DNA of 64,000 bases. Origin: a bacterium (lineage in GTDB: Bacteria; Electryoneota; Electryoneia; Electryoneales; Electryoneaceae). The DNA is taken from positions 4,192,001 through 4,256,000 of the forward strand of contig OY769902.1 in NCBI GenBank assembly GCA_963669175.1, read 5' to 3'. Shown here in pieces: positions 1 to 64,000 of this stretch. Both the position numbers and the translations under genes were made by a program. Each line of letters begins with the position of its first letter. Position 1 is the stretch's first letter. Under the pieces are notes generated by a model. The model saw only the letters and a program-made list of their open reading frames with translations. It did no database searches and was not told the DNA's origin.

Positions 1-219
1 GAAACGATCCACTCGACTGCTGCCCAGAATGAACGCGTCATAGTTGCGATCGGTACTGAGATAATTATCCGTTTTGATTTTTCGTGCGAATCTGCCGATT
101 GGTGGTAGAGCCTGGATTGACGTGAAAAAGTCCATGGAATCCACCAGCACCATGATCCCTGCGAACAACCACAGGGGTATGGAGAATAAGAACAGTCGCA
201 GTATGTAGCGTCGTATCAT
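1..219 (-). CDS. Partial (runs off window) membrane-anchored protein, probable SGNH-like partner of the MBOAT acyltransferase
   Basis: Manual translation from ATG at 219: MIRRYILRLFLFSIPLWLFAGIMVLVD...DAFILGSSR. N-terminal TM plus a GSSR motif; start lies 1 nt after the MBOAT stop. Confidence 0.6.
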   Translation of the reverse strand, partial: MIRRYILRLFLFSIPLWLFAGIMVLVDSMDFFTSIQALPPIGRFARKIKTDNYLSTDRNYDAFILGSSRVDRF

Positions 220-220
220 C

Positions 221-1657
221 TTAGAACTGGAAGTAAATGAATTCCTGTTCACCCGTCGCACCGTACAGCACGATCAACATGATAACCAGGTAGTACAATC
301 CCCACCGTACCAGGAAAGGCCAGTGTGGGATATCCAAACCGTGCTGGCGTGAACGGTTCAGCCATTCAAAGGCCAGCAGCCCCAAACACCCGAGAATAGG
401 AACAACATAGCCTGTATAAACCATTCCGCTCAAAACAGGTCGGCTCACGATCCCGTAAAGGAACAGGAAAGCGTCGGCGACACTGTCAGAACGGAAAAAC
501 ACCCAGGCGATCAATGTTAAAAGAAACGTAACCGCGATTGCCCCGGCCTCGCCAAATGTTGGCAACAGGCGGCCTTTCGCGACCACGTCCGTATGTGCTT
601 TCTGTTTCCCCTGAAGCATAAGCGGGATGTAATAGAGGCCGTTCAACAGCCCCCAGATGATGAACGTCCAGTTGGCGCCGTGCCAGAACCCGCTCACGGT
701 GAAAGTGACAACAATATTGAAGATGCGGCGCGATGTGCTGGCGCGGCTCCCCCCCAACGGGATATAGACATAATCCCGGAACCAGGAGGAAAGCGAAATA
801 TGCCACCGTCGCCAGAATTCCCCGATATCACGTGAGAAATAGGGATACGCAAAGTTGCGCATGAGCTGGAAACCGAACAGACGCGCTACACCGATAGCGA
901 TATCCGAGTATCCCGAAAAATCACAGTAGATCTGGATGGCGAAGAAAAACACACCGATGAACAGGGTTACACCGTCATACGCCTGGTGATTGGAAAAGAT
1001 CGTATCGACATGCGGCGCGATATTATCCGCGACCACAACCTTCTTCAGGAAACCCCACAAAATCTGACGGGAACCGTCACGCGCGGCATCAAAATCAAAG
1101 CTTCTTTTCTTCGTGAACTGGGGTAGGAGATTGGAAGCTCGTTCGATAGGACCGGCGACAAGCTGGGGAAAGAAACTGACAAACGCGAAAAAGGCAACCG
1201 GATCGTGTGTCGGTTCAATCTTGCGACGATAAATATCAATGGAATAACTGAGAGTCTGAAAGGTATAAAAGCTGATGCCGACTGGGAGGATTACCTGCAA
1301 TGTCCATGGATTCACCTGCAATCCCAGCAGGGTAAGCAAGTCGGCAAAGGAATCAATAAAGAAATTGAAATACTTGAAAAATCCCAGCAAGCCCAGGTTG
1401 ACACCCAGGCTGACAAACAGCAGGATTTTGCGCGTCCGTTCAACACTCGAACGATGAAGCGCAGCGCCAACGAGAAAATCTACGACGGAACTGAAGAAAA
1501 TCAGGCTGAGAAAGCGCCAGTCCCACCAACCGTAGAAAACATAGCTGGCGATCAAAAGGAACAGGTTCTGCCACTTCAACCCGGCCCGCTGCAGCGCCCA
1601 GTAAAGGAGGAATGAAATCGGTAGAAAAAGAAAAAATGTGAGTGAATTGAATAGCAT
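221..1657 (-). CDS. MBOAT family O-acyltransferase (AlgI/DltB-like)
   Basis: MLFNS start, LPVGISFYTFQ, FFPQLVAGPIER, FWRRWHISLSSW, SGFWHGANWTF (catalytic His), C-terminal FIYFQF. Confidence 0.95.
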   Translation of the reverse strand: MLFNSLTFFLFLPISFLLYWALQRAGLKWQNLFLLIASYVFYGWWDWRFLSLIFFSSVVDFLVGAALHRSSVERTRKILLFVSLGVNLGLLGFFKYFNFFIDSFADLLTLLGLQVNPWTLQVILPVGISFYTFQTLSYSIDIYRRKIEPTHDPVAFFAFVSFFPQLVAGPIERASNLLPQFTKKRSFDFDAARDGSRQILWGFLKKVVVADNIAPHVDTIFSNHQAYDGVTLFIGVFFFAIQIYCDFSGYSDIAIGVARLFGFQLMRNFAYPYFSRDIGEFWRRWHISLSSWFRDYVYIPLGGSRASTSRRIFNIVVTFTVSGFWHGANWTFIIWGLLNGLYYIPLMLQGKQKAHTDVVAKGRLLPTFGEAGAIAVTFLLTLIAWVFFRSDSVADAFLFLYGIVSRPVLSGMVYTGYVVPILGCLGLLAFEWLNRSRQHGLDIPHWPFLVRWGLYYLVIMLIVLYGATGEQEFIYFQF

Positions 1658-2201
1658 CGAACCGTCAAGCTACAAACCGAACACGTCGGTCATTTATACC
1701 GGTATCTAAAGGATCGTAACCCCGAGCCGGGCACGTGAATAGAAAAACAATGAATGCCGCAGCCTCTCCCCACTCAACACAAATACGCTGCACAATATAG
1801 ATAATTCACCTATTAAGAAAAACAAGGGCAGGAGCGTTGATAGAAGTTCTGTAGATCAGGTACCGTCGGGATACCGTGAGTCAGTTTTACGCGATAGACT
1901 GCGAGTATCTTCAAGCAGCTACTGGTACCCGCTGTTTTCCAGGCCAAAAGAGGCCGCACCTGCATACCAGCATCTCCACTTCCGGTCCTATGATGTTCTG
2001 CACGGACAGATTGAACTTCTCCGTACGTATTAGATTATGGCAAAAGGTTGTGGTCGGGCTGCACGAATTTGGTAAGTTTTAAGGTTCATGCTCAAAACGA
2101 TAACGTGAGAATACAAGGGAAACCAAGGGCGGATGCTGATGATTGGCAATTCTTATAAAATAAATATGTTATCAGCATCAATAACTACCGTCTGTCCCTA
2201 G

Positions 2202-2522
2202 TTTCTGCTAGTTTCTGAACCGCAGAACCTCGGTGAACCTGTGAACTCGCCCTATGTTGAGGCAAGGCCCCTGATTGCACCTGACGAAAGCTACATCCTT
2301 TTTTCTTCAGACCGTCCCGGCGGCCTTCAGGAGGACATTGAGGGCTATATCTCGTTCAACAATTGGGATGGCACCTGGTCCGAACCAGTACCAATAGGTC
2401 CAGAAATGACGATACAAGGGATATCTGCTGACGGAAAGTTCTGGTTTTACACAAATGCTGAAGACGGTATGATCAACCACTACTGGGTTTCATCCAGCAT
2501 ACTTGAAAATCATCGAAGGTAG
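2202..2522 (+). pseudogene. C-terminal fragment of a PD40/TolB-like beta-propeller protein
   Basis: SEPQNLGEPVNSPYVEARPLIAPDESYILFSSDRPGG...WSEPVPIG is PD40-repeat-like. In-frame TAG at 2199-2201 and no N-terminus or signal peptide; the break coincides with a duplicated CTAGTTTCTG (2198-2217). Confidence 0.6.
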
Positions 2523-2602
2523 ACGGAATGAGCAGCTTTGGAAATGCCTTTGAGTTTATCGTAAGCGTGTGGTAACGGTTTTACCTTATGGTTGCCTCCC
2601 AT
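2510..2602 (-). pseudogene. Possible 5' relic of an Fe/Mn superoxide dismutase gene
   Basis: Manual translation MGGNHKVKPLPHAYDKLKGISKAAHSVYLR* resembles the SOD N-terminal (K/P)PLPY(A/G)YD.L..IS motif; stops after 30 codons. Confidence 0.35.
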
Positions 2603-2856
2603 TTGTGCCACGGTCAAGTTGTTTGTCTGATATTCCTAACACATGTTAGGACAACTATACTTTTAGCGGAAAACAAGCAGGGAAAAGAGATCGGGGGGAC
2701 TTGGAGAGATTTTTCAATTCACGGTGAACACACTCTTCAAGTGACATGATAATTCATGATTTTATTTATAACTATTGACACTTCTATTTGAATTATACTT
2801 ATATTATTCGGGTCTATTTTTGTTACTACTGATATTCTATTTTGAAAGGACTACAC

Positions 2857-5097
2857 ATGGAAGACCTAATTCTTTATTGGGCTGGTGTGATAGATAAGGA
2901 TCTCTCTGGTTTCGCAGATCCTAGGACCAAAATTGATGTTGATATTGATAGTCGCTTTCTTAATGCAACCTGGATTGTCCGAGGCCATGAACGCAAAGCT
3001 TCTTTTCGTTTATCAACAGAAGGGGACTTTCGCTGGTTACCTAAAGGTGATACTAATTTAGTTGGAGAATCTTATCGGTCGTTCCTTGTTGCACAAGACA
3101 TGGCAGATTTCAATCAACTATGTAAGGCAATTGAAGGATCTTTCCAACCTGAACCTAGCTACGTCTCAACACAAGCAATGCTGGAAGGTGAAAATAAAGA
3201 AGCTATTTCTGATGACCTATTGTATAATATTGTTGACAAAGCATTATACGATTCATCAGGAAAGACCAAAATGCTCTTTGTCAAGGGTGATGCTGGTACT
3301 GGTAAAACTACTCTCTTACGTCACCTTACAGGACTTCAGGCTAGGAAGTACAAATCCAAACAAAGTGATTATCTTTTTTTATATGTTTCTGCGCAAGGCA
3401 GGTCACTTTCTAATCTTCGTGATGCTATTTCTGGTGTACTTGATGACCTTCGTGCAGGTTTTACAAGAGATGCTGTTTATCCTTTGGTTCGACATGGATT
3501 ATTAGTTCCTATTATAGATGGTTTTGATGAATTGCTTGGCGTTGCTGGATATGGTGATGCTTTTGGTTCATTACAGAATTTTTTATCGGAAGTAAAAGGA
3601 CGTGGTTCGATTATTGTATCTGCACGATCTGCATTTTATGATATTGAATTTATTGGTAAGAATACAGCTGATCATCTTCTAGATGCACACTATGATGTAG
3701 AACCAATCACTCTATTACCTTGGGGTGACAAAGAAATTCATAGATACTTAGCTTTAGCAAGAAATCTGACTACCCTCGATCATAAAGACCAATCAGCGTT
3801 AGATTCTATGGATGAAAAGGATCGCAGCCTTTTAAGCAAACCTTTCTTTGCAAGTCGATTTCCAGAATTTGTTGACATTCATAATGGTGATTATGGGAAT
3901 CAGTCACTTCTCGAATATTTAGTTGATGCGTATGTTAAAAGAGAATCAAGCAAAATTGTTGATAGAGATGGCAACCCATTGGTTCCCATTGATACTCATA
4001 GACAACTTTTTATAGAAGCTACCGAATATATGTGGCAATCGGAAAGCAGAGATCTAGGTGAAGATGAATTGAGAGCTTTAGCTGAGTTTGCAGCAGATGC
4101 AACAGATTTAATTGGTGACGCTGCACAACAATTTATCGCTAAAATTTCTAGTTATCATGGTTTTAGAACTGATAGTAGTGGTGGTCGTCGTCGTTTTCGG
4201 TTTGAACATGAAGTATACTTTGATTATTTTCTATCAAATGCATTAAGAGTAAAATTTACAAGTCCTATTAGCATGTCTACATTTATAGATCGTGGCATAA
4301 TACCTGATGAGATTATTGATTCAGCAATAGATATTAATAATGCGATATATTGTTTTGAATTATTAGATCACATAAAGCGTAATAGTGTATTACAAGAAAA
4401 TAGAAGACAAAATTTGGGATCGATTATTGCCACTGCTATTAAAATAGTTAAAAATATTGATAATATTAACCTGTCTTATTTATCTTTTATTAATGTAAGT
4501 TTTGAATTATCCATTTTTAATAATATCATATTCAACAATTGCAATTTCAATAATATTAATTTAAGTACCACAAAATTTTACAATTGCAAGATCGACAATT
4601 GCCTAATAACTCGTATTATAGTTTCTGACACAACCCATCTTGATATCAAGGGAATTATACCAGGTGGTAATCTTTCTTGTATTGTTAATATTAGTGGTGA
4701 AGGTGATACTTATGTGCCATCACGAATGTCAGAAATTTTGTCTCTGATAGGTACTCCTGATCAAACTCCTTCACTTCCTATATTATCAGATAGTGCTAAG
4801 AATGCAATTGAGTTATTGCAAAGAGTCGTTCAGAAATACAGACGAACAAATATATTATGTCTTGAAGATGATACAATGTTTTCTATTTTCAGGGATCCTT
4901 ATTGGGAAACTCTATTGGATCTATTAATAGAATATAACATTGTTAAAGAGGAAACTAGAGCAACATCAGGAACTACAAAACACTTTTTCAGGCCGCAAGT
5001 GGCGATAATTAACCTCTTAAAATATGAAACTGTAAGAAATGATGATCTACCTGATGATTCTATAGGAAACTTTTGGCGTTCCATGAGACTATTATGA
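2857..5097 (+). CDS. NACHT/STAND-type P-loop NTPase with pentapeptide-like repeats, candidate antiphage NLR-like protein
   Basis: Walker A GDAGTGKT, Walker B IIDGFDE, IVSARS sensor, FEHEVYFDYF winged-helix motif, Asn/Phe-rich 5-residue periodicity (FNNIIFNNCNFNNINLS). Much more AT-rich than its neighbours; AAGGA RBS before ATG 2857. Confidence 0.8.
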   Translation: MEDLILYWAGVIDKDLSGFADPRTKIDVDIDSRFLNATWIVRGHERKASFRLSTEGDFRWLPKGDTNLVGESYRSFLVAQDMADFNQLCKAIEGSFQPEPSYVSTQAMLEGENKEAISDDLLYNIVDKALYDSSGKTKMLFVKGDAGTGKTTLLRHLTGLQARKYKSKQSDYLFLYVSAQGRSLSNLRDAISGVLDDLRAGFTRDAVYPLVRHGLLVPIIDGFDELLGVAGYGDAFGSLQNFLSEVKGRGSIIVSARSAFYDIEFIGKNTADHLLDAHYDVEPITLLPWGDKEIHRYLALARNLTTLDHKDQSALDSMDEKDRSLLSKPFFASRFPEFVDIHNGDYGNQSLLEYLVDAYVKRESSKIVDRDGNPLVPIDTHRQLFIEATEYMWQSESRDLGEDELRALAEFAADATDLIGDAAQQFIAKISSYHGFRTDSSGGRRRFRFEHEVYFDYFLSNALRVKFTSPISMSTFIDRGIIPDEIIDSAIDINNAIYCFELLDHIKRNSVLQENRRQNLGSIIATAIKIVKNIDNINLSYLSFINVSFELSIFNNIIFNNCNFNNINLSTTKFYNCKIDNCLITRIIVSDTTHLDIKGIIPGGNLSCIVNISGEGDTYVPSRMSEILSLIGTPDQTPSLPILSDSAKNAIELLQRVVQKYRRTNILCLEDDTMFSIFRDPYWETLLDLLIEYNIVKEETRATSGTTKHFFRPQVAIINLLKYETVRNDDLPDDSIGNFWRSMRLL

Positions 5098-5130
5098 TTT
5101 GAGGATTATAACAGTTTTTACATATTAGAG

Positions 5131-5157
5131 AAAAAAAGGGACGCTATTCGCGTCCCT
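5131..5157 (-). terminator. Rho-independent terminator between the convergent NACHT and sigma genes
   Basis: AGGGACGC-tattc-GCGTCCCT hairpin with an A-run on + (U-tail on -). Confidence 0.75.
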
Positions 5158-5182
5158 GATATAACATCTCTGTCAACTTCTG

Positions 5183-6013
5183 TTACCCCAGGTACGTCCT
5201 CAGGGCTTTGCTACGGCTGGTGTGGCGCAGGCGACGGATCGCCTTTTCCTTGATCTGGCGGACACGTTCACGGGTCAGGCTGAACTTCTCGCCGATCTCT
5301 TCCAGTGTAAGCGGGTGTTCGATATTGAGCCCGAAATAGAGCCGGATGACTTCCGCTTCACGTGGGGATAGAGTGGCGAGCGCACGGTCCACTTCCTTTT
5401 TCAACGACTCGCTCATCAGGCTGTTATCAGGCTGAGGTTCGAGATCGTTGTGCAGGATGTCCAGCAGACGGTTGTCTTCACCCTGGTTGAACGGCGCGTC
5501 CATGGAGAGGTGACGTCCGCTCATCTTGAGCGTGTCGGTTACCTCGAACGGGGTCATGTCCAGCGCGTCTGCGATTTCTTCCGGGCTGGGTTCACGTTCG
5601 TAGGTCTGCTCCAGGTTGCTGTACGCCTTCCCGATTTTGTTCAGAGCGCCCACACGGTTCAACGGCAAGCGCACGACACGACTCTGCTCGGCCAACGCCT
5701 GCAGAATCGACTGACGGATCCACCATACCGCGTAACTGATGAATTTGAATCCACGGGTTTCATCAAACCGCTTGGCTGCCTTGATAAGGCCGAGGTTGCC
5801 CTCGTTAATCAAGTCCCCCAAGGAAAGGCCCTGGTTCTGGTACTGCTTGGCCACACTTACCACGAAGCGGAGGTTCGCCTTGGTTAATTTTTCAAGGGCC
5901 GTCTGTTCGCCCTTGCGTATCCGTCTGGCGAGATCAATCTCCTCTTCAGTTGTCAGCAGGTCAACTTCGCCGATTTCCTGGAGGTACTTTTCCAACGATT
6001 GGTCGGCACGCAC
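5183..6013 (-). CDS. RNA polymerase sigma-70 factor, RpoD/SigA family (short type lacking region 1.1)
   Basis: [59 protein letters not shown]; GGAG RBS before GTG. Confidence 0.95.
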
Positions 6014-6312
6014 GATGTACGTCTCCGTTGTTGGTGAAACATGGTTACTCTATCAATGAGATGAACCCAAACCGAAAAGGTTTCGGATCACCTGTTTAGT
6101 TCTGGTGTTACACAAGTCCTGACATTGCAGAGATTCGGTTTCCCCTTGTCATTCCTTGTTTCTTCGTCTTTGCATCTTTTGTTATTTCTTTTTGCGTTCT
6201 TTTCTTTGCGACCTTTATGCATTTGCGTGCTTTTTTGCGTCTCCGCGTTCTTTTCTTTGCGTCTTTGCGTGAGACAAATCAGTTTGATTTCAGTATTCTC
6301 AATAATATCCTC

Positions 6313-6446
6313 GAGATCCCCGTTCAAGCCGGGGATGACATATCACCGGAGATGACATATCACCGGAGATGACATATCACCGGGGATGACATTTTTACCG
6401 GTGATGACATAGCACCGGGGATGACATATAGCCGGGGATGACATAG
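6313..6446. repeat. REP-like hairpin followed by 7 tandem 17-18-bp copies of its outer end
   Basis: GAGATCCCCGTTCAAGCCGGGGATGAC, then units CCGG(G/A/T)GATGACAT.. starting at 6329, 6346, 6363, 6380, 6398, 6415 and 6432. Confidence 0.85.
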
Positions 6447-6577
6447 TATTGGGATAACATGTGTTGAAACTGGTGAAAATGAACAAGCCTGGTCCACAAT
6501 TGATATAAACACCCATACCCCAGCGAACGCCGGGGCATGGGAAAATCTTCTCTGGGAAAGAACTCGTGCCTGAATCT

Positions 6578-7795
6578 CTACATGATGGATTCAGCACGGT
6601 CGGCGAGAATGAAGGTCAGAACCTCCTTCTTGCCTTCACGCAGCACGGTCAGATTCAGCTCGTTGCCCGGTTTATGGTCGGCGATGCGGACACGGAAATC
6701 ATTTACTTCCGCAACCACCTTGCCGTCCACCTCCAGCACAACATCACCGGCGATCAGACCGCCCTTATCCGCGGGTGTGCCTTCCTGGACAAATCGGACA
6801 AAGACTCCCTCAATATCTTCGTCAATTCCCAGCGAACTCTTCACCTGTTCGTTCAGTTCATCCGGAACCATACCCAGGTAACCACGGGTGACATAGCCCT
6901 TGTCGAGCAATTCCTTGATCACGCCCTTGACCATATTGGACGGGATCGCGAAACCGATGTCGTTACCGGCGCTGTTAATCGCCGTGTTAATCCCGATGAT
7001 CTCGCCCTTGATATTGACCAACGGCCCACCGGAATTACCGTAATTGATAGACGCATCCGTCTGGATAAAGTCCTGAAACAGGGGTCCACGGCCTGCAATC
7101 TGCAGATCCTTACGTCCCTTGGCGCTGATCACGCCAACAGACAGGGTCCATTCCAGGCCCAACGGATGCCCCATGGCAATCGCCCAGTCGCCGATACGCA
7201 TGGCGTCGGAATCACCCAGGTACGCCACATGATCTGTATCCACATCACCGATATCCAGCAACGCCAGGTCGGTTTCCGGATCAGCGCCGATGACCTTGGC
7301 CGTACGTTCGCTGCCATCAGCCAGCTTGACGTTGATCTCACGTGCTTCGTCGATCACGTGGTTGTTCGTAAGCACATACCCGCGCTTGTCAATGATCACT
7401 CCAGTCCCGCTTCCCTTCACATGCGGCACTTTCGGGTGTTGAAACCCGAACTGACGGAAGAAATTATAGAGATCGTCATCGCCGGTTCCACCCAGCGACA
7501 TATCGCTCTCTTTTTCCACCCAGATGTGTACCACCGCCGGTTTTAACCTGTCAGCGACTACCACAAACGGGCTGGTAATCTGTCCGTCTTCTACTTCTGT
7601 TTGTCCAGGCAGATACGCAGCAGGCACCACCCCGCTGGTTTGATACTGTCCGCCTGTATTGGATGCTGTTTCCCAGGGCAGAGGCTCCTCATTTGGGCGC
7701 ATAACCTCCCAGAGCAGCGCGCCACTGACCATGAGCAACATCGCCGCAAGAACGGCGATTGTACCGTAAAGTATTGGTAAACGTGATCTGATCAT
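6578..7795 (-). CDS. HtrA/DegP-family serine protease with one PDZ domain
   Basis: N-terminal TM; GSGTGVII, LTNNHVI (His), DLALL (Asp), QTDASINYGNSGGPL (Ser); C-terminal PDZ. Confidence 0.93.
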   Translation of the reverse strand: MIRSRLPILYGTIAVLAAMLLMVSGALLWEVMRPNEEPLPWETASNTGGQYQTSGVVPAAYLPGQTEVEDGQITSPFVVVADRLKPAVVHIWVEKESDMSLGGTGDDDLYNFFRQFGFQHPKVPHVKGSGTGVIIDKRGYVLTNNHVIDEAREINVKLADGSERTAKVIGADPETDLALLDIGDVDTDHVAYLGDSDAMRIGDWAIAMGHPLGLEWTLSVGVISAKGRKDLQIAGRGPLFQDFIQTDASINYGNSGGPLVNIKGEIIGINTAINSAGNDIGFAIPSNMVKGVIKELLDKGYVTRGYLGMVPDELNEQVKSSLGIDEDIEGVFVRFVQEGTPADKGGLIAGDVVLEVDGKVVAEVNDFRVRIADHKPGNELNLTVLREGKKEVLTFILADRAESIM

Positions 7796-8091
7796 AGCAG
7801 ACCTCGCAAACTTTGAATGTAATGTGACTGTTACTTACTCGCAACTGAAATGTGAAAAACTTCGAAGGTTTTCAAAAATTGTACGGTCCTAATTATACAG
7901 GGGTTCCAAGGTTTTCTCCCTGAAACGGAGAACTGAGAAACCTACGAAATAAAGTGCTCCCTCCATCGGGCTTGGCTTCACCTCATTCTGAGCTTACTTT
8001 GCTTGTGGATATATTCACAAGAGTATCCCCTGGCGGCAAAAAAGACATGTAGTTCCACATACGAAGAATTCATCAACCCTGCGAGGCAAGA

Positions 8092-10314
8092 TTGACTTCG
8101 AATTCTTTACTCTATCGGTTGTTTCCTTTCCTGAGCTGGTTCAAAGGATACAACGGTGAAGCCCTCCGTGCAGACTTCATCTCGGGTTTGACTGTAGCGC
8201 TTGTTCTGGTTCCCCAATCCATGGCGTATGCGCAGTTGGCGGATCTGCCGGCGTATTATGGTTTGTACGCAGCGTTCCTGCCTCCGATGATCGCCGCCAT
8301 GTTCGGGTCCAGCCATCAGCTCGCTACCGGGCCGGTTGCCATCGTATCATTGATGACATCAACCGCCCTGGCGCCCCTGGCGACAGCAGGAAGCGAGTCT
8401 TTTATCGCGTATGCCATTATGCTGGCATTCCTGGTGGGTTTATTCCAGTTCTGCCTTGGTGTTTTCCGTTTGGGCATGGTTGTGAATTTTTTATCGCATC
8501 CGGTTGTCAACGGCTTCACCAATGCCGCAGCGCTCATCATTGCCACATCCCAGCTTTCCAAGCTGTTCGGCGTTACTGTCGATAAGGCTGAACATCATTA
8601 CCAGACGGTTTACCTGGTTGTGGTGGCAGCGTTGAAGCATACGCACTGGCCCACACTTGCCCTGGCATTCCTGGCGTTTGCCATTATGATCACGCTGAAG
8701 CGTATCAACCCACGCATTCCCAACGTGCTGGTGGCTGTAGTCGTTACAACCCTTATCTCCTGGGCCATCGGCTTTGAGAAGAACCAGACCACCACTTTGG
8801 ACAACATCATTGAGCCGGAAGTCCACAAGCTGGCCAGTGAGTATAATGCGACCCTGGTCCAGATCGATTCCCTGATGAATCTTCGTATCGAAGCAGGCAA
8901 CAAGGCCAAGGACGCTGTTCACGAGTACGGCGCTCATTCAGTGGAAGCCATCAGCCTCGAAGCGCAGGAAGCTGAACTGGAAGTCATCATCGAGAAATTA
9001 AAGCATCGCGCTTCCCACTTCCGAACAGAATTGCGCGAATACCGCTTTGCCTGCATTCAATCCGGACACGGAACAGGGGTGTTTGTCCCGCCTGAGAATG
9101 TTGAAGATGAAGAAGAGGTGAACGGCAAGCAATGGAAACTGCGTCTCGGCAATCGTCAAATTGATCCCGGACAGATTACTTTAGCAGGTGGAGGTGCTGT
9201 AGTAGGTGTTATCCCGCGTGGTTTACCCTCGATTTCGGTTCCCAAGTTCAACTTATCCATTCTGTTCGAATTGCTTCCCATGGCAATCATCATTTCCCTT
9301 CTGGGATTCATGGAAGCAATCTCAATTGCCAAGGCTATGGCAGCACGTACCGGGCAACGTCTCGATCCAAACCGTGAACTGATCGGGCAGGGCCTGGGCA
9401 ACATGGTTGGTTGCCTCTCGCAGAGTTACCCGGTATCAGGTTCATTTTCACGTTCCGCAGTCAACCTTCAAGCGGGGGCGGTTACCGGTTTGTCCAGCGC
9501 CTTCAGCAGCCTGATCGTATTGCTGACACTGCTGTTCTTTACTCCCCTGCTTTATCATCTTCCCCAGGCTGTACTGGCTTCGGTTATCATGATGGCTGTG
9601 ATTGGCCTGGTTAATGTCAGCGGTTTTATCCATGCCTGGAAAGCACAAAAATATGACGGCATTATTTCCGTACTGACATTTGTTTGTACCTTATATTTTG
9701 CGCCGCATCTGGACAAGGGAATTATCATCGGCGTCCTTTTGTCGCTGGCATTGTTCCTGCTGAGAAACATGAAACCCCAGATGGCGGTTCTATCACGTAC
9801 CCCTGACGGCCATTATCGTAACGCGGATCGCTGGGGACTTGTCACCTGCGAACACATGTCCGTGGTCAGGTTCAACAACTCCCTTTTCTTTGCCAATGTG
9901 AATTACCTTGAAGATGAAATATTGCGGGAAGTTGCGTCCATGCCTAACCTTCGTCATGTATTAATTGTGGGCAATGGCATGAACGAGCTGGACGCATCAG
10001 GTGAAGTATTGCTTTCACAATTAGTTACACGACTACGTGAGGCAGGCCATGATATCTCATTCTCCGGTTTGAACGATCATGTTATTGATGTGATGAAACG
10101 AACACATCTGTATGAGAAAATTGGCGAGGATCATTTCTATTTCAGTATCCGACAGGCAGTTGAAACCATACACAAGGGAACCTGCCTGAAGAAGAAGGAC
10201 AAGACCTGTCCGTTGCTGGTTTGCCAGTTCAAAAACGCGAAACCGGGCTGGCATGCCGAGCTGGAGATGCAGGTCAATGAGGACATCCCCAAGAAAGTTC
10301 GTGCGGATACATGA
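8092..10314 (+). CDS. SulP family inorganic anion transporter with C-terminal STAS domain
   Basis: DFISGLTVALVLVPQSMAYAQLA, GLYAAF, GSFSRSAVN, STAS motif LFFANV...LDASG; contains a long soluble helical insertion. Confidence 0.93.
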   Translation: MTSNSLLYRLFPFLSWFKGYNGEALRADFISGLTVALVLVPQSMAYAQLADLPAYYGLYAAFLPPMIAAMFGSSHQLATGPVAIVSLMTSTALAPLATAGSESFIAYAIMLAFLVGLFQFCLGVFRLGMVVNFLSHPVVNGFTNAAALIIATSQLSKLFGVTVDKAEHHYQTVYLVVVAALKHTHWPTLALAFLAFAIMITLKRINPRIPNVLVAVVVTTLISWAIGFEKNQTTTLDNIIEPEVHKLASEYNATLVQIDSLMNLRIEAGNKAKDAVHEYGAHSVEAISLEAQEAELEVIIEKLKHRASHFRTELREYRFACIQSGHGTGVFVPPENVEDEEEVNGKQWKLRLGNRQIDPGQITLAGGGAVVGVIPRGLPSISVPKFNLSILFELLPMAIIISLLGFMEAISIAKAMAARTGQRLDPNRELIGQGLGNMVGCLSQSYPVSGSFSRSAVNLQAGAVTGLSSAFSSLIVLLTLLFFTPLLYHLPQAVLASVIMMAVIGLVNVSGFIHAWKAQKYDGIISVLTFVCTLYFAPHLDKGIIIGVLLSLALFLLRNMKPQMAVLSRTPDGHYRNADRWGLVTCEHMSVVRFNNSLFFANVNYLEDEILREVASMPNLRHVLIVGNGMNELDASGEVLLSQLVTRLREAGHDISFSGLNDHVIDVMKRTHLYEKIGEDHFYFSIRQAVETIHKGTCLKKKDKTCPLLVCQFKNAKPGWHAELEMQVNEDIPKKVRADT

Positions 10315-10372
10315 TCCGGTTATAAAGTTGTGATCTGATTGCAGCTTGTAGATACCTGTACAACGTTAAACG

Positions 10373-11602
10373 ATGCAGGATTGTGCGATGGCGATAATTA
10401 CGTTATTCAGTGGACCTTATTGTTCCGGTGATGAGGTCGCCCAGGGCGTTGCCGATCACCTCGGGTACCAGCGTGTTGACGAAGAAGTTTTAGTGGAAGC
10501 AGCCAAACGATCCAAGCTGACGGTTGACAAGCTGAAGCGATCGCTTTCCGGAAGCCCGGGATTCCTGGGAAAGTTCACCAAAGAACATGAACGTGCTCTT
10601 GCCTATTTACGTGCGGCCCTTGCAGATATGCTGCATCGGGACAACCTTGTTCTGCACGGCTACGTCACGCATTTGATTCCTCTTTCGATTACCCATGTGC
10701 TGAAGATATGCCTGATCGCCAATACGGACTATCGTGTTGAGGCAGCCATGAAAGCTGAGGGCATCTCGAAAGACAAGGCGCTGAAGAAAGTCCATGAAGG
10801 CGATAACGAACGAGGCGCCTGGACTCATCGCGTACGAAGCAATGATCCATACGACGACGCCCTCTATGATATCGTTTTAGCCATGCAGTCAACCAGTATT
10901 GAACAGGCCATTGATTCTATTTGCAGCGGTGTATCGATTGACACATTGAATAGAACACCGGAAGATGAGCAGGCGATGGCGGACTTCGCCCTTGCTTCAG
11001 AAGTCAATATCGCACTCGCAGAGAAAGGCTATGAGATTGATGTAAAAGCAGACAACGGAAATGTTCAGATATTCCTGAACAAGTATACTTCCCGGTTGGA
11101 ACATACCCAGAAGAAGATCGAAGAAATCGCAGTTGCTGTGGCGGGGGTTCAGTCAGCAGCATGTAGCCCTGGCATACACTTTACTCCCCCATCCCTGATG
11201 CCAACACCGGAGTTGAATATGCCTTCACGAATCCTCCTGGTAGACGACGAGAAAGAATTTGTACATACCTTGTCCGAACGATTGCTTACACGGGATCTTG
11301 AATCGGCCGTTGTATATGATGGTGAAGAGGCGCTGGACTTTGTCGCCAACGAACCACCGGACGTCATGGTGCTGGACCTGAAGATGCCGGGCATTGACGG
11401 CATTGAAGTGCTGCGACGTGTAAAACAGAGCCACCCGGATATCGAGGTGATTATCCTTACCGGACACGGGTCAGACCGGGAACGTGATATCGCGCTTGAC
11501 CTTGGCGCGTTCGCCTATTTACAGAAACCCGTGAACATCGATGTGCTGGCGACGAAAATGAAGGAAGCACAAGCAGCCATAAACGAGAAAAAGCACTCGT
11601 AA
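10373..11602 (+). CDS. Cytidylate kinase-like domain + BON-like segment + response regulator receiver
   Basis: N-terminal IITLFSGPYCSGDEVA...YDIVL; C-terminal ILLVDDE, VLDLKMPG, LTGHG, LQKPV. Confidence 0.85.
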   Translation: MQDCAMAIITLFSGPYCSGDEVAQGVADHLGYQRVDEEVLVEAAKRSKLTVDKLKRSLSGSPGFLGKFTKEHERALAYLRAALADMLHRDNLVLHGYVTHLIPLSITHVLKICLIANTDYRVEAAMKAEGISKDKALKKVHEGDNERGAWTHRVRSNDPYDDALYDIVLAMQSTSIEQAIDSICSGVSIDTLNRTPEDEQAMADFALASEVNIALAEKGYEIDVKADNGNVQIFLNKYTSRLEHTQKKIEEIAVAVAGVQSAACSPGIHFTPPSLMPTPELNMPSRILLVDDEKEFVHTLSERLLTRDLESAVVYDGEEALDFVANEPPDVMVLDLKMPGIDGIEVLRRVKQSHPDIEVIILTGHGSDRERDIALDLGAFAYLQKPVNIDVLATKMKEAQAAINEKKHS

Positions 11603-11640
11603 ACAACCGGCAATCTCTATCGTTAAGCAGTGAGTAGCCC

Positions 11641-13380
11641 GTGGACACTACCCTGCATCTTCAGTTCTTCAAACAGATGTTTCTTCCTCGCCGATTTCTG
11701 AAATCGGCGGATAAGACAGAAGATTTGCGCCGTTACCGCAGATTATGGTGGTACTCGGTCTTATTAACTCTTATTGTGGCACAGGCGCCCCTGATCATCA
11801 TGGCCGGGGTCAATTATTTCATGTTCCAGGAAACCATGCAATCCGACCTGCGTTATGACCTTTCACGCAACCTGGTCGGCATTTCACGATCCCTGCAAAC
11901 GATTATCGAAGAACGCCTGGCAGCGCTGCGTTTCACAGTCAAGGATAAAACAACAGAAGAATTATACGATCCGGCAGAATTGGCAATCACCTCTCAGAAC
12001 CTGAAGAACACATTCGGCGGTTTTGTTGATCTTGGTGTGATCAGTTCTGACGGTATCCAGTTGAATTATGTCGGACCATATGACCTTGCAGGTGCTGACT
12101 ATTCGGACCAGAGCGCGTTTCACGAAGTTGTAATCCGTGGCACCCATGTCAGCGACGTCTTCATGGGCCATCGTCATTTCCCGCATTTTGTCATTGCCGT
12201 AAAGCACGAGACAGGCAACAACGATTTTTACATCCTCCGTGCGACGGTGGATATGGAATCGCTTAACCGGCTTATTTATATCCCGGATTCAGATGAAGTG
12301 GATGACGTCTTCATTGTCAGCCGTGATGGTATTCTGCAAACCCCCTCGCGATCACATGGCGAATTGCTGGAAAAGGCAACCTTGCCGATTCCCGAATACA
12401 CACCGAATTTATCGGTAATAGAACGTATCCGTGATGAACAACTGCCATGTTACCTGGGCTACAGCTTTATTGACAACACCCCTTTTATCCTGATGGTGAC
12501 AAAGACCAGGCCGCATATGGTACATGCCTGGATCAGCAAGCAGTCAGATATGATCGTATTCCTCATCTTGAGCCTGATTCTGATTTTTATCGTGGTATTA
12601 TGGAGTTCAACAAAGTTGATGATGCACATTCGTCAGGCAGACCAGCATCGGACTCAACTCCTGTTGAACGTGGAATACACTAATAAAATGGCGACTATCG
12701 GACGCCTGGCTGCCGGTGTAGCCCACGAAATCAACAATCCGCTTGCTATCATCAACGAGAAGGCGGGATTGCTGACCGACCTTGCCACACTTTCCGAGGA
12801 GTATCCCTACAAGGACAAAACCCTCAAAGCCCTGGATACGATTGTAAAATCTGTTGAACGGTGCAGTGGTGTTACGCATCGGTTGCTCGGCTTTACACGA
12901 AAGATGCAGACCCGTTCGGAACCTATCAAACTCGACCACCTCCTTGACGAAGTGGTGGGATTCCTGGAAAGGGAAGCTCGCCATCGCAACATCAAGATAT
13001 ACAGGGATTACGATGTTGATATACCGTTGATTGAAAGTGACAAAGGCCAGCTTCAACAAGTGTTCCTCAATATTCTGAACAATGCTTTTGCGGCCGTGGA
13101 AAACGGTGGTAAAATCAACATGATGGTCGAGCCCAAAAACGGCCAGAAGGTATTTGTAACTATTCGTGATAACGGGGTTGGTATTTCAGAAGAAAATCTC
13201 ACCCATATCTTTGAACCGTTTTTCTCTACCAAGGGTGACTTTGGGACCGGTCTGGGACTGTCCATAACGTACGGGCTTGTACAGAAACTGGGCGGGACAA
13301 TTGAAATCGAGAGTGAAGTTGGCGTAGGGACAGCGTTTCTTGTGACCCTTCCATTAAAACACGAAATCGTTGCGGAGTAA
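11641..13380 (+). CDS. Membrane sensor histidine kinase (Cache-like periplasmic domain)
   Basis: Two TMs; H-box AGVAHEINNPL, N-box NILNNA, G1 DNGVG, F-box FEPFFSTK, G2 GTGLGL. Confidence 0.95.
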   Translation: MDTTLHLQFFKQMFLPRRFLKSADKTEDLRRYRRLWWYSVLLTLIVAQAPLIIMAGVNYFMFQETMQSDLRYDLSRNLVGISRSLQTIIEERLAALRFTVKDKTTEELYDPAELAITSQNLKNTFGGFVDLGVISSDGIQLNYVGPYDLAGADYSDQSAFHEVVIRGTHVSDVFMGHRHFPHFVIAVKHETGNNDFYILRATVDMESLNRLIYIPDSDEVDDVFIVSRDGILQTPSRSHGELLEKATLPIPEYTPNLSVIERIRDEQLPCYLGYSFIDNTPFILMVTKTRPHMVHAWISKQSDMIVFLILSLILIFIVVLWSSTKLMMHIRQADQHRTQLLLNVEYTNKMATIGRLAAGVAHEINNPLAIINEKAGLLTDLATLSEEYPYKDKTLKALDTIVKSVERCSGVTHRLLGFTRKMQTRSEPIKLDHLLDEVVGFLEREARHRNIKIYRDYDVDIPLIESDKGQLQQVFLNILNNAFAAVENGGKINMMVEPKNGQKVFVTIRDNGVGISEENLTHIFEPFFSTKGDFGTGLGLSITYGLVQKLGGTIEIESEVGVGTAFLVTLPLKHEIVAE

Positions 13381-13383
13381 AAC

Positions 13384-13773
13384 ATGGAAAATTGTCGCAT
13401 ATTGCTGATTGATGACGAACTGGAGCTGGTTTCCACCCTGGTGGAACGGCTGGAAATACGTGGTATCTGCGCGGACGCTGTCACCAATGGGCACGACGCC
13501 TTGGAGCGTATGCGCGATATGCCCTATGATGTCATCGTCGCTGATTTGAAAATGCCCGGTCTGAGTGGAAAAGAGGTTATCGAAATCACTCGCGCCCGAT
13601 ATCCTGAAACAAAAATCCTGTTGATAACCGGGCATGGCCGTTCCTCCCATGACGAAATGGAGAAAAACATTCCCGGCGTGTTTGAAATCCTGATGAAGCC
13701 ATTCAACATCAATCAGCTTATCTCGTCTATCCAGAGAGCTGTTGAGAACCCGAATCCTGAGAAAAACGAGTAG
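13384..13773 (+). CDS. Single-domain response regulator (REC)
   Basis: ILLIDDE, ADLKMPG, ITGHG, LMKPF. Confidence 0.92.
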   Translation: MENCRILLIDDELELVSTLVERLEIRGICADAVTNGHDALERMRDMPYDVIVADLKMPGLSGKEVIEITRARYPETKILLITGHGRSSHDEMEKNIPGVFEILMKPFNINQLISSIQRAVENPNPEKNE

Positions 13774-13777
13774 TACG

Positions 13778-14437
13778 ATGTCCGATAGAGAAAAAACGAG
13801 CAACGAGCTGGAATTTTTCGGCCGGATTACCGCCAGCGTTTCTCACGAGATGAACAACGTGATCTCGATTATCGACCAGGTCTCCGGCCTGCTCGAAGAT
13901 CACCTCGCCGCAGCGGAATCCGGAATGGAGATCAAACCGGAGCAGCTCGCACGTGTCCATGGAAAAATCCAGGCTCAAACGGCTCGTGGTGTTGAGATCA
14001 TTCGACGTCTGAACAAGTTCGCTCACAGTGTTGATGATCCGGTCTGTGATTTTGACTTGAACGTAGTGTTGGAGAACCTGGCCGGGATATGTGATCGCTT
14101 TGCCACGCTGAACCGTGTAGTTCTGCTTCGGGAATGGTCACCACAGGAAATCCCGATGACAAATTCGCCATTCCTTGTCCAGCAGGCTGTTTACTACCTG
14201 CTTCGCTACACATTCGAGATAACGGATAATCAGGCAGAGATTACCATTTCTACGGCTATTGAGGATGCAAAGCCCTGTATTGAGATTGCCTATCCCAAAA
14301 GTACCAGCAGCGATACAGAAACGCCGGACAACAACTGGATAGAAAAAGCGCAGACGGTTTGTGCCCTGATTTCCTGTTCCATTGAGTATGCAAATGTAGG
14401 TGCAGAGACAGAAATTATTCGTATTTTGTTTCTATAG
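13778..14437 (+). CDS. Cytoplasmic HisKA-like protein with degenerate ATPase domain (pseudo-kinase or phosphotransferase)
   Basis: H-box ASVSHEMNNVI present; no recognisable N-box Asn, DxGxG or G2 box. ATG at 13778 follows the upstream stop. Confidence 0.75.
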   Translation: MSDREKTSNELEFFGRITASVSHEMNNVISIIDQVSGLLEDHLAAAESGMEIKPEQLARVHGKIQAQTARGVEIIRRLNKFAHSVDDPVCDFDLNVVLENLAGICDRFATLNRVVLLREWSPQEIPMTNSPFLVQQAVYYLLRYTFEITDNQAEITISTAIEDAKPCIEIAYPKSTSSDTETPDNNWIEKAQTVCALISCSIEYANVGAETEIIRILFL

Positions 14438-14512
14438 GGATCAACCTGTACAACAGATTGTTTCAACCGATAATCCTGTTGATCGTTCGAAAGAAAAGCG
14501 GAGGATTCATAG

Positions 14513-14944
14513 ATGACACCCATTCGTGTACTGCTCGTGGATGATGAACAGGATTTCACCGAGATCCTGTCGGAACGGTTGATCACGCGTGGCATGCTGG
14601 TTGATGTTGCCAATGAAGGTCAGGAAGCGTTAAAACTCGCGGGGGAACGTACCTATGACGCGGTCGTCCTCGATCTGCAAATGCCCGGCATGGACGGCAT
14701 CGAGACGCTGAAACGTATGGTTCGACTCAACAGCGACCTTCAGGTGATCCTCCTGACCGGACACGGCACCCTGGACAAGAGTGTTGAGGCCATGAAATCT
14801 GGTGCGATGGAATTCCTCGAGAAACCACCGGACATGAATATCCTGATCCAACGCTTGAGCGAAGCCAAAACCACACATCGTGAGCTTTCCGAGAAACGCA
14901 TGGAAGACACTCTCGGCGGTATCATGAAAAAAATGGGGTGGTAG
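14513..14944 (+). CDS. Response regulator (REC)
   Basis: VLLVDDE, VLDLQMPG, LTGHG, LEKP; GGAGG RBS. Confidence 0.92.
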   Translation: MTPIRVLLVDDEQDFTEILSERLITRGMLVDVANEGQEALKLAGERTYDAVVLDLQMPGMDGIETLKRMVRLNSDLQVILLTGHGTLDKSVEAMKSGAMEFLEKPPDMNILIQRLSEAKTTHRELSEKRMEDTLGGIMKKMGW

Positions 14945-15223
14945 CTCTCGCAAGTTTGAAAGTTGGAAAGTTACAAAGTTGTAAAGTTGAAAAGTTATCG
15001 GGTTGCCTGGTATCAGCTAGCATTGGCAAGAGTGTTCTGGGGAGCAGATACGCCTAGGCGCACTATCCAAGGATTGTTGAAGAATTGATCACGGACTTAT
15101 CGAAATTTGAATACAGTAAAACATGCGACACTATTGTCGTTCCTGAAAGTCTTTATCGTTTCATGTTGGCGGCAGCTTCTTTCGGACACTGGACATTTAT
15201 CTTTTCTAGGGTCTGCTTCGCCC

Positions 15224-15327
15224 TGATTGCACCTCCTGATTGCACCTCCTGATTGCACTCTTTGATTGCACCTCCTGATTGCACCTCCTGATTGTACTCT
15301 TTGATTGTACTCTTTGATTGCACTCTT
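15224..15327. repeat. 13-bp tandem array (8 units) at the left end of composite element A
   Basis: Units TGATTG(C/T)AC(CTCC/TCTT) at 15224, 15237, 15250, 15263, 15276, 15289, 15302 and 15315. Confidence 0.92.
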
Positions 15328-15962
15328 TCGAAAGTATATATTTATTTGTTTTAGCAGGCTTTAGCCTGCTCCTCTTAGCCCCCGGCTTTAGCCCTGTCTC
15401 TTGCTCACATCTTCGTGTTTCTGCCACCCCAGAGGGGGTGGTATATTTTTTCGTAGGGTTGACGCTGTCTGTTTAGCGTCTACCCTACGAAAAAGATCAA
15501 ACCTTATCTCAACCCTGGAAGGGTTGCATAACGTATAATTTACACCCAATTGGTTTGTATAGAATATAAAATGCGTTATTTCCTGTATTTATTGAACGTA
15601 CTAATATGAATCGCGTATTATGCAACCCTTCCAGGGTTGATTATTCGTTAGAATACCTGACATAGTGTACAGGCCAAACAGACGGCCTGTACACTATGCT
15701 AAAATAGGGAATCCCGCCGGGATTCTAAAAATGCTATGTCCACAACTCTTTTACTGATACAGCTTTCAGAAGATGTGGGTAAGAGACAGGGCTTTAGCCG
15801 GGGGAACAAGGACAACAACGACTCGAGCGCCCTTCAGGGTGCTTTCCTGATTCGTATGGATTCTATGACGTTAAAGCACGCTAAAGCGCGCTCATAGCTT
15901 TTGTTATATCCATCCACCCGGCTAAAGCCGGGTGCTAAGAGGAGCCTGCTGAAGCAGGCTAA
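15315..15962 (+). mobile_element. REP/REPIN-like mirrored multi-hairpin element, copy A (interrupted by a MITE)
   Basis: Hairpins AGCAGGCTTTAGCCTGCT, CCCGGCTTTAGCC|GGG, GAGCGCCCTTCAGGGTGCT, AGCACGCTAAAGCGCGCT, CACCCGGCTAAAGCCGGGTG, AGCCTGCTGAAGCAGGCT; near-identical reverse-complement copy at 41104-41748. Confidence 0.8.
15394..15789. mobile_element. 396-bp non-autonomous MITE with IS50/Tn5-like (IS4 family) ends, copy 1
   Basis: Left end CTGTCTCTTGCTCACATCTTC, right end GAAGATGTGGGTAAGAGACAG (19/21 IR); flanking direct repeat GGCTTTAGCC at 15384-15393 and 15790-15799; no long ORF. Confidence 0.88.
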
Positions 15963-16113
15963 AAACTTTTGAATCAGTAAAACTTTTGAATCAGCAAAAA
16001 CTTATGAATCAGCAAATACTTATGAATCAGTAAAAACTTTCGAATCAGCAAAAACTTTTGAATCAGCAAATACTATCGAATCAGCAAAAACCTTCGAATC
16101 AGTAAAAACCTTC
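15961..16113. repeat. 18-bp tandem array (8 units) at the right end of composite element A
   Basis: Units beginning GAATCAG(C/T)AAA at 15971, 15988, 16006, 16024, 16042, 16060, 16078 and 16096; followed by a 14-bp AGAAACAGTATCTC duplication at 16133-16166. Confidence 0.9.
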
Positions 16114-16275
16114 GAGACCCCATATTTTTTCAAGAAACAGTATCTCAGAAACAGTATCTCAGAAACCCTTTGTTCCTGTCACGAAAATCCAACCATCTCC
16201 AACTCAACCCTTGTCCCTTCCGGCTGAACATGCTACGTTTCGCAAGGTCCGAAATCCTTGTGAGGAATAGCCCGC

Positions 16276-19200
16276 ATGAAACGATTCGCGTTCATCCTGT
16301 TGCTTGCTTATTGTATTCCTTTATTGGCGGCGGATACGAAGTATCCAGTGACGTATTATCGTGCCGTTGATTCGCTACGCACCAATCTTGTCGCGGATTC
16401 CCTGTACCGTTACGCTGACTATGATCAGCAGATGAAACACTGGGAACGTGCGGACACGCTGGCGCAAAAAGGCCTGGCAACGCTCGATACGCTGCAGAAC
16501 CTGCTGGACTGGACTTACCGTGGCAGCGATGAAGCGATTGCTGCGGCCATGTTGGGCATGCGTGTCGCGGTAATAACCCGTCCCATGGGGAAACCGGAAC
16601 TGAACAGAATCGAGTTTCACAATCCTGCGACCGATGAATTACTGATTGTTTACGATCCGGCGCCCTGGCTGGTTGATGAGACCATCGGCTTTGTACAAAC
16701 TGATAAAAACACGACCATCTTTGAAACCTGGCCCAAGGTTGACGGCTACCGCGTTACTACGTTTTCCCATTCACGTCTGGATGGCGGTTTCCAGGTAATT
16801 CGTGAAGGTCGCACCATCATCCGTGCCCTTCCGGACAAACGTGACCGCATCTGGCTACTCGAATATGACGCTGACCAGACTGTACATCTGGTACTATATA
16901 ACGCAGACTCAAAACGCTTCGCCCAGGTCAAGACATTCCATGAATACAGCCCGTTAGCTTTCAAACCGCCATCACGCGCTTATAATGACGGCTGGGTGTT
17001 GATTGACATGGATGAGCTGTATTTCCTCGACCCGCTTGCCGGACGTTGTGACAAGCTGATGAATCTGCCCTTTATCGCTGTGAGCGAAGATCAGTTTTCC
17101 GGCTGGACCTTCAGCGCCATGCGTGACAACGATTTGCACCTGCTGAAGTTCAAACCGCGTCCCCCGGTGTATAAACATGTCATCTTGCCAGACGCTATCC
17201 CTGCGGAACGAAACGGCCTTTCCGCCAAGGTCAATGACTTCGGCGCCTACCTTGCCAATGTGCAGGATGACAGTCTTTCGCTGTACAACATTCTGGGCGA
17301 TGAAGCTTCGCTGGAATCTCGTCATTCCGCGTTACGACGTCATGGTTTCATGCTGCTTGACGGGCTTGAGTGGTTCGGACACCTGCTGCTCCATTACGGA
17401 CGTAATGGTCTCCGGGTTTACAACGGCAGCAACCTGATTTTCGCGGATAGTGCCAACGGGGATCAGGTTGGTGTCATTGAACCGTTGGAAGGAATGCTGT
17501 GGGCGCATCGAGCGCCGGATTTCCTGTACTGTGTGGACTTGAACACAAAAGACACGCTGTGGCATTCCTCGCTGAAGCTCTCCCCCGCACGCCACATGGC
17601 CCGGCTGAATGATGGCTGGCTGGCGCTGAATAACAACTATCTCGATTACCGGGTGGTTGATTTCGCCAACGGAAACGAACTGTTACGTCAACCTGTACCC
17701 GGCCCGATGGTGTTTTCCTATCTGCCACTGGATGAAAGTGTGCTTTTGAATGGTCCGGGTGGCGCTTTCCTGCGGTATTTGCCGATCAGACGTGATCTTC
17801 GCGCTGACCTTGTGGAACTGCGCGCACGTGGGCTCAATGTCCTCGGTGACACCACGCAGGCGCTGGACCTCGCTACTCAAGCCTTCATCCTGGGTGAACC
17901 GTTGAAGGAATGGGCTCACAACGGTCTGCTGAAACGCTACAAAGGGCAACGCCTGACTCGTGAAAGTCTGCAATTTGTGGGTCAGGCAGCAATCCGTACC
18001 GGTGATCCCGGCTGGACAAAAATTCTGAACCGTGGCGGGGCGGAGTTCTTCTCTCCTGCGGTTTTGAGTGGGTTCAATCATTTGATCCCCACGGGCAAAG
18101 GTGTGATGGCCATGCCTTCCCTGACGCCGAAAGATTACCTGACCGGCGAATATGGCTGGCATGCTTCGTTTGTCCTTGGTCCGAAATTTGACAGCTATGG
18201 CGAATTACAGCAGCGTTTCCTGACCAGCTATGCCATCCAGATTCCTGATGGATATATCCTGTTCTCTTTCGAACGTCGCAGCCAGAACCGTCCGGTTTAT
18301 GATGGTCTGGCGTGGTTGTTGAACTCATCCGGCTCAATCAAACCACTGGGCAAGCTGGACATTGCCGCCTTGTCCGAACAATTCCCCCCCAGCAGTGACA
18401 TGGTCGCCGGGGGAATTGTGCCCACATTGTCCAATCCCGATGGGGACAAGATCCTGGTCAACTTCTGGCGTTTCGGCTTCAGTGAAGATGTCCATCCCCT
18501 GTTCACAGCGTGCATCGACCTGACCGGCGGCGGGAAGAACTGGACGGATACGACCTCCGTATCACCGGTGTTTGCCGGAGGACAATGGTACGCTCATGAG
18601 ATCAGCGGTGAAGAAATTGTGTACGTAGCACCGCATGGTCAGGCAGCCCGGGCGGACATGAGAACCGGCGATATTATCCGTTCGGTCAACGGATACCCTG
18701 TCATGGCCTGTCAGCGATACAGCGACCTGATCGCAACTCTACCGCGCGGCGCAACCTACACTGTTCAGGTTGAATCACCCAAGGGTGAGCAATACACCGC
18801 AGAGTTGGTGAAGAGTTATACCGGCTTTGAGTCGCTGCCAGAACAGACACTGGTTGAATTAAACCAGAAAAATGCTACCCATTCCAATCCGATGAAACTG
18901 CCTGCCGGATACCTGTTGATGGCAGCCAACGAAGATGGCCACCTGGTGTACAAGTACCAGGACAGCCTGCTGTTCGTTGATCCGGTAGCGCAGTCCATGC
19001 AACGAGTGACTCTACCGGGTATCTCAGACACGGACCTCCTGACAAGTCCGGGCATGTATGATATCGCTGTGTTCGGGAATCCATCAGCGGGACGCTTCCT
19101 TGGTATCAACCTCGCTGCCAGCGCTGTGGATTCACAACGAGTTGTCTGGCGGAAAACATTTGGACCGTTGCGTAATCTACCCCCGCTAAATGAAGCGGCA

Positions 19201-19476
19201 GATCGTTTCCCGGTATTGCTGAACGATGGTACCCTCCTGCTGATCAATCCTGTGGACGGCGCAGAAGTAAACCGTACTCAGCTTCCCTTCGCGGCATGGA
19301 TCGACCGGACAGCATTGCTTGGAAATACGTTCTACGGATCCATCGAAGGTCGCATCCTCGGCTGGAACATCGCATCCGGTTCCGCCGCTTCTCCGGTCCT
19401 GTTCCTGCTGATTGGCGCTGGTGGTATGCTGGCGCTTTGCCTGGTGGGGATGGTGCTGATGCGGAAACGGGGGTAA
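16276..19476 (+). CDS. Large exported protein with PQQ-like beta-propeller segments, a PDZ domain and a C-terminal membrane anchor
   Basis: Signal peptide MKRFAFILLLAYCIPLLA; PDZ-like VAPHGQAARADMRTGDIIRSVNG; LYCVDLNTKDTLW and LLLINPVDGAEV blade-like motifs; C-terminal TM followed by RKRG. Confidence 0.7.
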   Translation: MKRFAFILLLAYCIPLLAADTKYPVTYYRAVDSLRTNLVADSLYRYADYDQQMKHWERADTLAQKGLATLDTLQNLLDWTYRGSDEAIAAAMLGMRVAVITRPMGKPELNRIEFHNPATDELLIVYDPAPWLVDETIGFVQTDKNTTIFETWPKVDGYRVTTFSHSRLDGGFQVIREGRTIIRALPDKRDRIWLLEYDADQTVHLVLYNADSKRFAQVKTFHEYSPLAFKPPSRAYNDGWVLIDMDELYFLDPLAGRCDKLMNLPFIAVSEDQFSGWTFSAMRDNDLHLLKFKPRPPVYKHVILPDAIPAERNGLSAKVNDFGAYLANVQDDSLSLYNILGDEASLESRHSALRRHGFMLLDGLEWFGHLLLHYGRNGLRVYNGSNLIFADSANGDQVGVIEPLEGMLWAHRAPDFLYCVDLNTKDTLWHSSLKLSPARHMARLNDGWLALNNNYLDYRVVDFANGNELLRQPVPGPMVFSYLPLDESVLLNGPGGAFLRYLPIRRDLRADLVELRARGLNVLGDTTQALDLATQAFILGEPLKEWAHNGLLKRYKGQRLTRESLQFVGQAAIRTGDPGWTKILNRGGAEFFSPAVLSGFNHLIPTGKGVMAMPSLTPKDYLTGEYGWHASFVLGPKFDSYGELQQRFLTSYAIQIPDGYILFSFERRSQNRPVYDGLAWLLNSSGSIKPLGKLDIAALSEQFPPSSDMVAGGIVPTLSNPDGDKILVNFWRFGFSEDVHPLFTACIDLTGGGKNWTDTTSVSPVFAGGQWYAHEISGEEIVYVAPHGQAARADMRTGDIIRSVNGYPVMACQRYSDLIATLPRGATYTVQVESPKGEQYTAELVKSYTGFESLPEQTLVELNQKNATHSNPMKLPAGYLLMAANEDGHLVYKYQDSLLFVDPVAQSMQRVTLPGISDTDLLTSPGMYDIAVFGNPSAGRFLGINLAASAVDSQRVVWRKTFGPLRNLPPLNEAADRFPVLLNDGTLLLINPVDGAEVNRTQLPFAAWIDRTALLGNTFYGSIEGRILGWNIASGSAASPVLFLLIGAGGMLALCLVGMVLMRKRG

Positions 19477-19537
19477 GAAATAGTCTGACTTCAATAAGTC
19501 GGATATGACGCATAACTTTGTTATGAATGAATCCCAT

Positions 19538-19754
19538 CCCCCCGAAGGGGTATAACAAGAATAGCGCGGATCGTCAGCCCCGGGAAAGAAATGTTGCCCT
19601 CCTTTATCGATCCTGAAGGGATCGCACATTTTTCCTAATAATAGTTGTAATCACTGTTATAGATGTGTGTACCCTTCGGGGACAAGAAAATGTCGTATCA
19701 CATTTCCCCGGCACTTACGTACCGCGCTATTCAAATGGTTCACCTGCGGTGAAC
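19538..19754. repeat. REPIN-like mirrored triple-hairpin element (different sequence family)
   Basis: GAATAGCGCGG (19559-19569) / CCGCGCTATTC (19722-19732) inverted pair; hairpins CCCCCGAAGGGG, CGATCCTGAAGGGATCG, CCCTTCGGGG, GTTCACCTGCGGTGAAC; AT-rich centre. Confidence 0.65.
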
Positions 19755-19920
19755 TTCAGTCGTTATCTGGCTAATATTGTAAGACATTTACAATAGAATC
19801 ATGGATATTCATTGATCCGGAACCGCTCAAGGGATCCTATTATAAATCTGCAAATCGCCTCAAACACATTGTCTTTTCAGGGTGTATCCCCTCTTGCCGC
19901 TTTGAGATCGACGGTTTACA

Positions 19921-22900
19921 TTGTGTAAACTTCGTTGCAGAACCGGAGGGGCGGTGGATTCGGAAACTCGCAGTACGCCTGAAAAGGATATAATCATACA
20001 GGGAAAGAGCAAACCGGTACGGAATATCCTCCTCCCTGCGATTCCGTTTCTGCTGGCGTTTCAGGTAGCAGTGTTCATCGTCCTTGCCAACCTGGATAAG
20101 CTGGTAACTCTTTCACCGGACACATATCCGCATATCCTGCATCCTGTTTCCAGCGATTTTCCCTGTGACACTCTGCTAAGTGACGTCCGTTTTCTCGAAG
20201 ACTCGAGCTACAGTTATATCAGCGTATACCGTGAATTCAGTACCGAATGCCTGGTGCTTGACCCGTTTTTTGACGTCCAAAGTCATCTGGACCTGGGGCA
20301 ACAGGTACCCTGGAAAAGTGTATCCAGCGTGGACAGTGATGGTGACGGCCTCGATGAACTGGTATACGCGAAAATCTTCACCGAATCCTCGCAAGCTGAT
20401 CCGTTTTCCAGCAATATCGACAGTGTGCAGTTATGCGCGATGGATGCAACCGGTAAACTGGTCATCTTTGACCGTCTACGACCGGAACGTATCGAAGGAT
20501 TCCCACGCAACACGAACAAGTCCTTCCGTAGTCTCAACCTGTTCTGGCCGACTCAACCGGATGGGATTCACCCTGCTCAATCAGCTGACTATTTCATCCT
20601 TTCCTCAGGTGATGATGCCTCGGAAGAACCCTTTCGTCAACTACGAATCTATCGCAAAGGGACACCCCCTCGACTGGCCGCTGTGGTTCGTGTGCCCATG
20701 ACTGTACGTTCAGGAAAATGGCAGCGTCTCCCGGATGGACGCAGCCTCTTCACCTGTACTGGGATACCGCTCGCGTTTGGAACCACTGTCCCGGTAAAAT
20801 TTCTTTCACCGGACGGCGTATCTCACGAGACAATCCTGTCCGATGCCAACAGCTACACAATGCAGATCGATGATCATGGCAATATGCTCTGGGCGCGTGA
20901 GCTCGGCGTTGCTATCGGGGAAAGCAGGCTGTTGCCGCAGGCTGACGATGTCAACACGATACAAATTGCCTGGCAGACACTGGAACCACGCTCTTCTCCT
21001 GCGCCTGTATCATGTCTGTATACGATGGACTGGCTGACCGGTGTGGTGCGCGATTCCTTGAATTCCGATCATAGCCTGTTGCCTGTTGCCGGATGGACCT
21101 TGTCAGCTCCGCCGGTCTCATTATACCAGTCACAAACGGAAGTAATCATTCAACCGGAATACGCTTCGGGAAAGGAACCGGTATCACTGCCAATCTCCGT
21201 CCAACCGCCTGTACTACTTTCGGGTACGGATCGGGATCACCCGCTGTTCATTCTGAACGGGACTGACAAGCGGATTCGTTTGGTGAGCACAGACGGTATT
21301 GAGCAGGCATGCCAGGATGGTGGACGGGCATTCACGCCTCTCCCCTTCGCTCATCGCATTCAACCAACCAATGATATTCCGGTGGTTTCTGACAGCCGCA
21401 TTCAGCTTCATCGCCTTTCTCCAAATCCATCCTCGCTGTGGATGTGGAAACGGTATCAGTGGGCAATTCTACTGCTAATCCCGACTCCGTTGATCCTGCT
21501 GGGGGTGTATTTCTTTATCCGCTATCGTGCAGAGCGAAGCAAGGTCAAGAAGCAGAAGGAAGTTTATTACCAGACACTCGAACTCAGGGTAAAACTGCGC
21601 ACCCATGAGCTGGAAGACGCCAACGAGAAGCTCTACGCTGAAATCGATGCCCGGAAGATCGCCGAAGATACGGTCCTGGCCCAGCATGAGCACCTGGAAT
21701 CCATCTTTCACGGTGTCCAGTATGGCCTGCTTACCGTAGATCGTGACATGAAGGTGAATAAGGTGAACCAGGCGTTTTCCGAGATGCATGGCAAGCCGGT
21801 TTCATCTCTGGAAAACCTGGTTCTTACCGATATCCTGACCGGGCATGACAAGGCATTGTCCCACCTGGTTAAAAATGCCTTCAACGGGAAACAGGCGCAG
21901 GTAACTGATTTTGAACTGGAAGTCGATCTCCCTGCCGGCGATAATCGTCTGCTCCAGGTTCACCCGACAGTACTCAAAGACAGTAAGGGTGCGGTGTCTG
22001 AGTTGCTGCTGACCATGCGTGATGTCACTCATTTGCATCGTTTGCAGCAGATCGTCGAAGAGCGTTATCAGTATCGAAATATCATCGGACATTCCTCACG
22101 GATGCAGGAAGTATTTCAACTGCTGGAAGACCTTTCCAATTCACTCTCAACTGTGCTGATCACCGGGGACAGCGGCACAGGGAAAGAACTGGTCGCCTCC
22201 GCCCTGCATTACGGCTCGAAGCGATCTGAAGGCCCCTTTGTGAAAGTGAATTGTTCGGCGCTGTCAGAAACACTACTGGAAAGCGAATTGTTCGGGCATA
22301 TCAAGGGCGCTTTTACCGGCGCGACTCGTGACAAGGCAGGGCTTTTCCAGGTGGCGCGCGGTGGCACCATCTTCCTCGATGAAATAGGCGACATCTCGCC
22401 CAAGATGCAGGTCAGCCTGTTGCGCGTATTGCAGGAAGGTGAATTTCAACGGGTTGGCGATACCAAGACGTTGAAAACAGATGCCCGCATCATTGCAGCC
22501 ACCAACCGTAACCTGAAAAAGAAAATTCAGGACGAAACCTTCCGGGAAGATTTGTACTACCGTCTGAATGTCGTAGCGATTGAACTTCCACCCCTGCGTG
22601 AACGACGTGAAGATATCCCTCTGCTGGTTGAGCATTATATGCTTCATTTCAACCGTCAGATGCAGCGCAGTATCAAGGGCATAGACGATGACGCGCTGGA
22701 ATTGCTGATGCAACACGACTGGCCGGGAAACATACGTGAGCTGCAAAATATTCTCGAAAGAGCGTATATCGTATGCCGTAGTGATATGCTGCGTATCGCT
22801 CATTTCCCGGCGGAACTGAGGGCGGAACCTCTCCTGCGCGGTACAACAGGCCATGATATCGGACGTAGAGCAGCGGGGCCGGATCCGGACGAACTGGACG

Positions 22901-23034
22901 ATGAAGCGGCCTATATTCTCGAGATACTTGAAGCCTGCGTCTGGAACGTATCTGAGGCCGCACGCAGGCTCGATATCAGCCGTCAGGCGCTTCATAAGAA
23001 AATGAAGAAGTACAACCTGCAACGCCCTGTATAG
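19921..23034 (+). CDS. Membrane-spanning sigma-54-dependent transcriptional activator (extracytoplasmic domain-TM-PAS-AAA+-Fis HTH)
   Basis: TM near aa 35-57 and 512-533; DSDGDGLDELV (FG-GAP/EF-like); PAS; GDSGTGKE, ESELFGHIKGAFTGA, FLDEIG, FREDLYYRLNV, WPGNIREL; HTH NVSEAARRLDISRQALHKKM. Start uncertain (TTG 19921 or GTG 19954). Confidence 0.9.
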   Translation: MCKLRCRTGGAVDSETRSTPEKDIIIQGKSKPVRNILLPAIPFLLAFQVAVFIVLANLDKLVTLSPDTYPHILHPVSSDFPCDTLLSDVRFLEDSSYSYISVYREFSTECLVLDPFFDVQSHLDLGQQVPWKSVSSVDSDGDGLDELVYAKIFTESSQADPFSSNIDSVQLCAMDATGKLVIFDRLRPERIEGFPRNTNKSFRSLNLFWPTQPDGIHPAQSADYFILSSGDDASEEPFRQLRIYRKGTPPRLAAVVRVPMTVRSGKWQRLPDGRSLFTCTGIPLAFGTTVPVKFLSPDGVSHETILSDANSYTMQIDDHGNMLWARELGVAIGESRLLPQADDVNTIQIAWQTLEPRSSPAPVSCLYTMDWLTGVVRDSLNSDHSLLPVAGWTLSAPPVSLYQSQTEVIIQPEYASGKEPVSLPISVQPPVLLSGTDRDHPLFILNGTDKRIRLVSTDGIEQACQDGGRAFTPLPFAHRIQPTNDIPVVSDSRIQLHRLSPNPSSLWMWKRYQWAILLLIPTPLILLGVYFFIRYRAERSKVKKQKEVYYQTLELRVKLRTHELEDANEKLYAEIDARKIAEDTVLAQHEHLESIFHGVQYGLLTVDRDMKVNKVNQAFSEMHGKPVSSLENLVLTDILTGHDKALSHLVKNAFNGKQAQVTDFELEVDLPAGDNRLLQVHPTVLKDSKGAVSELLLTMRDVTHLHRLQQIVEERYQYRNIIGHSSRMQEVFQLLEDLSNSLSTVLITGDSGTGKELVASALHYGSKRSEGPFVKVNCSALSETLLESELFGHIKGAFTGATRDKAGLFQVARGGTIFLDEIGDISPKMQVSLLRVLQEGEFQRVGDTKTLKTDARIIAATNRNLKKKIQDETFREDLYYRLNVVAIELPPLRERREDIPLLVEHYMLHFNRQMQRSIKGIDDDALELLMQHDWPGNIRELQNILERAYIVCRSDMLRIAHFPAELRAEPLLRGTTGHDIGRRAAGPDPDELDDEAAYILEILEACVWNVSEAARRLDISRQALHKKMKKYNLQRPV

Positions 23035-23045
23035 AAGCCAAATCC

Positions 23046-23100
23046 GGTTGACAACCTGTAAACTTACCCGCTTGTTCCTCTTCTTCAGTTGACAGTTCAA
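23046..23100 (+). promoter_or_regulatory. Candidate enhancer (UAS) sites for the sigma-54 activator
   Basis: GGTTG-A-CAACC palindrome at 23046-23056 and a second GTTGACAGTTCAA at about 23088-23100, upstream of the -24/-12 box. Confidence 0.4.
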
Positions 23101-23160
23101 GGCGATCCATTCTATCCGTAAGATTTTATTTTTCTAACACATACTCGCATCATAGAGGAC

Positions 23161-23176
23161 TGGCCTACAGCTTGCT
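23161..23176 (+). promoter_or_regulatory. Sigma-54 (-24/-12) promoter
   Basis: TGGCCTACAGCTTGCT has exact GG-N10-GC spacing (consensus TGGCAC-N5-TTGC) and ends about 70 bp upstream of ATG 23248. Confidence 0.75.
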
Positions 23177-23247
23177 TTTTCCCTTCCAAAGACCAAATCC
23201 ATTTTGCGTACTCGCATATGGTAACTGTTTCAAGGAAGGAGGCAACC

Positions 23248-24237
23248 ATGTCTTCAGCAATTGCGGGATTTCCCAGGGAGCTGCAGGCACATCTGACTGA
23301 CAGGCTTGACGCAACATACTGGATCACATTTGCGATCAATTTTATCCTGTTCTTCGGTTTGTTCGGCTATCTTCAATCCGTCCCCCCAAAACCGATGTCC
23401 GAGGCTGATCTGAGGAGGTACATGCAGGCTTTATACCGTGTCACTCCGTCAGCCCCGCAGCCCCAGACAACAGAGACACTGGCCGAAAGCGGCGCGGCGA
23501 TGGACGAGCCGGTTGCGGATGATATGCCTGATGCGGATGAATTACGGAGAATGACCGCGGCTGCGGCGCAGGAACGTATGGAAAGAATCTCGCAGGAACG
23601 TGCCGCCCGCATTCAGCAGGCCCAGGCTCAGGCGCGTGAACACGCCATCTTTGCTCATGCAGCAGGTGTGGGACGTGGCAATGCAGGCGCACGTGGTCAT
23701 GCGGCGCGTCAGCTTTCCGGTGGTGGCGTTCGTGGGGTTAGTTTGCAGAACATGCGTGGGGTAGCCGCGAACAACCGTCAGATCGAAGCGGTGAACACTT
23801 TGCGTGCCGGTGGCGCCTTGACTGAAGGCGCTGCGGGACCGGCTGGCGGCGAGCTGGACCTGGTGGAAATCGAACGCATTCTCAGCGCGGCGGGAATTGA
23901 ACTGGATGCACCTCCGGAAGTGGCCTCTGCCAAGGGCGGAGTATCATCGCGCAGTTCCGAGGAAATCCGTTCCCAAGTGCAAAATAATTCGGCTGCGATG
24001 CGAAACTGCTACATCAACCAGAAGCGTTCTGATCCACGTTTGACCGGACGTGTTACAGTACAATACCAGATCCGTGCCGATGGTTCCGTGGGTAATATCC
24101 GCTGTGCAAACCAGCGCTGGTCCAATCCGGGTCTGGGAAAGCTTGTGGAAAACTGCCTGAGAAGCCAGATCAGCCGCTGGCACTTCTCCCCGTCCAGTGA
24201 GACCACAGAAGCATCGTTCTCGCTGAATTTCATTTGA
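23248..24237 (+). CDS. Inner-membrane-anchored protein with AgmX/PglI/TonB-C-like C-terminal domain
   Basis: AAGGAGG RBS; single TM; Ala/Gly-rich linker; C-terminal MRNCY...DPRLTGRVTVQYQIRADGSV...CLRSQISRWHF. Confidence 0.8.
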   Translation: MSSAIAGFPRELQAHLTDRLDATYWITFAINFILFFGLFGYLQSVPPKPMSEADLRRYMQALYRVTPSAPQPQTTETLAESGAAMDEPVADDMPDADELRRMTAAAAQERMERISQERAARIQQAQAQAREHAIFAHAAGVGRGNAGARGHAARQLSGGGVRGVSLQNMRGVAANNRQIEAVNTLRAGGALTEGAAGPAGGELDLVEIERILSAAGIELDAPPEVASAKGGVSSRSSEEIRSQVQNNSAAMRNCYINQKRSDPRLTGRVTVQYQIRADGSVGNIRCANQRWSNPGLGKLVENCLRSQISRWHFSPSSETTEASFSLNFI

Positions 24238-24264
24238 GTGGTACTGGTAGGATGTATTAGAAAG

Positions 24265-24435
24265 ACTCGCTTGGCCCGACTGCTTGCTGTCGGGAATTAC
24301 GATAGGCATGTCAAGTTTCTCCGGCCAAACATGGCCGGGCTACTCGCTTGGCCCGACTGCTTGCAGTCGGAAATCACGATTGGCATGTCACGTTTCCCCG
24401 GCCAAGCATGGCCGGGCTACTCGCTTGGTCGGGAA
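24265..24435. repeat. BIME-like tandem of 77-bp units containing GTAG-type REPs
   Basis: Units at 24265 and 24342, partial at 24419; each has a CCGAC..GTCGG hairpin and, on the minus strand, GTAGCCCGGCCATG(T/C)TTGGCCGG. Confidence 0.8.
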
Positions 24436-24465
24436 TCCATACCGCCTAAAAGTGCACGATGCGAA

Positions 24466-24503
24466 ACAGGGACAGCCCGCCTCGGATTTGTCCCTGTTTT
24501 TTT
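24466..24503 (+). terminator. Rho-independent terminator
   Basis: ACAGGGACA...TGTCCCTGT stem followed by a T-run, between convergent genes. Confidence 0.65.
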
Positions 24504-24538
24504 ATCAAAAAATTTGTTTCACTACATGGAAGTTCCAA

Positions 24539-25339
24539 CTACTTCAGAATAATCATCTGTTTCACTGCGGGTTGATTATCCCCGGCCTGCAAGGACAGGT
24601 AATAGGAACCACTGGCAACCGGGACACCGGAATCGGATTTCCCATCCCAGAATAACTGGTGAGTTCCTGCAGTATAAGTCTGGTTCGCCAGGTCACGGAC
24701 CAAGCGTCCCTCAATGGAATACACCTGCAACTTTACATTCATCGGGGATTCCAGAGAAAAAGATACTCGTCCTCCGGCATTGGTCGGGTTCGGCCAGGGC
24801 GCGGCAAGGTTTACGGCGTCTGGTAGCGTGTATGAACCGGACTCGGCCAGGGCTGTGCTTCCATCCGTGCTGTAGACATAGTGAACCTGATCACCGTCTA
24901 CGAAAGCCTCGACATCCATCTCCAGTTCGCCATCTGAATCAAAATCCGCAACCCACATGTAATAGGATGACGCCTGTGGATCAGACAGTGCGAAATAGAC
25001 TTCACCATTTGACATGTCAATAATGTCAAGATGAGCTTCATTATTCACACTATAGCAGAGATAGATATCACACAAATTGTCCCCTGTGACATCATACCAG
25101 GTGCTGTAATGGCGGCAGTCGTTACTTACTGGTATGGACCAGACCGGGGTATCACCAAAGGTGGCATCCATAACGGATAACACTCCCGTTTCGATACACG
25201 ACCATCGGTATTCAGTCTCCGTGTATCGCAAGAATTTTCCGCCATTATCATAATCTGCAGAGGTCCAGATAAGCTCTGGCTGGGCAAGAACTATAAGCGG
25301 AAAAAGCAGAATAAAGAGCATGTATGCGCATCGTTTCAT
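24539..25339 (-). CDS. Secreted protein with FG-GAP-like repeats and C-terminal FlgD-Ig/T9SS-like sorting domain
   Basis: Signal peptide; DVTGDNLCDI and DFDSDGELEM motifs; PWPNPTN...LQVYSIEGRLVRDL...WDGKSDSGVPVASGSYY...KQMIILK. Confidence 0.8.
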   Translation of the reverse strand: MKRCAYMLFILLFPLIVLAQPELIWTSADYDNGGKFLRYTETEYRWSCIETGVLSVMDATFGDTPVWSIPVSNDCRHYSTWYDVTGDNLCDIYLCYSVNNEAHLDIIDMSNGEVYFALSDPQASSYYMWVADFDSDGELEMDVEAFVDGDQVHYVYSTDGSTALAESGSYTLPDAVNLAAPWPNPTNAGGRVSFSLESPMNVKLQVYSIEGRLVRDLANQTYTAGTHQLFWDGKSDSGVPVASGSYYLSLQAGDNQPAVKQMIILK

Positions 25340-25342
25340 GGT

Positions 25343-25996
25343 TCACCTCTGGGAATATGAGTTGGGTGCAGGAGTACAGAAAAAACAGGTCGTGGGAATG
25401 CCTTGAGCATCAAACATGGTATAGGATTCAAAGACTGGTTTGCTGTCCACTATGCCATATGCGACACCAGCAGCTAGTGTTTCAACCGTTACACCATCTT
25501 CAACAACACGATATACGCGAGTGAATCCTATCCCAGTCATGGGATTTTGGAAAGACACATAGATTTCGTTCAAGCCATCGTCATCAATATCAGCGATATT
25601 CAGGTCTTCAGTATTGATCACCATACCATTTTCTGATGCTGTTAAGTATTCAAAATGGTTTTGCATCGACATAAAACGAATACCCACTAAATTATAGTCA
25701 TCATCAACAGCTCCAAGCAAAATATCTCTAATACCATCATTATTTCCGTCATTCATTCCAATCCATGTGTACCTTTCATCTATTTCGGACGGGATTGTAT
25801 TTTCGACTGTTGTACCATAAGCCTGATCCATGACATAAATATTATCAGAATCCGTATATATGAGACGGTATTCTTCGCTTGAATACTGTGCAAAGGATGA
25901 AGGCCCAGGCATGGATGTGTATTCAAGTTCTGGTTGCGGGAGAACATTGCTGATGAAAAGAATCAGCAGGGCTATAACAGGCAGGATACGTCGCAT
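25343..25996 (-). CDS. Secreted FG-GAP-like protein, paralog of the downstream gene without the FlgD domain
   Basis: GGAGG RBS then MRRILPVIALLILF...QPELEYTS (compare QPELIWTS); DGNNDGIRDI and DIDDDGLNEI motifs. Confidence 0.7.
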   Translation of the reverse strand: MRRILPVIALLILFISNVLPQPELEYTSMPGPSSFAQYSSEEYRLIYTDSDNIYVMDQAYGTTVENTIPSEIDERYTWIGMNDGNNDGIRDILLGAVDDDYNLVGIRFMSMQNHFEYLTASENGMVINTEDLNIADIDDDGLNEIYVSFQNPMTGIGFTRVYRVVEDGVTVETLAAGVAYGIVDSKPVFESYTMFDAQGIPTTCFFCTPAPNSYSQR

Positions 25997-26050
25997 TGGC
26001 ACCTCCATTGTTGGGTATGATTTTGAAAAGTAAGAAGCATCGTTCTGATT

Positions 26051-27353
26051 CACTGCTGTCCGGTTAATTGAGCATTGTTCTTGATTGCTGTTTTCGTTTT
26101 TGTTTTTCGATATCGCTTGTTCTTTGAAAGTCTTGCCACGCTTTGGCTACAGGGATACAGATCAGCAGATGTGTGCTGATAAATACCAAGAGTTGATGAG
26201 TAGTGATTGCCTCGTCGGCGTTCTTTTGCAACACTCTTAGCAGGAGAAAGACGATCATGGCAACCCAGATTTGCGACATCACTGCATTTTCGGATGTCCC
26301 CAGAAAAGACTTGATTTTCAGGTTCTGTTTCACCCATTTGAAGAACAGTTCAATCTGCCAGCGTTGCTTGTAGAGCTGCGCAATGGTCAACGCGTCTATT
26401 TCCAACAAGTTTGTCAGAAACCACAATTCCTTTTTTGTTTCCGGATCGGTGAAGTGTACCAGGCGCAAGGGATCAGGATAGTGGTCTGCCGGGGTTCCGT
26501 CAAAATGACCAATCCAGTCACCACGGACACCTGTTCCGGCTTCCACCTTTCGTTTTTCGGTCCATTCAAAGCCGACGTTGCTTTTCATGCGTGTGACGAA
26601 AAAGGCCTGGTTGCGATTGATCCTGGCAAACCAGGCGCTGTCGAAGTAGCCACGGTCAACCAGATAGGTTGTGCCTGACGTAATGGGCATGGTTCGCGCC
26701 GCCCCGATATCGCTGACCTTGCCGTCGGTGATGACAATGTCTTGTGGAATAAGCCCGTCATGATCCAGTAGGGTGTGCAGTTTCAGAGCACCTTTTGTTG
26801 TGCGGTATTTTGCCCAGGGCAACCGTTCCAGGCATACCGGAATCAGCGTGCTGTCAAGCGAAAGAAGTTTACCGGGAACGGGAAAATCATGCTTGGAAAA
26901 CCTGTCACAGAAAAGGGCGAATAATGCCTGAAACAGTTCGTAGTAAAATCGCCAGTTAATCCGCTTGTTCGCTTCTGCCAGGGTCGACTTCTTTACATTG
27001 ACCAAGGGGTCCATTGAGAACAGGGATGCCGTTGCATGCTGAATATCGCGTGTCGACTTCAATCCCGCCAACTGTGCGAACATCAGAACCGCAAAATGGG
27101 TGGATGCCGTAAACACAGAGGCATATTTATCAACATGATACTTCGTGGCAAGCTTGTCAAAGAGCTCGTTGGGTACAAGCTTTTGTATCTGCATCAATAC
27201 GGTTGTAGATTGAGCCATGACTTGCATCCTCCGTTGATGAGAATGTGTGTGCAAACTCAATCTTACCAACGGTACCTTGTGATGCAAGTCTTTATTATTA
27301 TACAATCTCCGGGATAGTTACACGAAATCGTGATAACCTACCGGACAGCAGTG
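26051..27353 (-). mobile_element. Complete IS4-family insertion sequence (1303 bp)
   Basis: Terminal IR CACTGCTGTCCGGT / ACCGGACAGCAGTG; 9-bp TSD GTTCTGATT at 26042-26050 and 27354-27362. Confidence 0.93.
26064..27218 (-). CDS. IS4 family transposase (DUF4372 + DDE)
   Basis: LMFAQLAG..STRDI, KSTLAEAN, LDST, VDRGY, YKQRWQIELFFKWVKQNL (YREK motif). Confidence 0.95.
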   Translation of the reverse strand: MAQSTTVLMQIQKLVPNELFDKLATKYHVDKYASVFTASTHFAVLMFAQLAGLKSTRDIQHATASLFSMDPLVNVKKSTLAEANKRINWRFYYELFQALFALFCDRFSKHDFPVPGKLLSLDSTLIPVCLERLPWAKYRTTKGALKLHTLLDHDGLIPQDIVITDGKVSDIGAARTMPITSGTTYLVDRGYFDSAWFARINRNQAFFVTRMKSNVGFEWTEKRKVEAGTGVRGDWIGHFDGTPADHYPDPLRLVHFTDPETKKELWFLTNLLEIDALTIAQLYKQRWQIELFFKWVKQNLKIKSFLGTSENAVMSQIWVAMIVFLLLRVLQKNADEAITTHQLLVFISTHLLICIPVAKAWQDFQRTSDIEKQKRKQQSRTMLN

Positions 27354-27473
27354 GTTCTGATTACAAACACACAGAGAGTCGAAATATTTATTCCATTACG
27401 TTTGTAAAAAACCCGGAAAAGATCGTACTCGATCAATCCCGGGCTGAGAATACAAAACATCGCAAAAAAGACA

Positions 27474-30400
27474 CTACCTGCGAATCGGTCCCTTAGACGG
27501 GCGTTTCGGCAGATCTTTCGGGTCTTCCGATATCTGTTTCAGCAACAGTTGAATCGCGTAATCAAGCTGGTGGTCTTTGCCACGCATTTCACTACCGGGA
27601 TCGTTGATCACTTCGATTTCCGGCGCAACCCCCGGCCCTTCAATAATCCAGTCGCCGTGCATGCCCCAACCACCAAACTCGGGTACGGACATACCGCCGT
27701 TATCCACACTGGGCCAACGTCCCCAGATCCAGATCCAACCACCCCAGGTACGTTCACCGATCAGGCTGCCGAAGCCCAGTTCCTTGGTGGCATAGGCAAA
27801 GGTTTCACCATCTGAAGCGGTCTTACCGTTGATCAATACCGCTACATGGCCATTGTACACCCCATGCGGTTTGGTCTCGATGCCGCTGTAACGGCTGGAC
27901 TGCACAGCGATCATGGGACAGGTCAGTTCCTTGATGAAATACTCGCTGGTGTTGCCGCCGCCGTTGTAACGATCATCCACGATCAGACCGGGCAGGGAAC
28001 GCTGCGGATAATAGTCACGTCCCCATTTTTCTATCCCTTCACCTGCCATATCCGGGAGGAACACATACCCTAGTTTACCGTCCGACTTATCCTGGACATA
28101 CTCACGCTGCTGTTTGATCCAGTCGAACAGACGCAGGGCATATTCTCCGGACATGCAGCGGATGTTTACCTTGCGGGCATTGTCGAACGTCGGTTTTTCG
28201 TTCAGGGTCAGCTCAACCACCTCGCCTGCCTTGTTGCGCAGGAGTCGGTTGATGTTGGTGCGGGCATCGGTTCTGATACCGTTAATCGCGAGAAGGTATG
28301 TGCCTGCCCCGGTCTGCGGATCGGCGTAATGCAATGGTGACGCGCCATCGGGTGTTCCGGGTTCGGGTGCAATCACACGGGTGATACGATAGTAGCCACT
28401 CTTCGAATCGGCTTCCATATCCACACCCAGCATTCCAACCGGTTCCGAATTGATATCCGGTTCTTCACCGCCCCAGACATAAGCATGTCCGGCATGCAGC
28501 TCGGCCAGGATTTCACGCAACAGGTCTTGCAGATCATCACGTGTAGTCACTCGGTCCAGCAGGGCTCCGTAACGCGCCAGCACATCATCCCAATCGCCGC
28601 CGTGATAGCCGTCTTCATAGAAGAAATCACGCTGCAACCGCCAGGACTCGCGTAGGATCTGCTCCCATTCCTCGCGCGGGGTAACTTCCAGCTCCCAACC
28701 ATCGGTCGATACCTGGTGATCGCCATCCAGGGACAAGGGCGCTATTCCCGGTGTACCAAAGTACCAGGCCCCTCCCATGCGCAGCACGATAGTCTCACCA
28801 TCGTTTGAGATCCTGTACGAGGAAACTCCCTCGGCCACCATATCTGCAGATTGAGCAACCAGATCGTAAAGCTTCAGCGAAGAACCACCGTTATGTTCAA
28901 CAAAGTAAACCTGGTCGCCGGTTGCACCTAACCGGCCAAAATCACCGGCATGATACGGGAAGGATTCAATCCGTTCCGCGATACCGGCAAAATCAATAAC
29001 AACCGGTTCCGGCTCTCTGTTTTCCTCATCTTCATCATCCTTTTCCTCTTCTTCGACACCATCCAACCAGGGCGCTTGCGGAAGTTCGCCCTGCTTCGGG
29101 GCATCACCATGTGCGATGAAGGGTGAAGGGACATCGGGACGCAGACGGATCAGCATCAGTTTTTCAAGATTGTTATAGGTGAACAGGCCACGGTTATAAT
29201 CCTGGTTATAATCGAAATTCCGTTCAGAAATACAGTACAGATAACGTCCCTTTGGATCCCACGCCGGGGTATTTGTGCTGAAATGCGGATTGCTTACCAG
29301 GGTTGATGTATTGGATTCGGTATCGTAGATGTAGACAGCCTCTCTGTCAGCACGGATGCTCTTTGTATACGCCAGCCAGCGTGAATCAGGTGACCAGGAA
29401 TAATTATAAAACTCCCAGTCTCCGGTAGCGATTTCCCTGCATTTTCCGGTTTCCACATTGACCACTTGCAGGGTTTGGCCATAGTCGCCATAGGCCGCCC
29501 ATTTTCCGTCCGGGCTTACCCTGACGTTATACTTCCAGCCTGGGCGTATCGATTTTTCAACAGCAACGATCTTTTCGCCCGGCGCATTGATACGACTGAT
29601 CGCTTCTTCCCCGGTCGCATCGCTGATCACCAGCAATCCCTCATTATCAGGCAGAAAATGCGGAGCCTTTTCACGGCTGATTCCGGAAAACGTCCATTGA
29701 CGTATCAAACCCGCCTGGCATACTGGCAGGGTGAACACTTCACCACGTGCGGAGACGGCCAGCTGACGTCCGTCCGGGCTAAGGTTCCAGTCTTCCAGGT
29801 AATTACCCGGTTCGATAAATTTGGTACGGCTGGAGTACAGATCGGACGGCACCAGGATCTCAGGTATAATCACCTGATCAGTGTCGATATCGTAAATACA
29901 AATATCCGCGCCAAGCTGGAAGATGATGCGGCGGTCATCCAGTTTCGGCCAGCGGACATCGTAAGAATCGAAAACGGTATGCTGTTTGACATCCTGCCCA
30001 TTCGGAAGCATGGACCAGATATTTTCCCGTCCGGTTGAATCGCACACGAAATAAATGCGTCCGTCATCAGCCCACATCGGGTGGCTCTGGTTGCCGGGGT
30101 AATCGAAGGGACGGTCATATTCAGCCGTTTCCGGATTCCCCACCCAGATCTGTTCCGCGTTGCCGCCCTGGTAACGATTCCAGGTATGGAAATCGAGGTT
30201 GTACACGACCATCGCCTCACCGGGACCGTCCGGTTGATACGTTACCGTAGATCCGCGAAGATAGGGCAGTCGTACAGGGTAGCCGCCATCGATATCAACT
30301 TTGTACAGGGACCAGGTACGGTGTGGCATGGTACGGTTGCGTGACTTGAATACAATGTTGCCATCTTCATCCCAGCCAACCACCCAGTCACGTGCTGCGT

Positions 30401-30737
30401 GATAGGTCAACTGAATCGGCTGCCCGCCTGTAGCAGGAATGATATAGACGTCATCATTGCCTGCATATTGTCCGGTGAATGCGATCCATTTCCCGTCCGG
30501 GCTGAACGACGGGAATTGTTCAATACCTTCGTGTGAAGTCAAACGAATGGCGTTCCCACCCTCAACCGTAGTCAACCAGAGATCACCGGATGAGCTGAAG
30601 ACAATTTTATCGCCGTTCATGTCCGGATAACGCAGGAAACCGTGAGTTTCAGCCTCTAGGGCCAGGGCGGGAACAGTAAAAGCAAAGGAAACAATCAGTA
30701 AAGCTAAGAGCAGGACTCGCGAAAAACCGTATCGCAT
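27474..30737 (-). CDS. Tricorn protease homologue (peptidase S41 with beta-propellers and PDZ)
   Basis: Signal peptide; FLRYPD..GDKIVF; PD40 repeats; GHAY; DDRYNGGG; TASDGE (catalytic Ser); IGERTWGG; D.QLDYAI. Confidence 0.93.
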   Translation of the reverse strand: MRYGFSRVLLLALLIVSFAFTVPALALEAETHGFLRYPDMNGDKIVFSSSGDLWLTTVEGGNAIRLTSHEGIEQFPSFSPDGKWIAFTGQYAGNDDVYIIPATGGQPIQLTYHAARDWVVGWDEDGNIVFKSRNRTMPHRTWSLYKVDIDGGYPVRLPYLRGSTVTYQPDGPGEAMVVYNLDFHTWNRYQGGNAEQIWVGNPETAEYDRPFDYPGNQSHPMWADDGRIYFVCDSTGRENIWSMLPNGQDVKQHTVFDSYDVRWPKLDDRRIIFQLGADICIYDIDTDQVIIPEILVPSDLYSSRTKFIEPGNYLEDWNLSPDGRQLAVSARGEVFTLPVCQAGLIRQWTFSGISREKAPHFLPDNEGLLVISDATGEEAISRINAPGEKIVAVEKSIRPGWKYNVRVSPDGKWAAYGDYGQTLQVVNVETGKCREIATGDWEFYNYSWSPDSRWLAYTKSIRADREAVYIYDTESNTSTLVSNPHFSTNTPAWDPKGRYLYCISERNFDYNQDYNRGLFTYNNLEKLMLIRLRPDVPSPFIAHGDAPKQGELPQAPWLDGVEEEEKDDEDEENREPEPVVIDFAGIAERIESFPYHAGDFGRLGATGDQVYFVEHNGGSSLKLYDLVAQSADMVAEGVSSYRISNDGETIVLRMGGAWYFGTPGIAPLSLDGDHQVSTDGWELEVTPREEWEQILRESWRLQRDFFYEDGYHGGDWDDVLARYGALLDRVTTRDDLQDLLREILAELHAGHAYVWGGEEPDINSEPVGMLGVDMEADSKSGYYRITRVIAPEPGTPDGASPLHYADPQTGAGTYLLAINGIRTDARTNINRLLRNKAGEVVELTLNEKPTFDNARKVNIRCMSGEYALRLFDWIKQQREYVQDKSDGKLGYVFLPDMAGEGIEKWGRDYYPQRSLPGLIVDDRYNGGGNTSEYFIKELTCPMIAVQSSRYSGIETKPHGVYNGHVAVLINGKTASDGETFAYATKELGFGSLIGERTWGGWIWIWGRWPSVDNGGMSVPEFGGWGMHGDWIIEGPGVAPEIEVINDPGSEMRGKDHQLDYAIQLLLKQISEDPKDLPKRPSKGPIRR

Positions 30738-30839
30738 GCATGCCTCCATTCAGGTTCAAAGCAGGAAACGAGATTGCTGAAGATAATACCGGAAGCGGGG
30801 CAATGCATATCACGAGGAGTGGAAAGTGAACCAACATAG

Positions 30840-30872
30840 AAAAATCGGGGCAACCGCATTACAGTTGCCCCG
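30840..30872 (-). terminator. Rho-independent terminator
   Basis: CGGGGCAAC...GTTGCCCCG stem with an A-run on + (U-tail on -). Confidence 0.6.
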
Positions 30873-30900
30873 TTTCCAAGGAAAAGCTATTCCGAACTAT

Positions 30901-31788
30901 CTATTCAACCGGTTCCGTAACCACCATGATCCAGTAGGAATCTTCGACAATCACATCATCCCAGCCGATAATTCGCTCTCCGCCGGTTTCGCCATGACCG
31001 GGCACATCATCGCTGATGTAAGTATCATACCCGTCCGTTTCGCTCAGGATGCGATCGGCAACTGCAATATGCTCCTGGCTGAAGAGATCTTCATTGTTGA
31101 AGTATTCGCCGTAGAATTCTCCATCCTCATCATAGATGATCCGGCCATCCGGCTCCAGGATGAGAACGCATTCATCTTCATGTGACTGCTGCGAATGATA
31201 GGCAAATGTTCTTCGCATCAGGGTATCAAAGCTTGCCTCCGCCAGCAGTACACTTTCCAGGCTCTGTCCGGGAATCACAGGACGCATGTAATGAAAACAC
31301 CACCCGTTTTGATTGTGATAAACTGGCCCGATCGACGGAATCAGGTTCGCAGAGACATTGACAAATGCTGTAGCGCTGCTAAGATCCGTACCGGTGTTCA
31401 CAGTATCCCATTCTGCCGGCGCAGAACGACGAAGGATGCCAGCCGGACCAACCGTCGATACATAATGAGCATATTCATTGACTGTGGTATAAAGATGATC
31501 CAGCGTATCAAATGCAGCATCAGAGGTGATGTCGATTCCTTCAAGCTCTGTTTGTCCGGATAGCATGCGAAGCCGGAAAACATTCCAGAGGGTCATGATT
31601 TGCTGATCATAGGCGGAAGCGAGATCACGCACGACACGTCCCCGCTCTGCGGGCACATCGTCATCATCATCGTCGTCGTCATCATCATCCCCGCCACATC
31701 CGATAAACACCATACCGGTCAGGGGAATAGCAAGAATCAGCAGAAACAGAAAGATGCGTAACCAACGGCTTGAAAGCATGTGCTGCAT
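30901..31788 (-). CDS. Hypothetical lipoprotein with poly-Asp linker, possible Cache-like fold
   Basis: Hydrophobic signal with FIGC lipobox followed by an Asp tract; LILEPDGRIIYD segment. Confidence 0.6.
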   Translation of the reverse strand: MQHMLSSRWLRIFLFLLILAIPLTGMVFIGCGGDDDDDDDDDDDVPAERGRVVRDLASAYDQQIMTLWNVFRLRMLSGQTELEGIDITSDAAFDTLDHLYTTVNEYAHYVSTVGPAGILRRSAPAEWDTVNTGTDLSSATAFVNVSANLIPSIGPVYHNQNGWCFHYMRPVIPGQSLESVLLAEASFDTLMRRTFAYHSQQSHEDECVLILEPDGRIIYDEDGEFYGEYFNNEDLFSQEHIAVADRILSETDGYDTYISDDVPGHGETGGERIIGWDDVIVEDSYWIMVVTEPVE

Positions 31789-31801
31789 TGGAAACTCCCG
31801 T

Positions 31802-32734
31802 CTAAAACAGGCCAAACTTCACAGCGATATACCCAATATAGGAAATCAGGAGTAGAAAACCAGCTATACGTGGAATTTTGGACCAAATTGCCAACAGTGC
31901 AAGCGGGAACAAAGTCAATCCACTATAAAGCAACAAATCCAGGTGAATCTGTTCTTCAACCTTGATCGGGGTAAGGGTTGCACCGGTCCCCAGGACAAAC
32001 AGGGTGTTAAATGCGTTGCTGCCAAGAACATTCCCGATAGCCAGGTCCCCTCTTCCCCGATAGGCAGCGACACCGGACGCCGCAATTTCAGGGAGGCTGG
32101 TTCCCACAGAAACGATGGCAATCCCGATAATCCAACTGCTGATACCAAAAAAGGCTGCAATCCAGATAGCGCCATTCACGAGTAGCTGCGCACCTCCCAC
32201 CATCGCTCCCAGTCCGCCGAACAGGAACAGGAGCGCTATGGGCAGCGAGTATTCCGGCACATCCGTATCAACCAGTGTCCGGTTCGGCCCTTTTAAGCCG
32301 CGTAGCGTATGAAATACCATCACCCCGGTGCCCAGCAGCAGAATGATACCTTCCCACCTGTGAATCTGCCGGTCCCACGCAAATACAAGCAGAAGAGCCA
32401 TTACCAATAGTGCAAGAGGTGTCTCATATTTGAGTGTCGCCTTGGGGAGAAACAGCGGTTTGATCAACGCTGCAACACCCAATATCAAGGCCAGGTTCGC
32501 AATATTGCTACCAACCACATTGCTTAACGCAAGGCTCGGTTCATTTTTCAAACCGGCGGTAACGGTTACCAGAAGTTCAGGAACGGAGGTGGAAAACGCC
32601 ACAACAGTTGCGCCGATTACATACGGGGAGATTTTCAGGCGAGCCGCTGTTGATGCCGCACCACGGACCGTACCCTCGCCCCCAAGGAGCAACAGTATGA
32701 AACCGCCGAGTATGGCGAGCAATGCGACTACCAT
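31802..32734 (-). CDS. Calcium/sodium antiporter (YrbG/CaCA family)
   Basis: Alpha repeats VAFSTSVPEL..NVVGSNIAN and SVGTSLPEI..GNVLGSNAFN. Confidence 0.93.
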   Translation of the reverse strand: MVVALLAILGGFILLLLGGEGTVRGAASTAARLKISPYVIGATVVAFSTSVPELLVTVTAGLKNEPSLALSNVVGSNIANLALILGVAALIKPLFLPKATLKYETPLALLVMALLLVFAWDRQIHRWEGIILLLGTGVMVFHTLRGLKGPNRTLVDTDVPEYSLPIALLFLFGGLGAMVGGAQLLVNGAIWIAAFFGISSWIIGIAIVSVGTSLPEIAASGVAAYRGRGDLAIGNVLGSNAFNTLFVLGTGATLTPIKVEEQIHLDLLLYSGLTLFPLALLAIWSKIPRIAGFLLLISYIGYIAVKFGLF

Positions 32735-32780
32735 CCGAAATCCTCAGTTAAACCTGAACTGCTTTTCGAGAATATGCGCT

Positions 32781-33491
32781 TCACCTGATATGTTCTTCGA
32801 AGAACATTCGTTCCAAATGCTGACATTTTTTCTGCTTCAGCACTTTCGTTATCCAACGGTATTCAATTTCAAGACGGTCACGTTCATCCAACCGCCAATC
32901 CACATCACTCCGGTGCAGACGTGTCACCAGATCATGCAGCGTCAGCGCCACACTGACTGAGATATTGTAACTCTCCGTGAATCCATACATGGGAATCCGC
33001 ACATGTTCATCCGCGAGGTCCAGGGCGGACTCCCTGATGCCAGTCCGTTCACGCCCAAACATGATTGCCAGCGGTTGATCTACGGGAAGATCCGGCAACA
33101 GGCATGCAGACGTATGCGGTGTGGTCGCAATGATACGATAGCCCTTTTCCTTCAAATGATTCAGGCAAATCGGGGTATTATCCACGCCTTTTTCATTCCA
33201 TCGGGTTAAGTCCACCCACTTGGAGGCGCCACGAGTTACGGCAGGGTTGATGGTAAACCGGTTCTCATTTTCAATGATATTCAGTTCCTGAATGCCGAAG
33301 CAGTCGCAGGAACGTACGGTTGCACTGGCATTGTGAGTCTGATGAATATCTTCCAACACAATGGTTATGTGACGGGTGCGATTATCCAGTACTTCCTGGA
33401 ATCCACCCACTTTATGATCGGTCAGGAAACTGCCCAGGTACGCGATTAGCTCGCGCAGAGTTGACGTGTCCAGTTCTTTTTCTGAGGCCAT
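32781..33491 (-). CDS. trmH: TrmH/SpoU family tRNA (guanosine-2'-O)-methyltransferase
   Basis: VLEDIHQTHNASATVRSCDCFG, MFGRERTG, RIPMYGFTESYNISVS. Confidence 0.85.
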   Translation of the reverse strand: MASEKELDTSTLRELIAYLGSFLTDHKVGGFQEVLDNRTRHITIVLEDIHQTHNASATVRSCDCFGIQELNIIENENRFTINPAVTRGASKWVDLTRWNEKGVDNTPICLNHLKEKGYRIIATTPHTSACLLPDLPVDQPLAIMFGRERTGIRESALDLADEHVRIPMYGFTESYNISVSVALTLHDLVTRLHRSDVDWRLDERDRLEIEYRWITKVLKQKKCQHLERMFFEEHIR

Positions 33492-33699
33492 AGTGCAAGC
33501 TACGCAGGAAAGTGAAACCCGGCAAGGGAATTACTCTGTCCGGTTTAACCAGCCCGGATATTTCATGTGTACGAAGTATTCATTCCCACGAAGAGCCTGT
33601 ACAAACTGCCTCTTGACAAAATAAGCTGAAGTAATTCTAGCATATTGATATTATTAGCAATAGAATGATTTTCTTCGTTACACTCGTAAAATAATCGAG

Positions 33700-35184
33700 C
33701 TATTTCTTCTCTGGTTCAGACTCCTGAGGCGCTTCAGCTTCGCCGGTCTCTGCATGACGCTCGTACAGCTTCATCAGTTCAGAGAAAGAGAGATCCAGTC
33801 GCCACAAGCTGAAGACGCCCATAAGTGTCAGGGTCAGGTAGTTCAGGGCATGCATTGTTGTGGCAAAGATAGCTGCAATTGAGCCCGGCACACCGAAGAA
33901 GTCAAGCCCGATCATAACTGACTTGTGGTAAGTTCCCACAGCCCCCGGCGCAGATGGAATACTCATCCCCAGTGCGGAAACAACGGTAATCGCCATGCTC
34001 TGGATCAGGGCAAATCCCTGCAATTCCGGCAGGGATTCGTTCCTGGTCAGCGAGAAAGCATCCAGTACATATTCCATCGCCAGCGCATACAGAAACCAGA
34101 GGAAAAACGTGGTTAGCAAGACCTGGATCATGATCTTCCAGTCCTTTAGAACAGCCAGACCACGCAGCAGGCTGACCAGCATATCTGCAAAACGCTTGAT
34201 CATGGGACCACGGTCGGCCGTAAACGATGACAACTTCCTTTCGATCCGGTCCGGGGTGCGAGAAAGGATATACCCGACAAACAATCCGCCGATTACCCCA
34301 ACGATGAGCACCGCCCCACCGATGCGCATCCATTCCGGGAAACTATAGGTCAACAGAGATACACCGAAAATCATCCCAAGCCCCAACAGGTCGAAAACAC
34401 GATCAAGCGCGCATGTTGTCAGGGTTGCCGGGATTGGCAGATTGGCTTTTCGTGCCAGGAGAATTCCGCGAACAACTTCTCCGATGCGGAAAGGCAGGAC
34501 ATTGTTTAGAAGATAGCCTACGTTGGTAGAATAAAATACCTGGAAAAAACTTGCCCCGCCGAATGGTTCAACCAGCAATTTCCAACGCCAGGAACGAACA
34601 TACAGCGAGACAATCAGTGTCAGGAACGCCAGGAACGAAGGAAGCGGCCGAAGAATTGCCAGAGCCTCGCCCAGATCTTTCATGTTAAAGCGCGGTTTCA
34701 GCCATCCCTGCATGGCAGTAAAAGGAAATCCCTTTATCATTTTGGGATAGGCTGCCTGGATGACAATCCTGTTCCGTTTGTGGATATCCCTTGCGGAAGC
34801 GTTTTTCGGCAGTGGTCCTACTTGTTCCTGAATCTCATGCCCGTAGAAGTAAGGCAGGCTGTCCAGCGTCATGGCAACATTGGCGGCTTCAATCAGTCTT
34901 GTAACCAATGTATCATTGAGTGGTTCTTCCGGATCCCAGCGCATTAACAGGTTCTGGCCCTGCTGTGTCAACAGGTTGGCAAGCACTACATCACCCGTAC
35001 GTTTCCGGGCATGTACTGTCTCAACAAATAAAGCAGGATCTACCAACTGCTTACGATCAATCGGAAATTCTTCAGCCGAACGCCCGCGAAACCATGCGAC
35101 CGGTTGTGGTTCAAGGAATACGAAATAGATGAGAATCAGACTTATTCCGAAGCCCAGGACTTGTTGGAGAAACTTCTTGTTCAT
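33700..35184 (-). CDS. Lysylphosphatidylglycerol synthase TM / flippase-like (UPF0104) protein with soluble insertion
   Basis: RSWRWKLL, GYLLNNVLPFRIGEVVR, DRVFD, PSAPGAVGTYH; about 140-aa insert after TM1. Confidence 0.85.
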   Translation of the reverse strand: MNKKFLQQVLGFGISLILIYFVFLEPQPVAWFRGRSAEEFPIDRKQLVDPALFVETVHARKRTGDVVLANLLTQQGQNLLMRWDPEEPLNDTLVTRLIEAANVAMTLDSLPYFYGHEIQEQVGPLPKNASARDIHKRNRIVIQAAYPKMIKGFPFTAMQGWLKPRFNMKDLGEALAILRPLPSFLAFLTLIVSLYVRSWRWKLLVEPFGGASFFQVFYSTNVGYLLNNVLPFRIGEVVRGILLARKANLPIPATLTTCALDRVFDLLGLGMIFGVSLLTYSFPEWMRIGGAVLIVGVIGGLFVGYILSRTPDRIERKLSSFTADRGPMIKRFADMLVSLLRGLAVLKDWKIMIQVLLTTFFLWFLYALAMEYVLDAFSLTRNESLPELQGFALIQSMAITVVSALGMSIPSAPGAVGTYHKSVMIGLDFFGVPGSIAAIFATTMHALNYLTLTLMGVFSLWRLDLSFSELMKLYERHAETGEAEAPQESEPEKK

Positions 35185-35187
35185 GGC

Positions 35188-35841
35188 TTATCGCAGGTCA
35201 AAGACCTGGACTCCTTCCGGTATATCTAACACGAAACGATCCGCTGGGATCGTGGGATTTAGCTGTACATCAAGGATGATGAACGTGGTACGATTGCCGG
35301 AATCATCCGTCCATTCCATACGTCGGGTAATATAGTCCTCAGCATTGACCCAGACCTTCACTTCACGAACGCCCAGTCCGGGTTGTTTCGGTTCCAGCTT
35401 CATCATGTAAGCAAGCTGACCGTCAATAACAGATTCAATGACATCACCGGCATCAAACTGCTTGGGATATTCAAACAGGAAATCCTTGGGGAGCACTCCC
35501 TGCGCCTTGTCCAGCGGCTCGATGATAACCTGTTGATTGGCGACGCTGTACCGCCACAGTGTCTTGCCGTCTGTCACCATCATCTGAATCGGTGTTTCGA
35601 ATCTGAATTTTTTATCCCCTGCGATTTCCATGGTTCCGTCCGTGGATTCCACTTCCCCTGCCAGCGCCCACTGGAACTCCTTGCGGAAGGTACAGGAGAA
35701 CGACTCCATGTCATCATACGCCTTCTGAATATTGCGAATCAGCCGACCGCTCGAAGGCGGATCAGCCGCAAGGGCAAATCCGGCCAACAGCAATCCAAGA
35801 ACCGCTGCGGACAGAATATGTGGAATCGATTTAATTCTCAT
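35188..35841 (-). CDS. lolA: Outer-membrane lipoprotein carrier LolA
   Basis: Signal peptide; KFRFET, VTDGKTLWRYS..QQVII, C-terminal F.LDIPEGVQVFD; directly downstream of ftsK (conserved synteny). Confidence 0.88.
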   Translation of the reverse strand: MRIKSIPHILSAAVLGLLLAGFALAADPPSSGRLIRNIQKAYDDMESFSCTFRKEFQWALAGEVESTDGTMEIAGDKKFRFETPIQMMVTDGKTLWRYSVANQQVIIEPLDKAQGVLPKDFLFEYPKQFDAGDVIESVIDGQLAYMMKLEPKQPGLGVREVKVWVNAEDYITRRMEWTDDSGNRTTFIILDVQLNPTIPADRFVLDIPEGVQVFDLR

Positions 35842-38251
35842 GATTGAAAAATCCTTCCGCTTCTTCCGGACCCATCAATACTTCACGCGCTTTTGAGCCT
35901 TCAAACGGTCCGACAATACCGGCCTGTTCCAGTTGATCCAGGATACGTCCCGCACGGCTGTATCCAACCTTCAGCCTGCGTTGAATCAGGGAAACCGATC
36001 CCTGCTGATGACGAACCACCAGCTTGACCGCTTCTTCAAACAGCACATCTCTTGTGCCATCATCTATCGCGCCCGGACCGCCGCCCACATCAGAATCAGC
36101 AGGCGCCTGCAGCTTGCAGGTTTTCACAAACGCAGGCTGATTGGCAACATGGGCGATCAGTTTGTGTACTTCTTCTGTCGAGATGAACGCACCATGAATA
36201 CGAACCGGTTGCGGCGAGGCATTGGTCATGATCAGCGCATCACCTTTACCCAGCAACGCCTCTGCGCCGGGACGGTCCAGGATGGTTCGGCTGTCTATCT
36301 TTGACGCAACCATAAACGCCAGCCGTGCCGGGAAGTTCGCCTTGATCACACCGGTGATGACATCGACTGACGGACGTTGTGTCGCTACGACAAGGTGAAT
36401 GCCAACCGCACGCGCCATCTGGGCCAGCCGCGCAATCGGCTCTTCCACTTCCTTCGCCGCTGTCAGCATCAGATCAGCCAATTCATCGACAATCACAACG
36501 ATATACGGCATCTTCACCGCTTCGTTGCCATCCTCATCCGGCTTGATCTTCCCTTTCTCTACGAACTCGTTAAATTCGCCAATGTTCCTGACACCCACTT
36601 CTGCCAGGTAAGTATAACGTCGTTCCATTTCGGTTACGATGCTTTGTAACAGCGCAACAGCGTTCTTTGGTTCGGTTGCGATAACTTCGTCCGCATCTTC
36701 CACAAAGAGCAGGTGATGCTTGCGAAGTTCGGCATAGGCTGAAAGCTCAAGCTTCTTCGGGTCAACCATCGCCACCAGCACATCTTCCGGCTGGTTACGC
36801 AGCAGCAGGCTGGCGATGATCGTGTTGATGCAGACTGATTTACCGGAACCTGTCGTTCCTGCAATCAGCATATGCGGCATTTTCGCAAGATCGATACAGT
36901 AAATATCACCCTGCGCCGTGCGTCCCAACGCCATAAGCAGGTGCTTATCCGATCCACGGAATGCTTTTGAATCCACGATTTCACGCAGAAAGACAGTTCG
37001 TGAGTGATGATTTGGCACTTCAATCCCCACCGCCCCGGCCCCCGGGATCGGCGCAAGGATGCGGACTGCCGGGGCCGCCAACGCCATGGCAAGATCATCA
37101 CCAAGCGATGCGATACGCCCCACTTTCACACCAGGACCGGGCTTCAGGTCGTAGCGAGTAATGACAGGACCGGGATGAATCGCAATTACTTTGGCCACAA
37201 CACCGAACTGTTCCAGCGTCTGCTCCAGCAGGGTGGCCTGCTGACGCAACGCCTGTTCATCGACCTCGGCAGAAGCAGCCGTATATTCCGGTTCATCCAG
37301 CAATTCTACAGGTGGATACAGGTATTCCGGGCGCTCACGTTTCGCTTCGGCATTCTCCGCTGCAGCAAGAGCTGCCGGTGTTGTTGCCGCCTCCTGCTTC
37401 GCTTCATTCATCTTATCCATTACAATTTCAGCATCAGATGGCGTATCCCGTTCATCCGGTTCATGCTCGAGCGTTATGGAATCAAACTTCTCTTCCGGCT
37501 CCTCATAGTCGTAATCATCCTCTTCGTCATCATCGCCAATGGAGATGGGAGGCGCTTCATATTCTTCTTCATCATCATCATCATCATCATCATCATCCGG
37601 CGCGCGCTTGGGATTCCGCTTCTTCAGTTCCGGCTTCAGCTTCTTTCCAGCCTTGCCGATACCCCGCCCGACCTTCGCGCCTACGGCTCCACTTCGCTCC
37701 ATCACTTTTGCCCATCGGATACCGAAGAATACAGTCAGGTAAATCAGGATCGCCGCACTCAGAACCAGGATGGAGCCGGTCTTGCCGAATCCGGACAGGA
37801 TCAACTTCGCCAGCTCAGTTCCGATAAATCCGGACTGGACATAGGGATCAATATCCTCAGGTCCGGTAACGGCAAACACGCCCCAGAAGGTGGAAACAAG
37901 CAATGCGGCAAAGATGAGCGGAACACCTGTCTGCCAGGTCCACCTGAAGCCCTTGGCACGGATCAACTCAATTGCAAACACCGCCATCAGTAACGGTATG
38001 GTCAGGCTGACAATCCTACCGAATGTCGCCAGGATCAGCCCGCAGGCTAAATTCGCTCCAATAACGCCCAACCAGTTATGCGGAGGGTCCTGCATTCCCA
38101 GGAACGGATCATCAGGATGAAACGTGAGAACAGCAAGAACCTGTAATGCGGCCATTGCGAGCAGAGCAATCCCGATCACGTCACGCACACTACTGCGACG
38201 AGTTTTCGGAGCTGCCTTTTTCTTTTTCTTGCTTGCTATCTTTTTAGCCAT
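35831..38251 (-). CDS. ftsK: DNA translocase FtsK
   Basis: N-terminal TM domain, acidic linker, HMLIAGTTGSGKS, VIVDELADLM, ATQRPSVDVITG, gamma domain SLIQRRLKVGYSRAGRI. Confidence 0.97.
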   Translation of the reverse strand: MAKKIASKKKKKAAPKTRRSSVRDVIGIALLAMAALQVLAVLTFHPDDPFLGMQDPPHNWLGVIGANLACGLILATFGRIVSLTIPLLMAVFAIELIRAKGFRWTWQTGVPLIFAALLVSTFWGVFAVTGPEDIDPYVQSGFIGTELAKLILSGFGKTGSILVLSAAILIYLTVFFGIRWAKVMERSGAVGAKVGRGIGKAGKKLKPELKKRNPKRAPDDDDDDDDDEEEYEAPPISIGDDDEEDDYDYEEPEEKFDSITLEHEPDERDTPSDAEIVMDKMNEAKQEAATTPAALAAAENAEAKRERPEYLYPPVELLDEPEYTAASAEVDEQALRQQATLLEQTLEQFGVVAKVIAIHPGPVITRYDLKPGPGVKVGRIASLGDDLAMALAAPAVRILAPIPGAGAVGIEVPNHHSRTVFLREIVDSKAFRGSDKHLLMALGRTAQGDIYCIDLAKMPHMLIAGTTGSGKSVCINTIIASLLLRNQPEDVLVAMVDPKKLELSAYAELRKHHLLFVEDADEVIATEPKNAVALLQSIVTEMERRYTYLAEVGVRNIGEFNEFVEKGKIKPDEDGNEAVKMPYIVVIVDELADLMLTAAKEVEEPIARLAQMARAVGIHLVVATQRPSVDVITGVIKANFPARLAFMVASKIDSRTILDRPGAEALLGKGDALIMTNASPQPVRIHGAFISTEEVHKLIAHVANQPAFVKTCKLQAPADSDVGGGPGAIDDGTRDVLFEEAVKLVVRHQQGSVSLIQRRLKVGYSRAGRILDQLEQAGIVGPFEGSKAREVLMGPEEAEGFFNHEN

Positions 38252-38456
38252 AACCTTATCCTTGTGCAACCGGAAAGTACCTACACGCCCTGTCGGGCGC
38301 AAGGGGAAGTTCATCGGTTGCCCGAAACCAGTGAAACAGACGACTGTCTCGTGTAAAACAAACCCTGTCTAATCCGTTAAAACGGTTCATTGGGGGTTCT
38401 CCAAAGGGAATTTGATCCTTATATTCCGGCAACTTGAGGGGTATAATCCATAGGTC

Positions 38457-39035
38457 ATGTTACGCCAGATTCCTAACATATTAACTGCGCTACGGTTTCC
38501 CCTGACTGCGGTCTTCCTGTACGGTTTCCTGCAACCGGAAGGGGAAATAGTATGGCAGATTATCGGCATTCTGAGTTTTATGCTCAGTGCGTTGACCGAT
38601 CTGCTTGACGGTATCATCGCACGAAAAATGAACTCAGTCACAAAGATCGGCGCGTTCCTTGATCCCCTGGCGGATAAAGTGCAGGTCTTATCCGGTTTTG
38701 CCGCATTGTTGCTGAAGCCGGATATCGGCTGGGGCCAGTGGAAAATCCTCATCATTATCTCTGTCTGTGTCATTGCCTTGCGTGAAATTGTCATCACCTG
38801 GTGGCGTTCTTACAAGTTTGCCAAGAGTAAACCTCCACGCACTTCGTTCCTGGCAAAAGCCAAGACCATGACGCAAATGATCACACTGATCGTTGCCATC
38901 GTTTTGCTCGGCATCGTGGAATTGCTTCATGTAAACGAAACCTTATACCTTGCGATACTGGTACTCATCGGAGGCGGTATTGTAGCGAGTGCAGTTTTAG
39001 CTGCGATGAGCGCGTATACCTATCTGAAAGACTGA
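38457..39035 (+). CDS. pgsA: CDP-alcohol phosphatidyltransferase (PgsA-like)
   Basis: IPNILTALR, TDLLDGIIARK...GAFLDPLADK, RE motif, AKAKT..Q. Confidence 0.88.
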   Translation: MLRQIPNILTALRFPLTAVFLYGFLQPEGEIVWQIIGILSFMLSALTDLLDGIIARKMNSVTKIGAFLDPLADKVQVLSGFAALLLKPDIGWGQWKILIIISVCVIALREIVITWWRSYKFAKSKPPRTSFLAKAKTMTQMITLIVAIVLLGIVELLHVNETLYLAILVLIGGGIVASAVLAAMSAYTYLKD

Positions 39036-39051
39036 CCGGAAGCGAAGCATC

Positions 39052-39519
39052 ATGCGTACTTCATTGATTCTCATCCTGTTTTCAGTCCTGTTCATCTTGA
39101 GCTGTGGAACCGAACGCAAGAAAGAAGCGACTGTTCGGGACTCCACGGCCAGCGCACAAAAAGACACCCTGATGCTCGACAATGTCCCCCCGGGAGCAGA
39201 ACCTGTCTGGGACGAGGGCATCACATTTGATGAAAACACCATGAAGGCCACGGTTGCCATTCGCAGCGCCGAACTGCACAACCTGTTTCTACGTACTGAG
39301 AAGCGATACCCTGGGTTGCACGGGAATGTCACCGCGCATTTTGTCGTAAATCCGGATGGCACGGTTGAAGATGTGACCATAAAGGATGCCAGGTGGAATG
39401 AACCTGCCGGAGACATTGTCACTGACAGCCTGGTTCTGCTGGTTGAAGAATGGACATTCCCGCCGGGAGCCGCAAAATCCATTGGCATTACCCAACCCTG
39501 GAATTTCATCCGGGAATAG
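39052..39519 (+). CDS. Lipoprotein with TonB-C/AgmX-like domain
   Basis: ILSC lipobox; PGLHGNVTAHFVVNPDGTV...WTFPP. Confidence 0.7.
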   Translation: MRTSLILILFSVLFILSCGTERKKEATVRDSTASAQKDTLMLDNVPPGAEPVWDEGITFDENTMKATVAIRSAELHNLFLRTEKRYPGLHGNVTAHFVVNPDGTVEDVTIKDARWNEPAGDIVTDSLVLLVEEWTFPPGAAKSIGITQPWNFIRE

Positions 39520-39569
39520 TAGTAGCAGAAGACTGTGCCGCGTTAAACTATAGTTGTTCCGCTATGTAA

Positions 39570-39781
39570 ACAGTCAAGGGTGTAAAGAGCCTTTGTATCG
39601 TCCCATGTGCCGTTCTGCTATTCGTGCTCGTGGCACAAGTTTTTTGTTCGCACGGAACAGCGGCGCCCTAAACTCGAATCGTTGTCAAGCAACAGAATAA
39701 CTACCAGGGTCGCGTGTTCCCAATGGCATCGGACGATTCAATCACAATCTATGCTTTACCTACCTGCCAGCAGTGCTGGGG
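39570..39781 (-). ncRNA. Candidate bridge RNA/seekRNA of the IS110 element
   Basis: About 210-nt non-coding 3' end with stems (e.g. TGTGCC/GGCACA) and short matches to both element junctions; position as expected for IS1111-type elements. Confidence 0.5.
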
Positions 39782-40843
39782 TTATACGCAGGCAGGATTG
39801 TAGTCTTGTTCTTTGACCAGCATGGCCCACAGTATCACGGCTAGTTTTCGTGCCATGGCGACGATCGCCACTTTCCGTGTTTTCCCGGCATGGATCGCAT
39901 CGTATTTCTTCTTTGCATACGGATCTTTTTGCACCCAACGCCACGCAGCTTCGACCAATAGTTTTCGTAGATGGGACGGTCCCCAGTGGGTAATGTGTCC
40001 CATATGGCGTGTGTTGGCGCTTGACCATTCACACGGCGTCAAGCCAAGATGTGCGCCGACTTGCTTACCGGATGCGAAGCGTTCGGGACGATACATCTCG
40101 GTCACGAAGGCGTTCACGGTCAGCTCGCCCACGCCTTTCACCTGGCACAGGCGCTGGGTACGGTCCCGATACGTTGCGGACGCATTCATCGCCTTGATCG
40201 CTTTGGTGATCACCTTGAGTTGCTGTTCAATGGCCTCCAGCTCATCGAGAGCAACATCAATGGCTATCCGTGTCGCAGCCAGACAATCACACGTTCGCAA
40301 CCAGCGCCGGTATTCCTTTGTCCAATAGCGTTGCGGCGGAAACGGTGACTGTAAACCGTGAAACAATAGCAGACTCTTGATTCGGTTTTTGACCCGAACG
40401 CGATCATTCATCACCTGGTCACGGGTGCGAGACAACTGACGATCCGCCTCTTCCTGTTCTGTGGGGACATGTACCCAGGTACGAGGTGGTGTCCAGAACA
40501 TGTGGGCCAAGGTAAGGGCATCCAGATGATCGGTCTTCTGCTGCTTCGCTTGCGCCCCTTTGGGAACTTGGCTGGGCGGCGCGATCTGGCAGTCAACACC
40601 TTGGCCGATCAGGTAACGACAGAGGCCAAAGCCGGTGAGGCCCGCTTCATAACACGCCCACATGCGGCAGTTGGGAAAACGGGCAAAGAAGCGTTCCCAA
40701 GCGGCTGAGTCATGCTTGATCCGATTCTCAAAGAGCACTTCACCAGTCTGGGTGTCGAGCACAACGGCGAAAGAAGTCTGCGAATCAACATCCAGACCTA
40801 TAGACAATGAACGGTCCGCTGCAATAACTTGGTTCTTCGACAT
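39782..40843 (-). CDS. IS110 family recombinase/transposase
   Basis: DEDD RuvC-like motifs IGLDVD, CYEAG, KTDHLDA; GVGELT; GLTPCEWSSA (Ser); LVEAAW; VAMARKLA. Confidence 0.95.
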   Translation of the reverse strand: MSKNQVIAADRSLSIGLDVDSQTSFAVVLDTQTGEVLFENRIKHDSAAWERFFARFPNCRMWACYEAGLTGFGLCRYLIGQGVDCQIAPPSQVPKGAQAKQQKTDHLDALTLAHMFWTPPRTWVHVPTEQEEADRQLSRTRDQVMNDRVRVKNRIKSLLLFHGLQSPFPPQRYWTKEYRRWLRTCDCLAATRIAIDVALDELEAIEQQLKVITKAIKAMNASATYRDRTQRLCQVKGVGELTVNAFVTEMYRPERFASGKQVGAHLGLTPCEWSSANTRHMGHITHWGPSHLRKLLVEAAWRWVQKDPYAKKKYDAIHAGKTRKVAIVAMARKLAVILWAMLVKEQDYNPACV

Positions 40844-40938
40844 GGCGCTTCTCCTTGTGTTGGAAAAATGGAATACTGCTAAGATAGCAGTTCCAACACG
40901 ACTTGATGCGCCTGTCGTTTAACATAGGAACTCGAAAG

Positions 40939-41100
40939 CTATTGCTGATTCGATAGCTATTGCTGATTCGATGTCTATTGCTGATTCGATGTCTATTGCT
41001 GATTCGATAGCTATTGCTGATTCGATGTCTATTGCTGATTCGATGTCTATTGCTGATTCGATGTCTATTGCTGATTCGATAGCTATTGCTGATTCGATAG
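40939..41100. repeat. 18-bp tandem array (9 units) at the end of composite element B
   Basis: CTATTGCTGATTCGAT(AG/GT) x9; its reverse complement shares the GAATCAGCAA core with the array at 15961-16113. Confidence 0.95.
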
Positions 41101-41103
41101 CCA

Positions 41104-41748
41104 TTAGCCTGCTTCAGCAGGCTCCTCTTAGCACCCGGCTTTAGCCGGGTGGATGGATATAACAAAAGCTATGAGCGCGCTTTAGCGTGCTTTAACGTCA
41201 TAGAATCCATACGAATCAGGAAAGCACCCTGAAGGGCGCTCGAACGGTTGTTTTCCTTGTTCCCCCGGCTAAAGCCCTGTCTCTTGCTCACATCTTCGTG
41301 TTTCTGCCACCCCGGAGGGGGTGGTATATTTTAGCGTAGGGTTGACGCTGTCTGTTTAGCGTCTACCCTACGAAAAAGATCAAACCTTATCTCAACCCTG
41401 GAAGGGTTGCATAACGTATAATTTACACCCAATTGGTTTGTATAGAATATAAAATGCGTTATTTCCTGTATTTATTGAACGTACTAATATGAATCGCGTA
41501 TTATGCAACCCTTCCAGGGTTGATTATTCGTTAGAATACCTGACATAGTGTACAGGCCAAACAGACGGCCTGTACACTATGCTAAAATAGGGAATCCCGC
41601 CGGGATTCTAAAAATGCTATGTCCACAACTCTTTTACTGATACAGCTTTCAGAAGATGTGGGAAAGAGACAGGGCTAAAGCCGGGGTCTAAGAGGAGCAG
41701 GCTAAAGCCTGCTAACACAAGTAAATATATTTTCGAAAGAGTGCAATC
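41104..41748 (-). mobile_element. REP/REPIN-like multi-hairpin element, copy B (reverse complement of copy A outside the MITE)
   Basis: 41104-41276 is the reverse complement of about 15790-15962, and 41673-41748 of about 15316-15393, with a few differences. Confidence 0.82.
41277..41672. mobile_element. 396-bp IS50/Tn5-like MITE, copy 2
   Basis: Same + strand orientation as 15394-15789, about 4 substitutions by eye; TSD GGCTAAAGCC at 41267-41276 and 41673-41682. Confidence 0.88.
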
Positions 41749-41878
41749 GGGGAGAATCGGACTCTACCCAAGAAAGATGTTCAGTGCCTGAAAGCTGCTG
41801 TCGCCAACCTGAAACGGTAAAGACTTTCGGGAACGACATAATCACCAGAAGCATTTGAAACTCAAGGGAGGTGGTTTC

Positions 41879-42202
41879 ATGCTTGGCTTGATCTTGATGC
41901 TCGCTGAAGCAATGTTGTTCTGGTTTATCACCGTATTTATGACCCAGGACCACTCGATTGACTGGAAGAAGTTCGCCCTCTGGACCATCCTGATTCACAT
42001 GCTTGGCAATGGTGTTGCCGTCCTCCTCATTCATGCCCTTGAAGCTCCAGTGCTTGGCGCTATTCTATCCTTGGCGATTGTCGTCTCTGGCCTCTACATC
42101 ATGCTAGGCTCCCATTTTGTCGGGATAAAATCCATAGCCAAGAAAGTTCAAATCCTTGCCATCTACTTTGTCGCTTCCCTGATTTTCAGCATTGTGTGTT
42201 GA
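41879..42202 (+). CDS. Small hypothetical membrane protein (about 4 TM)
   Basis: GGAGGT RBS before ATG 41879; almost entirely hydrophobic helices. Confidence 0.65.
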   Translation: MLGLILMLAEAMLFWFITVFMTQDHSIDWKKFALWTILIHMLGNGVAVLLIHALEAPVLGAILSLAIVVSGLYIMLGSHFVGIKSIAKKVQILAIYFVASLIFSIVC

Positions 42203-42342
42203 GCATGGGCCACTGCTCTTATAACTAGTCTGAGTTCCAGAACCCCACATACATTAATACCCCAGTATCTGCAAATGCTCCGAAGCTCTTAACTATTTCC
42301 TGCCTTTCGCATCGTAAATTCGAATAACATTCTGGAGTTGAA

Positions 42343-43323
42343 ATGAGTACTCATCCTGTCAAAGTCAGGTATTCATTCCTGAAGATTCTGACCGGTTCGG
42401 ATTTATCCCGGCGCAAGCTTCCTGTTATGAGCGCTACCGGCGCCAAACCCGGGCCTGTTGTATGGATAACAGCCTGCGTTCATGGTGATGAAGTCGGAGG
42501 AATTGCCATAGTACAAGAGCTCTTCAAGTACCTGAAGAAGGGATTAAAACGGGGCAAAGTAATGGCTTTCCCCCTGATGAATCCCATTGGTTTTGAAACC
42601 GGATCACGGAACATCACGATCAGCAAGGAAGACCTGAACCGATCCTTTCCCGGTGATCCGGAGGGCAGCCTTGGGAATCGTATTGCCAACCAGGTGTTTG
42701 AAAGGATATTAAGTTCCGACCCTGATCTGGTTCTGGATTTACATAATGACTGGATTCATTCTATTCCCTATGCCCTGATTGATCCTCGAGGTGAAGCGAT
42801 CTCATCAGAAACCATGCGGACAACTCGCGTTTTCGCTCATCAAACCGGCTTCATAGTCGTAAAAGACTCGGAGAACCTGACCGGCTCGCTTTCATACAGT
42901 CTATTGCTCAGAGGGATACCTGCATTGACCTTTGAAATGGGTGAGCCGAAAATCATCAATGAACGAAACGTCAAATACGGACTCGGTGCGATCAAGAATA
43001 TTTTACGCGAGATGGATATGATAGAAGACGTGGACGATCCCTTCCTGTTTCCGTTGCTGAGCTTCGATTTCCGGAACCAGGAATATCTCTATTTTGATCG
43101 TCCCTGTACTTCGAGATCAGGAATAGTCCGTTTCCTGGTAAGCGTCGGGCAACGTGTTAAACAGGGTCAACCAGTTGCAAAGATTGTCAACGCTTTCGGT
43201 AAACAGATCCAGGTGCTACGTGCGAAAACGGATGGCGTTGTCCTTGGGATGACCGATTCGGCAGTTGTTTTCCCGGGGATGGTCGTTATGGCGTTTGCAG
43301 TTTCTGAAATCCCCCAGGATTAG
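42343..43323 (+). CDS. Succinylglutamate desuccinylase/aspartoacylase (M14-like) family protein
   Basis: HGDEVGG, DLNRSFPG, VLDLH, TFEMG; C-terminal biotinyl-lipoyl-like barrel. Confidence 0.9.
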   Translation: MSTHPVKVRYSFLKILTGSDLSRRKLPVMSATGAKPGPVVWITACVHGDEVGGIAIVQELFKYLKKGLKRGKVMAFPLMNPIGFETGSRNITISKEDLNRSFPGDPEGSLGNRIANQVFERILSSDPDLVLDLHNDWIHSIPYALIDPRGEAISSETMRTTRVFAHQTGFIVVKDSENLTGSLSYSLLLRGIPALTFEMGEPKIINERNVKYGLGAIKNILREMDMIEDVDDPFLFPLLSFDFRNQEYLYFDRPCTSRSGIVRFLVSVGQRVKQGQPVAKIVNAFGKQIQVLRAKTDGVVLGMTDSAVVFPGMVVMAFAVSEIPQD

Positions 43324-43360
43324 CAACATACGAACCCGTTATGCTTTTCAGGCAAGACGA

Positions 43361-43402
43361 AAATAAAAGCACCCATCCAGATATGTACCTGAATGGGTGC
43401 TT
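43361..43402 (-). terminator. Terminator downstream of tRNA-Gly
   Basis: AAGCACCCAT...ATGGGTGCTT stem with A-rich run on +. Confidence 0.6.
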
Positions 43403-43477
43403 GGAGCGGCGGACGGGACTCGAACCCGCAACATCCAGCTTGGGAAGCTGGTGCGCTACCAATTGCGCCACCACCGC
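43402..43477 (-). tRNA. tRNA-Gly (anticodon CCC)
   Basis: GCGGTGG acceptor, D-arm GCGC-AATTGGTA-GCGC, anticodon arm CCAGC-TTCCCAA-GCTGG, T-arm GGTTCGAGTCC, encoded CCA; 76 nt. Confidence 0.96.
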
Positions 43478-43634
43478 TTGTGTTGACCGGAGTATACATC
43501 CGTGGTAAGGATGCTGTCAAGATTTCATTTCCGCGTTCTTCGCTTGTGTTGGCTGTGCGAGACTCCTCCCCGGATAACATTGCACTACCATTCCCCCAAT
43601 CTTACCTTTGCCGAGTCACAACGGAGAGGTAGTC

Positions 43635-45092
43635 ATGCCGGAAATACTGGATGCGGTGGGCGAACTGAAAGAGGGAGTCAAGCTCCCGGACGCGGATCCC
43701 GCAGAAGATTTTAAGGGGTATCGTGGTGATGCCCGTGTGTTATTGGAAAAAACAGGCGCTCGTGTCTGGTGCGAAGTTGTACTGGAAACCACTCGCGGCG
43801 ATTTTCCCGGTATCCTGTTGCCACGTAGTGAAACGGCTGATGACAGGCATCTTGTCATCAAGTTGACCTACAACGGATACAACATTGGTGTCGCGATTGA
43901 CACTATCGAGAAAATTCGCATCGAGGGCTACCGCAAGGCAAACTACAAAATCCCGGAAAAAGAGTTTCCCACGGATGAAGGCAAGCCGAGCGTCGTTCTG
44001 CTGGGAACCGGCGGCACTATCGCCAGTCGTCTTGACTATCGTACCGGCGCAGTGATTCCGGCATTCAGCCCGGGCGAGCTGTATGGTTCTGTCCCGGAAC
44101 TGGCAGACATTTGCAACCTGCGCACCACCAAGCTGTATGGTGAGTTCAGCGAGAACATCGGCCCGACGCACTGGAAAGGTGTAGCGGCTGAGATCGCACG
44201 TGAGATTGAAGAGAACCACGTTGACGGTATCGTTATCGGTCATGGTACGGATACCATGCACTACACCGCTGCAGCGTTGACCTTCATGATCCAGAATCTC
44301 CCGGTGCCGGTTGTTGTGGTCGGCAGCCAGCGTTCCAGCGACCGTCCCTCATCAGATGCGGCGCTGAACCTGATCCGTGCCGTCAAAACTGCGGCTGATG
44401 GCGATTTTGCTGAAGTCATGGTCTGCATGTTCGGTCCGACCAGTGACTCCTATGACCTGCTGCACCGTGGCACGCGAGTCCGCAAGATGCACTCGAGCTA
44501 CCGTAGCACCTTCCGCACACTTTCCGACACGCCGATCGCGCGTGTGGATATGGATGGCTTCCGTCCGATCAAGCATGAGCAGGATTATACGCATCGCGAT
44601 ATGAATCGCAAGCCGATCCTGGACAACGTGTTCGATGAACGGGTTGCCATTGTCTGGTATTATCCCAACATGAAGCCGGATGTGATCGACAGCCTGATCG
44701 ACAACGGTTACAAAGGCATCATCATCGCCGGAACCGGCCTGGGTCATGTCAACAAGCCGCTCTACCCCGCCATTAAGCGCGGTGTCGAGCAGGGCGTACA
44801 CTTCTTCATGACAGTCCAGACTCTCTGGGGCTATGTCCAGATGTTTGTGTACGACACCGGCCGTGACATCATGGAGCTGGGCGTTACTCCGTTGGCGAAC
44901 ATGCTGCCGGAAGTCGCGTACGTGAAGCTGGGCTGGGTGCTGGGCCATACCGATGAACGCGACGAAGTGAAGCGCATGATGCTGACCCCGGTCAATGGGG
45001 AAATCACAGAACGCGAACCGATTGATGGCTACCTGGTCATGCAGGGCGGATTGCCTGAGCTGGATGAGTACTTCAAACAGTTCAAGGTCTGA
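43635..45092 (+). CDS. gatD: Glu-tRNA(Gln) amidotransferase subunit D (archaeal-type GatD)
   Basis: N-terminal GatD-specific barrel (GILLPRSE..DDRHLVIKL.YNGYNIG) plus asparaginase I domain GTGGTIASRLDYRTGAV, HGTDTMHYT, GSQRSSDRPSSD, RVRKMHSS.R..F, GTGLGH, MLPEVAYVKL.W.LG. Confidence 0.88.
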   Translation: MPEILDAVGELKEGVKLPDADPAEDFKGYRGDARVLLEKTGARVWCEVVLETTRGDFPGILLPRSETADDRHLVIKLTYNGYNIGVAIDTIEKIRIEGYRKANYKIPEKEFPTDEGKPSVVLLGTGGTIASRLDYRTGAVIPAFSPGELYGSVPELADICNLRTTKLYGEFSENIGPTHWKGVAAEIAREIEENHVDGIVIGHGTDTMHYTAAALTFMIQNLPVPVVVVGSQRSSDRPSSDAALNLIRAVKTAADGDFAEVMVCMFGPTSDSYDLLHRGTRVRKMHSSYRSTFRTLSDTPIARVDMDGFRPIKHEQDYTHRDMNRKPILDNVFDERVAIVWYYPNMKPDVIDSLIDNGYKGIIIAGTGLGHVNKPLYPAIKRGVEQGVHFFMTVQTLWGYVQMFVYDTGRDIMELGVTPLANMLPEVAYVKLGWVLGHTDERDEVKRMMLTPVNGEITEREPIDGYLVMQGGLPELDEYFKQFKV

Positions 45093-45231
45093 TCGCACCC
45101 TTCGGTAACTCCGGAGATAGCCTCAAACTGCGTTTCCGGTGGGAACACGAATTCATGACACTCGTATCATTCTACAGGAGAGGTGTGGCCTTCAGAGAAT
45201 GATGTTTGTGCGAGTTGTGTCATGGGAATAC

Positions 45232-45425
45232 TTGTTTCGACGTACTGGTATTACTTACCTGCGCTGCTTTTTGCGCTCCTGTTTCCTTTTGCCGGGTGTA
45301 GAAAACTCCGGAAAGAGTTCCGTATGCACGCTCGGGGCACCCGGTGGTGTTTTTATGCGTCGTACGTAGTCACCTTCAGCCTGATGTTACTGCTGGTATT
45401 GATCACCTTCCGTCATTATAGCTGA
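45232..45425 (+). CDS. Possible small 2-TM membrane protein
   Basis: MGILVSTYWYYLPALLFALLFPFAG...YVVTFSLMLLLVLITFRHYS; two hydrophobic helices with a basic loop. Start uncertain. Confidence 0.35.
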
Positions 45426-45437
45426 TTGCTGATTACT

Positions 45438-46166
45438 CTATTTCTTCGCTTTGCTTTTCCCCGCAAGTTCCTGTACTTCCTGTGCGGACAGGTTCCGCCA
45501 GTGTCCCTCTTTCAGGCTGCCCAGTGTTACCGTACCGATGCGTACACGAACCAGCTCGGCGATCCAGAGCTTTTCGGCTTTTGCCAGGTTTCGTACCTGT
45601 CGATTCCTGCCTTCACGCAAAACCACGCTGATCAATTGCCCTTTCCGGGTAACACGTTTGGCCCTGTATGTCTTCCCGTCTTCCTCGTAAGAAGCTTTCT
45701 TCATTTTCGCTTCCGCTTCCTTGGGCGACGATTTACGGAAACGCACCAGGTATTCCTTCTCCTTGCCATAGCGTGGATGCATAATCTTGTTCGCCCAGTC
45801 GCCATCGGTGGTCAGGAACAGTAATCCGCTGCTGTTCAGGTCGAGTCTGCCTACAGTAAAAAGACGCCTCTCCTTCTTCACCAGGTCACCGAGCAAACGT
45901 CCCGGTTCCGTAGACTTGGTAAAACTGGACAAGTAGCCGACCGGTTTGTTCAGCACGAGATAGAGATGCGGTTTAGGACGCGGTAGCGGTGTCCCCTCCA
46001 CCTCGATCCGTTCCTTACCCTCTTCAACCGGGTATGCCGGATCGACGATGATTTCGCCATCGACCGTAACCTTACCGTCACGGATGATCTCTTCGCTGAC
46101 ACGCCGTGCCGCAATACCACGCTTTGCCAGCAGGTGCGCCAGCCGGATCGTCTCTTTTTCTGCCAT
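45438..46166 (-). CDS. rRNA pseudouridine synthase, RsuA/RluB family (S4 domain)
   Basis: RLAHLLAKRGIAARR, LNKPVG, VGRLDLNSSGLL, EGRNRQVR. Confidence 0.93.
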   Translation of the reverse strand: MAEKETIRLAHLLAKRGIAARRVSEEIIRDGKVTVDGEIIVDPAYPVEEGKERIEVEGTPLPRPKPHLYLVLNKPVGYLSSFTKSTEPGRLLGDLVKKERRLFTVGRLDLNSSGLLFLTTDGDWANKIMHPRYGKEKEYLVRFRKSSPKEAEAKMKKASYEEDGKTYRAKRVTRKGQLISVVLREGRNRQVRNLAKAEKLWIAELVRVRIGTVTLGSLKEGHWRNLSAQEVQELAGKSKAKK

Positions 46167-46346
46167 GTCTCTGTTTCTTTCCTGCAGATCAATTTCATTG
46201 AATTGATCCACATCTCCACACAAGTACACTGCGTTCTAGTGAGGGGCAATATACGTTCGGCCGCTCTGTTTCCAAAGCGGCCGAAACGTAAGAAAATCAC
46301 TCTCGTATCAGCTAACCGGCAATCAACCGGCTAACGGAAGAGAAGT

Positions 46347-48503
46347 TTAAAATTTCGCATGGTTCTGAATGTCCCTGCTGATGGTCGGTTCAGCATCAAC
46401 GATTTCATTGATGACAGTCACCGCCCCGGTCGAACCATTGACTTCACACACGCGCCAGTATTCACCATCCCCTGAACTCGGCACAGTTACAGTCGTAACC
46501 AGGCCACTCTCATCATACACCTGAACTCGTGCACCACAACCGGCCAGGTCCGGGGTACCCGAATAGTTATGGACATAGTAGGTATATGTTCCTGTAAACT
46601 GCTGGTAAACAGTGATGGTTTCCGGCCCGTAGCCGTTCATATCATCGATATCAAGCATTGCATAGGGAGCTTCATCTGCATAACCAGTGAATCCATAATA
46701 GACATGGTAATCACTGCCTTCAATCTCCGGTGTCAACAGGTGGCTGTCCAGATCGTACGGACTACTGCCCCATCCAAGAATAAAACGCAGGCTTCCTTCC
46801 CCGGTAAGCACTGGCGACATGATGAAGTTCACTTGAACTTCGCTATCCTGAACGATGTACGTTTCCTGGGTGTTATTGTAGTAACCTGTCGCAGTTACCG
46901 TAATATCATGAGTTCCTGTCGCAGTCAGGAAAGCGTAGTAGCCCTGTGCATTGGAATAGCCTGACTCACCGGTATCACTGTAAATGTAGGCGCCTTCAAT
47001 AGCGTTTCCGGTCTGTGAGTCGGTCACAAAACCGTACACAGTGCCACGTGTCTGTACAGATTCATCCAAGTTGAAGTACAAGGAATAAGCCCCATGCGTC
47101 CCCACACTGACAGATTCCGAGTCGTCATTATACCCGTTCGCAGAAGCTGTTACTGAGTGAATGCCGGCGGGAAGAAACATGGTGTAATAGCCATCGCCAT
47201 CCGTATATGTATAAATGCCATCCTGGTTGCTGACCATGGCATCTTCAATACCAACATAGTAGGTATTGGTAACCGTCCCGTAAACCAGACCATAACTGTA
47301 GTCACCGTTCATGGTCAGTTCGACGTCAAGATGGTATTCCTGGCTTTCCGCCAGAGTAATCGGATCGGACACAACGGTGTCGCCCATGGTATGTGTGAAC
47401 GAGATCTGGTTCACACCGGCGCTGACTGTGAAGGAATAGTAGCCATGTTCGTTTGCCATGGTAGAGTGTCCGAATTCATCCCAGACGAGAACATTCGGGA
47501 ATCCAACACCCGTAACCCCCAGGGTCACATTACCCCAGACGGTTGCAGTCCCGGATGCCTGCTGAGTCAGGTAGATTGTTGTCGCAGCAGGTGTGCCTGC
47601 GACGACCTGAACAGTCGCAGTATTGGACACATATCCGGTTGCGGACACGGTAAGAATGCGTGTTCCCGGATTCACATAAAGTGTAAAGTATCCAGTGGAT
47701 TGGGAATAGGCTGTATGGTTATCGTCCGAAACGATCATTGCACCTTCAATAGCGCCACCCGAGACAGCATCATAGATAAACCCATACACTTCACCGGTGA
47801 CATCAGGCTGAAGCTGGATATCAAACATCTGGTAACTGTTGGCAGACAGAACAGCGCTTTCTGAAACAGCCTGATACCCGTCTACGTCAACGTCAACAGT
47901 ATAGTTGCCTGCATCCAGACCGCCCTTGTAGAAGAAACCGTAGGCGTCTGTGGTGGCAGTGAACTCGTACTCCGTATCAGTCTGAATAATGGTCACATTC
48001 TGGTTGATGACAGGAGCATATTCCTCTGTGTAAAGCGCGCCACAGACAGTTCCCTTGCCGTTTCCTCCGCGTACCATGTACGTGACATAGGTACCATCTT
48101 CATCAGTTTCTGTGAGGGTTGCACGGTATGAATCGTACACAACAACCAGTTCCGTTTGATCGCCAATATCTTCCTCATCCATGGATTCAACAACGGTTAC
48201 GGTCAAGTAGTTATGACCGCCACTCACTTCCCATGTAGAGGTACCAGAAGAATAAGCGACACCGTTAATGGTGACCGTCCAATCCCCATTAGCAGAGATG
48301 GTATATACTATCATCTGGTCATATCCGGATGTATATCCGAAATAGTCAGCGACATTGTACCAGGTGCCGGTAAAGCCGCTTGGAATAATCTCGTTTTCTT
48401 CGTCATCATCTTCTGAATCATCACACCCGACAAACAGACCACCCGTCATTGACACTGCCAGCAGACCGATACAAAGCCAGAACAACCAGAACTTTCTGAA
48501 CAT
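46347..48503 (-). CDS. Lipoprotein with tandem carboxypeptidase-regulatory-like (transthyretin-like) repeats and C-terminal YfaP/DUF2135-like domain
   Basis: FVGC lipobox; repeated G.VYG...IEGA...S...GYY..L..GT..TV.A.GY units; C-terminal ILGWG..PYDLDSHL..LDIDD..GYGPETI..YYVHNYSG. Confidence 0.8.
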   Translation of the reverse strand: MFRKFWLFWLCIGLLAVSMTGGLFVGCDDSEDDDEENEIIPSGFTGTWYNVADYFGYTSGYDQMIVYTISANGDWTVTINGVAYSSGTSTWEVSGGHNYLTVTVVESMDEEDIGDQTELVVVYDSYRATLTETDEDGTYVTYMVRGGNGKGTVCGALYTEEYAPVINQNVTIIQTDTEYEFTATTDAYGFFYKGGLDAGNYTVDVDVDGYQAVSESAVLSANSYQMFDIQLQPDVTGEVYGFIYDAVSGGAIEGAMIVSDDNHTAYSQSTGYFTLYVNPGTRILTVSATGYVSNTATVQVVAGTPAATTIYLTQQASGTATVWGNVTLGVTGVGFPNVLVWDEFGHSTMANEHGYYSFTVSAGVNQISFTHTMGDTVVSDPITLAESQEYHLDVELTMNGDYSYGLVYGTVTNTYYVGIEDAMVSNQDGIYTYTDGDGYYTMFLPAGIHSVTASANGYNDDSESVSVGTHGAYSLYFNLDESVQTRGTVYGFVTDSQTGNAIEGAYIYSDTGESGYSNAQGYYAFLTATGTHDITVTATGYYNNTQETYIVQDSEVQVNFIMSPVLTGEGSLRFILGWGSSPYDLDSHLLTPEIEGSDYHVYYGFTGYADEAPYAMLDIDDMNGYGPETITVYQQFTGTYTYYVHNYSGTPDLAGCGARVQVYDESGLVTTVTVPSSGDGEYWRVCEVNGSTGAVTVINEIVDAEPTISRDIQNHAKF

Positions 48504-48852
48504 GAGCCACCCCTCTTTGAATGAGCAGGACACCTGTGTATCCCGCTTCAGGTTTCTGCAAGTATACCTCAGTGAAACAAATATACAATGGAAAACAAGG
48601 CCAGAATGAATTGCCCGGAAAACACAATATCTTTACAAGTTCCAACTGATAATGTACAACTATTTTGATGAGTTGCCGTACAGGTTCCGGGAGTCACCTG
48701 CGTGATTGAAAGCATCAATCACACAGGATTAAACACGTGGTTATAATAAACATGAAAAGCACCCTGGAGAACTATATAATGCTTTGCGCTCATGCTTCTT
48801 ATCCTCTACATTATCATCTTCAACTATTGGTGATACCACGGAGTTTACTCTC

Positions 48853-49854
48853 ATGGCGAAGCTGGACTTGTACACGATACGGTCACATTCGTTCGACCCT
48901 TTTTACAATATTTCCCTGGAAGAAGCCATCCTGGACTGGATACCTGAAAATGGTGTTGCTTTCTACTTGTGGCAGAATGAGAATACCGTGGTCATCGGCC
49001 GTCATCAGAACGTGTGGAAAGAGTGCCGCTGGCAGGAGCTGGAGGATGATGGCGGTCGTCTTGCGCGGCGTCTCTCCGGCGGTGGCGCAGTATACCACGA
49101 CATGGGCAACCTGAATTTCACCTTTATCGCCGGGAAGAATCATTACAACCTTCACCGGCAACTGAAAGTGTTGCTCGAAGCAGTGCGCATGCAGGATATT
49201 CACGCCGAGTTTTCCGGACGAAACGATCTGACAGTTGACGGTCAGAAGTTTTCCGGAAATGCTTTCCATCGCAATGCACATGCTTCCCTGCACCACGGCA
49301 CCCTGCTTTTGAACGTCGATTTCAGCAAGCTGAGCCGGTACTTGAATCCACCTGTGGAGAAGCTCCGTTCCAAGGGCGTCGAATCAGTGAAAGCACGGGT
49401 TATAAACCTGAGTTCGCTGAATCCTGCGATTACCCTGGATACCATGATTGACTCTTTATTAGCTGCCTTTACCGATGAATACGCAGGAGACACGTCGGCA
49501 GTAACCCAACTTGAGGTAGATCAATTCACGCCTGAGATCGAAATTCGATACCCCAGATTTGCATCCTGGGAATGGCGTTTTGGGAAAACTCCTGTTTTTG
49601 ATATTACTCACAGCACACGTTTCCCCTGGGGCGGTATCGAGATGGGATTTACGCTGAAAGATGCCGAGATTATCCAGGCCGATGTCTTCTCTGATGCCAT
49701 GAACGCGGAACTGATCGGCAGGATTCAGCAGGTTCTGCAAGGCGCATTGTTCAAGCGCGATGTAATCCCTTCCCTGATTGAAAAAGCAGTGCAGGACAAC
49801 GAGGAAGCGCAAGTAGTGAATGATATTCAGACCTGGCTGGCTGAAGCGTTGTAA
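48853..49854 (+). CDS. lplA: Lipoate-protein ligase A
   Basis: DPFYNISLEE, VVIGRHQN, ARRLSGGGAVYHDMGNLNF, GRNDL, KFSGNA, HHGTLL, WEWRFGKTP. Confidence 0.95.
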   Translation: MAKLDLYTIRSHSFDPFYNISLEEAILDWIPENGVAFYLWQNENTVVIGRHQNVWKECRWQELEDDGGRLARRLSGGGAVYHDMGNLNFTFIAGKNHYNLHRQLKVLLEAVRMQDIHAEFSGRNDLTVDGQKFSGNAFHRNAHASLHHGTLLLNVDFSKLSRYLNPPVEKLRSKGVESVKARVINLSSLNPAITLDTMIDSLLAAFTDEYAGDTSAVTQLEVDQFTPEIEIRYPRFASWEWRFGKTPVFDITHSTRFPWGGIEMGFTLKDAEIIQADVFSDAMNAELIGRIQQVLQGALFKRDVIPSLIEKAVQDNEEAQVVNDIQTWLAEAL

Positions 49855-49876
49855 CCCAGAACCATGACCACTCATC

Positions 49877-49909
49877 GGGACACTCTGTTTTGGAGCGTCC
49901 CGTTTTTTT
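49877..49909 (+). terminator. Rho-independent terminator after lplA
   Basis: CGGGACACTC...GAGCGTCCCG followed by a T-run; a second hairpin (CCCTCC..GGAGGG) at about 49924-49946 serves the convergent gene. Confidence 0.7.
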
Positions 49910-50053
49910 GTATATAAAACGAACCCTCCCGCGGATGCAGGAGGGCACAAGGTGTATCGCAATTCATTTCCGTTTCGCGATCAACCTTGCGAACCTGTCT
50001 GCCCTGGGAAGGACAGGACAGGTTTACGCGAACCGGTATGTGAAGGGTATGTC

Positions 50054-50896
50054 TTAGCCAATCAATTGCGCAACCATCTGTGGCACCATATTCGCCTGTG
50101 CCAGCATGCTGATTCCCGACTGCATCAGGATTTGCGCACGCGTGAAGTTGCTCATCTCCTCGGCGATATCCGCATCTCGAATATCCTCTTCCGCCGCAAC
50201 CGAAGTCTCGCGCGATATCTGCTGATACAGAATCGTGTTCTGCAAGCGATTTACGTAAGCGCCCAAACGTGTTCGCAGGGTGTCTTTCGAGTTAATCGCC
50301 TCATCCAGGGTAGTGATGGCTTCCTGCGCGGTAGCCGTATTCAGGAGCGACAGGTTTGAAATCCCAAGCGCCCCGGAAGTGGCATTGCCCATCTGGACGT
50401 AGTAATAGTCCACATTCGAGGTATTGAAAATACCGATGTGGAACTTGATTCCACGCGCGTCTTCCTGTGACCAGGTGCCATCCAACAGGAATTTGCCGTT
50501 GTAGTTGGTCGAACGTGCGATGCGATCCACTTCGCTGCGCAGACTGTCAAACTCCATATGCAGGGCCTGCCTGTCGGCACTCGACAAGGGACCGTTTGAA
50601 GCTTGAACTGCCAGCGCACGCAGGCGGATCAGTTTTTCATCAATCACGCTCAACGCGCCATCAACCATGCTGATCAAGTTGATTGCATACGTAGCGTTTC
50701 GCTCGGCTTCCGTCTGAGAAGCGATCTGTGCGCGAAAACGCTCTGAAAGATTCAACGCCGCCGGGTCATCCCAGGCATTGTTGACTCTTAATCCACTGCT
50801 GAGCCTCTCCACAGCCGTATCAAGGCCGCTCTGTGCTCCTTTGATATATCGTTGTGCTGACAACGATAAAACATTGTGAGCAATGCTGGTACTCAT
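50054..50896 (-). CDS. Flagellin (short, no large hypervariable domain)
   Basis: ERLSSGLRVNNAWDDPAAL, STNYNGKFLLDG, RTRLGAYVNRL, IRDADIAEEM...QILMQSGISMLAQAN. Confidence 0.93.
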   Translation of the reverse strand: MSTSIAHNVLSLSAQRYIKGAQSGLDTAVERLSSGLRVNNAWDDPAALNLSERFRAQIASQTEAERNATYAINLISMVDGALSVIDEKLIRLRALAVQASNGPLSSADRQALHMEFDSLRSEVDRIARSTNYNGKFLLDGTWSQEDARGIKFHIGIFNTSNVDYYYVQMGNATSGALGISNLSLLNTATAQEAITTLDEAINSKDTLRTRLGAYVNRLQNTILYQQISRETSVAAEEDIRDADIAEEMSNFTRAQILMQSGISMLAQANMVPQMVAQLIG

Positions 50897-50965
50897 GGTA
50901 GCCTCCTACCCCAGTGTTACCGGTTCGAATGTTTTGGAGCCCGTGGGCTCACCCTTCACTCCGAG

Positions 50966-50993
50966 GTATCGGAAAGCTTCGCTCTGAACTTTA
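50966..50993 (-). promoter_or_regulatory. Sigma-28 (FliA)-like promoter of the flagellin gene
   Basis: Minus strand TAAA-N16-TCCGATAC against consensus TAAA-N15-GCCGATAA, 70 bp upstream of the ATG. Confidence 0.6.
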
Positions 50994-51298
50994 GCTTTTT
51001 TTACAGCGATTTTCAAAAATACTTCAAGTAAAGAGTGAGAAATCAACCTTAAATCATTATTTTTAATGCACTTAAAATTCAAAAGAACAACGAGAGGCAG
51101 GAGAGTAAAAGTTCAAGTAATGTTGCAGTTTTACCGCCAGTATCACCCTCAAGTAAATTCCAGCGTCACTTAACACATGCCTTTGCCTGTCTCGAGTTCT
51201 CTTCTTTTTATGAGAGAGTGACACGGAACAAACTACCATTGTATTAGATTTATTTTATTTATATTGTGAATTGACATCACATTGGAGGCCATGAAGTT

Positions 51299-52159
51299 AT
51301 GCTGAGAATCATGGGATCTATTGAAAATGTACTCTTCAGCAGAGTAGATGATTCTTCCCTGGCGCAACAGATTCTTGATGAGCCAACTTTTGCTATTGGG
51401 TGTGGCGGAATTGCGGATTCAGTTTCCGAAGCCAAACCCATCCTTGGCGAATTGGCGGTGCTTCCCGGACTGGCTGCTGTCCTTCCCGGCGATGGGCAGT
51501 ATTTTGCAGGCACCACATCCCTGACCTGCCAAACCTGGTGGACACCCTTTCAACTGACTGTTGCAGGCCTGAATATTGCCAGGATCGGCAAGTTCGGCAT
51601 TGAGGCAAATGAACTGGTATCAGCAAGGGACATTTGGAAACGTGCCATAGCCACACTCCCAACGGAAGAGCAACAGGCTCCGCTTTTCAGTATGATCTGG
51701 TCTGGCAAAATCAGTTCGTTGCGCGGATCATTTCTGAAAAAGCCACCGCTTCTTTCGCTGGCGCCGGAAAATGGAAAACCAATTGGCGACGTGTCCAACT
51801 ATGCTGACTGGTTTGGCATTGATCCGGATGGCGGCTCTGAAGGGATTAATGTCCTGGTGACAGGTGCGGCTTACAATCCCGAATCACCGGACCTGGTAAA
51901 GCTGTATGGATTGGATAAGCGGATTTTCTATCGCCATCCATCAGCCCCGGCCCAGGCCGATCCACTCATGATTCATCAGCATGCCGTATTGTTTAAGAAT
52001 AAGGTAAAATTTTCCTGGGAAGGCGCATTACTGGACGCGGTACTGTCCTGTTTTTCAGATGCCGAGATCATTGATGTGAAACATGTACTTGATGACAGCA
52101 CGTTTTCATTCTACGGTGGCGTTGTCAAGGCAGAGTGGGAAATAGAACCTATTGACTAA
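51299..52159 (+). CDS. Hypothetical protein
   Basis: GGAGG RBS; 286-aa ORF with HQH motif; from recall it resembles the C-terminal region of long STAS-domain proteins (unverified). Confidence 0.6.
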   Translation: MLRIMGSIENVLFSRVDDSSLAQQILDEPTFAIGCGGIADSVSEAKPILGELAVLPGLAAVLPGDGQYFAGTTSLTCQTWWTPFQLTVAGLNIARIGKFGIEANELVSARDIWKRAIATLPTEEQQAPLFSMIWSGKISSLRGSFLKKPPLLSLAPENGKPIGDVSNYADWFGIDPDGGSEGINVLVTGAAYNPESPDLVKLYGLDKRIFYRHPSAPAQADPLMIHQHAVLFKNKVKFSWEGALLDAVLSCFSDAEIIDVKHVLDDSTFSFYGGVVKAEWEIEPID

Positions 52160-52177
52160 GGAGAAGCAAACAGGGTA

Positions 52178-52603
52178 ATGTTGGGAAACGAGAGAACTGA
52201 AAGCCGTCAATTCCAGGTATCGCTGGATGACTTGCCTCGAGCGCTTGCGTTTGTACGCGAGTTCGCCCAGAAGGCCGGTCTCTCACGTAACGATGTGCTT
52301 GGCCTTGAGCTGGCTGTAGATGAAGCGCTGACCAACATCATCCGCTACGCCTTCACAACCATAGAAGGCAACTATGAAATCATACTGACCGAAGATTATC
52401 GGGGGGTTTACATTGAACTGATCGATGATGGCATCCCGTTTGATCCGACACGGGTTCCAGTCACCTGTAAATCCGCAGAAGAACTGGATGGATCGAACGG
52501 ATTCGGTCTGCTTCTGATCAACCATTTTACAGATGCGACGCAGTACCACCGCGATGGCGACAGCAAGAACCATTTCACCCTGATTCGGCTGAAAGCGTAT
52601 TGA
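52178..52603 (+). CDS. RsbW/SpoIIAB-like anti-sigma regulatory factor (HATPase_c_2)
   Basis: LELAVDEALTNIIRYA, DDGIPFDP, GFGLLLI. Confidence 0.9.
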   Translation: MLGNERTESRQFQVSLDDLPRALAFVREFAQKAGLSRNDVLGLELAVDEALTNIIRYAFTTIEGNYEIILTEDYRGVYIELIDDGIPFDPTRVPVTCKSAEELDGSNGFGLLLINHFTDATQYHRDGDSKNHFTLIRLKAY

Positions 52604-52698
52604 TCCTGACCTCCTCATTTTGCACCTTCCCTACTTCGTAATTCCAACACAACAGGCGAGCACTCTGCAACAACCTGACGTTACCAATTGAGGAATAC

Positions 52699-53220
52699 AT
52701 GGCTTCACCATTTTGTACGTTTGACAAGTTTGACCAAGGGATCACGTGGGAAGAGTACCTCGAAGCGGCAGCAGCATCTGAACTTCAGAGAAGACGATAC
52801 CTGGAAACGCCGGATGAAAAAATTCTGGATGCGTTTCGGGGAATATCCTCAACACGCTATGGTGTTATGCTTTGCCAGTTCGGCTGCGGTGATTGTGCTT
52901 TTTCTGTCCCGAGAATCTTACGCCTGCTTGATGAGATGCCCGATTGCGAAGTACGGCTTTTCCCGAAAGAAGCGCACCCGGACCTGATGGACAAGCTTGA
53001 GACCAACGGAAAACGCAGTGTACCGAAACTGGCATTATTGGATGAGAACATGGAGTTGTTGGCTACCTGGGGGCCACGCCCTGCCCCTATCCAGCAATTC
53101 GTTCAGGAGAGTGTCGCAGCCGGGAAGAAACCGCCCGAATGGAAGCCAACTGTACTCAAGTATTACCGGAACGAAGGTGTTCGCGATCTATACCATGAGT
53201 TGGTATCTCTCGTAAAATAA
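52699..53220 (+). CDS. Thioredoxin-fold protein (Thioredoxin_9-like)
   Basis: CGDC motif, TNGKRSVP, WGPRP. Confidence 0.88.
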   Translation: MASPFCTFDKFDQGITWEEYLEAAAASELQRRRYLETPDEKILDAFRGISSTRYGVMLCQFGCGDCAFSVPRILRLLDEMPDCEVRLFPKEAHPDLMDKLETNGKRSVPKLALLDENMELLATWGPRPAPIQQFVQESVAAGKKPPEWKPTVLKYYRNEGVRDLYHELVSLVK

Positions 53221-53354
53221 TCACATACACAACCAGTCTTGAGATGTTGCCGAAAACTTCACTTAAAATTTTGAGCCATTCTTCTTCAATCACTTGACAG
53301 TGCGTTCTAAAGAGTAGCTCCTCGCCTTCCAGGGGGTAGCAGAAAGTTCGATAG

Positions 53355-53712
53355 TCTCATCTCGCGAAGGCTGGCTGTATCGGAACAGAAAACACTCTCA
53401 TCTCGCGAAGGCTGGCTGTATCGGAACAGAAAACACTCTCATCCCAGCGAAGGCTGGCTGTATCGGAACAGAAAACACTCTCATCTCGCGAAGGCTGGCT
53501 GTATCGGAACAGAAAACACTCTCATCCCAGCGAAGGCTGGCTGTATCGGAACAGAAAACACTCTCATCCCAGCGAAGGCTGGGATCCAGGCAAGCATCGA
53601 CAATATAACAAGTTGGATATAAAACGGCTCTTAATGTACCGCGTTTCTTGAGAAAACTTAATCTCTTGTGATAACGCAACATGACTGGATCCCAGCCTTC
53701 GCTGGGATGAGA
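53355..53712. repeat. REP doublet (perfect 28-bp IR) with a 5-unit 41/42-bp tandem array at its left end
   Basis: TCTCATCCCAGCGAAGGCTGGGATCCAG (53562-53589) / CTGGATCCCAGCCTTCGCTGGGATGAGA (53685-53712); units TCTCAT(CTC/CCCA)GCGAAGGCTGGCTGTATCGGAACAGAAAACAC at 53355, 53396, 53437, 53479 and 53520. Confidence 0.92.
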
Positions 53713-53834
53713 ACCTCTGTGATTCTGAGACAGTTTGCTTTGTTCACGGCTGCGCTTCGCCCCCCGCAAGCTCCGCTTCGCTACGATTCGCATGAGATGA
53801 CAGAATGCGACATCTTTTCGAGTGTCGCAATAAC

Positions 53835-56405
53835 CTAAACCGCATTTCGGGCGGCATTGATATTTCCAAATAATGATCTCATCACCATTTTCTCGTATAA
53901 CGGGATCATGGCATCTTTATCCGTATTCCTGGATAATTGAATACGCATCAGGGCGTATTGCTGTATCGTCAGCAGCGGCAACACAATTTTTTCACGTAAC
54001 TGGATGCTCTGCCTGCTTCTTGGATTATCCTCCAGCAGATCGGTTTGCCCGGATATTTTCAGTGTCATTTCACGGGTCAACTGGTATTCCTCAAGAAGCG
54101 TCTGCCAGAATGCACTGAACTTGGAATCATTCTGCATGTAACTGGTGATGGCAAAGTTAGTTTTGCTCATGCTTTGCATACTGTTTGCCACAAATGCATG
54201 GAACAGGTTTGAGCTTTGATAGAGCTGGATGATATCATCCAGTTTCCCATCATCCTCCATCCTTTTCAGAGCTGTGCCGAGGCCGTAATAACCGGGGATA
54301 TTCTGTTTGAGTTGGCTCCATGCCCCTACAAACGGGATAGCCCGCAAATCCTCAAACTCAAACTCCTCCTTCTGCCCCCTGGATACCGGACGGCTCCCGA
54401 TATTCGCCATCCCATAGTATTTGAGGGTGCTGCGTTCCACCAGGTAGGGCATAAACAAGGGATGATTCTTCAGCGCCATATAGGCTTCATAGCTGAATGC
54501 AGCCATCTTGTTGATCAAGTCACGTTGCTCTGTGGAAAGATTATTCTGCTTTCCGGGGCGAAGTTTGCTTTTGACAATAGCCGTTAGCAACAATTCCAGG
54601 TTGTGCATGGCCGCTTCAACAATCCCGTAGTGTGAACTGATGGTCTGGCCTTGCAGGGTGAGTTGAACCTGCCTGCTTTCAATGGTAGAACCAAGGGAAG
54701 CATAGAACATATGCGAATTGCCGCCTCCCCTGGCGGGTGGGCCGCCACGACCATCGAAGAAATGCACCTTCACCCCGGCTTGGCGTGATACGGAGGTAAT
54801 CTCTTCCTTGGCGAGATAGATGGACCAGTTGGCCATCAGGTAGCCACCGTCTTTCGTGCCATCCGAGAAACCAAGCATCACAGTCTGGGTTTTATCCTGC
54901 TGTTCCAGGTGCCTCATATAGACTTCATGAGCATAAATCTCTTTCATGGCCCCTGCGGCGCTCTTCAAATCATCAATGGTCTCGAAAAGCGGCACAATAT
55001 CGACTTTGACTTCCTTGTCATCCCATCTGCACAGGCGAAAGAGCGCAAAAAGCCGCGCCATATCCACAGCGCCACGGCAATTGCTGATGATATACCTGTG
55101 CGCCCCTTTCTGACCATTGGATCTCTGGACATCACGAATCAGGCAGAAAGACCCGGCCGTGTCACGCAGGACCGGTTCTTCGATCTTTTGAACATCTATC
55201 TCCCCACTGACTTTCAGCAGAATGTCAATCTGTTCTGCTTCGCTTCGTTCATCCAGGTTTTCAGGGAAAATACCCGGATTCATGCTACTGATAGCTTGCA
55301 GGGTGGCATGTATGATTCGGCTGTCCTGCCTGATATCCAGGCTGGCAAAATGAAAGCCGAAATGCTGCACCTTCCTCTTGAAAGAATGCAGTTTGCCCAG
55401 GAATAGGCCCTGTTGTTCTTCTATCAGCGTGTTTTCTATGTCGTCAAGTTTCTGTAGAACACCATCCAGCGTAAGCTCATCTTCCAGCTTCACATTGTGC
55501 AATGCGCCATGTAGATCATCCCGCAAATCGATCAGCTTTTTGTGAATACCATCGAATGTCAGACGCCGGACCAGGTGATTGACGTCTTCCAGGTAACATG
55601 ACAAGATGGAATGCTTCAGTTCCGCAGCGACTTCTCTAGTAATCTCGCCGGTGACAAAAGGATTCCCATCTCGATCTCCACCCGGCCAGAAACCGAGCCG
55701 AATAATATCATCACGTTCTTCCATCCTTCCCGGGAAGGACTCCGCGATTTCATCCAGCAGGTTCCCGACCGCCGGGTAGAACACCTGCTGCAGATGCGAC
55801 ATCAGCAACTTCGCTTCATCGAGTGGGGTCGGTTTTTCATCATGGAAGAATGGTGTTCGCCCGAGCTGTTCCAGCAGATCCCGGATTTCAGCTATGGAGT
55901 TCTTCTGGATCGCAATCGTCATGTCAGCGATAATCGCCAGGACAGTCTGTGGGTAAAACTGGGTGGGATGGGCAGTCAAGACAGCGCGGATACCGGTATC
56001 ATCCATCTTCGAAGCGAGGAACTCCAGGCCATTCCTGCTCTTCTCTTTATCCAGGAGCTGCCCCCAGGAATGCGGACCGGTCACTCGATGAATCTGACTA
56101 TAGGCCGAATCTTCCAAGGCATCGATCAGTACGATCTGACGTTCAACATACTGAATGACTTTGAAAAGGAAGTTGATCTGCTCTGTTTCATCCAGATCAG
56201 GTTTATTGGCTGTAAAGAATTCCCTGATGATCCTCTCGGGGCTATGGTCATTCCGATACCCTTCCTGGCATGCTTCAAAAAGCAGGGTCATCCAGGCGCC
56301 GGTCTGCTGAACCGCATCCAACGGCAAGGCTTCAAAGAGACCATTGTATAACTGGTACTTGAGTTCTACCAGTTCCCTGAAGGATTGTTCTATATGCCCG
56401 CTCAT
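53835..56405 (-). CDS. ppc: Phosphoenolpyruvate carboxylase
   Basis: VLTAHPTQ, FWPGGDRDGNP, LDIRQDS, PLFETIDDL, VMLGFSDGTKDGG, FDGRGG..ARGG, LRAIPFV; ATG 56405 with purine-rich RBS. Confidence 0.95.
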   Translation of the reverse strand: MSGHIEQSFRELVELKYQLYNGLFEALPLDAVQQTGAWMTLLFEACQEGYRNDHSPERIIREFFTANKPDLDETEQINFLFKVIQYVERQIVLIDALEDSAYSQIHRVTGPHSWGQLLDKEKSRNGLEFLASKMDDTGIRAVLTAHPTQFYPQTVLAIIADMTIAIQKNSIAEIRDLLEQLGRTPFFHDEKPTPLDEAKLLMSHLQQVFYPAVGNLLDEIAESFPGRMEERDDIIRLGFWPGGDRDGNPFVTGEITREVAAELKHSILSCYLEDVNHLVRRLTFDGIHKKLIDLRDDLHGALHNVKLEDELTLDGVLQKLDDIENTLIEEQQGLFLGKLHSFKRKVQHFGFHFASLDIRQDSRIIHATLQAISSMNPGIFPENLDERSEAEQIDILLKVSGEIDVQKIEEPVLRDTAGSFCLIRDVQRSNGQKGAHRYIISNCRGAVDMARLFALFRLCRWDDKEVKVDIVPLFETIDDLKSAAGAMKEIYAHEVYMRHLEQQDKTQTVMLGFSDGTKDGGYLMANWSIYLAKEEITSVSRQAGVKVHFFDGRGGPPARGGGNSHMFYASLGSTIESRQVQLTLQGQTISSHYGIVEAAMHNLELLLTAIVKSKLRPGKQNNLSTEQRDLINKMAAFSYEAYMALKNHPLFMPYLVERSTLKYYGMANIGSRPVSRGQKEEFEFEDLRAIPFVGAWSQLKQNIPGYYGLGTALKRMEDDGKLDDIIQLYQSSNLFHAFVANSMQSMSKTNFAITSYMQNDSKFSAFWQTLLEEYQLTREMTLKISGQTDLLEDNPRSRQSIQLREKIVLPLLTIQQYALMRIQLSRNTDKDAMIPLYEKMVMRSLFGNINAARNAV

Positions 56406-56585
56406 GTTCACCCTTTCCTTATGCCTGCCGATTGGATTCCTGTAGAGGAACAGGCTGTTGATTACAGTTGTGATAGAAGAAAATAGGACGCCAGTTGCAC
56501 CTGCAAAATGTGACCTTTCAGATTCTCCATTAATATCGAGCACACAAAGCTGTTCTCGATATTATTCCGTCATAAAGTAATTTTC

Positions 56586-56775
56586 GGGAAAAGGGACGGA
56601 ATCCTTTTCCTCGAGCTGATACGGAACATTCAAACTGAACCTATGGAAAAGGAAGCTGTCCGCTTTTCCGTGCAATTCCGGCCTGGTCTCAAGAAAAAGG
56701 GTACAGCCACCTTTCCCGCTCCATCTCACATCGGGAAGGTTTCATCACAGGGAAAGGAGGCAGTCCCCTTTTTCC
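56586..56775. repeat. Four degenerate ~25-bp palindromic repeats with unique 23-34-bp intervals
   Basis: GGGAAAAGGGACGGAATCCTTTTCC (56586), GGAAAAGGAAGCTGTCCGCTTTTCC (56645), GAAAAAGGGTACAGCCACCTTTCCC (56693), GGAAAGGAGGCAGTCCCCTTTTTCC (56751). Confidence 0.65.
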
Positions 56776-56972
56776 ATATCCTTTACTCAAGCAATACAGT
56801 GGATCTTTCACTGATGCAGTAAATGAACATGTGACGGATGAATAACGGAGGTCGCTCCATCTCTGCCCCTGCCGATACAACAGCATCACCCAATTACCAT
56901 CTGAGATCATACTCTACTGGTTCCACAGCAGTTTCTTTTGTAGCTTAATAGCATCGTCAATTTTACCGGGAC

Positions 56973-59681
56973 ATGGTCATGACCAGAAGGATGCCAGCAG
57001 GGTTTGTTTGTATACTCATCAGTGTATTTCTGCTATCAAACGCATGGGCTGGACGACGCTTGTACGTGTTGCCCAGTGAAGATATCGAACTTGATGAGAT
57101 GCCCGCCATCCAGGCATTGAGTTCTTCAGTTCAATTCGAATCTCCCCTGGTTCAAAACGCACCGGTTGATGCTCGCTATAATCTCCATCGCTGGAAACTG
57201 GTCGAGCTGGCTGACGACGCAGATGTGGAAGCTGTCCGCTCTTTCCTCGAATCCCGTCCAGAAATAGCGGTAGCCGAGTTCGCTCCGGATCGTTCCATTT
57301 TTGCCGGTGGCGAGCTTGATGAACGTATCAATGATCCCTTTGCTTCGTTGCAGTGGCACCTGGACATCATTGATGCTTATGCCGCGTGGGACCTGGTGCC
57401 GGATGCTTCACAAGCGGTTGTGGCCATTGCCGACCTTGGGATTGCCATGGATCATCCGGACCTGGAAGATGCCCTCTGGACGAATACTGCCGAGGCCAAC
57501 GGTCAACCCAACGTGGACGATGATGGGAACGGGTATATTGACGACATCCACGGCTGGGACGCGGTAGACTGGGATGGCGATCCCACCCCAAGCAGTGGCG
57601 CTTATCATGGTACGCATGTTGCCGGTATCACCGGCGCTACGGCTGACAATAATCGTGGCGTTGCGGGAGTTGCTCCCGGCGTCAGGCTGATGAACCTTCG
57701 AATCGGAGCCAACAATAGTTTCGGAGCGGAACCCAGTTATGATGCGGTGATTTACGCTGTGCTTAATGGCGCAGACGTCATCAACATGTCCTATGGTGGT
57801 TCGGATAACAGCCTGTTTGAGAAAACACTGTTCGACTGGGCGTGGGATAATGGCGTGGTACCGATTGCGGCAGCGGGGAACAACGGCAGCCAGGTGAAGC
57901 AATACCCTGCCGCCTATGAATCCGTGATCGCGATTGCGTCAACCGATCCTGACGACCGCCTGTCCAACTTCAGCCAGTACGGAACCTGGGTGGATATTGC
58001 CGCTCCGGGCTCAGATATCATGAGTACTGTTATTGATGGTTACAGCTATGACAGCGGCACCTCCATGGCTTGCCCGGTTGCAGCCGGTGTGGCAGCACTA
58101 ATCGTTGCCTCTGATCCAAGCCTGTCACCCGCCGGAGTTCGCGCCCGCCTGATGCAGGGTTGCGAACCCCTGTACAATGTCGGCAATCCCGGTGTATTGA
58201 ATGGTCGGGTCAATGCGTATCGCGCAGTTCTTGGGAATCGTCCTGCACTGGAGCTGATCGATATCAGTTTCACCGGAAGCGGCGCTTACGGGCTGGTAGA
58301 ACCGGGGGATCATGCGAATGTTTCCCTGACCCTGGACCTGCTTGGCGCAAATGCCGGAGCTGTTCAGGTTGGCTTGACAACCTTGAGCAGCTCGATGCCT
58401 GCCAGCGGTACAGCGACTATCAGCAATCAGTCCATGGGACAATTTACCGTTGATCAGCTCGTTCTGGACATCGATGAAGATCTCGAACGTGGTTTCTACC
58501 CTGTTGGCTTAACCCTTTATGCTGACGGCTACCGTGACACAATGACTGTTACAGTGCCGGTAAGTCCGCCCTGGCTCGTGCATGAGGCGGGCGATATGCG
58601 TGCTACTGTCACAGACTTCGGCGCTATCGGTTTTACAGATCTGACCGGCCAAATGCTGGCAGATGGCGTGCGTGTTGAAGGTGTGCCCGGCTCCCCCCTG
58701 ATTCACGGATCATTGCTGGTGAATTTCGGGAACAGGGTATCCGATGCAGCCTATAACTTCGAGTTTGAAACTGTACTGAATGGCGAGATTCACCAGATAT
58801 ACTCCAGCGAAGGCTACCAGGTTTACCAGGCAACCTATGCTCACGAGATGTCCGGCCCTACGGAAAGCAACCGTGTTGCCCAGAGAACCACGTCCGACCC
58901 GGATGGCGGTAACTGGGTGATGTTCGAATATGAAGTAACCCGGACATCCACCGGTTCCGATCCTTACCGCATCGGGATGTACTGTGACTGGGATTTCCGT
59001 CCCTACCATGACAATACGGTCGGTTACGATCAATCACTTGGCCTGCAATACATACAGGGATCATCTGGTGCAGGCGGTATTGTGATCCTGGATGACACAG
59101 ACCTGTCAGCCGTAGTAGCTATTGATAATTATGACTACATCTATGATGGTTTTGCTGATACTTCAAAGGTAAGTTTAATGTCCAGTGGAACAGGCCATGC
59201 TTCCTCGTCCACAGAGAATGACTGGTCACAACTGGTTGTCTATGATGTCGGCACCCTGGATACCTGGGAATCGGCAGTTGTGCGCTTTGCGATCGTTGCC
59301 GGAACAACCGTGGATGAGATTAAAACAGCCGCACAGCAGGTTCGTGCTGTTGCTGGCGTTATCGCTGCGCCACGTTCCACATCGGGGCAAAATGGACTGG
59401 CGACCGATTTCTCCATCAGCCAGGTTTATCCTTCCCCGTTTAACAGTTCGACACGGATAGAAGTGGCGCTTCCCGGAACAGGACAGACAACGGTAGAGAT
59501 ATTCAATACCCTGGGCCAGAAAGTATCTGAATTGTATTCCGGTAATCTGCAAGCCGGGCATCACAGCTTCACCTGGAACGGAATGGGTTCAGACGGCCGT
59601 TCACTGGCATCCGGCCTGTACCTTGTCCGGGCACGTTTCACAGGAAATGAAGCGATGCGCAAAGTGATATTGTTACGTTAA
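56973..59681 (+). CDS. Secreted subtilisin-like S8 serine peptidase with C-terminal FlgD/T9SS-like sorting domain
   Basis: IADLG (Asp), HGTHVAG (His), AAAGN, SGTSMACP (Ser); DDDGNGYIDDIHGWD; C-terminal YPSPFN..IFNTLGQKV..WNG..LASGLY..KVILLR. Confidence 0.93.
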   Translation: MVMTRRMPAGFVCILISVFLLSNAWAGRRLYVLPSEDIELDEMPAIQALSSSVQFESPLVQNAPVDARYNLHRWKLVELADDADVEAVRSFLESRPEIAVAEFAPDRSIFAGGELDERINDPFASLQWHLDIIDAYAAWDLVPDASQAVVAIADLGIAMDHPDLEDALWTNTAEANGQPNVDDDGNGYIDDIHGWDAVDWDGDPTPSSGAYHGTHVAGITGATADNNRGVAGVAPGVRLMNLRIGANNSFGAEPSYDAVIYAVLNGADVINMSYGGSDNSLFEKTLFDWAWDNGVVPIAAAGNNGSQVKQYPAAYESVIAIASTDPDDRLSNFSQYGTWVDIAAPGSDIMSTVIDGYSYDSGTSMACPVAAGVAALIVASDPSLSPAGVRARLMQGCEPLYNVGNPGVLNGRVNAYRAVLGNRPALELIDISFTGSGAYGLVEPGDHANVSLTLDLLGANAGAVQVGLTTLSSSMPASGTATISNQSMGQFTVDQLVLDIDEDLERGFYPVGLTLYADGYRDTMTVTVPVSPPWLVHEAGDMRATVTDFGAIGFTDLTGQMLADGVRVEGVPGSPLIHGSLLVNFGNRVSDAAYNFEFETVLNGEIHQIYSSEGYQVYQATYAHEMSGPTESNRVAQRTTSDPDGGNWVMFEYEVTRTSTGSDPYRIGMYCDWDFRPYHDNTVGYDQSLGLQYIQGSSGAGGIVILDDTDLSAVVAIDNYDYIYDGFADTSKVSLMSSGTGHASSSTENDWSQLVVYDVGTLDTWESAVVRFAIVAGTTVDEIKTAAQQVRAVAGVIAAPRSTSGQNGLATDFSISQVYPSPFNSSTRIEVALPGTGQTTVEIFNTLGQKVSELYSGNLQAGHHSFTWNGMGSDGRSLASGLYLVRARFTGNEAMRKVILLR

Positions 59682-59702
59682 GGTTTCCTGGAGAGGCCGT
59701 TC

Positions 59703-62357
59703 ATGTTTACAAACATCGCACGGGCCGCTGGCCCGTTTTTATTGTTGACCGGATTATTACTGGCAGCCCCTGCAATCGCAGCCGATTCGCCAATCATTCC
59801 CGGGTGTGCAGTTATCCATTTTGCCACTGTCCCCTCTTGGCAGTCGGCCGATCTGGCTTCCTCCGCCCCGACTGGTTACGCGCCCTTGGATGCAGCCTTG
59901 AAATCCATGGAAGTCAGATCTTTCCGGCATGAATTCGGACCGGTCGAAACAGGGTATCGTGTGCTGCGGTATGATCCGGAAATTCCGTTTGAAGTGATTC
60001 AGCAGGCCTTTGCACCTATTCCCGGCATACTTGCTGTGGAGCCGGACATCGCCCGTCCTGTCGCATCTTATACACGCAGACCGAATGATTTTCTGTTGCC
60101 CGCCCAATGGCATCATGAGGCGATCAACTCACTGCGTGGGTGGGGAATTGTGAACGGTAGCGACGACGTTGTCATTGGCATCATTGACAGCGGGGTCGAG
60201 TACATACACCCTGATCTCGCCCCGATCATGTGGGTAAATGAAGCGGAAGACTTGAACGGTGACGGCACCTATAGCATGTATGACATGGATTTAGAGGATA
60301 ACGACGGCAACGGGTATATCGATGATGTACTCGGCTACGACTGGGTTGACATTTCAACTGATCTGCTCTATCCCGGTGAAGACGGCGCACCACAGGATTC
60401 CGACCCTGCCGATTTCGGTGGTCATGGCACCCACTGCGCGGGAGATGCGGGAGCAGCCGGATTCAACCATATCGGCGTAACCTCAGCCGGATCAGGATGC
60501 CGGATTGCCGCACTCCGTGCGGGATACACAGGCGCAAGCGGTCAGGGGTATGTTGGGCTGTCTGCCGCAACAAGCGCTGTCTATTACGCGATCAACATGG
60601 ATTTTAATGTTCTGAGCATGAGCTTCGGTGGTTCCGGCAGCAGTCCGAGCTATTTCTTCAACGCCATGCAGGCAGCAGCCGACTCCGGCATTGTCCTTTT
60701 GGGCGCAGCAGGAAATGAATCTTCGTCCACGCCATCCTATCCCGCAGCCAATCCCTTTGTCATCGCGGTCGCCTCATCACAGGAAGGCAACACCCTCTCT
60801 ACTTTCAGCAACTACGGCGACTGGGTCACGATTACTTCACCCGGCACACAGATACGCAGCACACAGATCGGCCTCGGGTATGGCAACATGGACGGCACCT
60901 CTATGGCCTGCCCGGTTGCGGCGGGAGTAGTCGCACAGTTGAAAGCGCTGCGTCCTGAGTGGGGTTATGATGAAATCGTCGCCCGTCTGTCCGAAACCGC
61001 ACAACCTATGAACCAGTATGGAACCGGGGCAGGACTGATTGACTTTGGCGCTGCGGTGGACATGTTTGTCAGTGTGGATTCGCTTTGGACTGTCAATGCA
61101 AACGATGGTAATCGTTTGCATTTCGATGAAACCGGAACCCTGGGAATCCGCTGGCACAAACGTGATGGTAGCGCAACCAATGTGCTGCTTGAATTATCAA
61201 ACGAGGACGAACGTATCTACCTGGAAACCGAAGCGTTTACTATCGGTGATGTATCCGGGGGTGAATCGGGAACCTGCGAAACTGAGATTACCATCAGTTC
61301 CGGCTCATTGAATTTGGAAACCTTTGAATTCAATGCCACCATTTCAGGATCGGATGAGAACAACGAGTTTTTCACCTATAACCAGGTTCTTACTTTCAGG
61401 GTCGGAGCTGCCCAGGCGCTGGTGATCAATGCGGATCAGGGCGGAAAGGAGCGCATCGATTACTGGCTGCAGGAAACCCTTGAGACAGCGGAATATGAAG
61501 TTGAAGTTATAGTCCGTGATGATATCCAGGATCTTCCCAGCCTGCTGGATGAATACGATATGGTCATCACGTTGACCGGAACAGCCGAAACTGACCTGAT
61601 ATCCAGTGACGATTACGCCTCCTACGCCTCCTATGTCGCTCAGGGCGGACACTGGCTGCCAAGCGGGCAGAATGTGGCGCAGGATCTGGCGACCTCTTCC
61701 CCATTAACCCTGGACACGCTTTTCCATGTTGACTATATCGCAGAGCATGCCAACCGTCTGGCTATTCACGGCATCGACGAACAGGAGCTGACTGCTGATT
61801 TGTACCTTGTCATGGCCGGTCCGGGCGGCGCCTGGAACCAGACCAGCATGGATGTACTGAATGCTCGTGAGGGCGCCACGCCCCTATTCGTGTACAACCC
61901 TGACACACCGGATGAGCTTGGTGGTGTACTGATACGAAGAGGGTTGGGTGAAATAGCCTATTGTGCTTTTGGTCTGGAGGGGATCAACGACTCCACACAG
62001 ACAGCCTCAAAAAGGGAGGATTTCCTGATCAGGCTTTTCACTCACTGGGGAAATCCGAGTTCTGTACAGCAAACCACAGACGGCAACACTCCGGACGATT
62101 TCACCTTTAAAAACCTGTGGCCGAATCCGACCAATGGCTTTGTTACCCTGGATTTCTCCCTTTCACATACGGGCATTGTCACATTCACCCTGTATGATAT
62201 CCTGGGGCGCGAAATTCTGATGAGGAAGAACCATTATCATCCCGGTAGTCATTCACTATCACTTGAGTTGCCCCCTCAGCTCGCCAGTGGGCAATATTTC
62301 ATCAGGGTCGCAGGCAGAAATGCCCAGCAAGTACGTACCTTTACGCTGATCAAGTAG
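59703..62357 (+). CDS. Secreted S8 serine peptidase with C-terminal T9SS-type sorting domain
   Basis: IIDSG, HGTHCAG, GAAGN, DGTSMACP; C-terminal WPNPTN..YDILGRE..LASGQYFI..TLIK. Confidence 0.93.
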   Translation: MFTNIARAAGPFLLLTGLLLAAPAIAADSPIIPGCAVIHFATVPSWQSADLASSAPTGYAPLDAALKSMEVRSFRHEFGPVETGYRVLRYDPEIPFEVIQQAFAPIPGILAVEPDIARPVASYTRRPNDFLLPAQWHHEAINSLRGWGIVNGSDDVVIGIIDSGVEYIHPDLAPIMWVNEAEDLNGDGTYSMYDMDLEDNDGNGYIDDVLGYDWVDISTDLLYPGEDGAPQDSDPADFGGHGTHCAGDAGAAGFNHIGVTSAGSGCRIAALRAGYTGASGQGYVGLSAATSAVYYAINMDFNVLSMSFGGSGSSPSYFFNAMQAAADSGIVLLGAAGNESSSTPSYPAANPFVIAVASSQEGNTLSTFSNYGDWVTITSPGTQIRSTQIGLGYGNMDGTSMACPVAAGVVAQLKALRPEWGYDEIVARLSETAQPMNQYGTGAGLIDFGAAVDMFVSVDSLWTVNANDGNRLHFDETGTLGIRWHKRDGSATNVLLELSNEDERIYLETEAFTIGDVSGGESGTCETEITISSGSLNLETFEFNATISGSDENNEFFTYNQVLTFRVGAAQALVINADQGGKERIDYWLQETLETAEYEVEVIVRDDIQDLPSLLDEYDMVITLTGTAETDLISSDDYASYASYVAQGGHWLPSGQNVAQDLATSSPLTLDTLFHVDYIAEHANRLAIHGIDEQELTADLYLVMAGPGGAWNQTSMDVLNAREGATPLFVYNPDTPDELGGVLIRRGLGEIAYCAFGLEGINDSTQTASKREDFLIRLFTHWGNPSSVQQTTDGNTPDDFTFKNLWPNPTNGFVTLDFSLSHTGIVTFTLYDILGREILMRKNHYHPGSHSLSLELPPQLASGQYFIRVAGRNAQQVRTFTLIK

Positions 62358-62374
62358 CGTCAGGAGGAGAACAC

Positions 62375-63724
62375 ATGATCCTGCATGCGGCCGTAGTGGT
62401 TTGTGATGCTGAAGGTACCATCTATTCACCCGGCGCGGTACGGATAAAACGTACCGGCTCAGACCGTGGCTGTATCCTTGCAGCCGGTCCCCAATCCAAA
62501 GTCACCCCGGTTCCGGGCGAACCTGTCCTGGACCTTGGCCCACTCTGGCTTATACCCGGGTTGATTCAGGCCCATGTCCACCTGAATCAGACCTTGTTTC
62601 GTGGCCTCGCGGAAGGGTACCAACTGCTGGATTGGTTGCGTAAACGTATCTGGCCGTTGGAAGCGGCCCATGACTACGCATCCGTCTATGCCTCCGCACG
62701 TCAGAGTCTTGCCGAGATGATGTTGAACGGTTGCACCTCCGCCCTGACCATGGAATCTACGCATCACACCCAGGCCGCGTTCGATGCCTGCCAGGAAATG
62801 GGGATTCGCGCCCGAGTCGGAACTGCGCTAATGGATCGTACCGCGTCCGGGATGCCTGAAGCATTGTACCGTGGCGGGTTCGAAGCGCTGGTGGAAATGG
62901 TCGTATACGATCGTGAATATGGGGATGAGACTGACGAACGTGTGCGTGGGTGCGTCGCGCCTCGTTTTGTCCTGTCCTGCACGGATGACCTGTTTGAGAA
63001 AAGTATCGAAATCGCTTCCGAACATGATATGATCTGGCATTCCCATGTATCCGAAAACAGCATGGAATGTGAAGAGGTTCGTAAACAGACCGGAATGAAC
63101 AATCTCGAGTACTTCGGTCACATCGGGGCGTTGGGGCATAGCACGTCCCTGGCGCATGGTGTCTGGTTGACTGAAGCCGAGATTGAAATGGCAGCACGTG
63201 AAGGCGTGACCATTTTGCATTGCCCCTCGACCAACCTGAAATTGGGCAGCGGGATTTCCGATACCATGCACCTGCTGAATAAAGGTGTAACTGTAGCGCT
63301 TGGATCGGATGGCGCCCCCTGTAATAACCGTCTGGATATCTTTGATGAGATTCGTCTTGCCGGAAAGCTGGCGCTTCTGAAAGCCGGACCGGACAAGGTT
63401 GATCCGGCGAAAATTTTTGGTTTTGCCACATCAGGCGGAGCGAAAGCGCTTGGGCTGGATGGGAAAATCGGACGGGTTGCCGAAAATCATTTTGCGGACC
63501 TGGTCGCCATTAATCCCGGCTCGTTCGTAGGGGAAGCCTCTGATCCCGAACGTATCTATTCGCATCTCGTGTTCGCAGCGTCCGGTTCGGATGTTCAACA
63601 TGTCTGGATCGACGGGAAACAGGTTGTGAAGGATCGTGCCCTTCAGACTGTGGACCCGGCCGAAATTCTGGACGATTACAAGCGCCAGCGAACTGCGCTG
63701 CTGCACCGGGTCGATCTGCCGTAA
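62375..63724 (+). CDS. Amidohydrolase family protein (5'-deoxyadenosine/MTA-SAH deaminase-like)
   Basis: PGLIQAHVHLNQT, LLDWL..RIWPLE, HSHVSE, LAHGVW, HCPSTNLKLGSG, LGSDGAPCNNRLD. Confidence 0.9.
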   Translation: MILHAAVVVCDAEGTIYSPGAVRIKRTGSDRGCILAAGPQSKVTPVPGEPVLDLGPLWLIPGLIQAHVHLNQTLFRGLAEGYQLLDWLRKRIWPLEAAHDYASVYASARQSLAEMMLNGCTSALTMESTHHTQAAFDACQEMGIRARVGTALMDRTASGMPEALYRGGFEALVEMVVYDREYGDETDERVRGCVAPRFVLSCTDDLFEKSIEIASEHDMIWHSHVSENSMECEEVRKQTGMNNLEYFGHIGALGHSTSLAHGVWLTEAEIEMAAREGVTILHCPSTNLKLGSGISDTMHLLNKGVTVALGSDGAPCNNRLDIFDEIRLAGKLALLKAGPDKVDPAKIFGFATSGGAKALGLDGKIGRVAENHFADLVAINPGSFVGEASDPERIYSHLVFAASGSDVQHVWIDGKQVVKDRALQTVDPAEILDDYKRQRTALLHRVDLP

Positions 63725-63768
63725 GTTGGTTTCAAACAATAGTCAGTCTTGAAGACAGTGTTGCATCT

Positions 63769-64000
63769 TCACAACAACTTAATTTTTAATGAATTGCGAT
63801 TCATTCTTTTACAATAGCGCCTCGCTGAACAACAGCGTTTCCGGATGACAGGGTAGCGGCGAAAAATGGGACTGCTACCATATCATCTTTATCAAATCGG
63901 TACTTTGAATCAATAGTTGCCGAAATGGTAGCTGTACCGGATTTTTCGTCAGCTAGTTGTTCGAGATCAGCCGAAAATCCTGGGACAGCTACCTTTTCTG
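63769..64000 (-). CDS. Possible 3' end of a CDS entering from outside the window
   Basis: One minus-strand frame is open from the window edge to TGA at 63769-63771; no recognisable motif. Confidence 0.25.

Follow-up and report, generated by a model that had tools for sequence, protein, structure and literature searches.

Evidence that two oppositely oriented MITE copies arose by independent Tn5-type insertions into the same hairpin of a REPIN-like repeat

A 396-bp cassette is present twice in a 64,000-nucleotide stretch of an Electryoneaceae genome (contig OY769902.1, positions 4,192,001 to 4,256,000; hereafter the window), with the two copies oppositely oriented relative to the repeats that host them. 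With a probability of roughly 85%, we conclude that the cassette is a MITE of the IS50/Tn5 type, mobilised in trans and blind to orientation, and that a hot-spot hairpin was hit twice independently, giving copies A and B. The pattern of cassette copies and sites lies far beyond chance expectation.

Two cassettes in the same hairpin of reverse-complementary hosts

The layout described for 15315..41748 by an earlier sequence-only reading was borne out to the base: two 396-bp cassettes on the + strand, each with a 10-bp duplication and each in the equivalent hairpin of its host repeat, the two hosts being reverse-complementary. Cassette A spans 15394-15789 and cassette B 41277-41672; on the + strand both start with CTGTCTCTTGCTCACATCT, and an alignment of the two shows 4 differences over 396 positions. 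The duplication is GGCTTTAGCC around cassette A (15384-15393 and 15790-15799) and GGCTAAAGCC around cassette B (41267-41276 and 41673-41682). Positions 455-648 of host A align at 96.9% to 4233297-4233104 on the minus strand, so the hosts are reverse complements of each other. Mapped onto a 241-bp reference host, the two cassettes occupy one and the same inner hairpin, at about position 73, in opposite orientations. Neither host has an insertion in its second inner hairpin (15915-15934 in A, 41132-41151 in B), again as the sequence-only reading had it. With the cassette and one duplication copy removed, host A aligns over 241 bp, at 95.0% identity, to an empty host elsewhere in this genome (G000), at 3017210-3017450.

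Extended host A begins on the + strand with an outer left terminal region (GTCGTTCCTGAAAGTC..., 15136..15208; read by eye, with approximate boundaries) that recurs in conserved form beside other host copies; with the outer right terminus it makes up a rough inverted repeat. A 13-bp tandem array of about seven or more TGATTGCAC-type units (15209..15336, repeat family D2) abuts the left side of the host. The left arm (15315..15393, + strand) contains the outer hairpin AGCAGGCTTTAGCCTGCT at 15353-15370, then the left half of the inner hairpin; its final 10 bases are the left target duplication. MITE copy A, which follows, has imperfect terminal inverted repeats of 19-22 bp of the IS50-subgroup type and an interior of paired long hairpins that resembles a REPIN-like cargo; an ORF search of this copy found none of 80 aa or more. 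The remainder of host A (15790..15962, + strand) holds the right duplication, the central hairpins, the empty inner hairpin and an outer hairpin. It is followed by an 18-bp tandem array (GAATCAGCAAAAACTTTT-type, about 8 units, family D1) and the outer right terminus of the extended host (15961..16117).

At locus B, the counterpart of this last array, with about 9 units of 18 bp (40932..41103), lies between an IS110-family element and host B. The right-arm side of host B (41104..41276, minus strand) comprises the outer hairpin, the empty inner hairpin and the central hairpins and is closed by the duplication at 41267-41276. Beyond MITE copy B (+ strand), the second duplication, the left arm of host B and its outer left terminal region (...GGAACGAC) occupy 41673..41837 on the minus strand. 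Rfam searches of both loci and of the whole window gave nothing above threshold except one tRNA; sub-threshold microRNA-type matches on the cassette hairpins were dismissed as chance.

Forty-four copies and the origin of the flip

The 5.45-Mb genome contains 44 cassette copies, 42 full-length and 2 interrupted. The cassette has the features of a MITE: it is short and non-coding, has terminal inverted repeats and a target duplication, and occurs in multiple copies with matching empty sites. Perfect 10-bp duplications flank 36 of the 44 copies and, since the duplicated bases at both extremes differ among sites, the length of the duplication is genuinely 10 bp. About 29 copies are 98-100% identical; of 29 copies assigned to subfamily 1, 13 equal the consensus.

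Identical flanking 10-mers are missing at the other eight copies, which counts against the preferred reading, as does the lack of a cognate transposase in the genome. The simpler reading is that the imperfect duplications may reflect recombination between copies, as PMC1525189 proposes for ISRm22. We also considered whether it might be a special signal when the two flanking 10-mers are reverse complements, but no more than 3 of the 8 imperfect cases show this, and the loop types number only four.

Both loci have a close composite match elsewhere in the genome. Locus A matches 2747448-2748119 (97.0% over 674 bp) and locus B matches 4482581-4483344 (94.5% over 764 bp, covering 41086-41844 of the window). 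Within the A pair the cassettes differ at 2 of 396 positions and the host flanks at 13 of 241; within the B pair the counts are 4 of 396 and 34 of 253. Per base, the host flanks are thus 10 to 13 times more different than the cassettes, which argues for independent, recent insertions into a hot spot and not for inversion or mis-assembly. Against this reading, gene conversion among cassettes could make them look younger than their hosts.

These pairs bear on the idea that host and cassette spread as one composite, by REPIN transposition or segmental duplication, with the orientation difference arising once and the loci being non-independent. Similarity does stop at the extended host borders in both pairs, and the right-end substitution 390T>A occurs both in copy B and in the copy at 4482758. 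Set against this are the excess of differences in the host flanks and the empty host at 3017210-3017450, which resembles host A (95.0%) no less than the filled one does. Were joint spread true for those pairs, the difference in orientation between A and B would still be left unexplained, and we consider this account improbable. Some composite spread may have occurred, as copies B and 4482758 have in common the derived substitution, the host position and the orientation.

The other possibility raised by the sequence-only reading was that the cassette flips in place through its terminal inverted repeats, A and B being the two states of a switch. A filled site does form an extended 36-nt inverted repeat (89%), and the DEDD gene adjoining host B is of the IS110 family, which PMC1525189 describes as including an invertase. 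That gene, however, lies in a 1387-bp IS that is present in 12 copies, all of them at least 99.1% identical to the one in the window, and no recombinase gene adjoins locus A. The 44 copies lie at different sites with 10-bp duplications, and both orientations occur at many separate loci in different, diverged hosts. Between A and B the entire element is reversed, including the asymmetric differences between its ends. The switch gained no support, and we judge it very improbable.

A flip produced by mis-assembly of near-identical repeats is barely credible. The roughly 29 almost identical copies would invite such an error, and the private bases of copy A at 15450-15451 are absent from the locus contigs of two sequencing runs. 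Against it, each locus is distinguished by unique flanks and host variants of its own, the duplications are exact, and both arrangements recur at other loci; a repeat-collapsing assembler would not produce an exact inverted insertion plus matching duplications. The stretch occurs solely in short contigs, both in a marine metagenome and in two sequencing runs of the organism; unitigs end at the repeat borders and no record spans the repeat. A 406-base skip in one run contig is expected from the empty host copies elsewhere in the genome.

Target choice and orientation

Insertions in the host family account for 24 of the 44 copies, 13 at about host position 73, eight at about 203 and three at about 47. 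The remaining 20 lie outside it, so the target preference is not absolute. Genome-wide, GGCTNNAGCC is filled at 19 of 91 sites when flanked by CCC..GGG vs 3 of 43 when flanked by GCA..TGC (Fisher p 0.048). Not every site is independent, as many belong to shared repeat families. At the 18 outside-host sites with perfect duplications, palindromy of the duplication averages 2.5 of 5 pairs (1.23 at random), complementarity of the flanks 2.9 of 6 (1.5 at random) and flank GC 81%; none of 20,000 resampling draws was as high as either observed mean. Orientation is close to even, both relative to the host (13 vs 11 among the 24 host-family copies) and relative to the central dinucleotide (10 vs 8; binomial p 0.81).

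We propose that the cassette belongs to the IS4 family as a non-autonomous element of IS50/Tn5 subgroup type. Its two 19-bp ends would be bound in trans by a Tn5-like transposase, which would then excise it. The two 3' ends would be joined to target strands 10 bp apart, and gap repair would leave the 10-bp duplication; the excision, joining and repair steps are those expected from the family. The preferred target appears to be a palindrome of about GGYTWWARCC between C-rich and G-rich bases. A transposase complex with two-fold symmetry would favour a palindromic target and could not distinguish the two orientations. The inner-hairpin loops of the host (CCC-GGCTNNAGCC-GGG) match this preference almost perfectly, which would make them hot spots. 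Copies A and B would then be separate insertions into the same hairpin of two previously diverged host copies, one per orientation.

That an IS4/IS50-type transposase targets the REP loop and inserted independently both ways, as the sequence-only reading had suggested, is supported by the 44 copies, the 10-bp duplications, the palindromic GC-flanked target, the lack of orientation bias and the diverged hosts. Full-length Tn5-like ISs of relatives, which share ends, duplication length and kind of target, support it further. Strict sequence specificity, also part of that suggestion, does not hold, with 20 of the 44 copies outside the host family.

The target could instead be picked by DNA structure, as an extruded cruciform or a single-strand hairpin, and not by base sequence. 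The 10-bp duplications of the relatives vary (GGTTCCATCC, GGCGCCGTCG, CGACGGAGCG) while CCCGG-type flanking stems recur, flank complementarity is raised outside the host family, and several sites are terminator-like or REP-like stem-loops. Nearly all genomic GGCTWWAGCC sites sit within hairpins, and sequence preference and hairpin structure are therefore inseparable there. However, about half of the 18 outside-host sites are without a stem centred on the duplication. The outer host hairpin, with the same loop and an 8-bp stem, is also filled less often than the inner one (the 3 of 43 vs 19 of 91 above), suggesting that flank sequence matters. Tn5-type transposition chemistry, moreover, requires duplex target DNA. 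Choice by structure alone is in our estimate rather unlikely.

Ends of the MITE and a transposase in relatives

The left end CTGTCTCTTGCTCACATCT and the complement of the right end, CTGTCTCTTACCCACATCT, each match 7 of 7 positions of the IS50-subgroup signature CW------Y---CA-A--W- tabulated in PMC2266710. By the sequence it quoted for the IS50 inside end, the sequence-only reading counted a 17/19 match to the left end. The same table gives direct repeats of 8-9 bp for this subgroup, compared with 10 bp at 36 of the 44 copies here, a difference that tells against the assignment; for the IS4 family as a whole, PMC2266710 gives about 10 bp.

Profile searches with PF02281 and PF14706 detected no Tn5-type transposase in the genome. 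A protein search of the genome with a relative's transposase found none, and the best tblastn match had an E of 0.55, while the control worked. A scan of the genome for ends with up to 4 mismatches returned only MITE ends and four solo ends and no full-length partner. Five IS types of this genome carry DDE_Tnp_1, and their ends are unrelated to those of the MITE. As the transposase is gone from the genome, the MITE would presently be an orphan, and its many identical copies suggest a recent burst.

The IS50-group transposase that the sequence-only reading led us to look for is thus missing here but present in relatives. One of them, G009, from the same family, carries two 1476-bp ISs whose ends agree with those of the MITE in 17 of 19 bases. 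They encode a 463-aa protein that matches Tn5 transposase chains over residues 11-460 (E 1e-88) and has Tnp_DNA_bind and DDE_Tnp_1 domains, with a weak match to Dimer_Tnp_Tn5. Both G009 elements have the 10-bp duplication GGTTCCATCC in a CCCGG/CCGGG hairpin. In a second relative, G003, the IS is found at ...gcacccGGCTTCAGCC, the same host hairpin as cassettes A and B. MITE-like ends were present in all five relatives scanned, and a reversed control pattern gave 0 matches. The partner transposase is inferred only from these relatives, whose ends differ from the MITE's at 2 of 19 positions.

Beyond the relatives, an exact-end scan of public species genomes returned 2 stretches. One is a solo end with a flank identical to a relative's contig (L025 = G015 contig); the other lies inside an ORF and is probably a chance match. 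Metagenome contigs gave 1 stretch, a solo end without a transposase. In a plasmid-collection protein search with the relative's transposase, the best matches were Vibrio IS4-family genes (41%).

REPIN-like features of the host and of the cassette interior

About 51 host loci are found in the genome. Host arms flank single Y1_Tnp (IS200-like) genes at 1503039-1503470 and 5361186-5361653; REP/REPIN-RAYT systems are characterised by inverted palindromic repeats, copies of which lie on both sides of a single-copy Y1 (HUH) transposase gene. Since its arms flank these two IS200/RAYT-like genes, the host, with two inverted three-hairpin arms, may be described as REPIN-like. The cassette interior resembles the arms beside a third IS200/RAYT-like gene, at 2672106-2672561, and the cassette looks like a REPIN carried between Tn5-type ends. 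The three Y1 proteins all pass NF033573 (IS200/IS605; 56-70 bits, cut-off 55), and none passes NF047646 (REP-associated tyrosine transposase), one reaching 21 bits against a cut-off of 80 and the other two being unmatched.

We set aside movement of the cassette by a RAYT, as Y1 transposases are not known to produce terminal inverted repeats together with a 10-bp duplication.

More tentatively, a Tn5-type transposase lineage of this bacterial family, with a 10-bp stagger, might have specialised on REP/REPIN hairpin loops (GC stem, 10 bp, GC stem), perhaps in part recognising structure. Its MITE derivative, carrying a complete REPIN of a second RAYT-type family, would form a three-layer parasitic nest that outlived its transposase. 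We incline to doubt this fuller scenario. If it is true, one palindromic repeat family spreads by DDE transposition into the hairpins of another.

Relation to known systems

IS1397 and ISKpn1, of the IS3 family, are DDE elements whose specific insertion targets are the palindromic units of enterobacterial BIMEs. They are autonomous and differ from this MITE in transposase family and duplication length. PMC1525189 names both and reports REP targeting for IS3, IS110, IS4 (ISRm22), IS256 and IS5 elements. When the sequence-only reading called a connection of a DDE element with REP-type elements unusual, it overstated the case, because the literature already describes IS4, IS3 and IS110 elements that target REPs (PMC1525189), and the system is not new in kind.

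Like IS50/Tn5, the MITE has ends with the subgroup signature and full-length relatives encoding a homologue of the Tn5 transposase. It also shares with Tn5 a palindromic target with G/C at the ends of the duplication, as PMC1525189 reports for Tn5. Unlike IS50/Tn5, the MITE has a 10-bp duplication, no transposase gene in itself or in the genome, an interior of REP-type hairpins and not of a deleted transposase gene, and a strong hot spot in the hairpin loops of a repeat element. According to PMC1525189, all copies of ISRm22 (IS4 family) of Sinorhizobium meliloti lie in REP palindromes, with insertion on the axis of a palindromic consensus, and some have hybrid direct repeats attributed to inter-copy recombination. 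ISRm22 is autonomous with 6-bp repeats (PMC1525189), whereas here a MITE has 10-bp repeats and only 24 of 44 copies in one REP-type family.

This case shows how palindromic repeats become hot spots for Tn5-type insertion and why orientation is random there, and it bears on the growth of bacterial intergenic repeat clusters into nested mosaics. Three features go beyond the published descriptions found. A Tn5-like lineage makes 10-bp duplications, the inside of the MITE resembles a captured REPIN, and a genome now without the transposase shows a recent burst that left at least 29 near-identical copies. For studies of Tn5-type target choice, the hot-spot target and the natural ends of the element could be of use.

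In having two inverted palindromic arms that also flank single IS200-like Y1 genes, the host is like the REPIN-RAYT systems of PMC3116915 and PMC3337134. It differs from them in that each arm has three hairpins (about 90 bp) and not one REP. The Y1 proteins flanked by host arms, in passing the NCBIfam IS200 model and not the REP-associated tyrosine transposase model, are a second difference, and many host copies are edged by locus-specific tandem arrays.

Two cassette copies break the same host hairpin

Both copies of the 396-bp cassette lie on the + strand and start with CTGTCTCTTGCTCACATCT, copy A at 15394-15789 and copy B at 41277-41672 of the window, and they differ at four of 396 aligned positions. 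GGCTTTAGCC stands on either side of A and GGCTAAAGCC on either side of B. In the frame of the surrounding host repeats (15315-15962 and 41104-41748), the two cassettes break one and the same inner hairpin in opposite orientations, near position 73 on a reference host of 241 bp. The second inner hairpin is uninterrupted in both hosts (15915-15934 in A, 41132-41151 in B). The layout given in the sequence-only reading, with same-strand cassettes, 10-bp borders, reverse-complementary hosts and an empty second hairpin, was borne out. Copy A has two private bases, TT, at window 15450-15451 that are absent from the assembly contigs of the two runs that cover the locus; the sole contig at that position reads the family consensus AG. 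The contigs could have dropped a rare variant, or the genome could hold a consensus error.

The cassette is a MITE

The genome is a single contig of 5.45 Mb with 50.1% G+C, and BLAST found 42 full-length cassettes in it: 29 with 98-100% identity to A, one with 92% and 12 with about 89%. Two more are split by other insertions, which brings the total to 44, and there are some fragments besides. Thirteen of the 29 subfamily 1 copies are identical to the consensus. The 10-base flanks are identical in 36 of the 44, and the duplication is truly 10 bp because its first and last bases differ among sites. With the cassette and one 10-mer removed, the host at A aligns over 241 bp, at 95.0% identity, to an empty host elsewhere in the genome. 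The census, the 10-bp duplications and the rebuilt empty host mark the cassette as a non-coding element that has transposed, a MITE.

The flanking 10-mers are unequal in eight copies (genome coordinates, used hereafter outside the window: 271929, 1183775, 1655576, 1750582, 2144036, 2205769, 3926219 and 4781297). Three of these have flanks that are exact or near reverse complements of each other, and two of the three (1183775 and 2144036) have the same odd left flank. Unequal flanks are probably the result of recombination or conversion between copies; hybrid direct repeats are put down to recombination between copies in PMC1525189. Older forms of the cassette, alike in their ends and with other hairpin cargo, are also present (solo end at 2154945, divergent copy at 517742-518137).

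Of the 40 relatives' genomes searched, none has the 396-bp cassette; the only genome from the same genus has one 53-bp fragment of it. Two stretches from public end scans, L025 (1741-1800, a contig of the related genome G015) and L027 (8260-8327, a metagenome contig), have homologous solo ends that carry the terminal sequence of subfamily 2, with no transposase near them. One marine metagenome run has pieces 95-99% like host and cassette.

Insertion favors palindromic targets

The host family holds 24 of the 44 copies, 13 at about position 73, eight at about 203 and three at about 47, all in GGCTNNAGCC loops. There are 201 GGCTNNAGCC sites in the genome versus 84 expected from base composition, and the TT/AA and GA/TC forms are nearly all within host hairpins. 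Sites with CCC and GGG flanks are filled in 19 of 91 cases versus three of 43 for those with GCA and TGC flanks (Fisher p 0.048, the context of filled sites being taken from one flank).

The 20 copies outside the host family are also placed non-randomly. Six or seven occupy the loop of a hairpin that belongs to a second repeat family, adjoining GCGCTATTCAAG, two are in a third repeat and some are in terminator-like stem-loops. Eighteen of the non-host sites have perfect duplications, about half of them with no centered stem. At these 18 the duplication is palindromic at 2.5 of five pairs versus 1.23 for random positions, and the six bases per side are complementary at 2.9 of six versus 1.5, with a flank G+C of 81%. 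None of 20,000 resampling draws attained either observed mean, for target sites that are not fully independent because repeat families are common to them. The symmetrized logo is approximately GGYTWWARCC with a C-rich left and a G-rich right flank. According to PMC1525189, the Tn5 target is palindromic and GC-ended, and REP palindromes are targets of IS3, IS110, IS4 (ISRm22), IS256 and IS5 elements. A second IS type has landed in a hairpin loop in a four-layer nest at 4494563-4496496, where a 1312-bp IS4-family IS sits in loop CCTGGAAGG of one hairpin of a cassette (9-bp duplication by eye), that cassette sits within a host and a 1099-bp repeat adjoins.

Opposite orientations probably reflect independent insertion

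In the host frame, the cassette is + at 13 loci and - at 11, including diverged hosts whose own orientation is uncertain because the arms are inverted repeats. At host position ~73 only, the counts are 5 versus 8, and, where perfect GGCTNNAGCC duplications have an asymmetric central dinucleotide, the counts against it are 10 versus 8 (p 0.81). With counts this near to even, reversal between two hosts is expected about half the time. Compared with its nearest composite (2747448-2748091), A has 2/396 differences in the cassette and 13/241 in the host. For B the values are 4/396 and 34/253 against its nearest composite (4482678-4483326), and 3/396 and 60/249 against 3897865-3898501. As the cassettes are far less diverged than the hosts, the hosts had already diverged when a young, near-uniform cassette population entered them. 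One derived right-end substitution is common to B and the 4482758 copy, for which a cassette sub-lineage inserting twice and some spread of the composite are equally good explanations.

The sequence-only reading had left a choice between sequence-specific insertion by an IS4/IS50-type transposase in both orientations and an invertible segment flipped through its inverted repeats. The latter would also yield opposite orientations at A and B; the 44-copy census, the even orientations and the diverged hosts make it unlikely and favor independent insertions at a preferred, palindromic target, a reading to which we give a probability of about 0.85. Mis-assembly of the two loci, which would make the flip an artifact, is likewise unlikely, the read data on orientation and mis-assembly being at contig level.

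A Tn5-type transposase is found in relatives

The end signature tabulated for the IS50 subgroup in PMC2266710 has seven conserved positions, and both cassette ends fit every one. Direct repeats in that table are 8-9 bp, so the 10 bp of the cassette are beyond the range described there. The genome itself lacks a Tn5-type transposase: the Pfam models Dimer_Tnp_Tn5 and Tnp_DNA_bind had zero matches at E up to 1, and a relative's transposase used as query retrieved nothing, the best tblastn E being 0.55 while control loci scored fully. The DDE_Tnp_1 matches in the genome were rejected as partners, since they belong to IS types whose ends, when read, were different.

Three of 61 genomes (60 relatives and this one) have Tnp_DNA_bind matches, all three from the same family. 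One relative, G009, has two copies of a 1476-bp IS whose ends agree with the left end of cassette subfamily 2 in 17 of 19 bases and which encodes a 463-aa protein alignable with Tn5 transposase chains (residues 11-460, E 1e-88). The 10-bp repeat GGTTCCATCC borders both copies inside a CCCGG/CCGGG palindrome. Another relative, G003, encodes a 54%-identical transposase in an IS with its left end next to ...CTCCTCTTCGCACCCGGCTTCAGCC; this site is the inner hairpin known from the host family here, and a tandem array precedes it there too. Scanning five relatives for the end pattern gave such ends in every one and none with a reversed control pattern, the outside flanks in relatives being mostly of the CCCGG-plus-10 type.

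By analogy with the family, a dimer of a Tn5-like transposase would bind both ends, excise the element and join it to target strands 10 bp apart, repair giving the duplication. Such a symmetric complex would prefer a palindromic, GC-flanked target and be blind to orientation, and the host inner hairpin loops would fit this preference and serve as hot spots. The enzyme would have come from an IS since gone from the chromosome.

Host repeats, cassette cargo and neighboring elements

The host core of about 205-240 bp has two inverted arms with three hairpins each and is found at about 51 loci; host-family arms are also present in three other genera of the bacterial family. Inverted arms flanking a Y1 gene are the arrangement described for REP-associated transposases. 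Host arms flank two short Y1_Tnp genes (1503039-1503470 and 5361186-5361653), so the term REP hairpin, used from sequence alone, was apt. The Y1 proteins passed the NCBIfam IS200/IS605 model and failed that for REP-associated tyrosine transposases, and the RAYT label is therefore one of context only. In one of these autonomous-looking Y1-gene units, a cassette occupies the left inner hairpin. Tandem arrays with locus-specific units of 13-40 bp often border hosts (window 15209-15336, 15961-16117 and 40932-41103). An array is within 120 bp at 16 of 51 host loci versus 0.5 on average (at most 4) over 1000 random placements, and 23 of the 157 arrays in the genome are beside host loci. The pattern recurs at Y1-gene loci and at a relative's host copy.

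Cassette positions 51-138 and 225-336 are mutual inverted repeats. Both resemble hairpin arms upstream of a third Y1 gene (2672106-2672561), at 76% over 88 bp (E 6e-13) and 81% over 113 bp (E 4e-22), respectively, and one of the two arms directly adjoins its start codon. We infer that the cassette is a second-family REPIN enclosed by Tn5-type ends. Long hairpins of its loop type are rare outside cassettes, only four having a perfect stem of at least 9 bp. Two of these belong to REPIN-like elements that stand alone, near 2377500 and 2378200 (2377480-2377720 and 2378130-2378360), and lack Tn5-type ends. Together with the older variants, they suggest that capture took place more than once or that the two have long shared a history. 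No paper listed by our literature searches describes a Tn5-type MITE with REPIN cargo, which does not prove that there is none; a term search of a 2024 review on MITEs of prokaryotes (PMC10969869) found IS4, nested and REPIN all unmentioned.

Beside host B is a 1387-bp IS110-family element (window 39549-40935, - strand) encoding a 353-aa DEDD transposase (39782-40843). It occurs 12 times, with an identity to the window copy of 99.1% or more throughout, and a TCGAG-like pentamer always precedes it. Three copies, including the one beside host B, are at the host outer right terminus or an 18-bp array, and seven adjoin another conserved repeat. A guide RNA could be encoded in its non-coding stretches of about 90 bp upstream and about 230 bp downstream. 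Another IS, of the IS4 family and about 1303 bp long (window 26051-27353, - strand), lies between loci A and B; its ends, CACTGCTGTCCGG, are unrelated to those of the cassette. It encodes a 413-aa protein with DUF4372 and DDE_Tnp_1, and two of its three genomic copies have a 9-bp duplication by eye.
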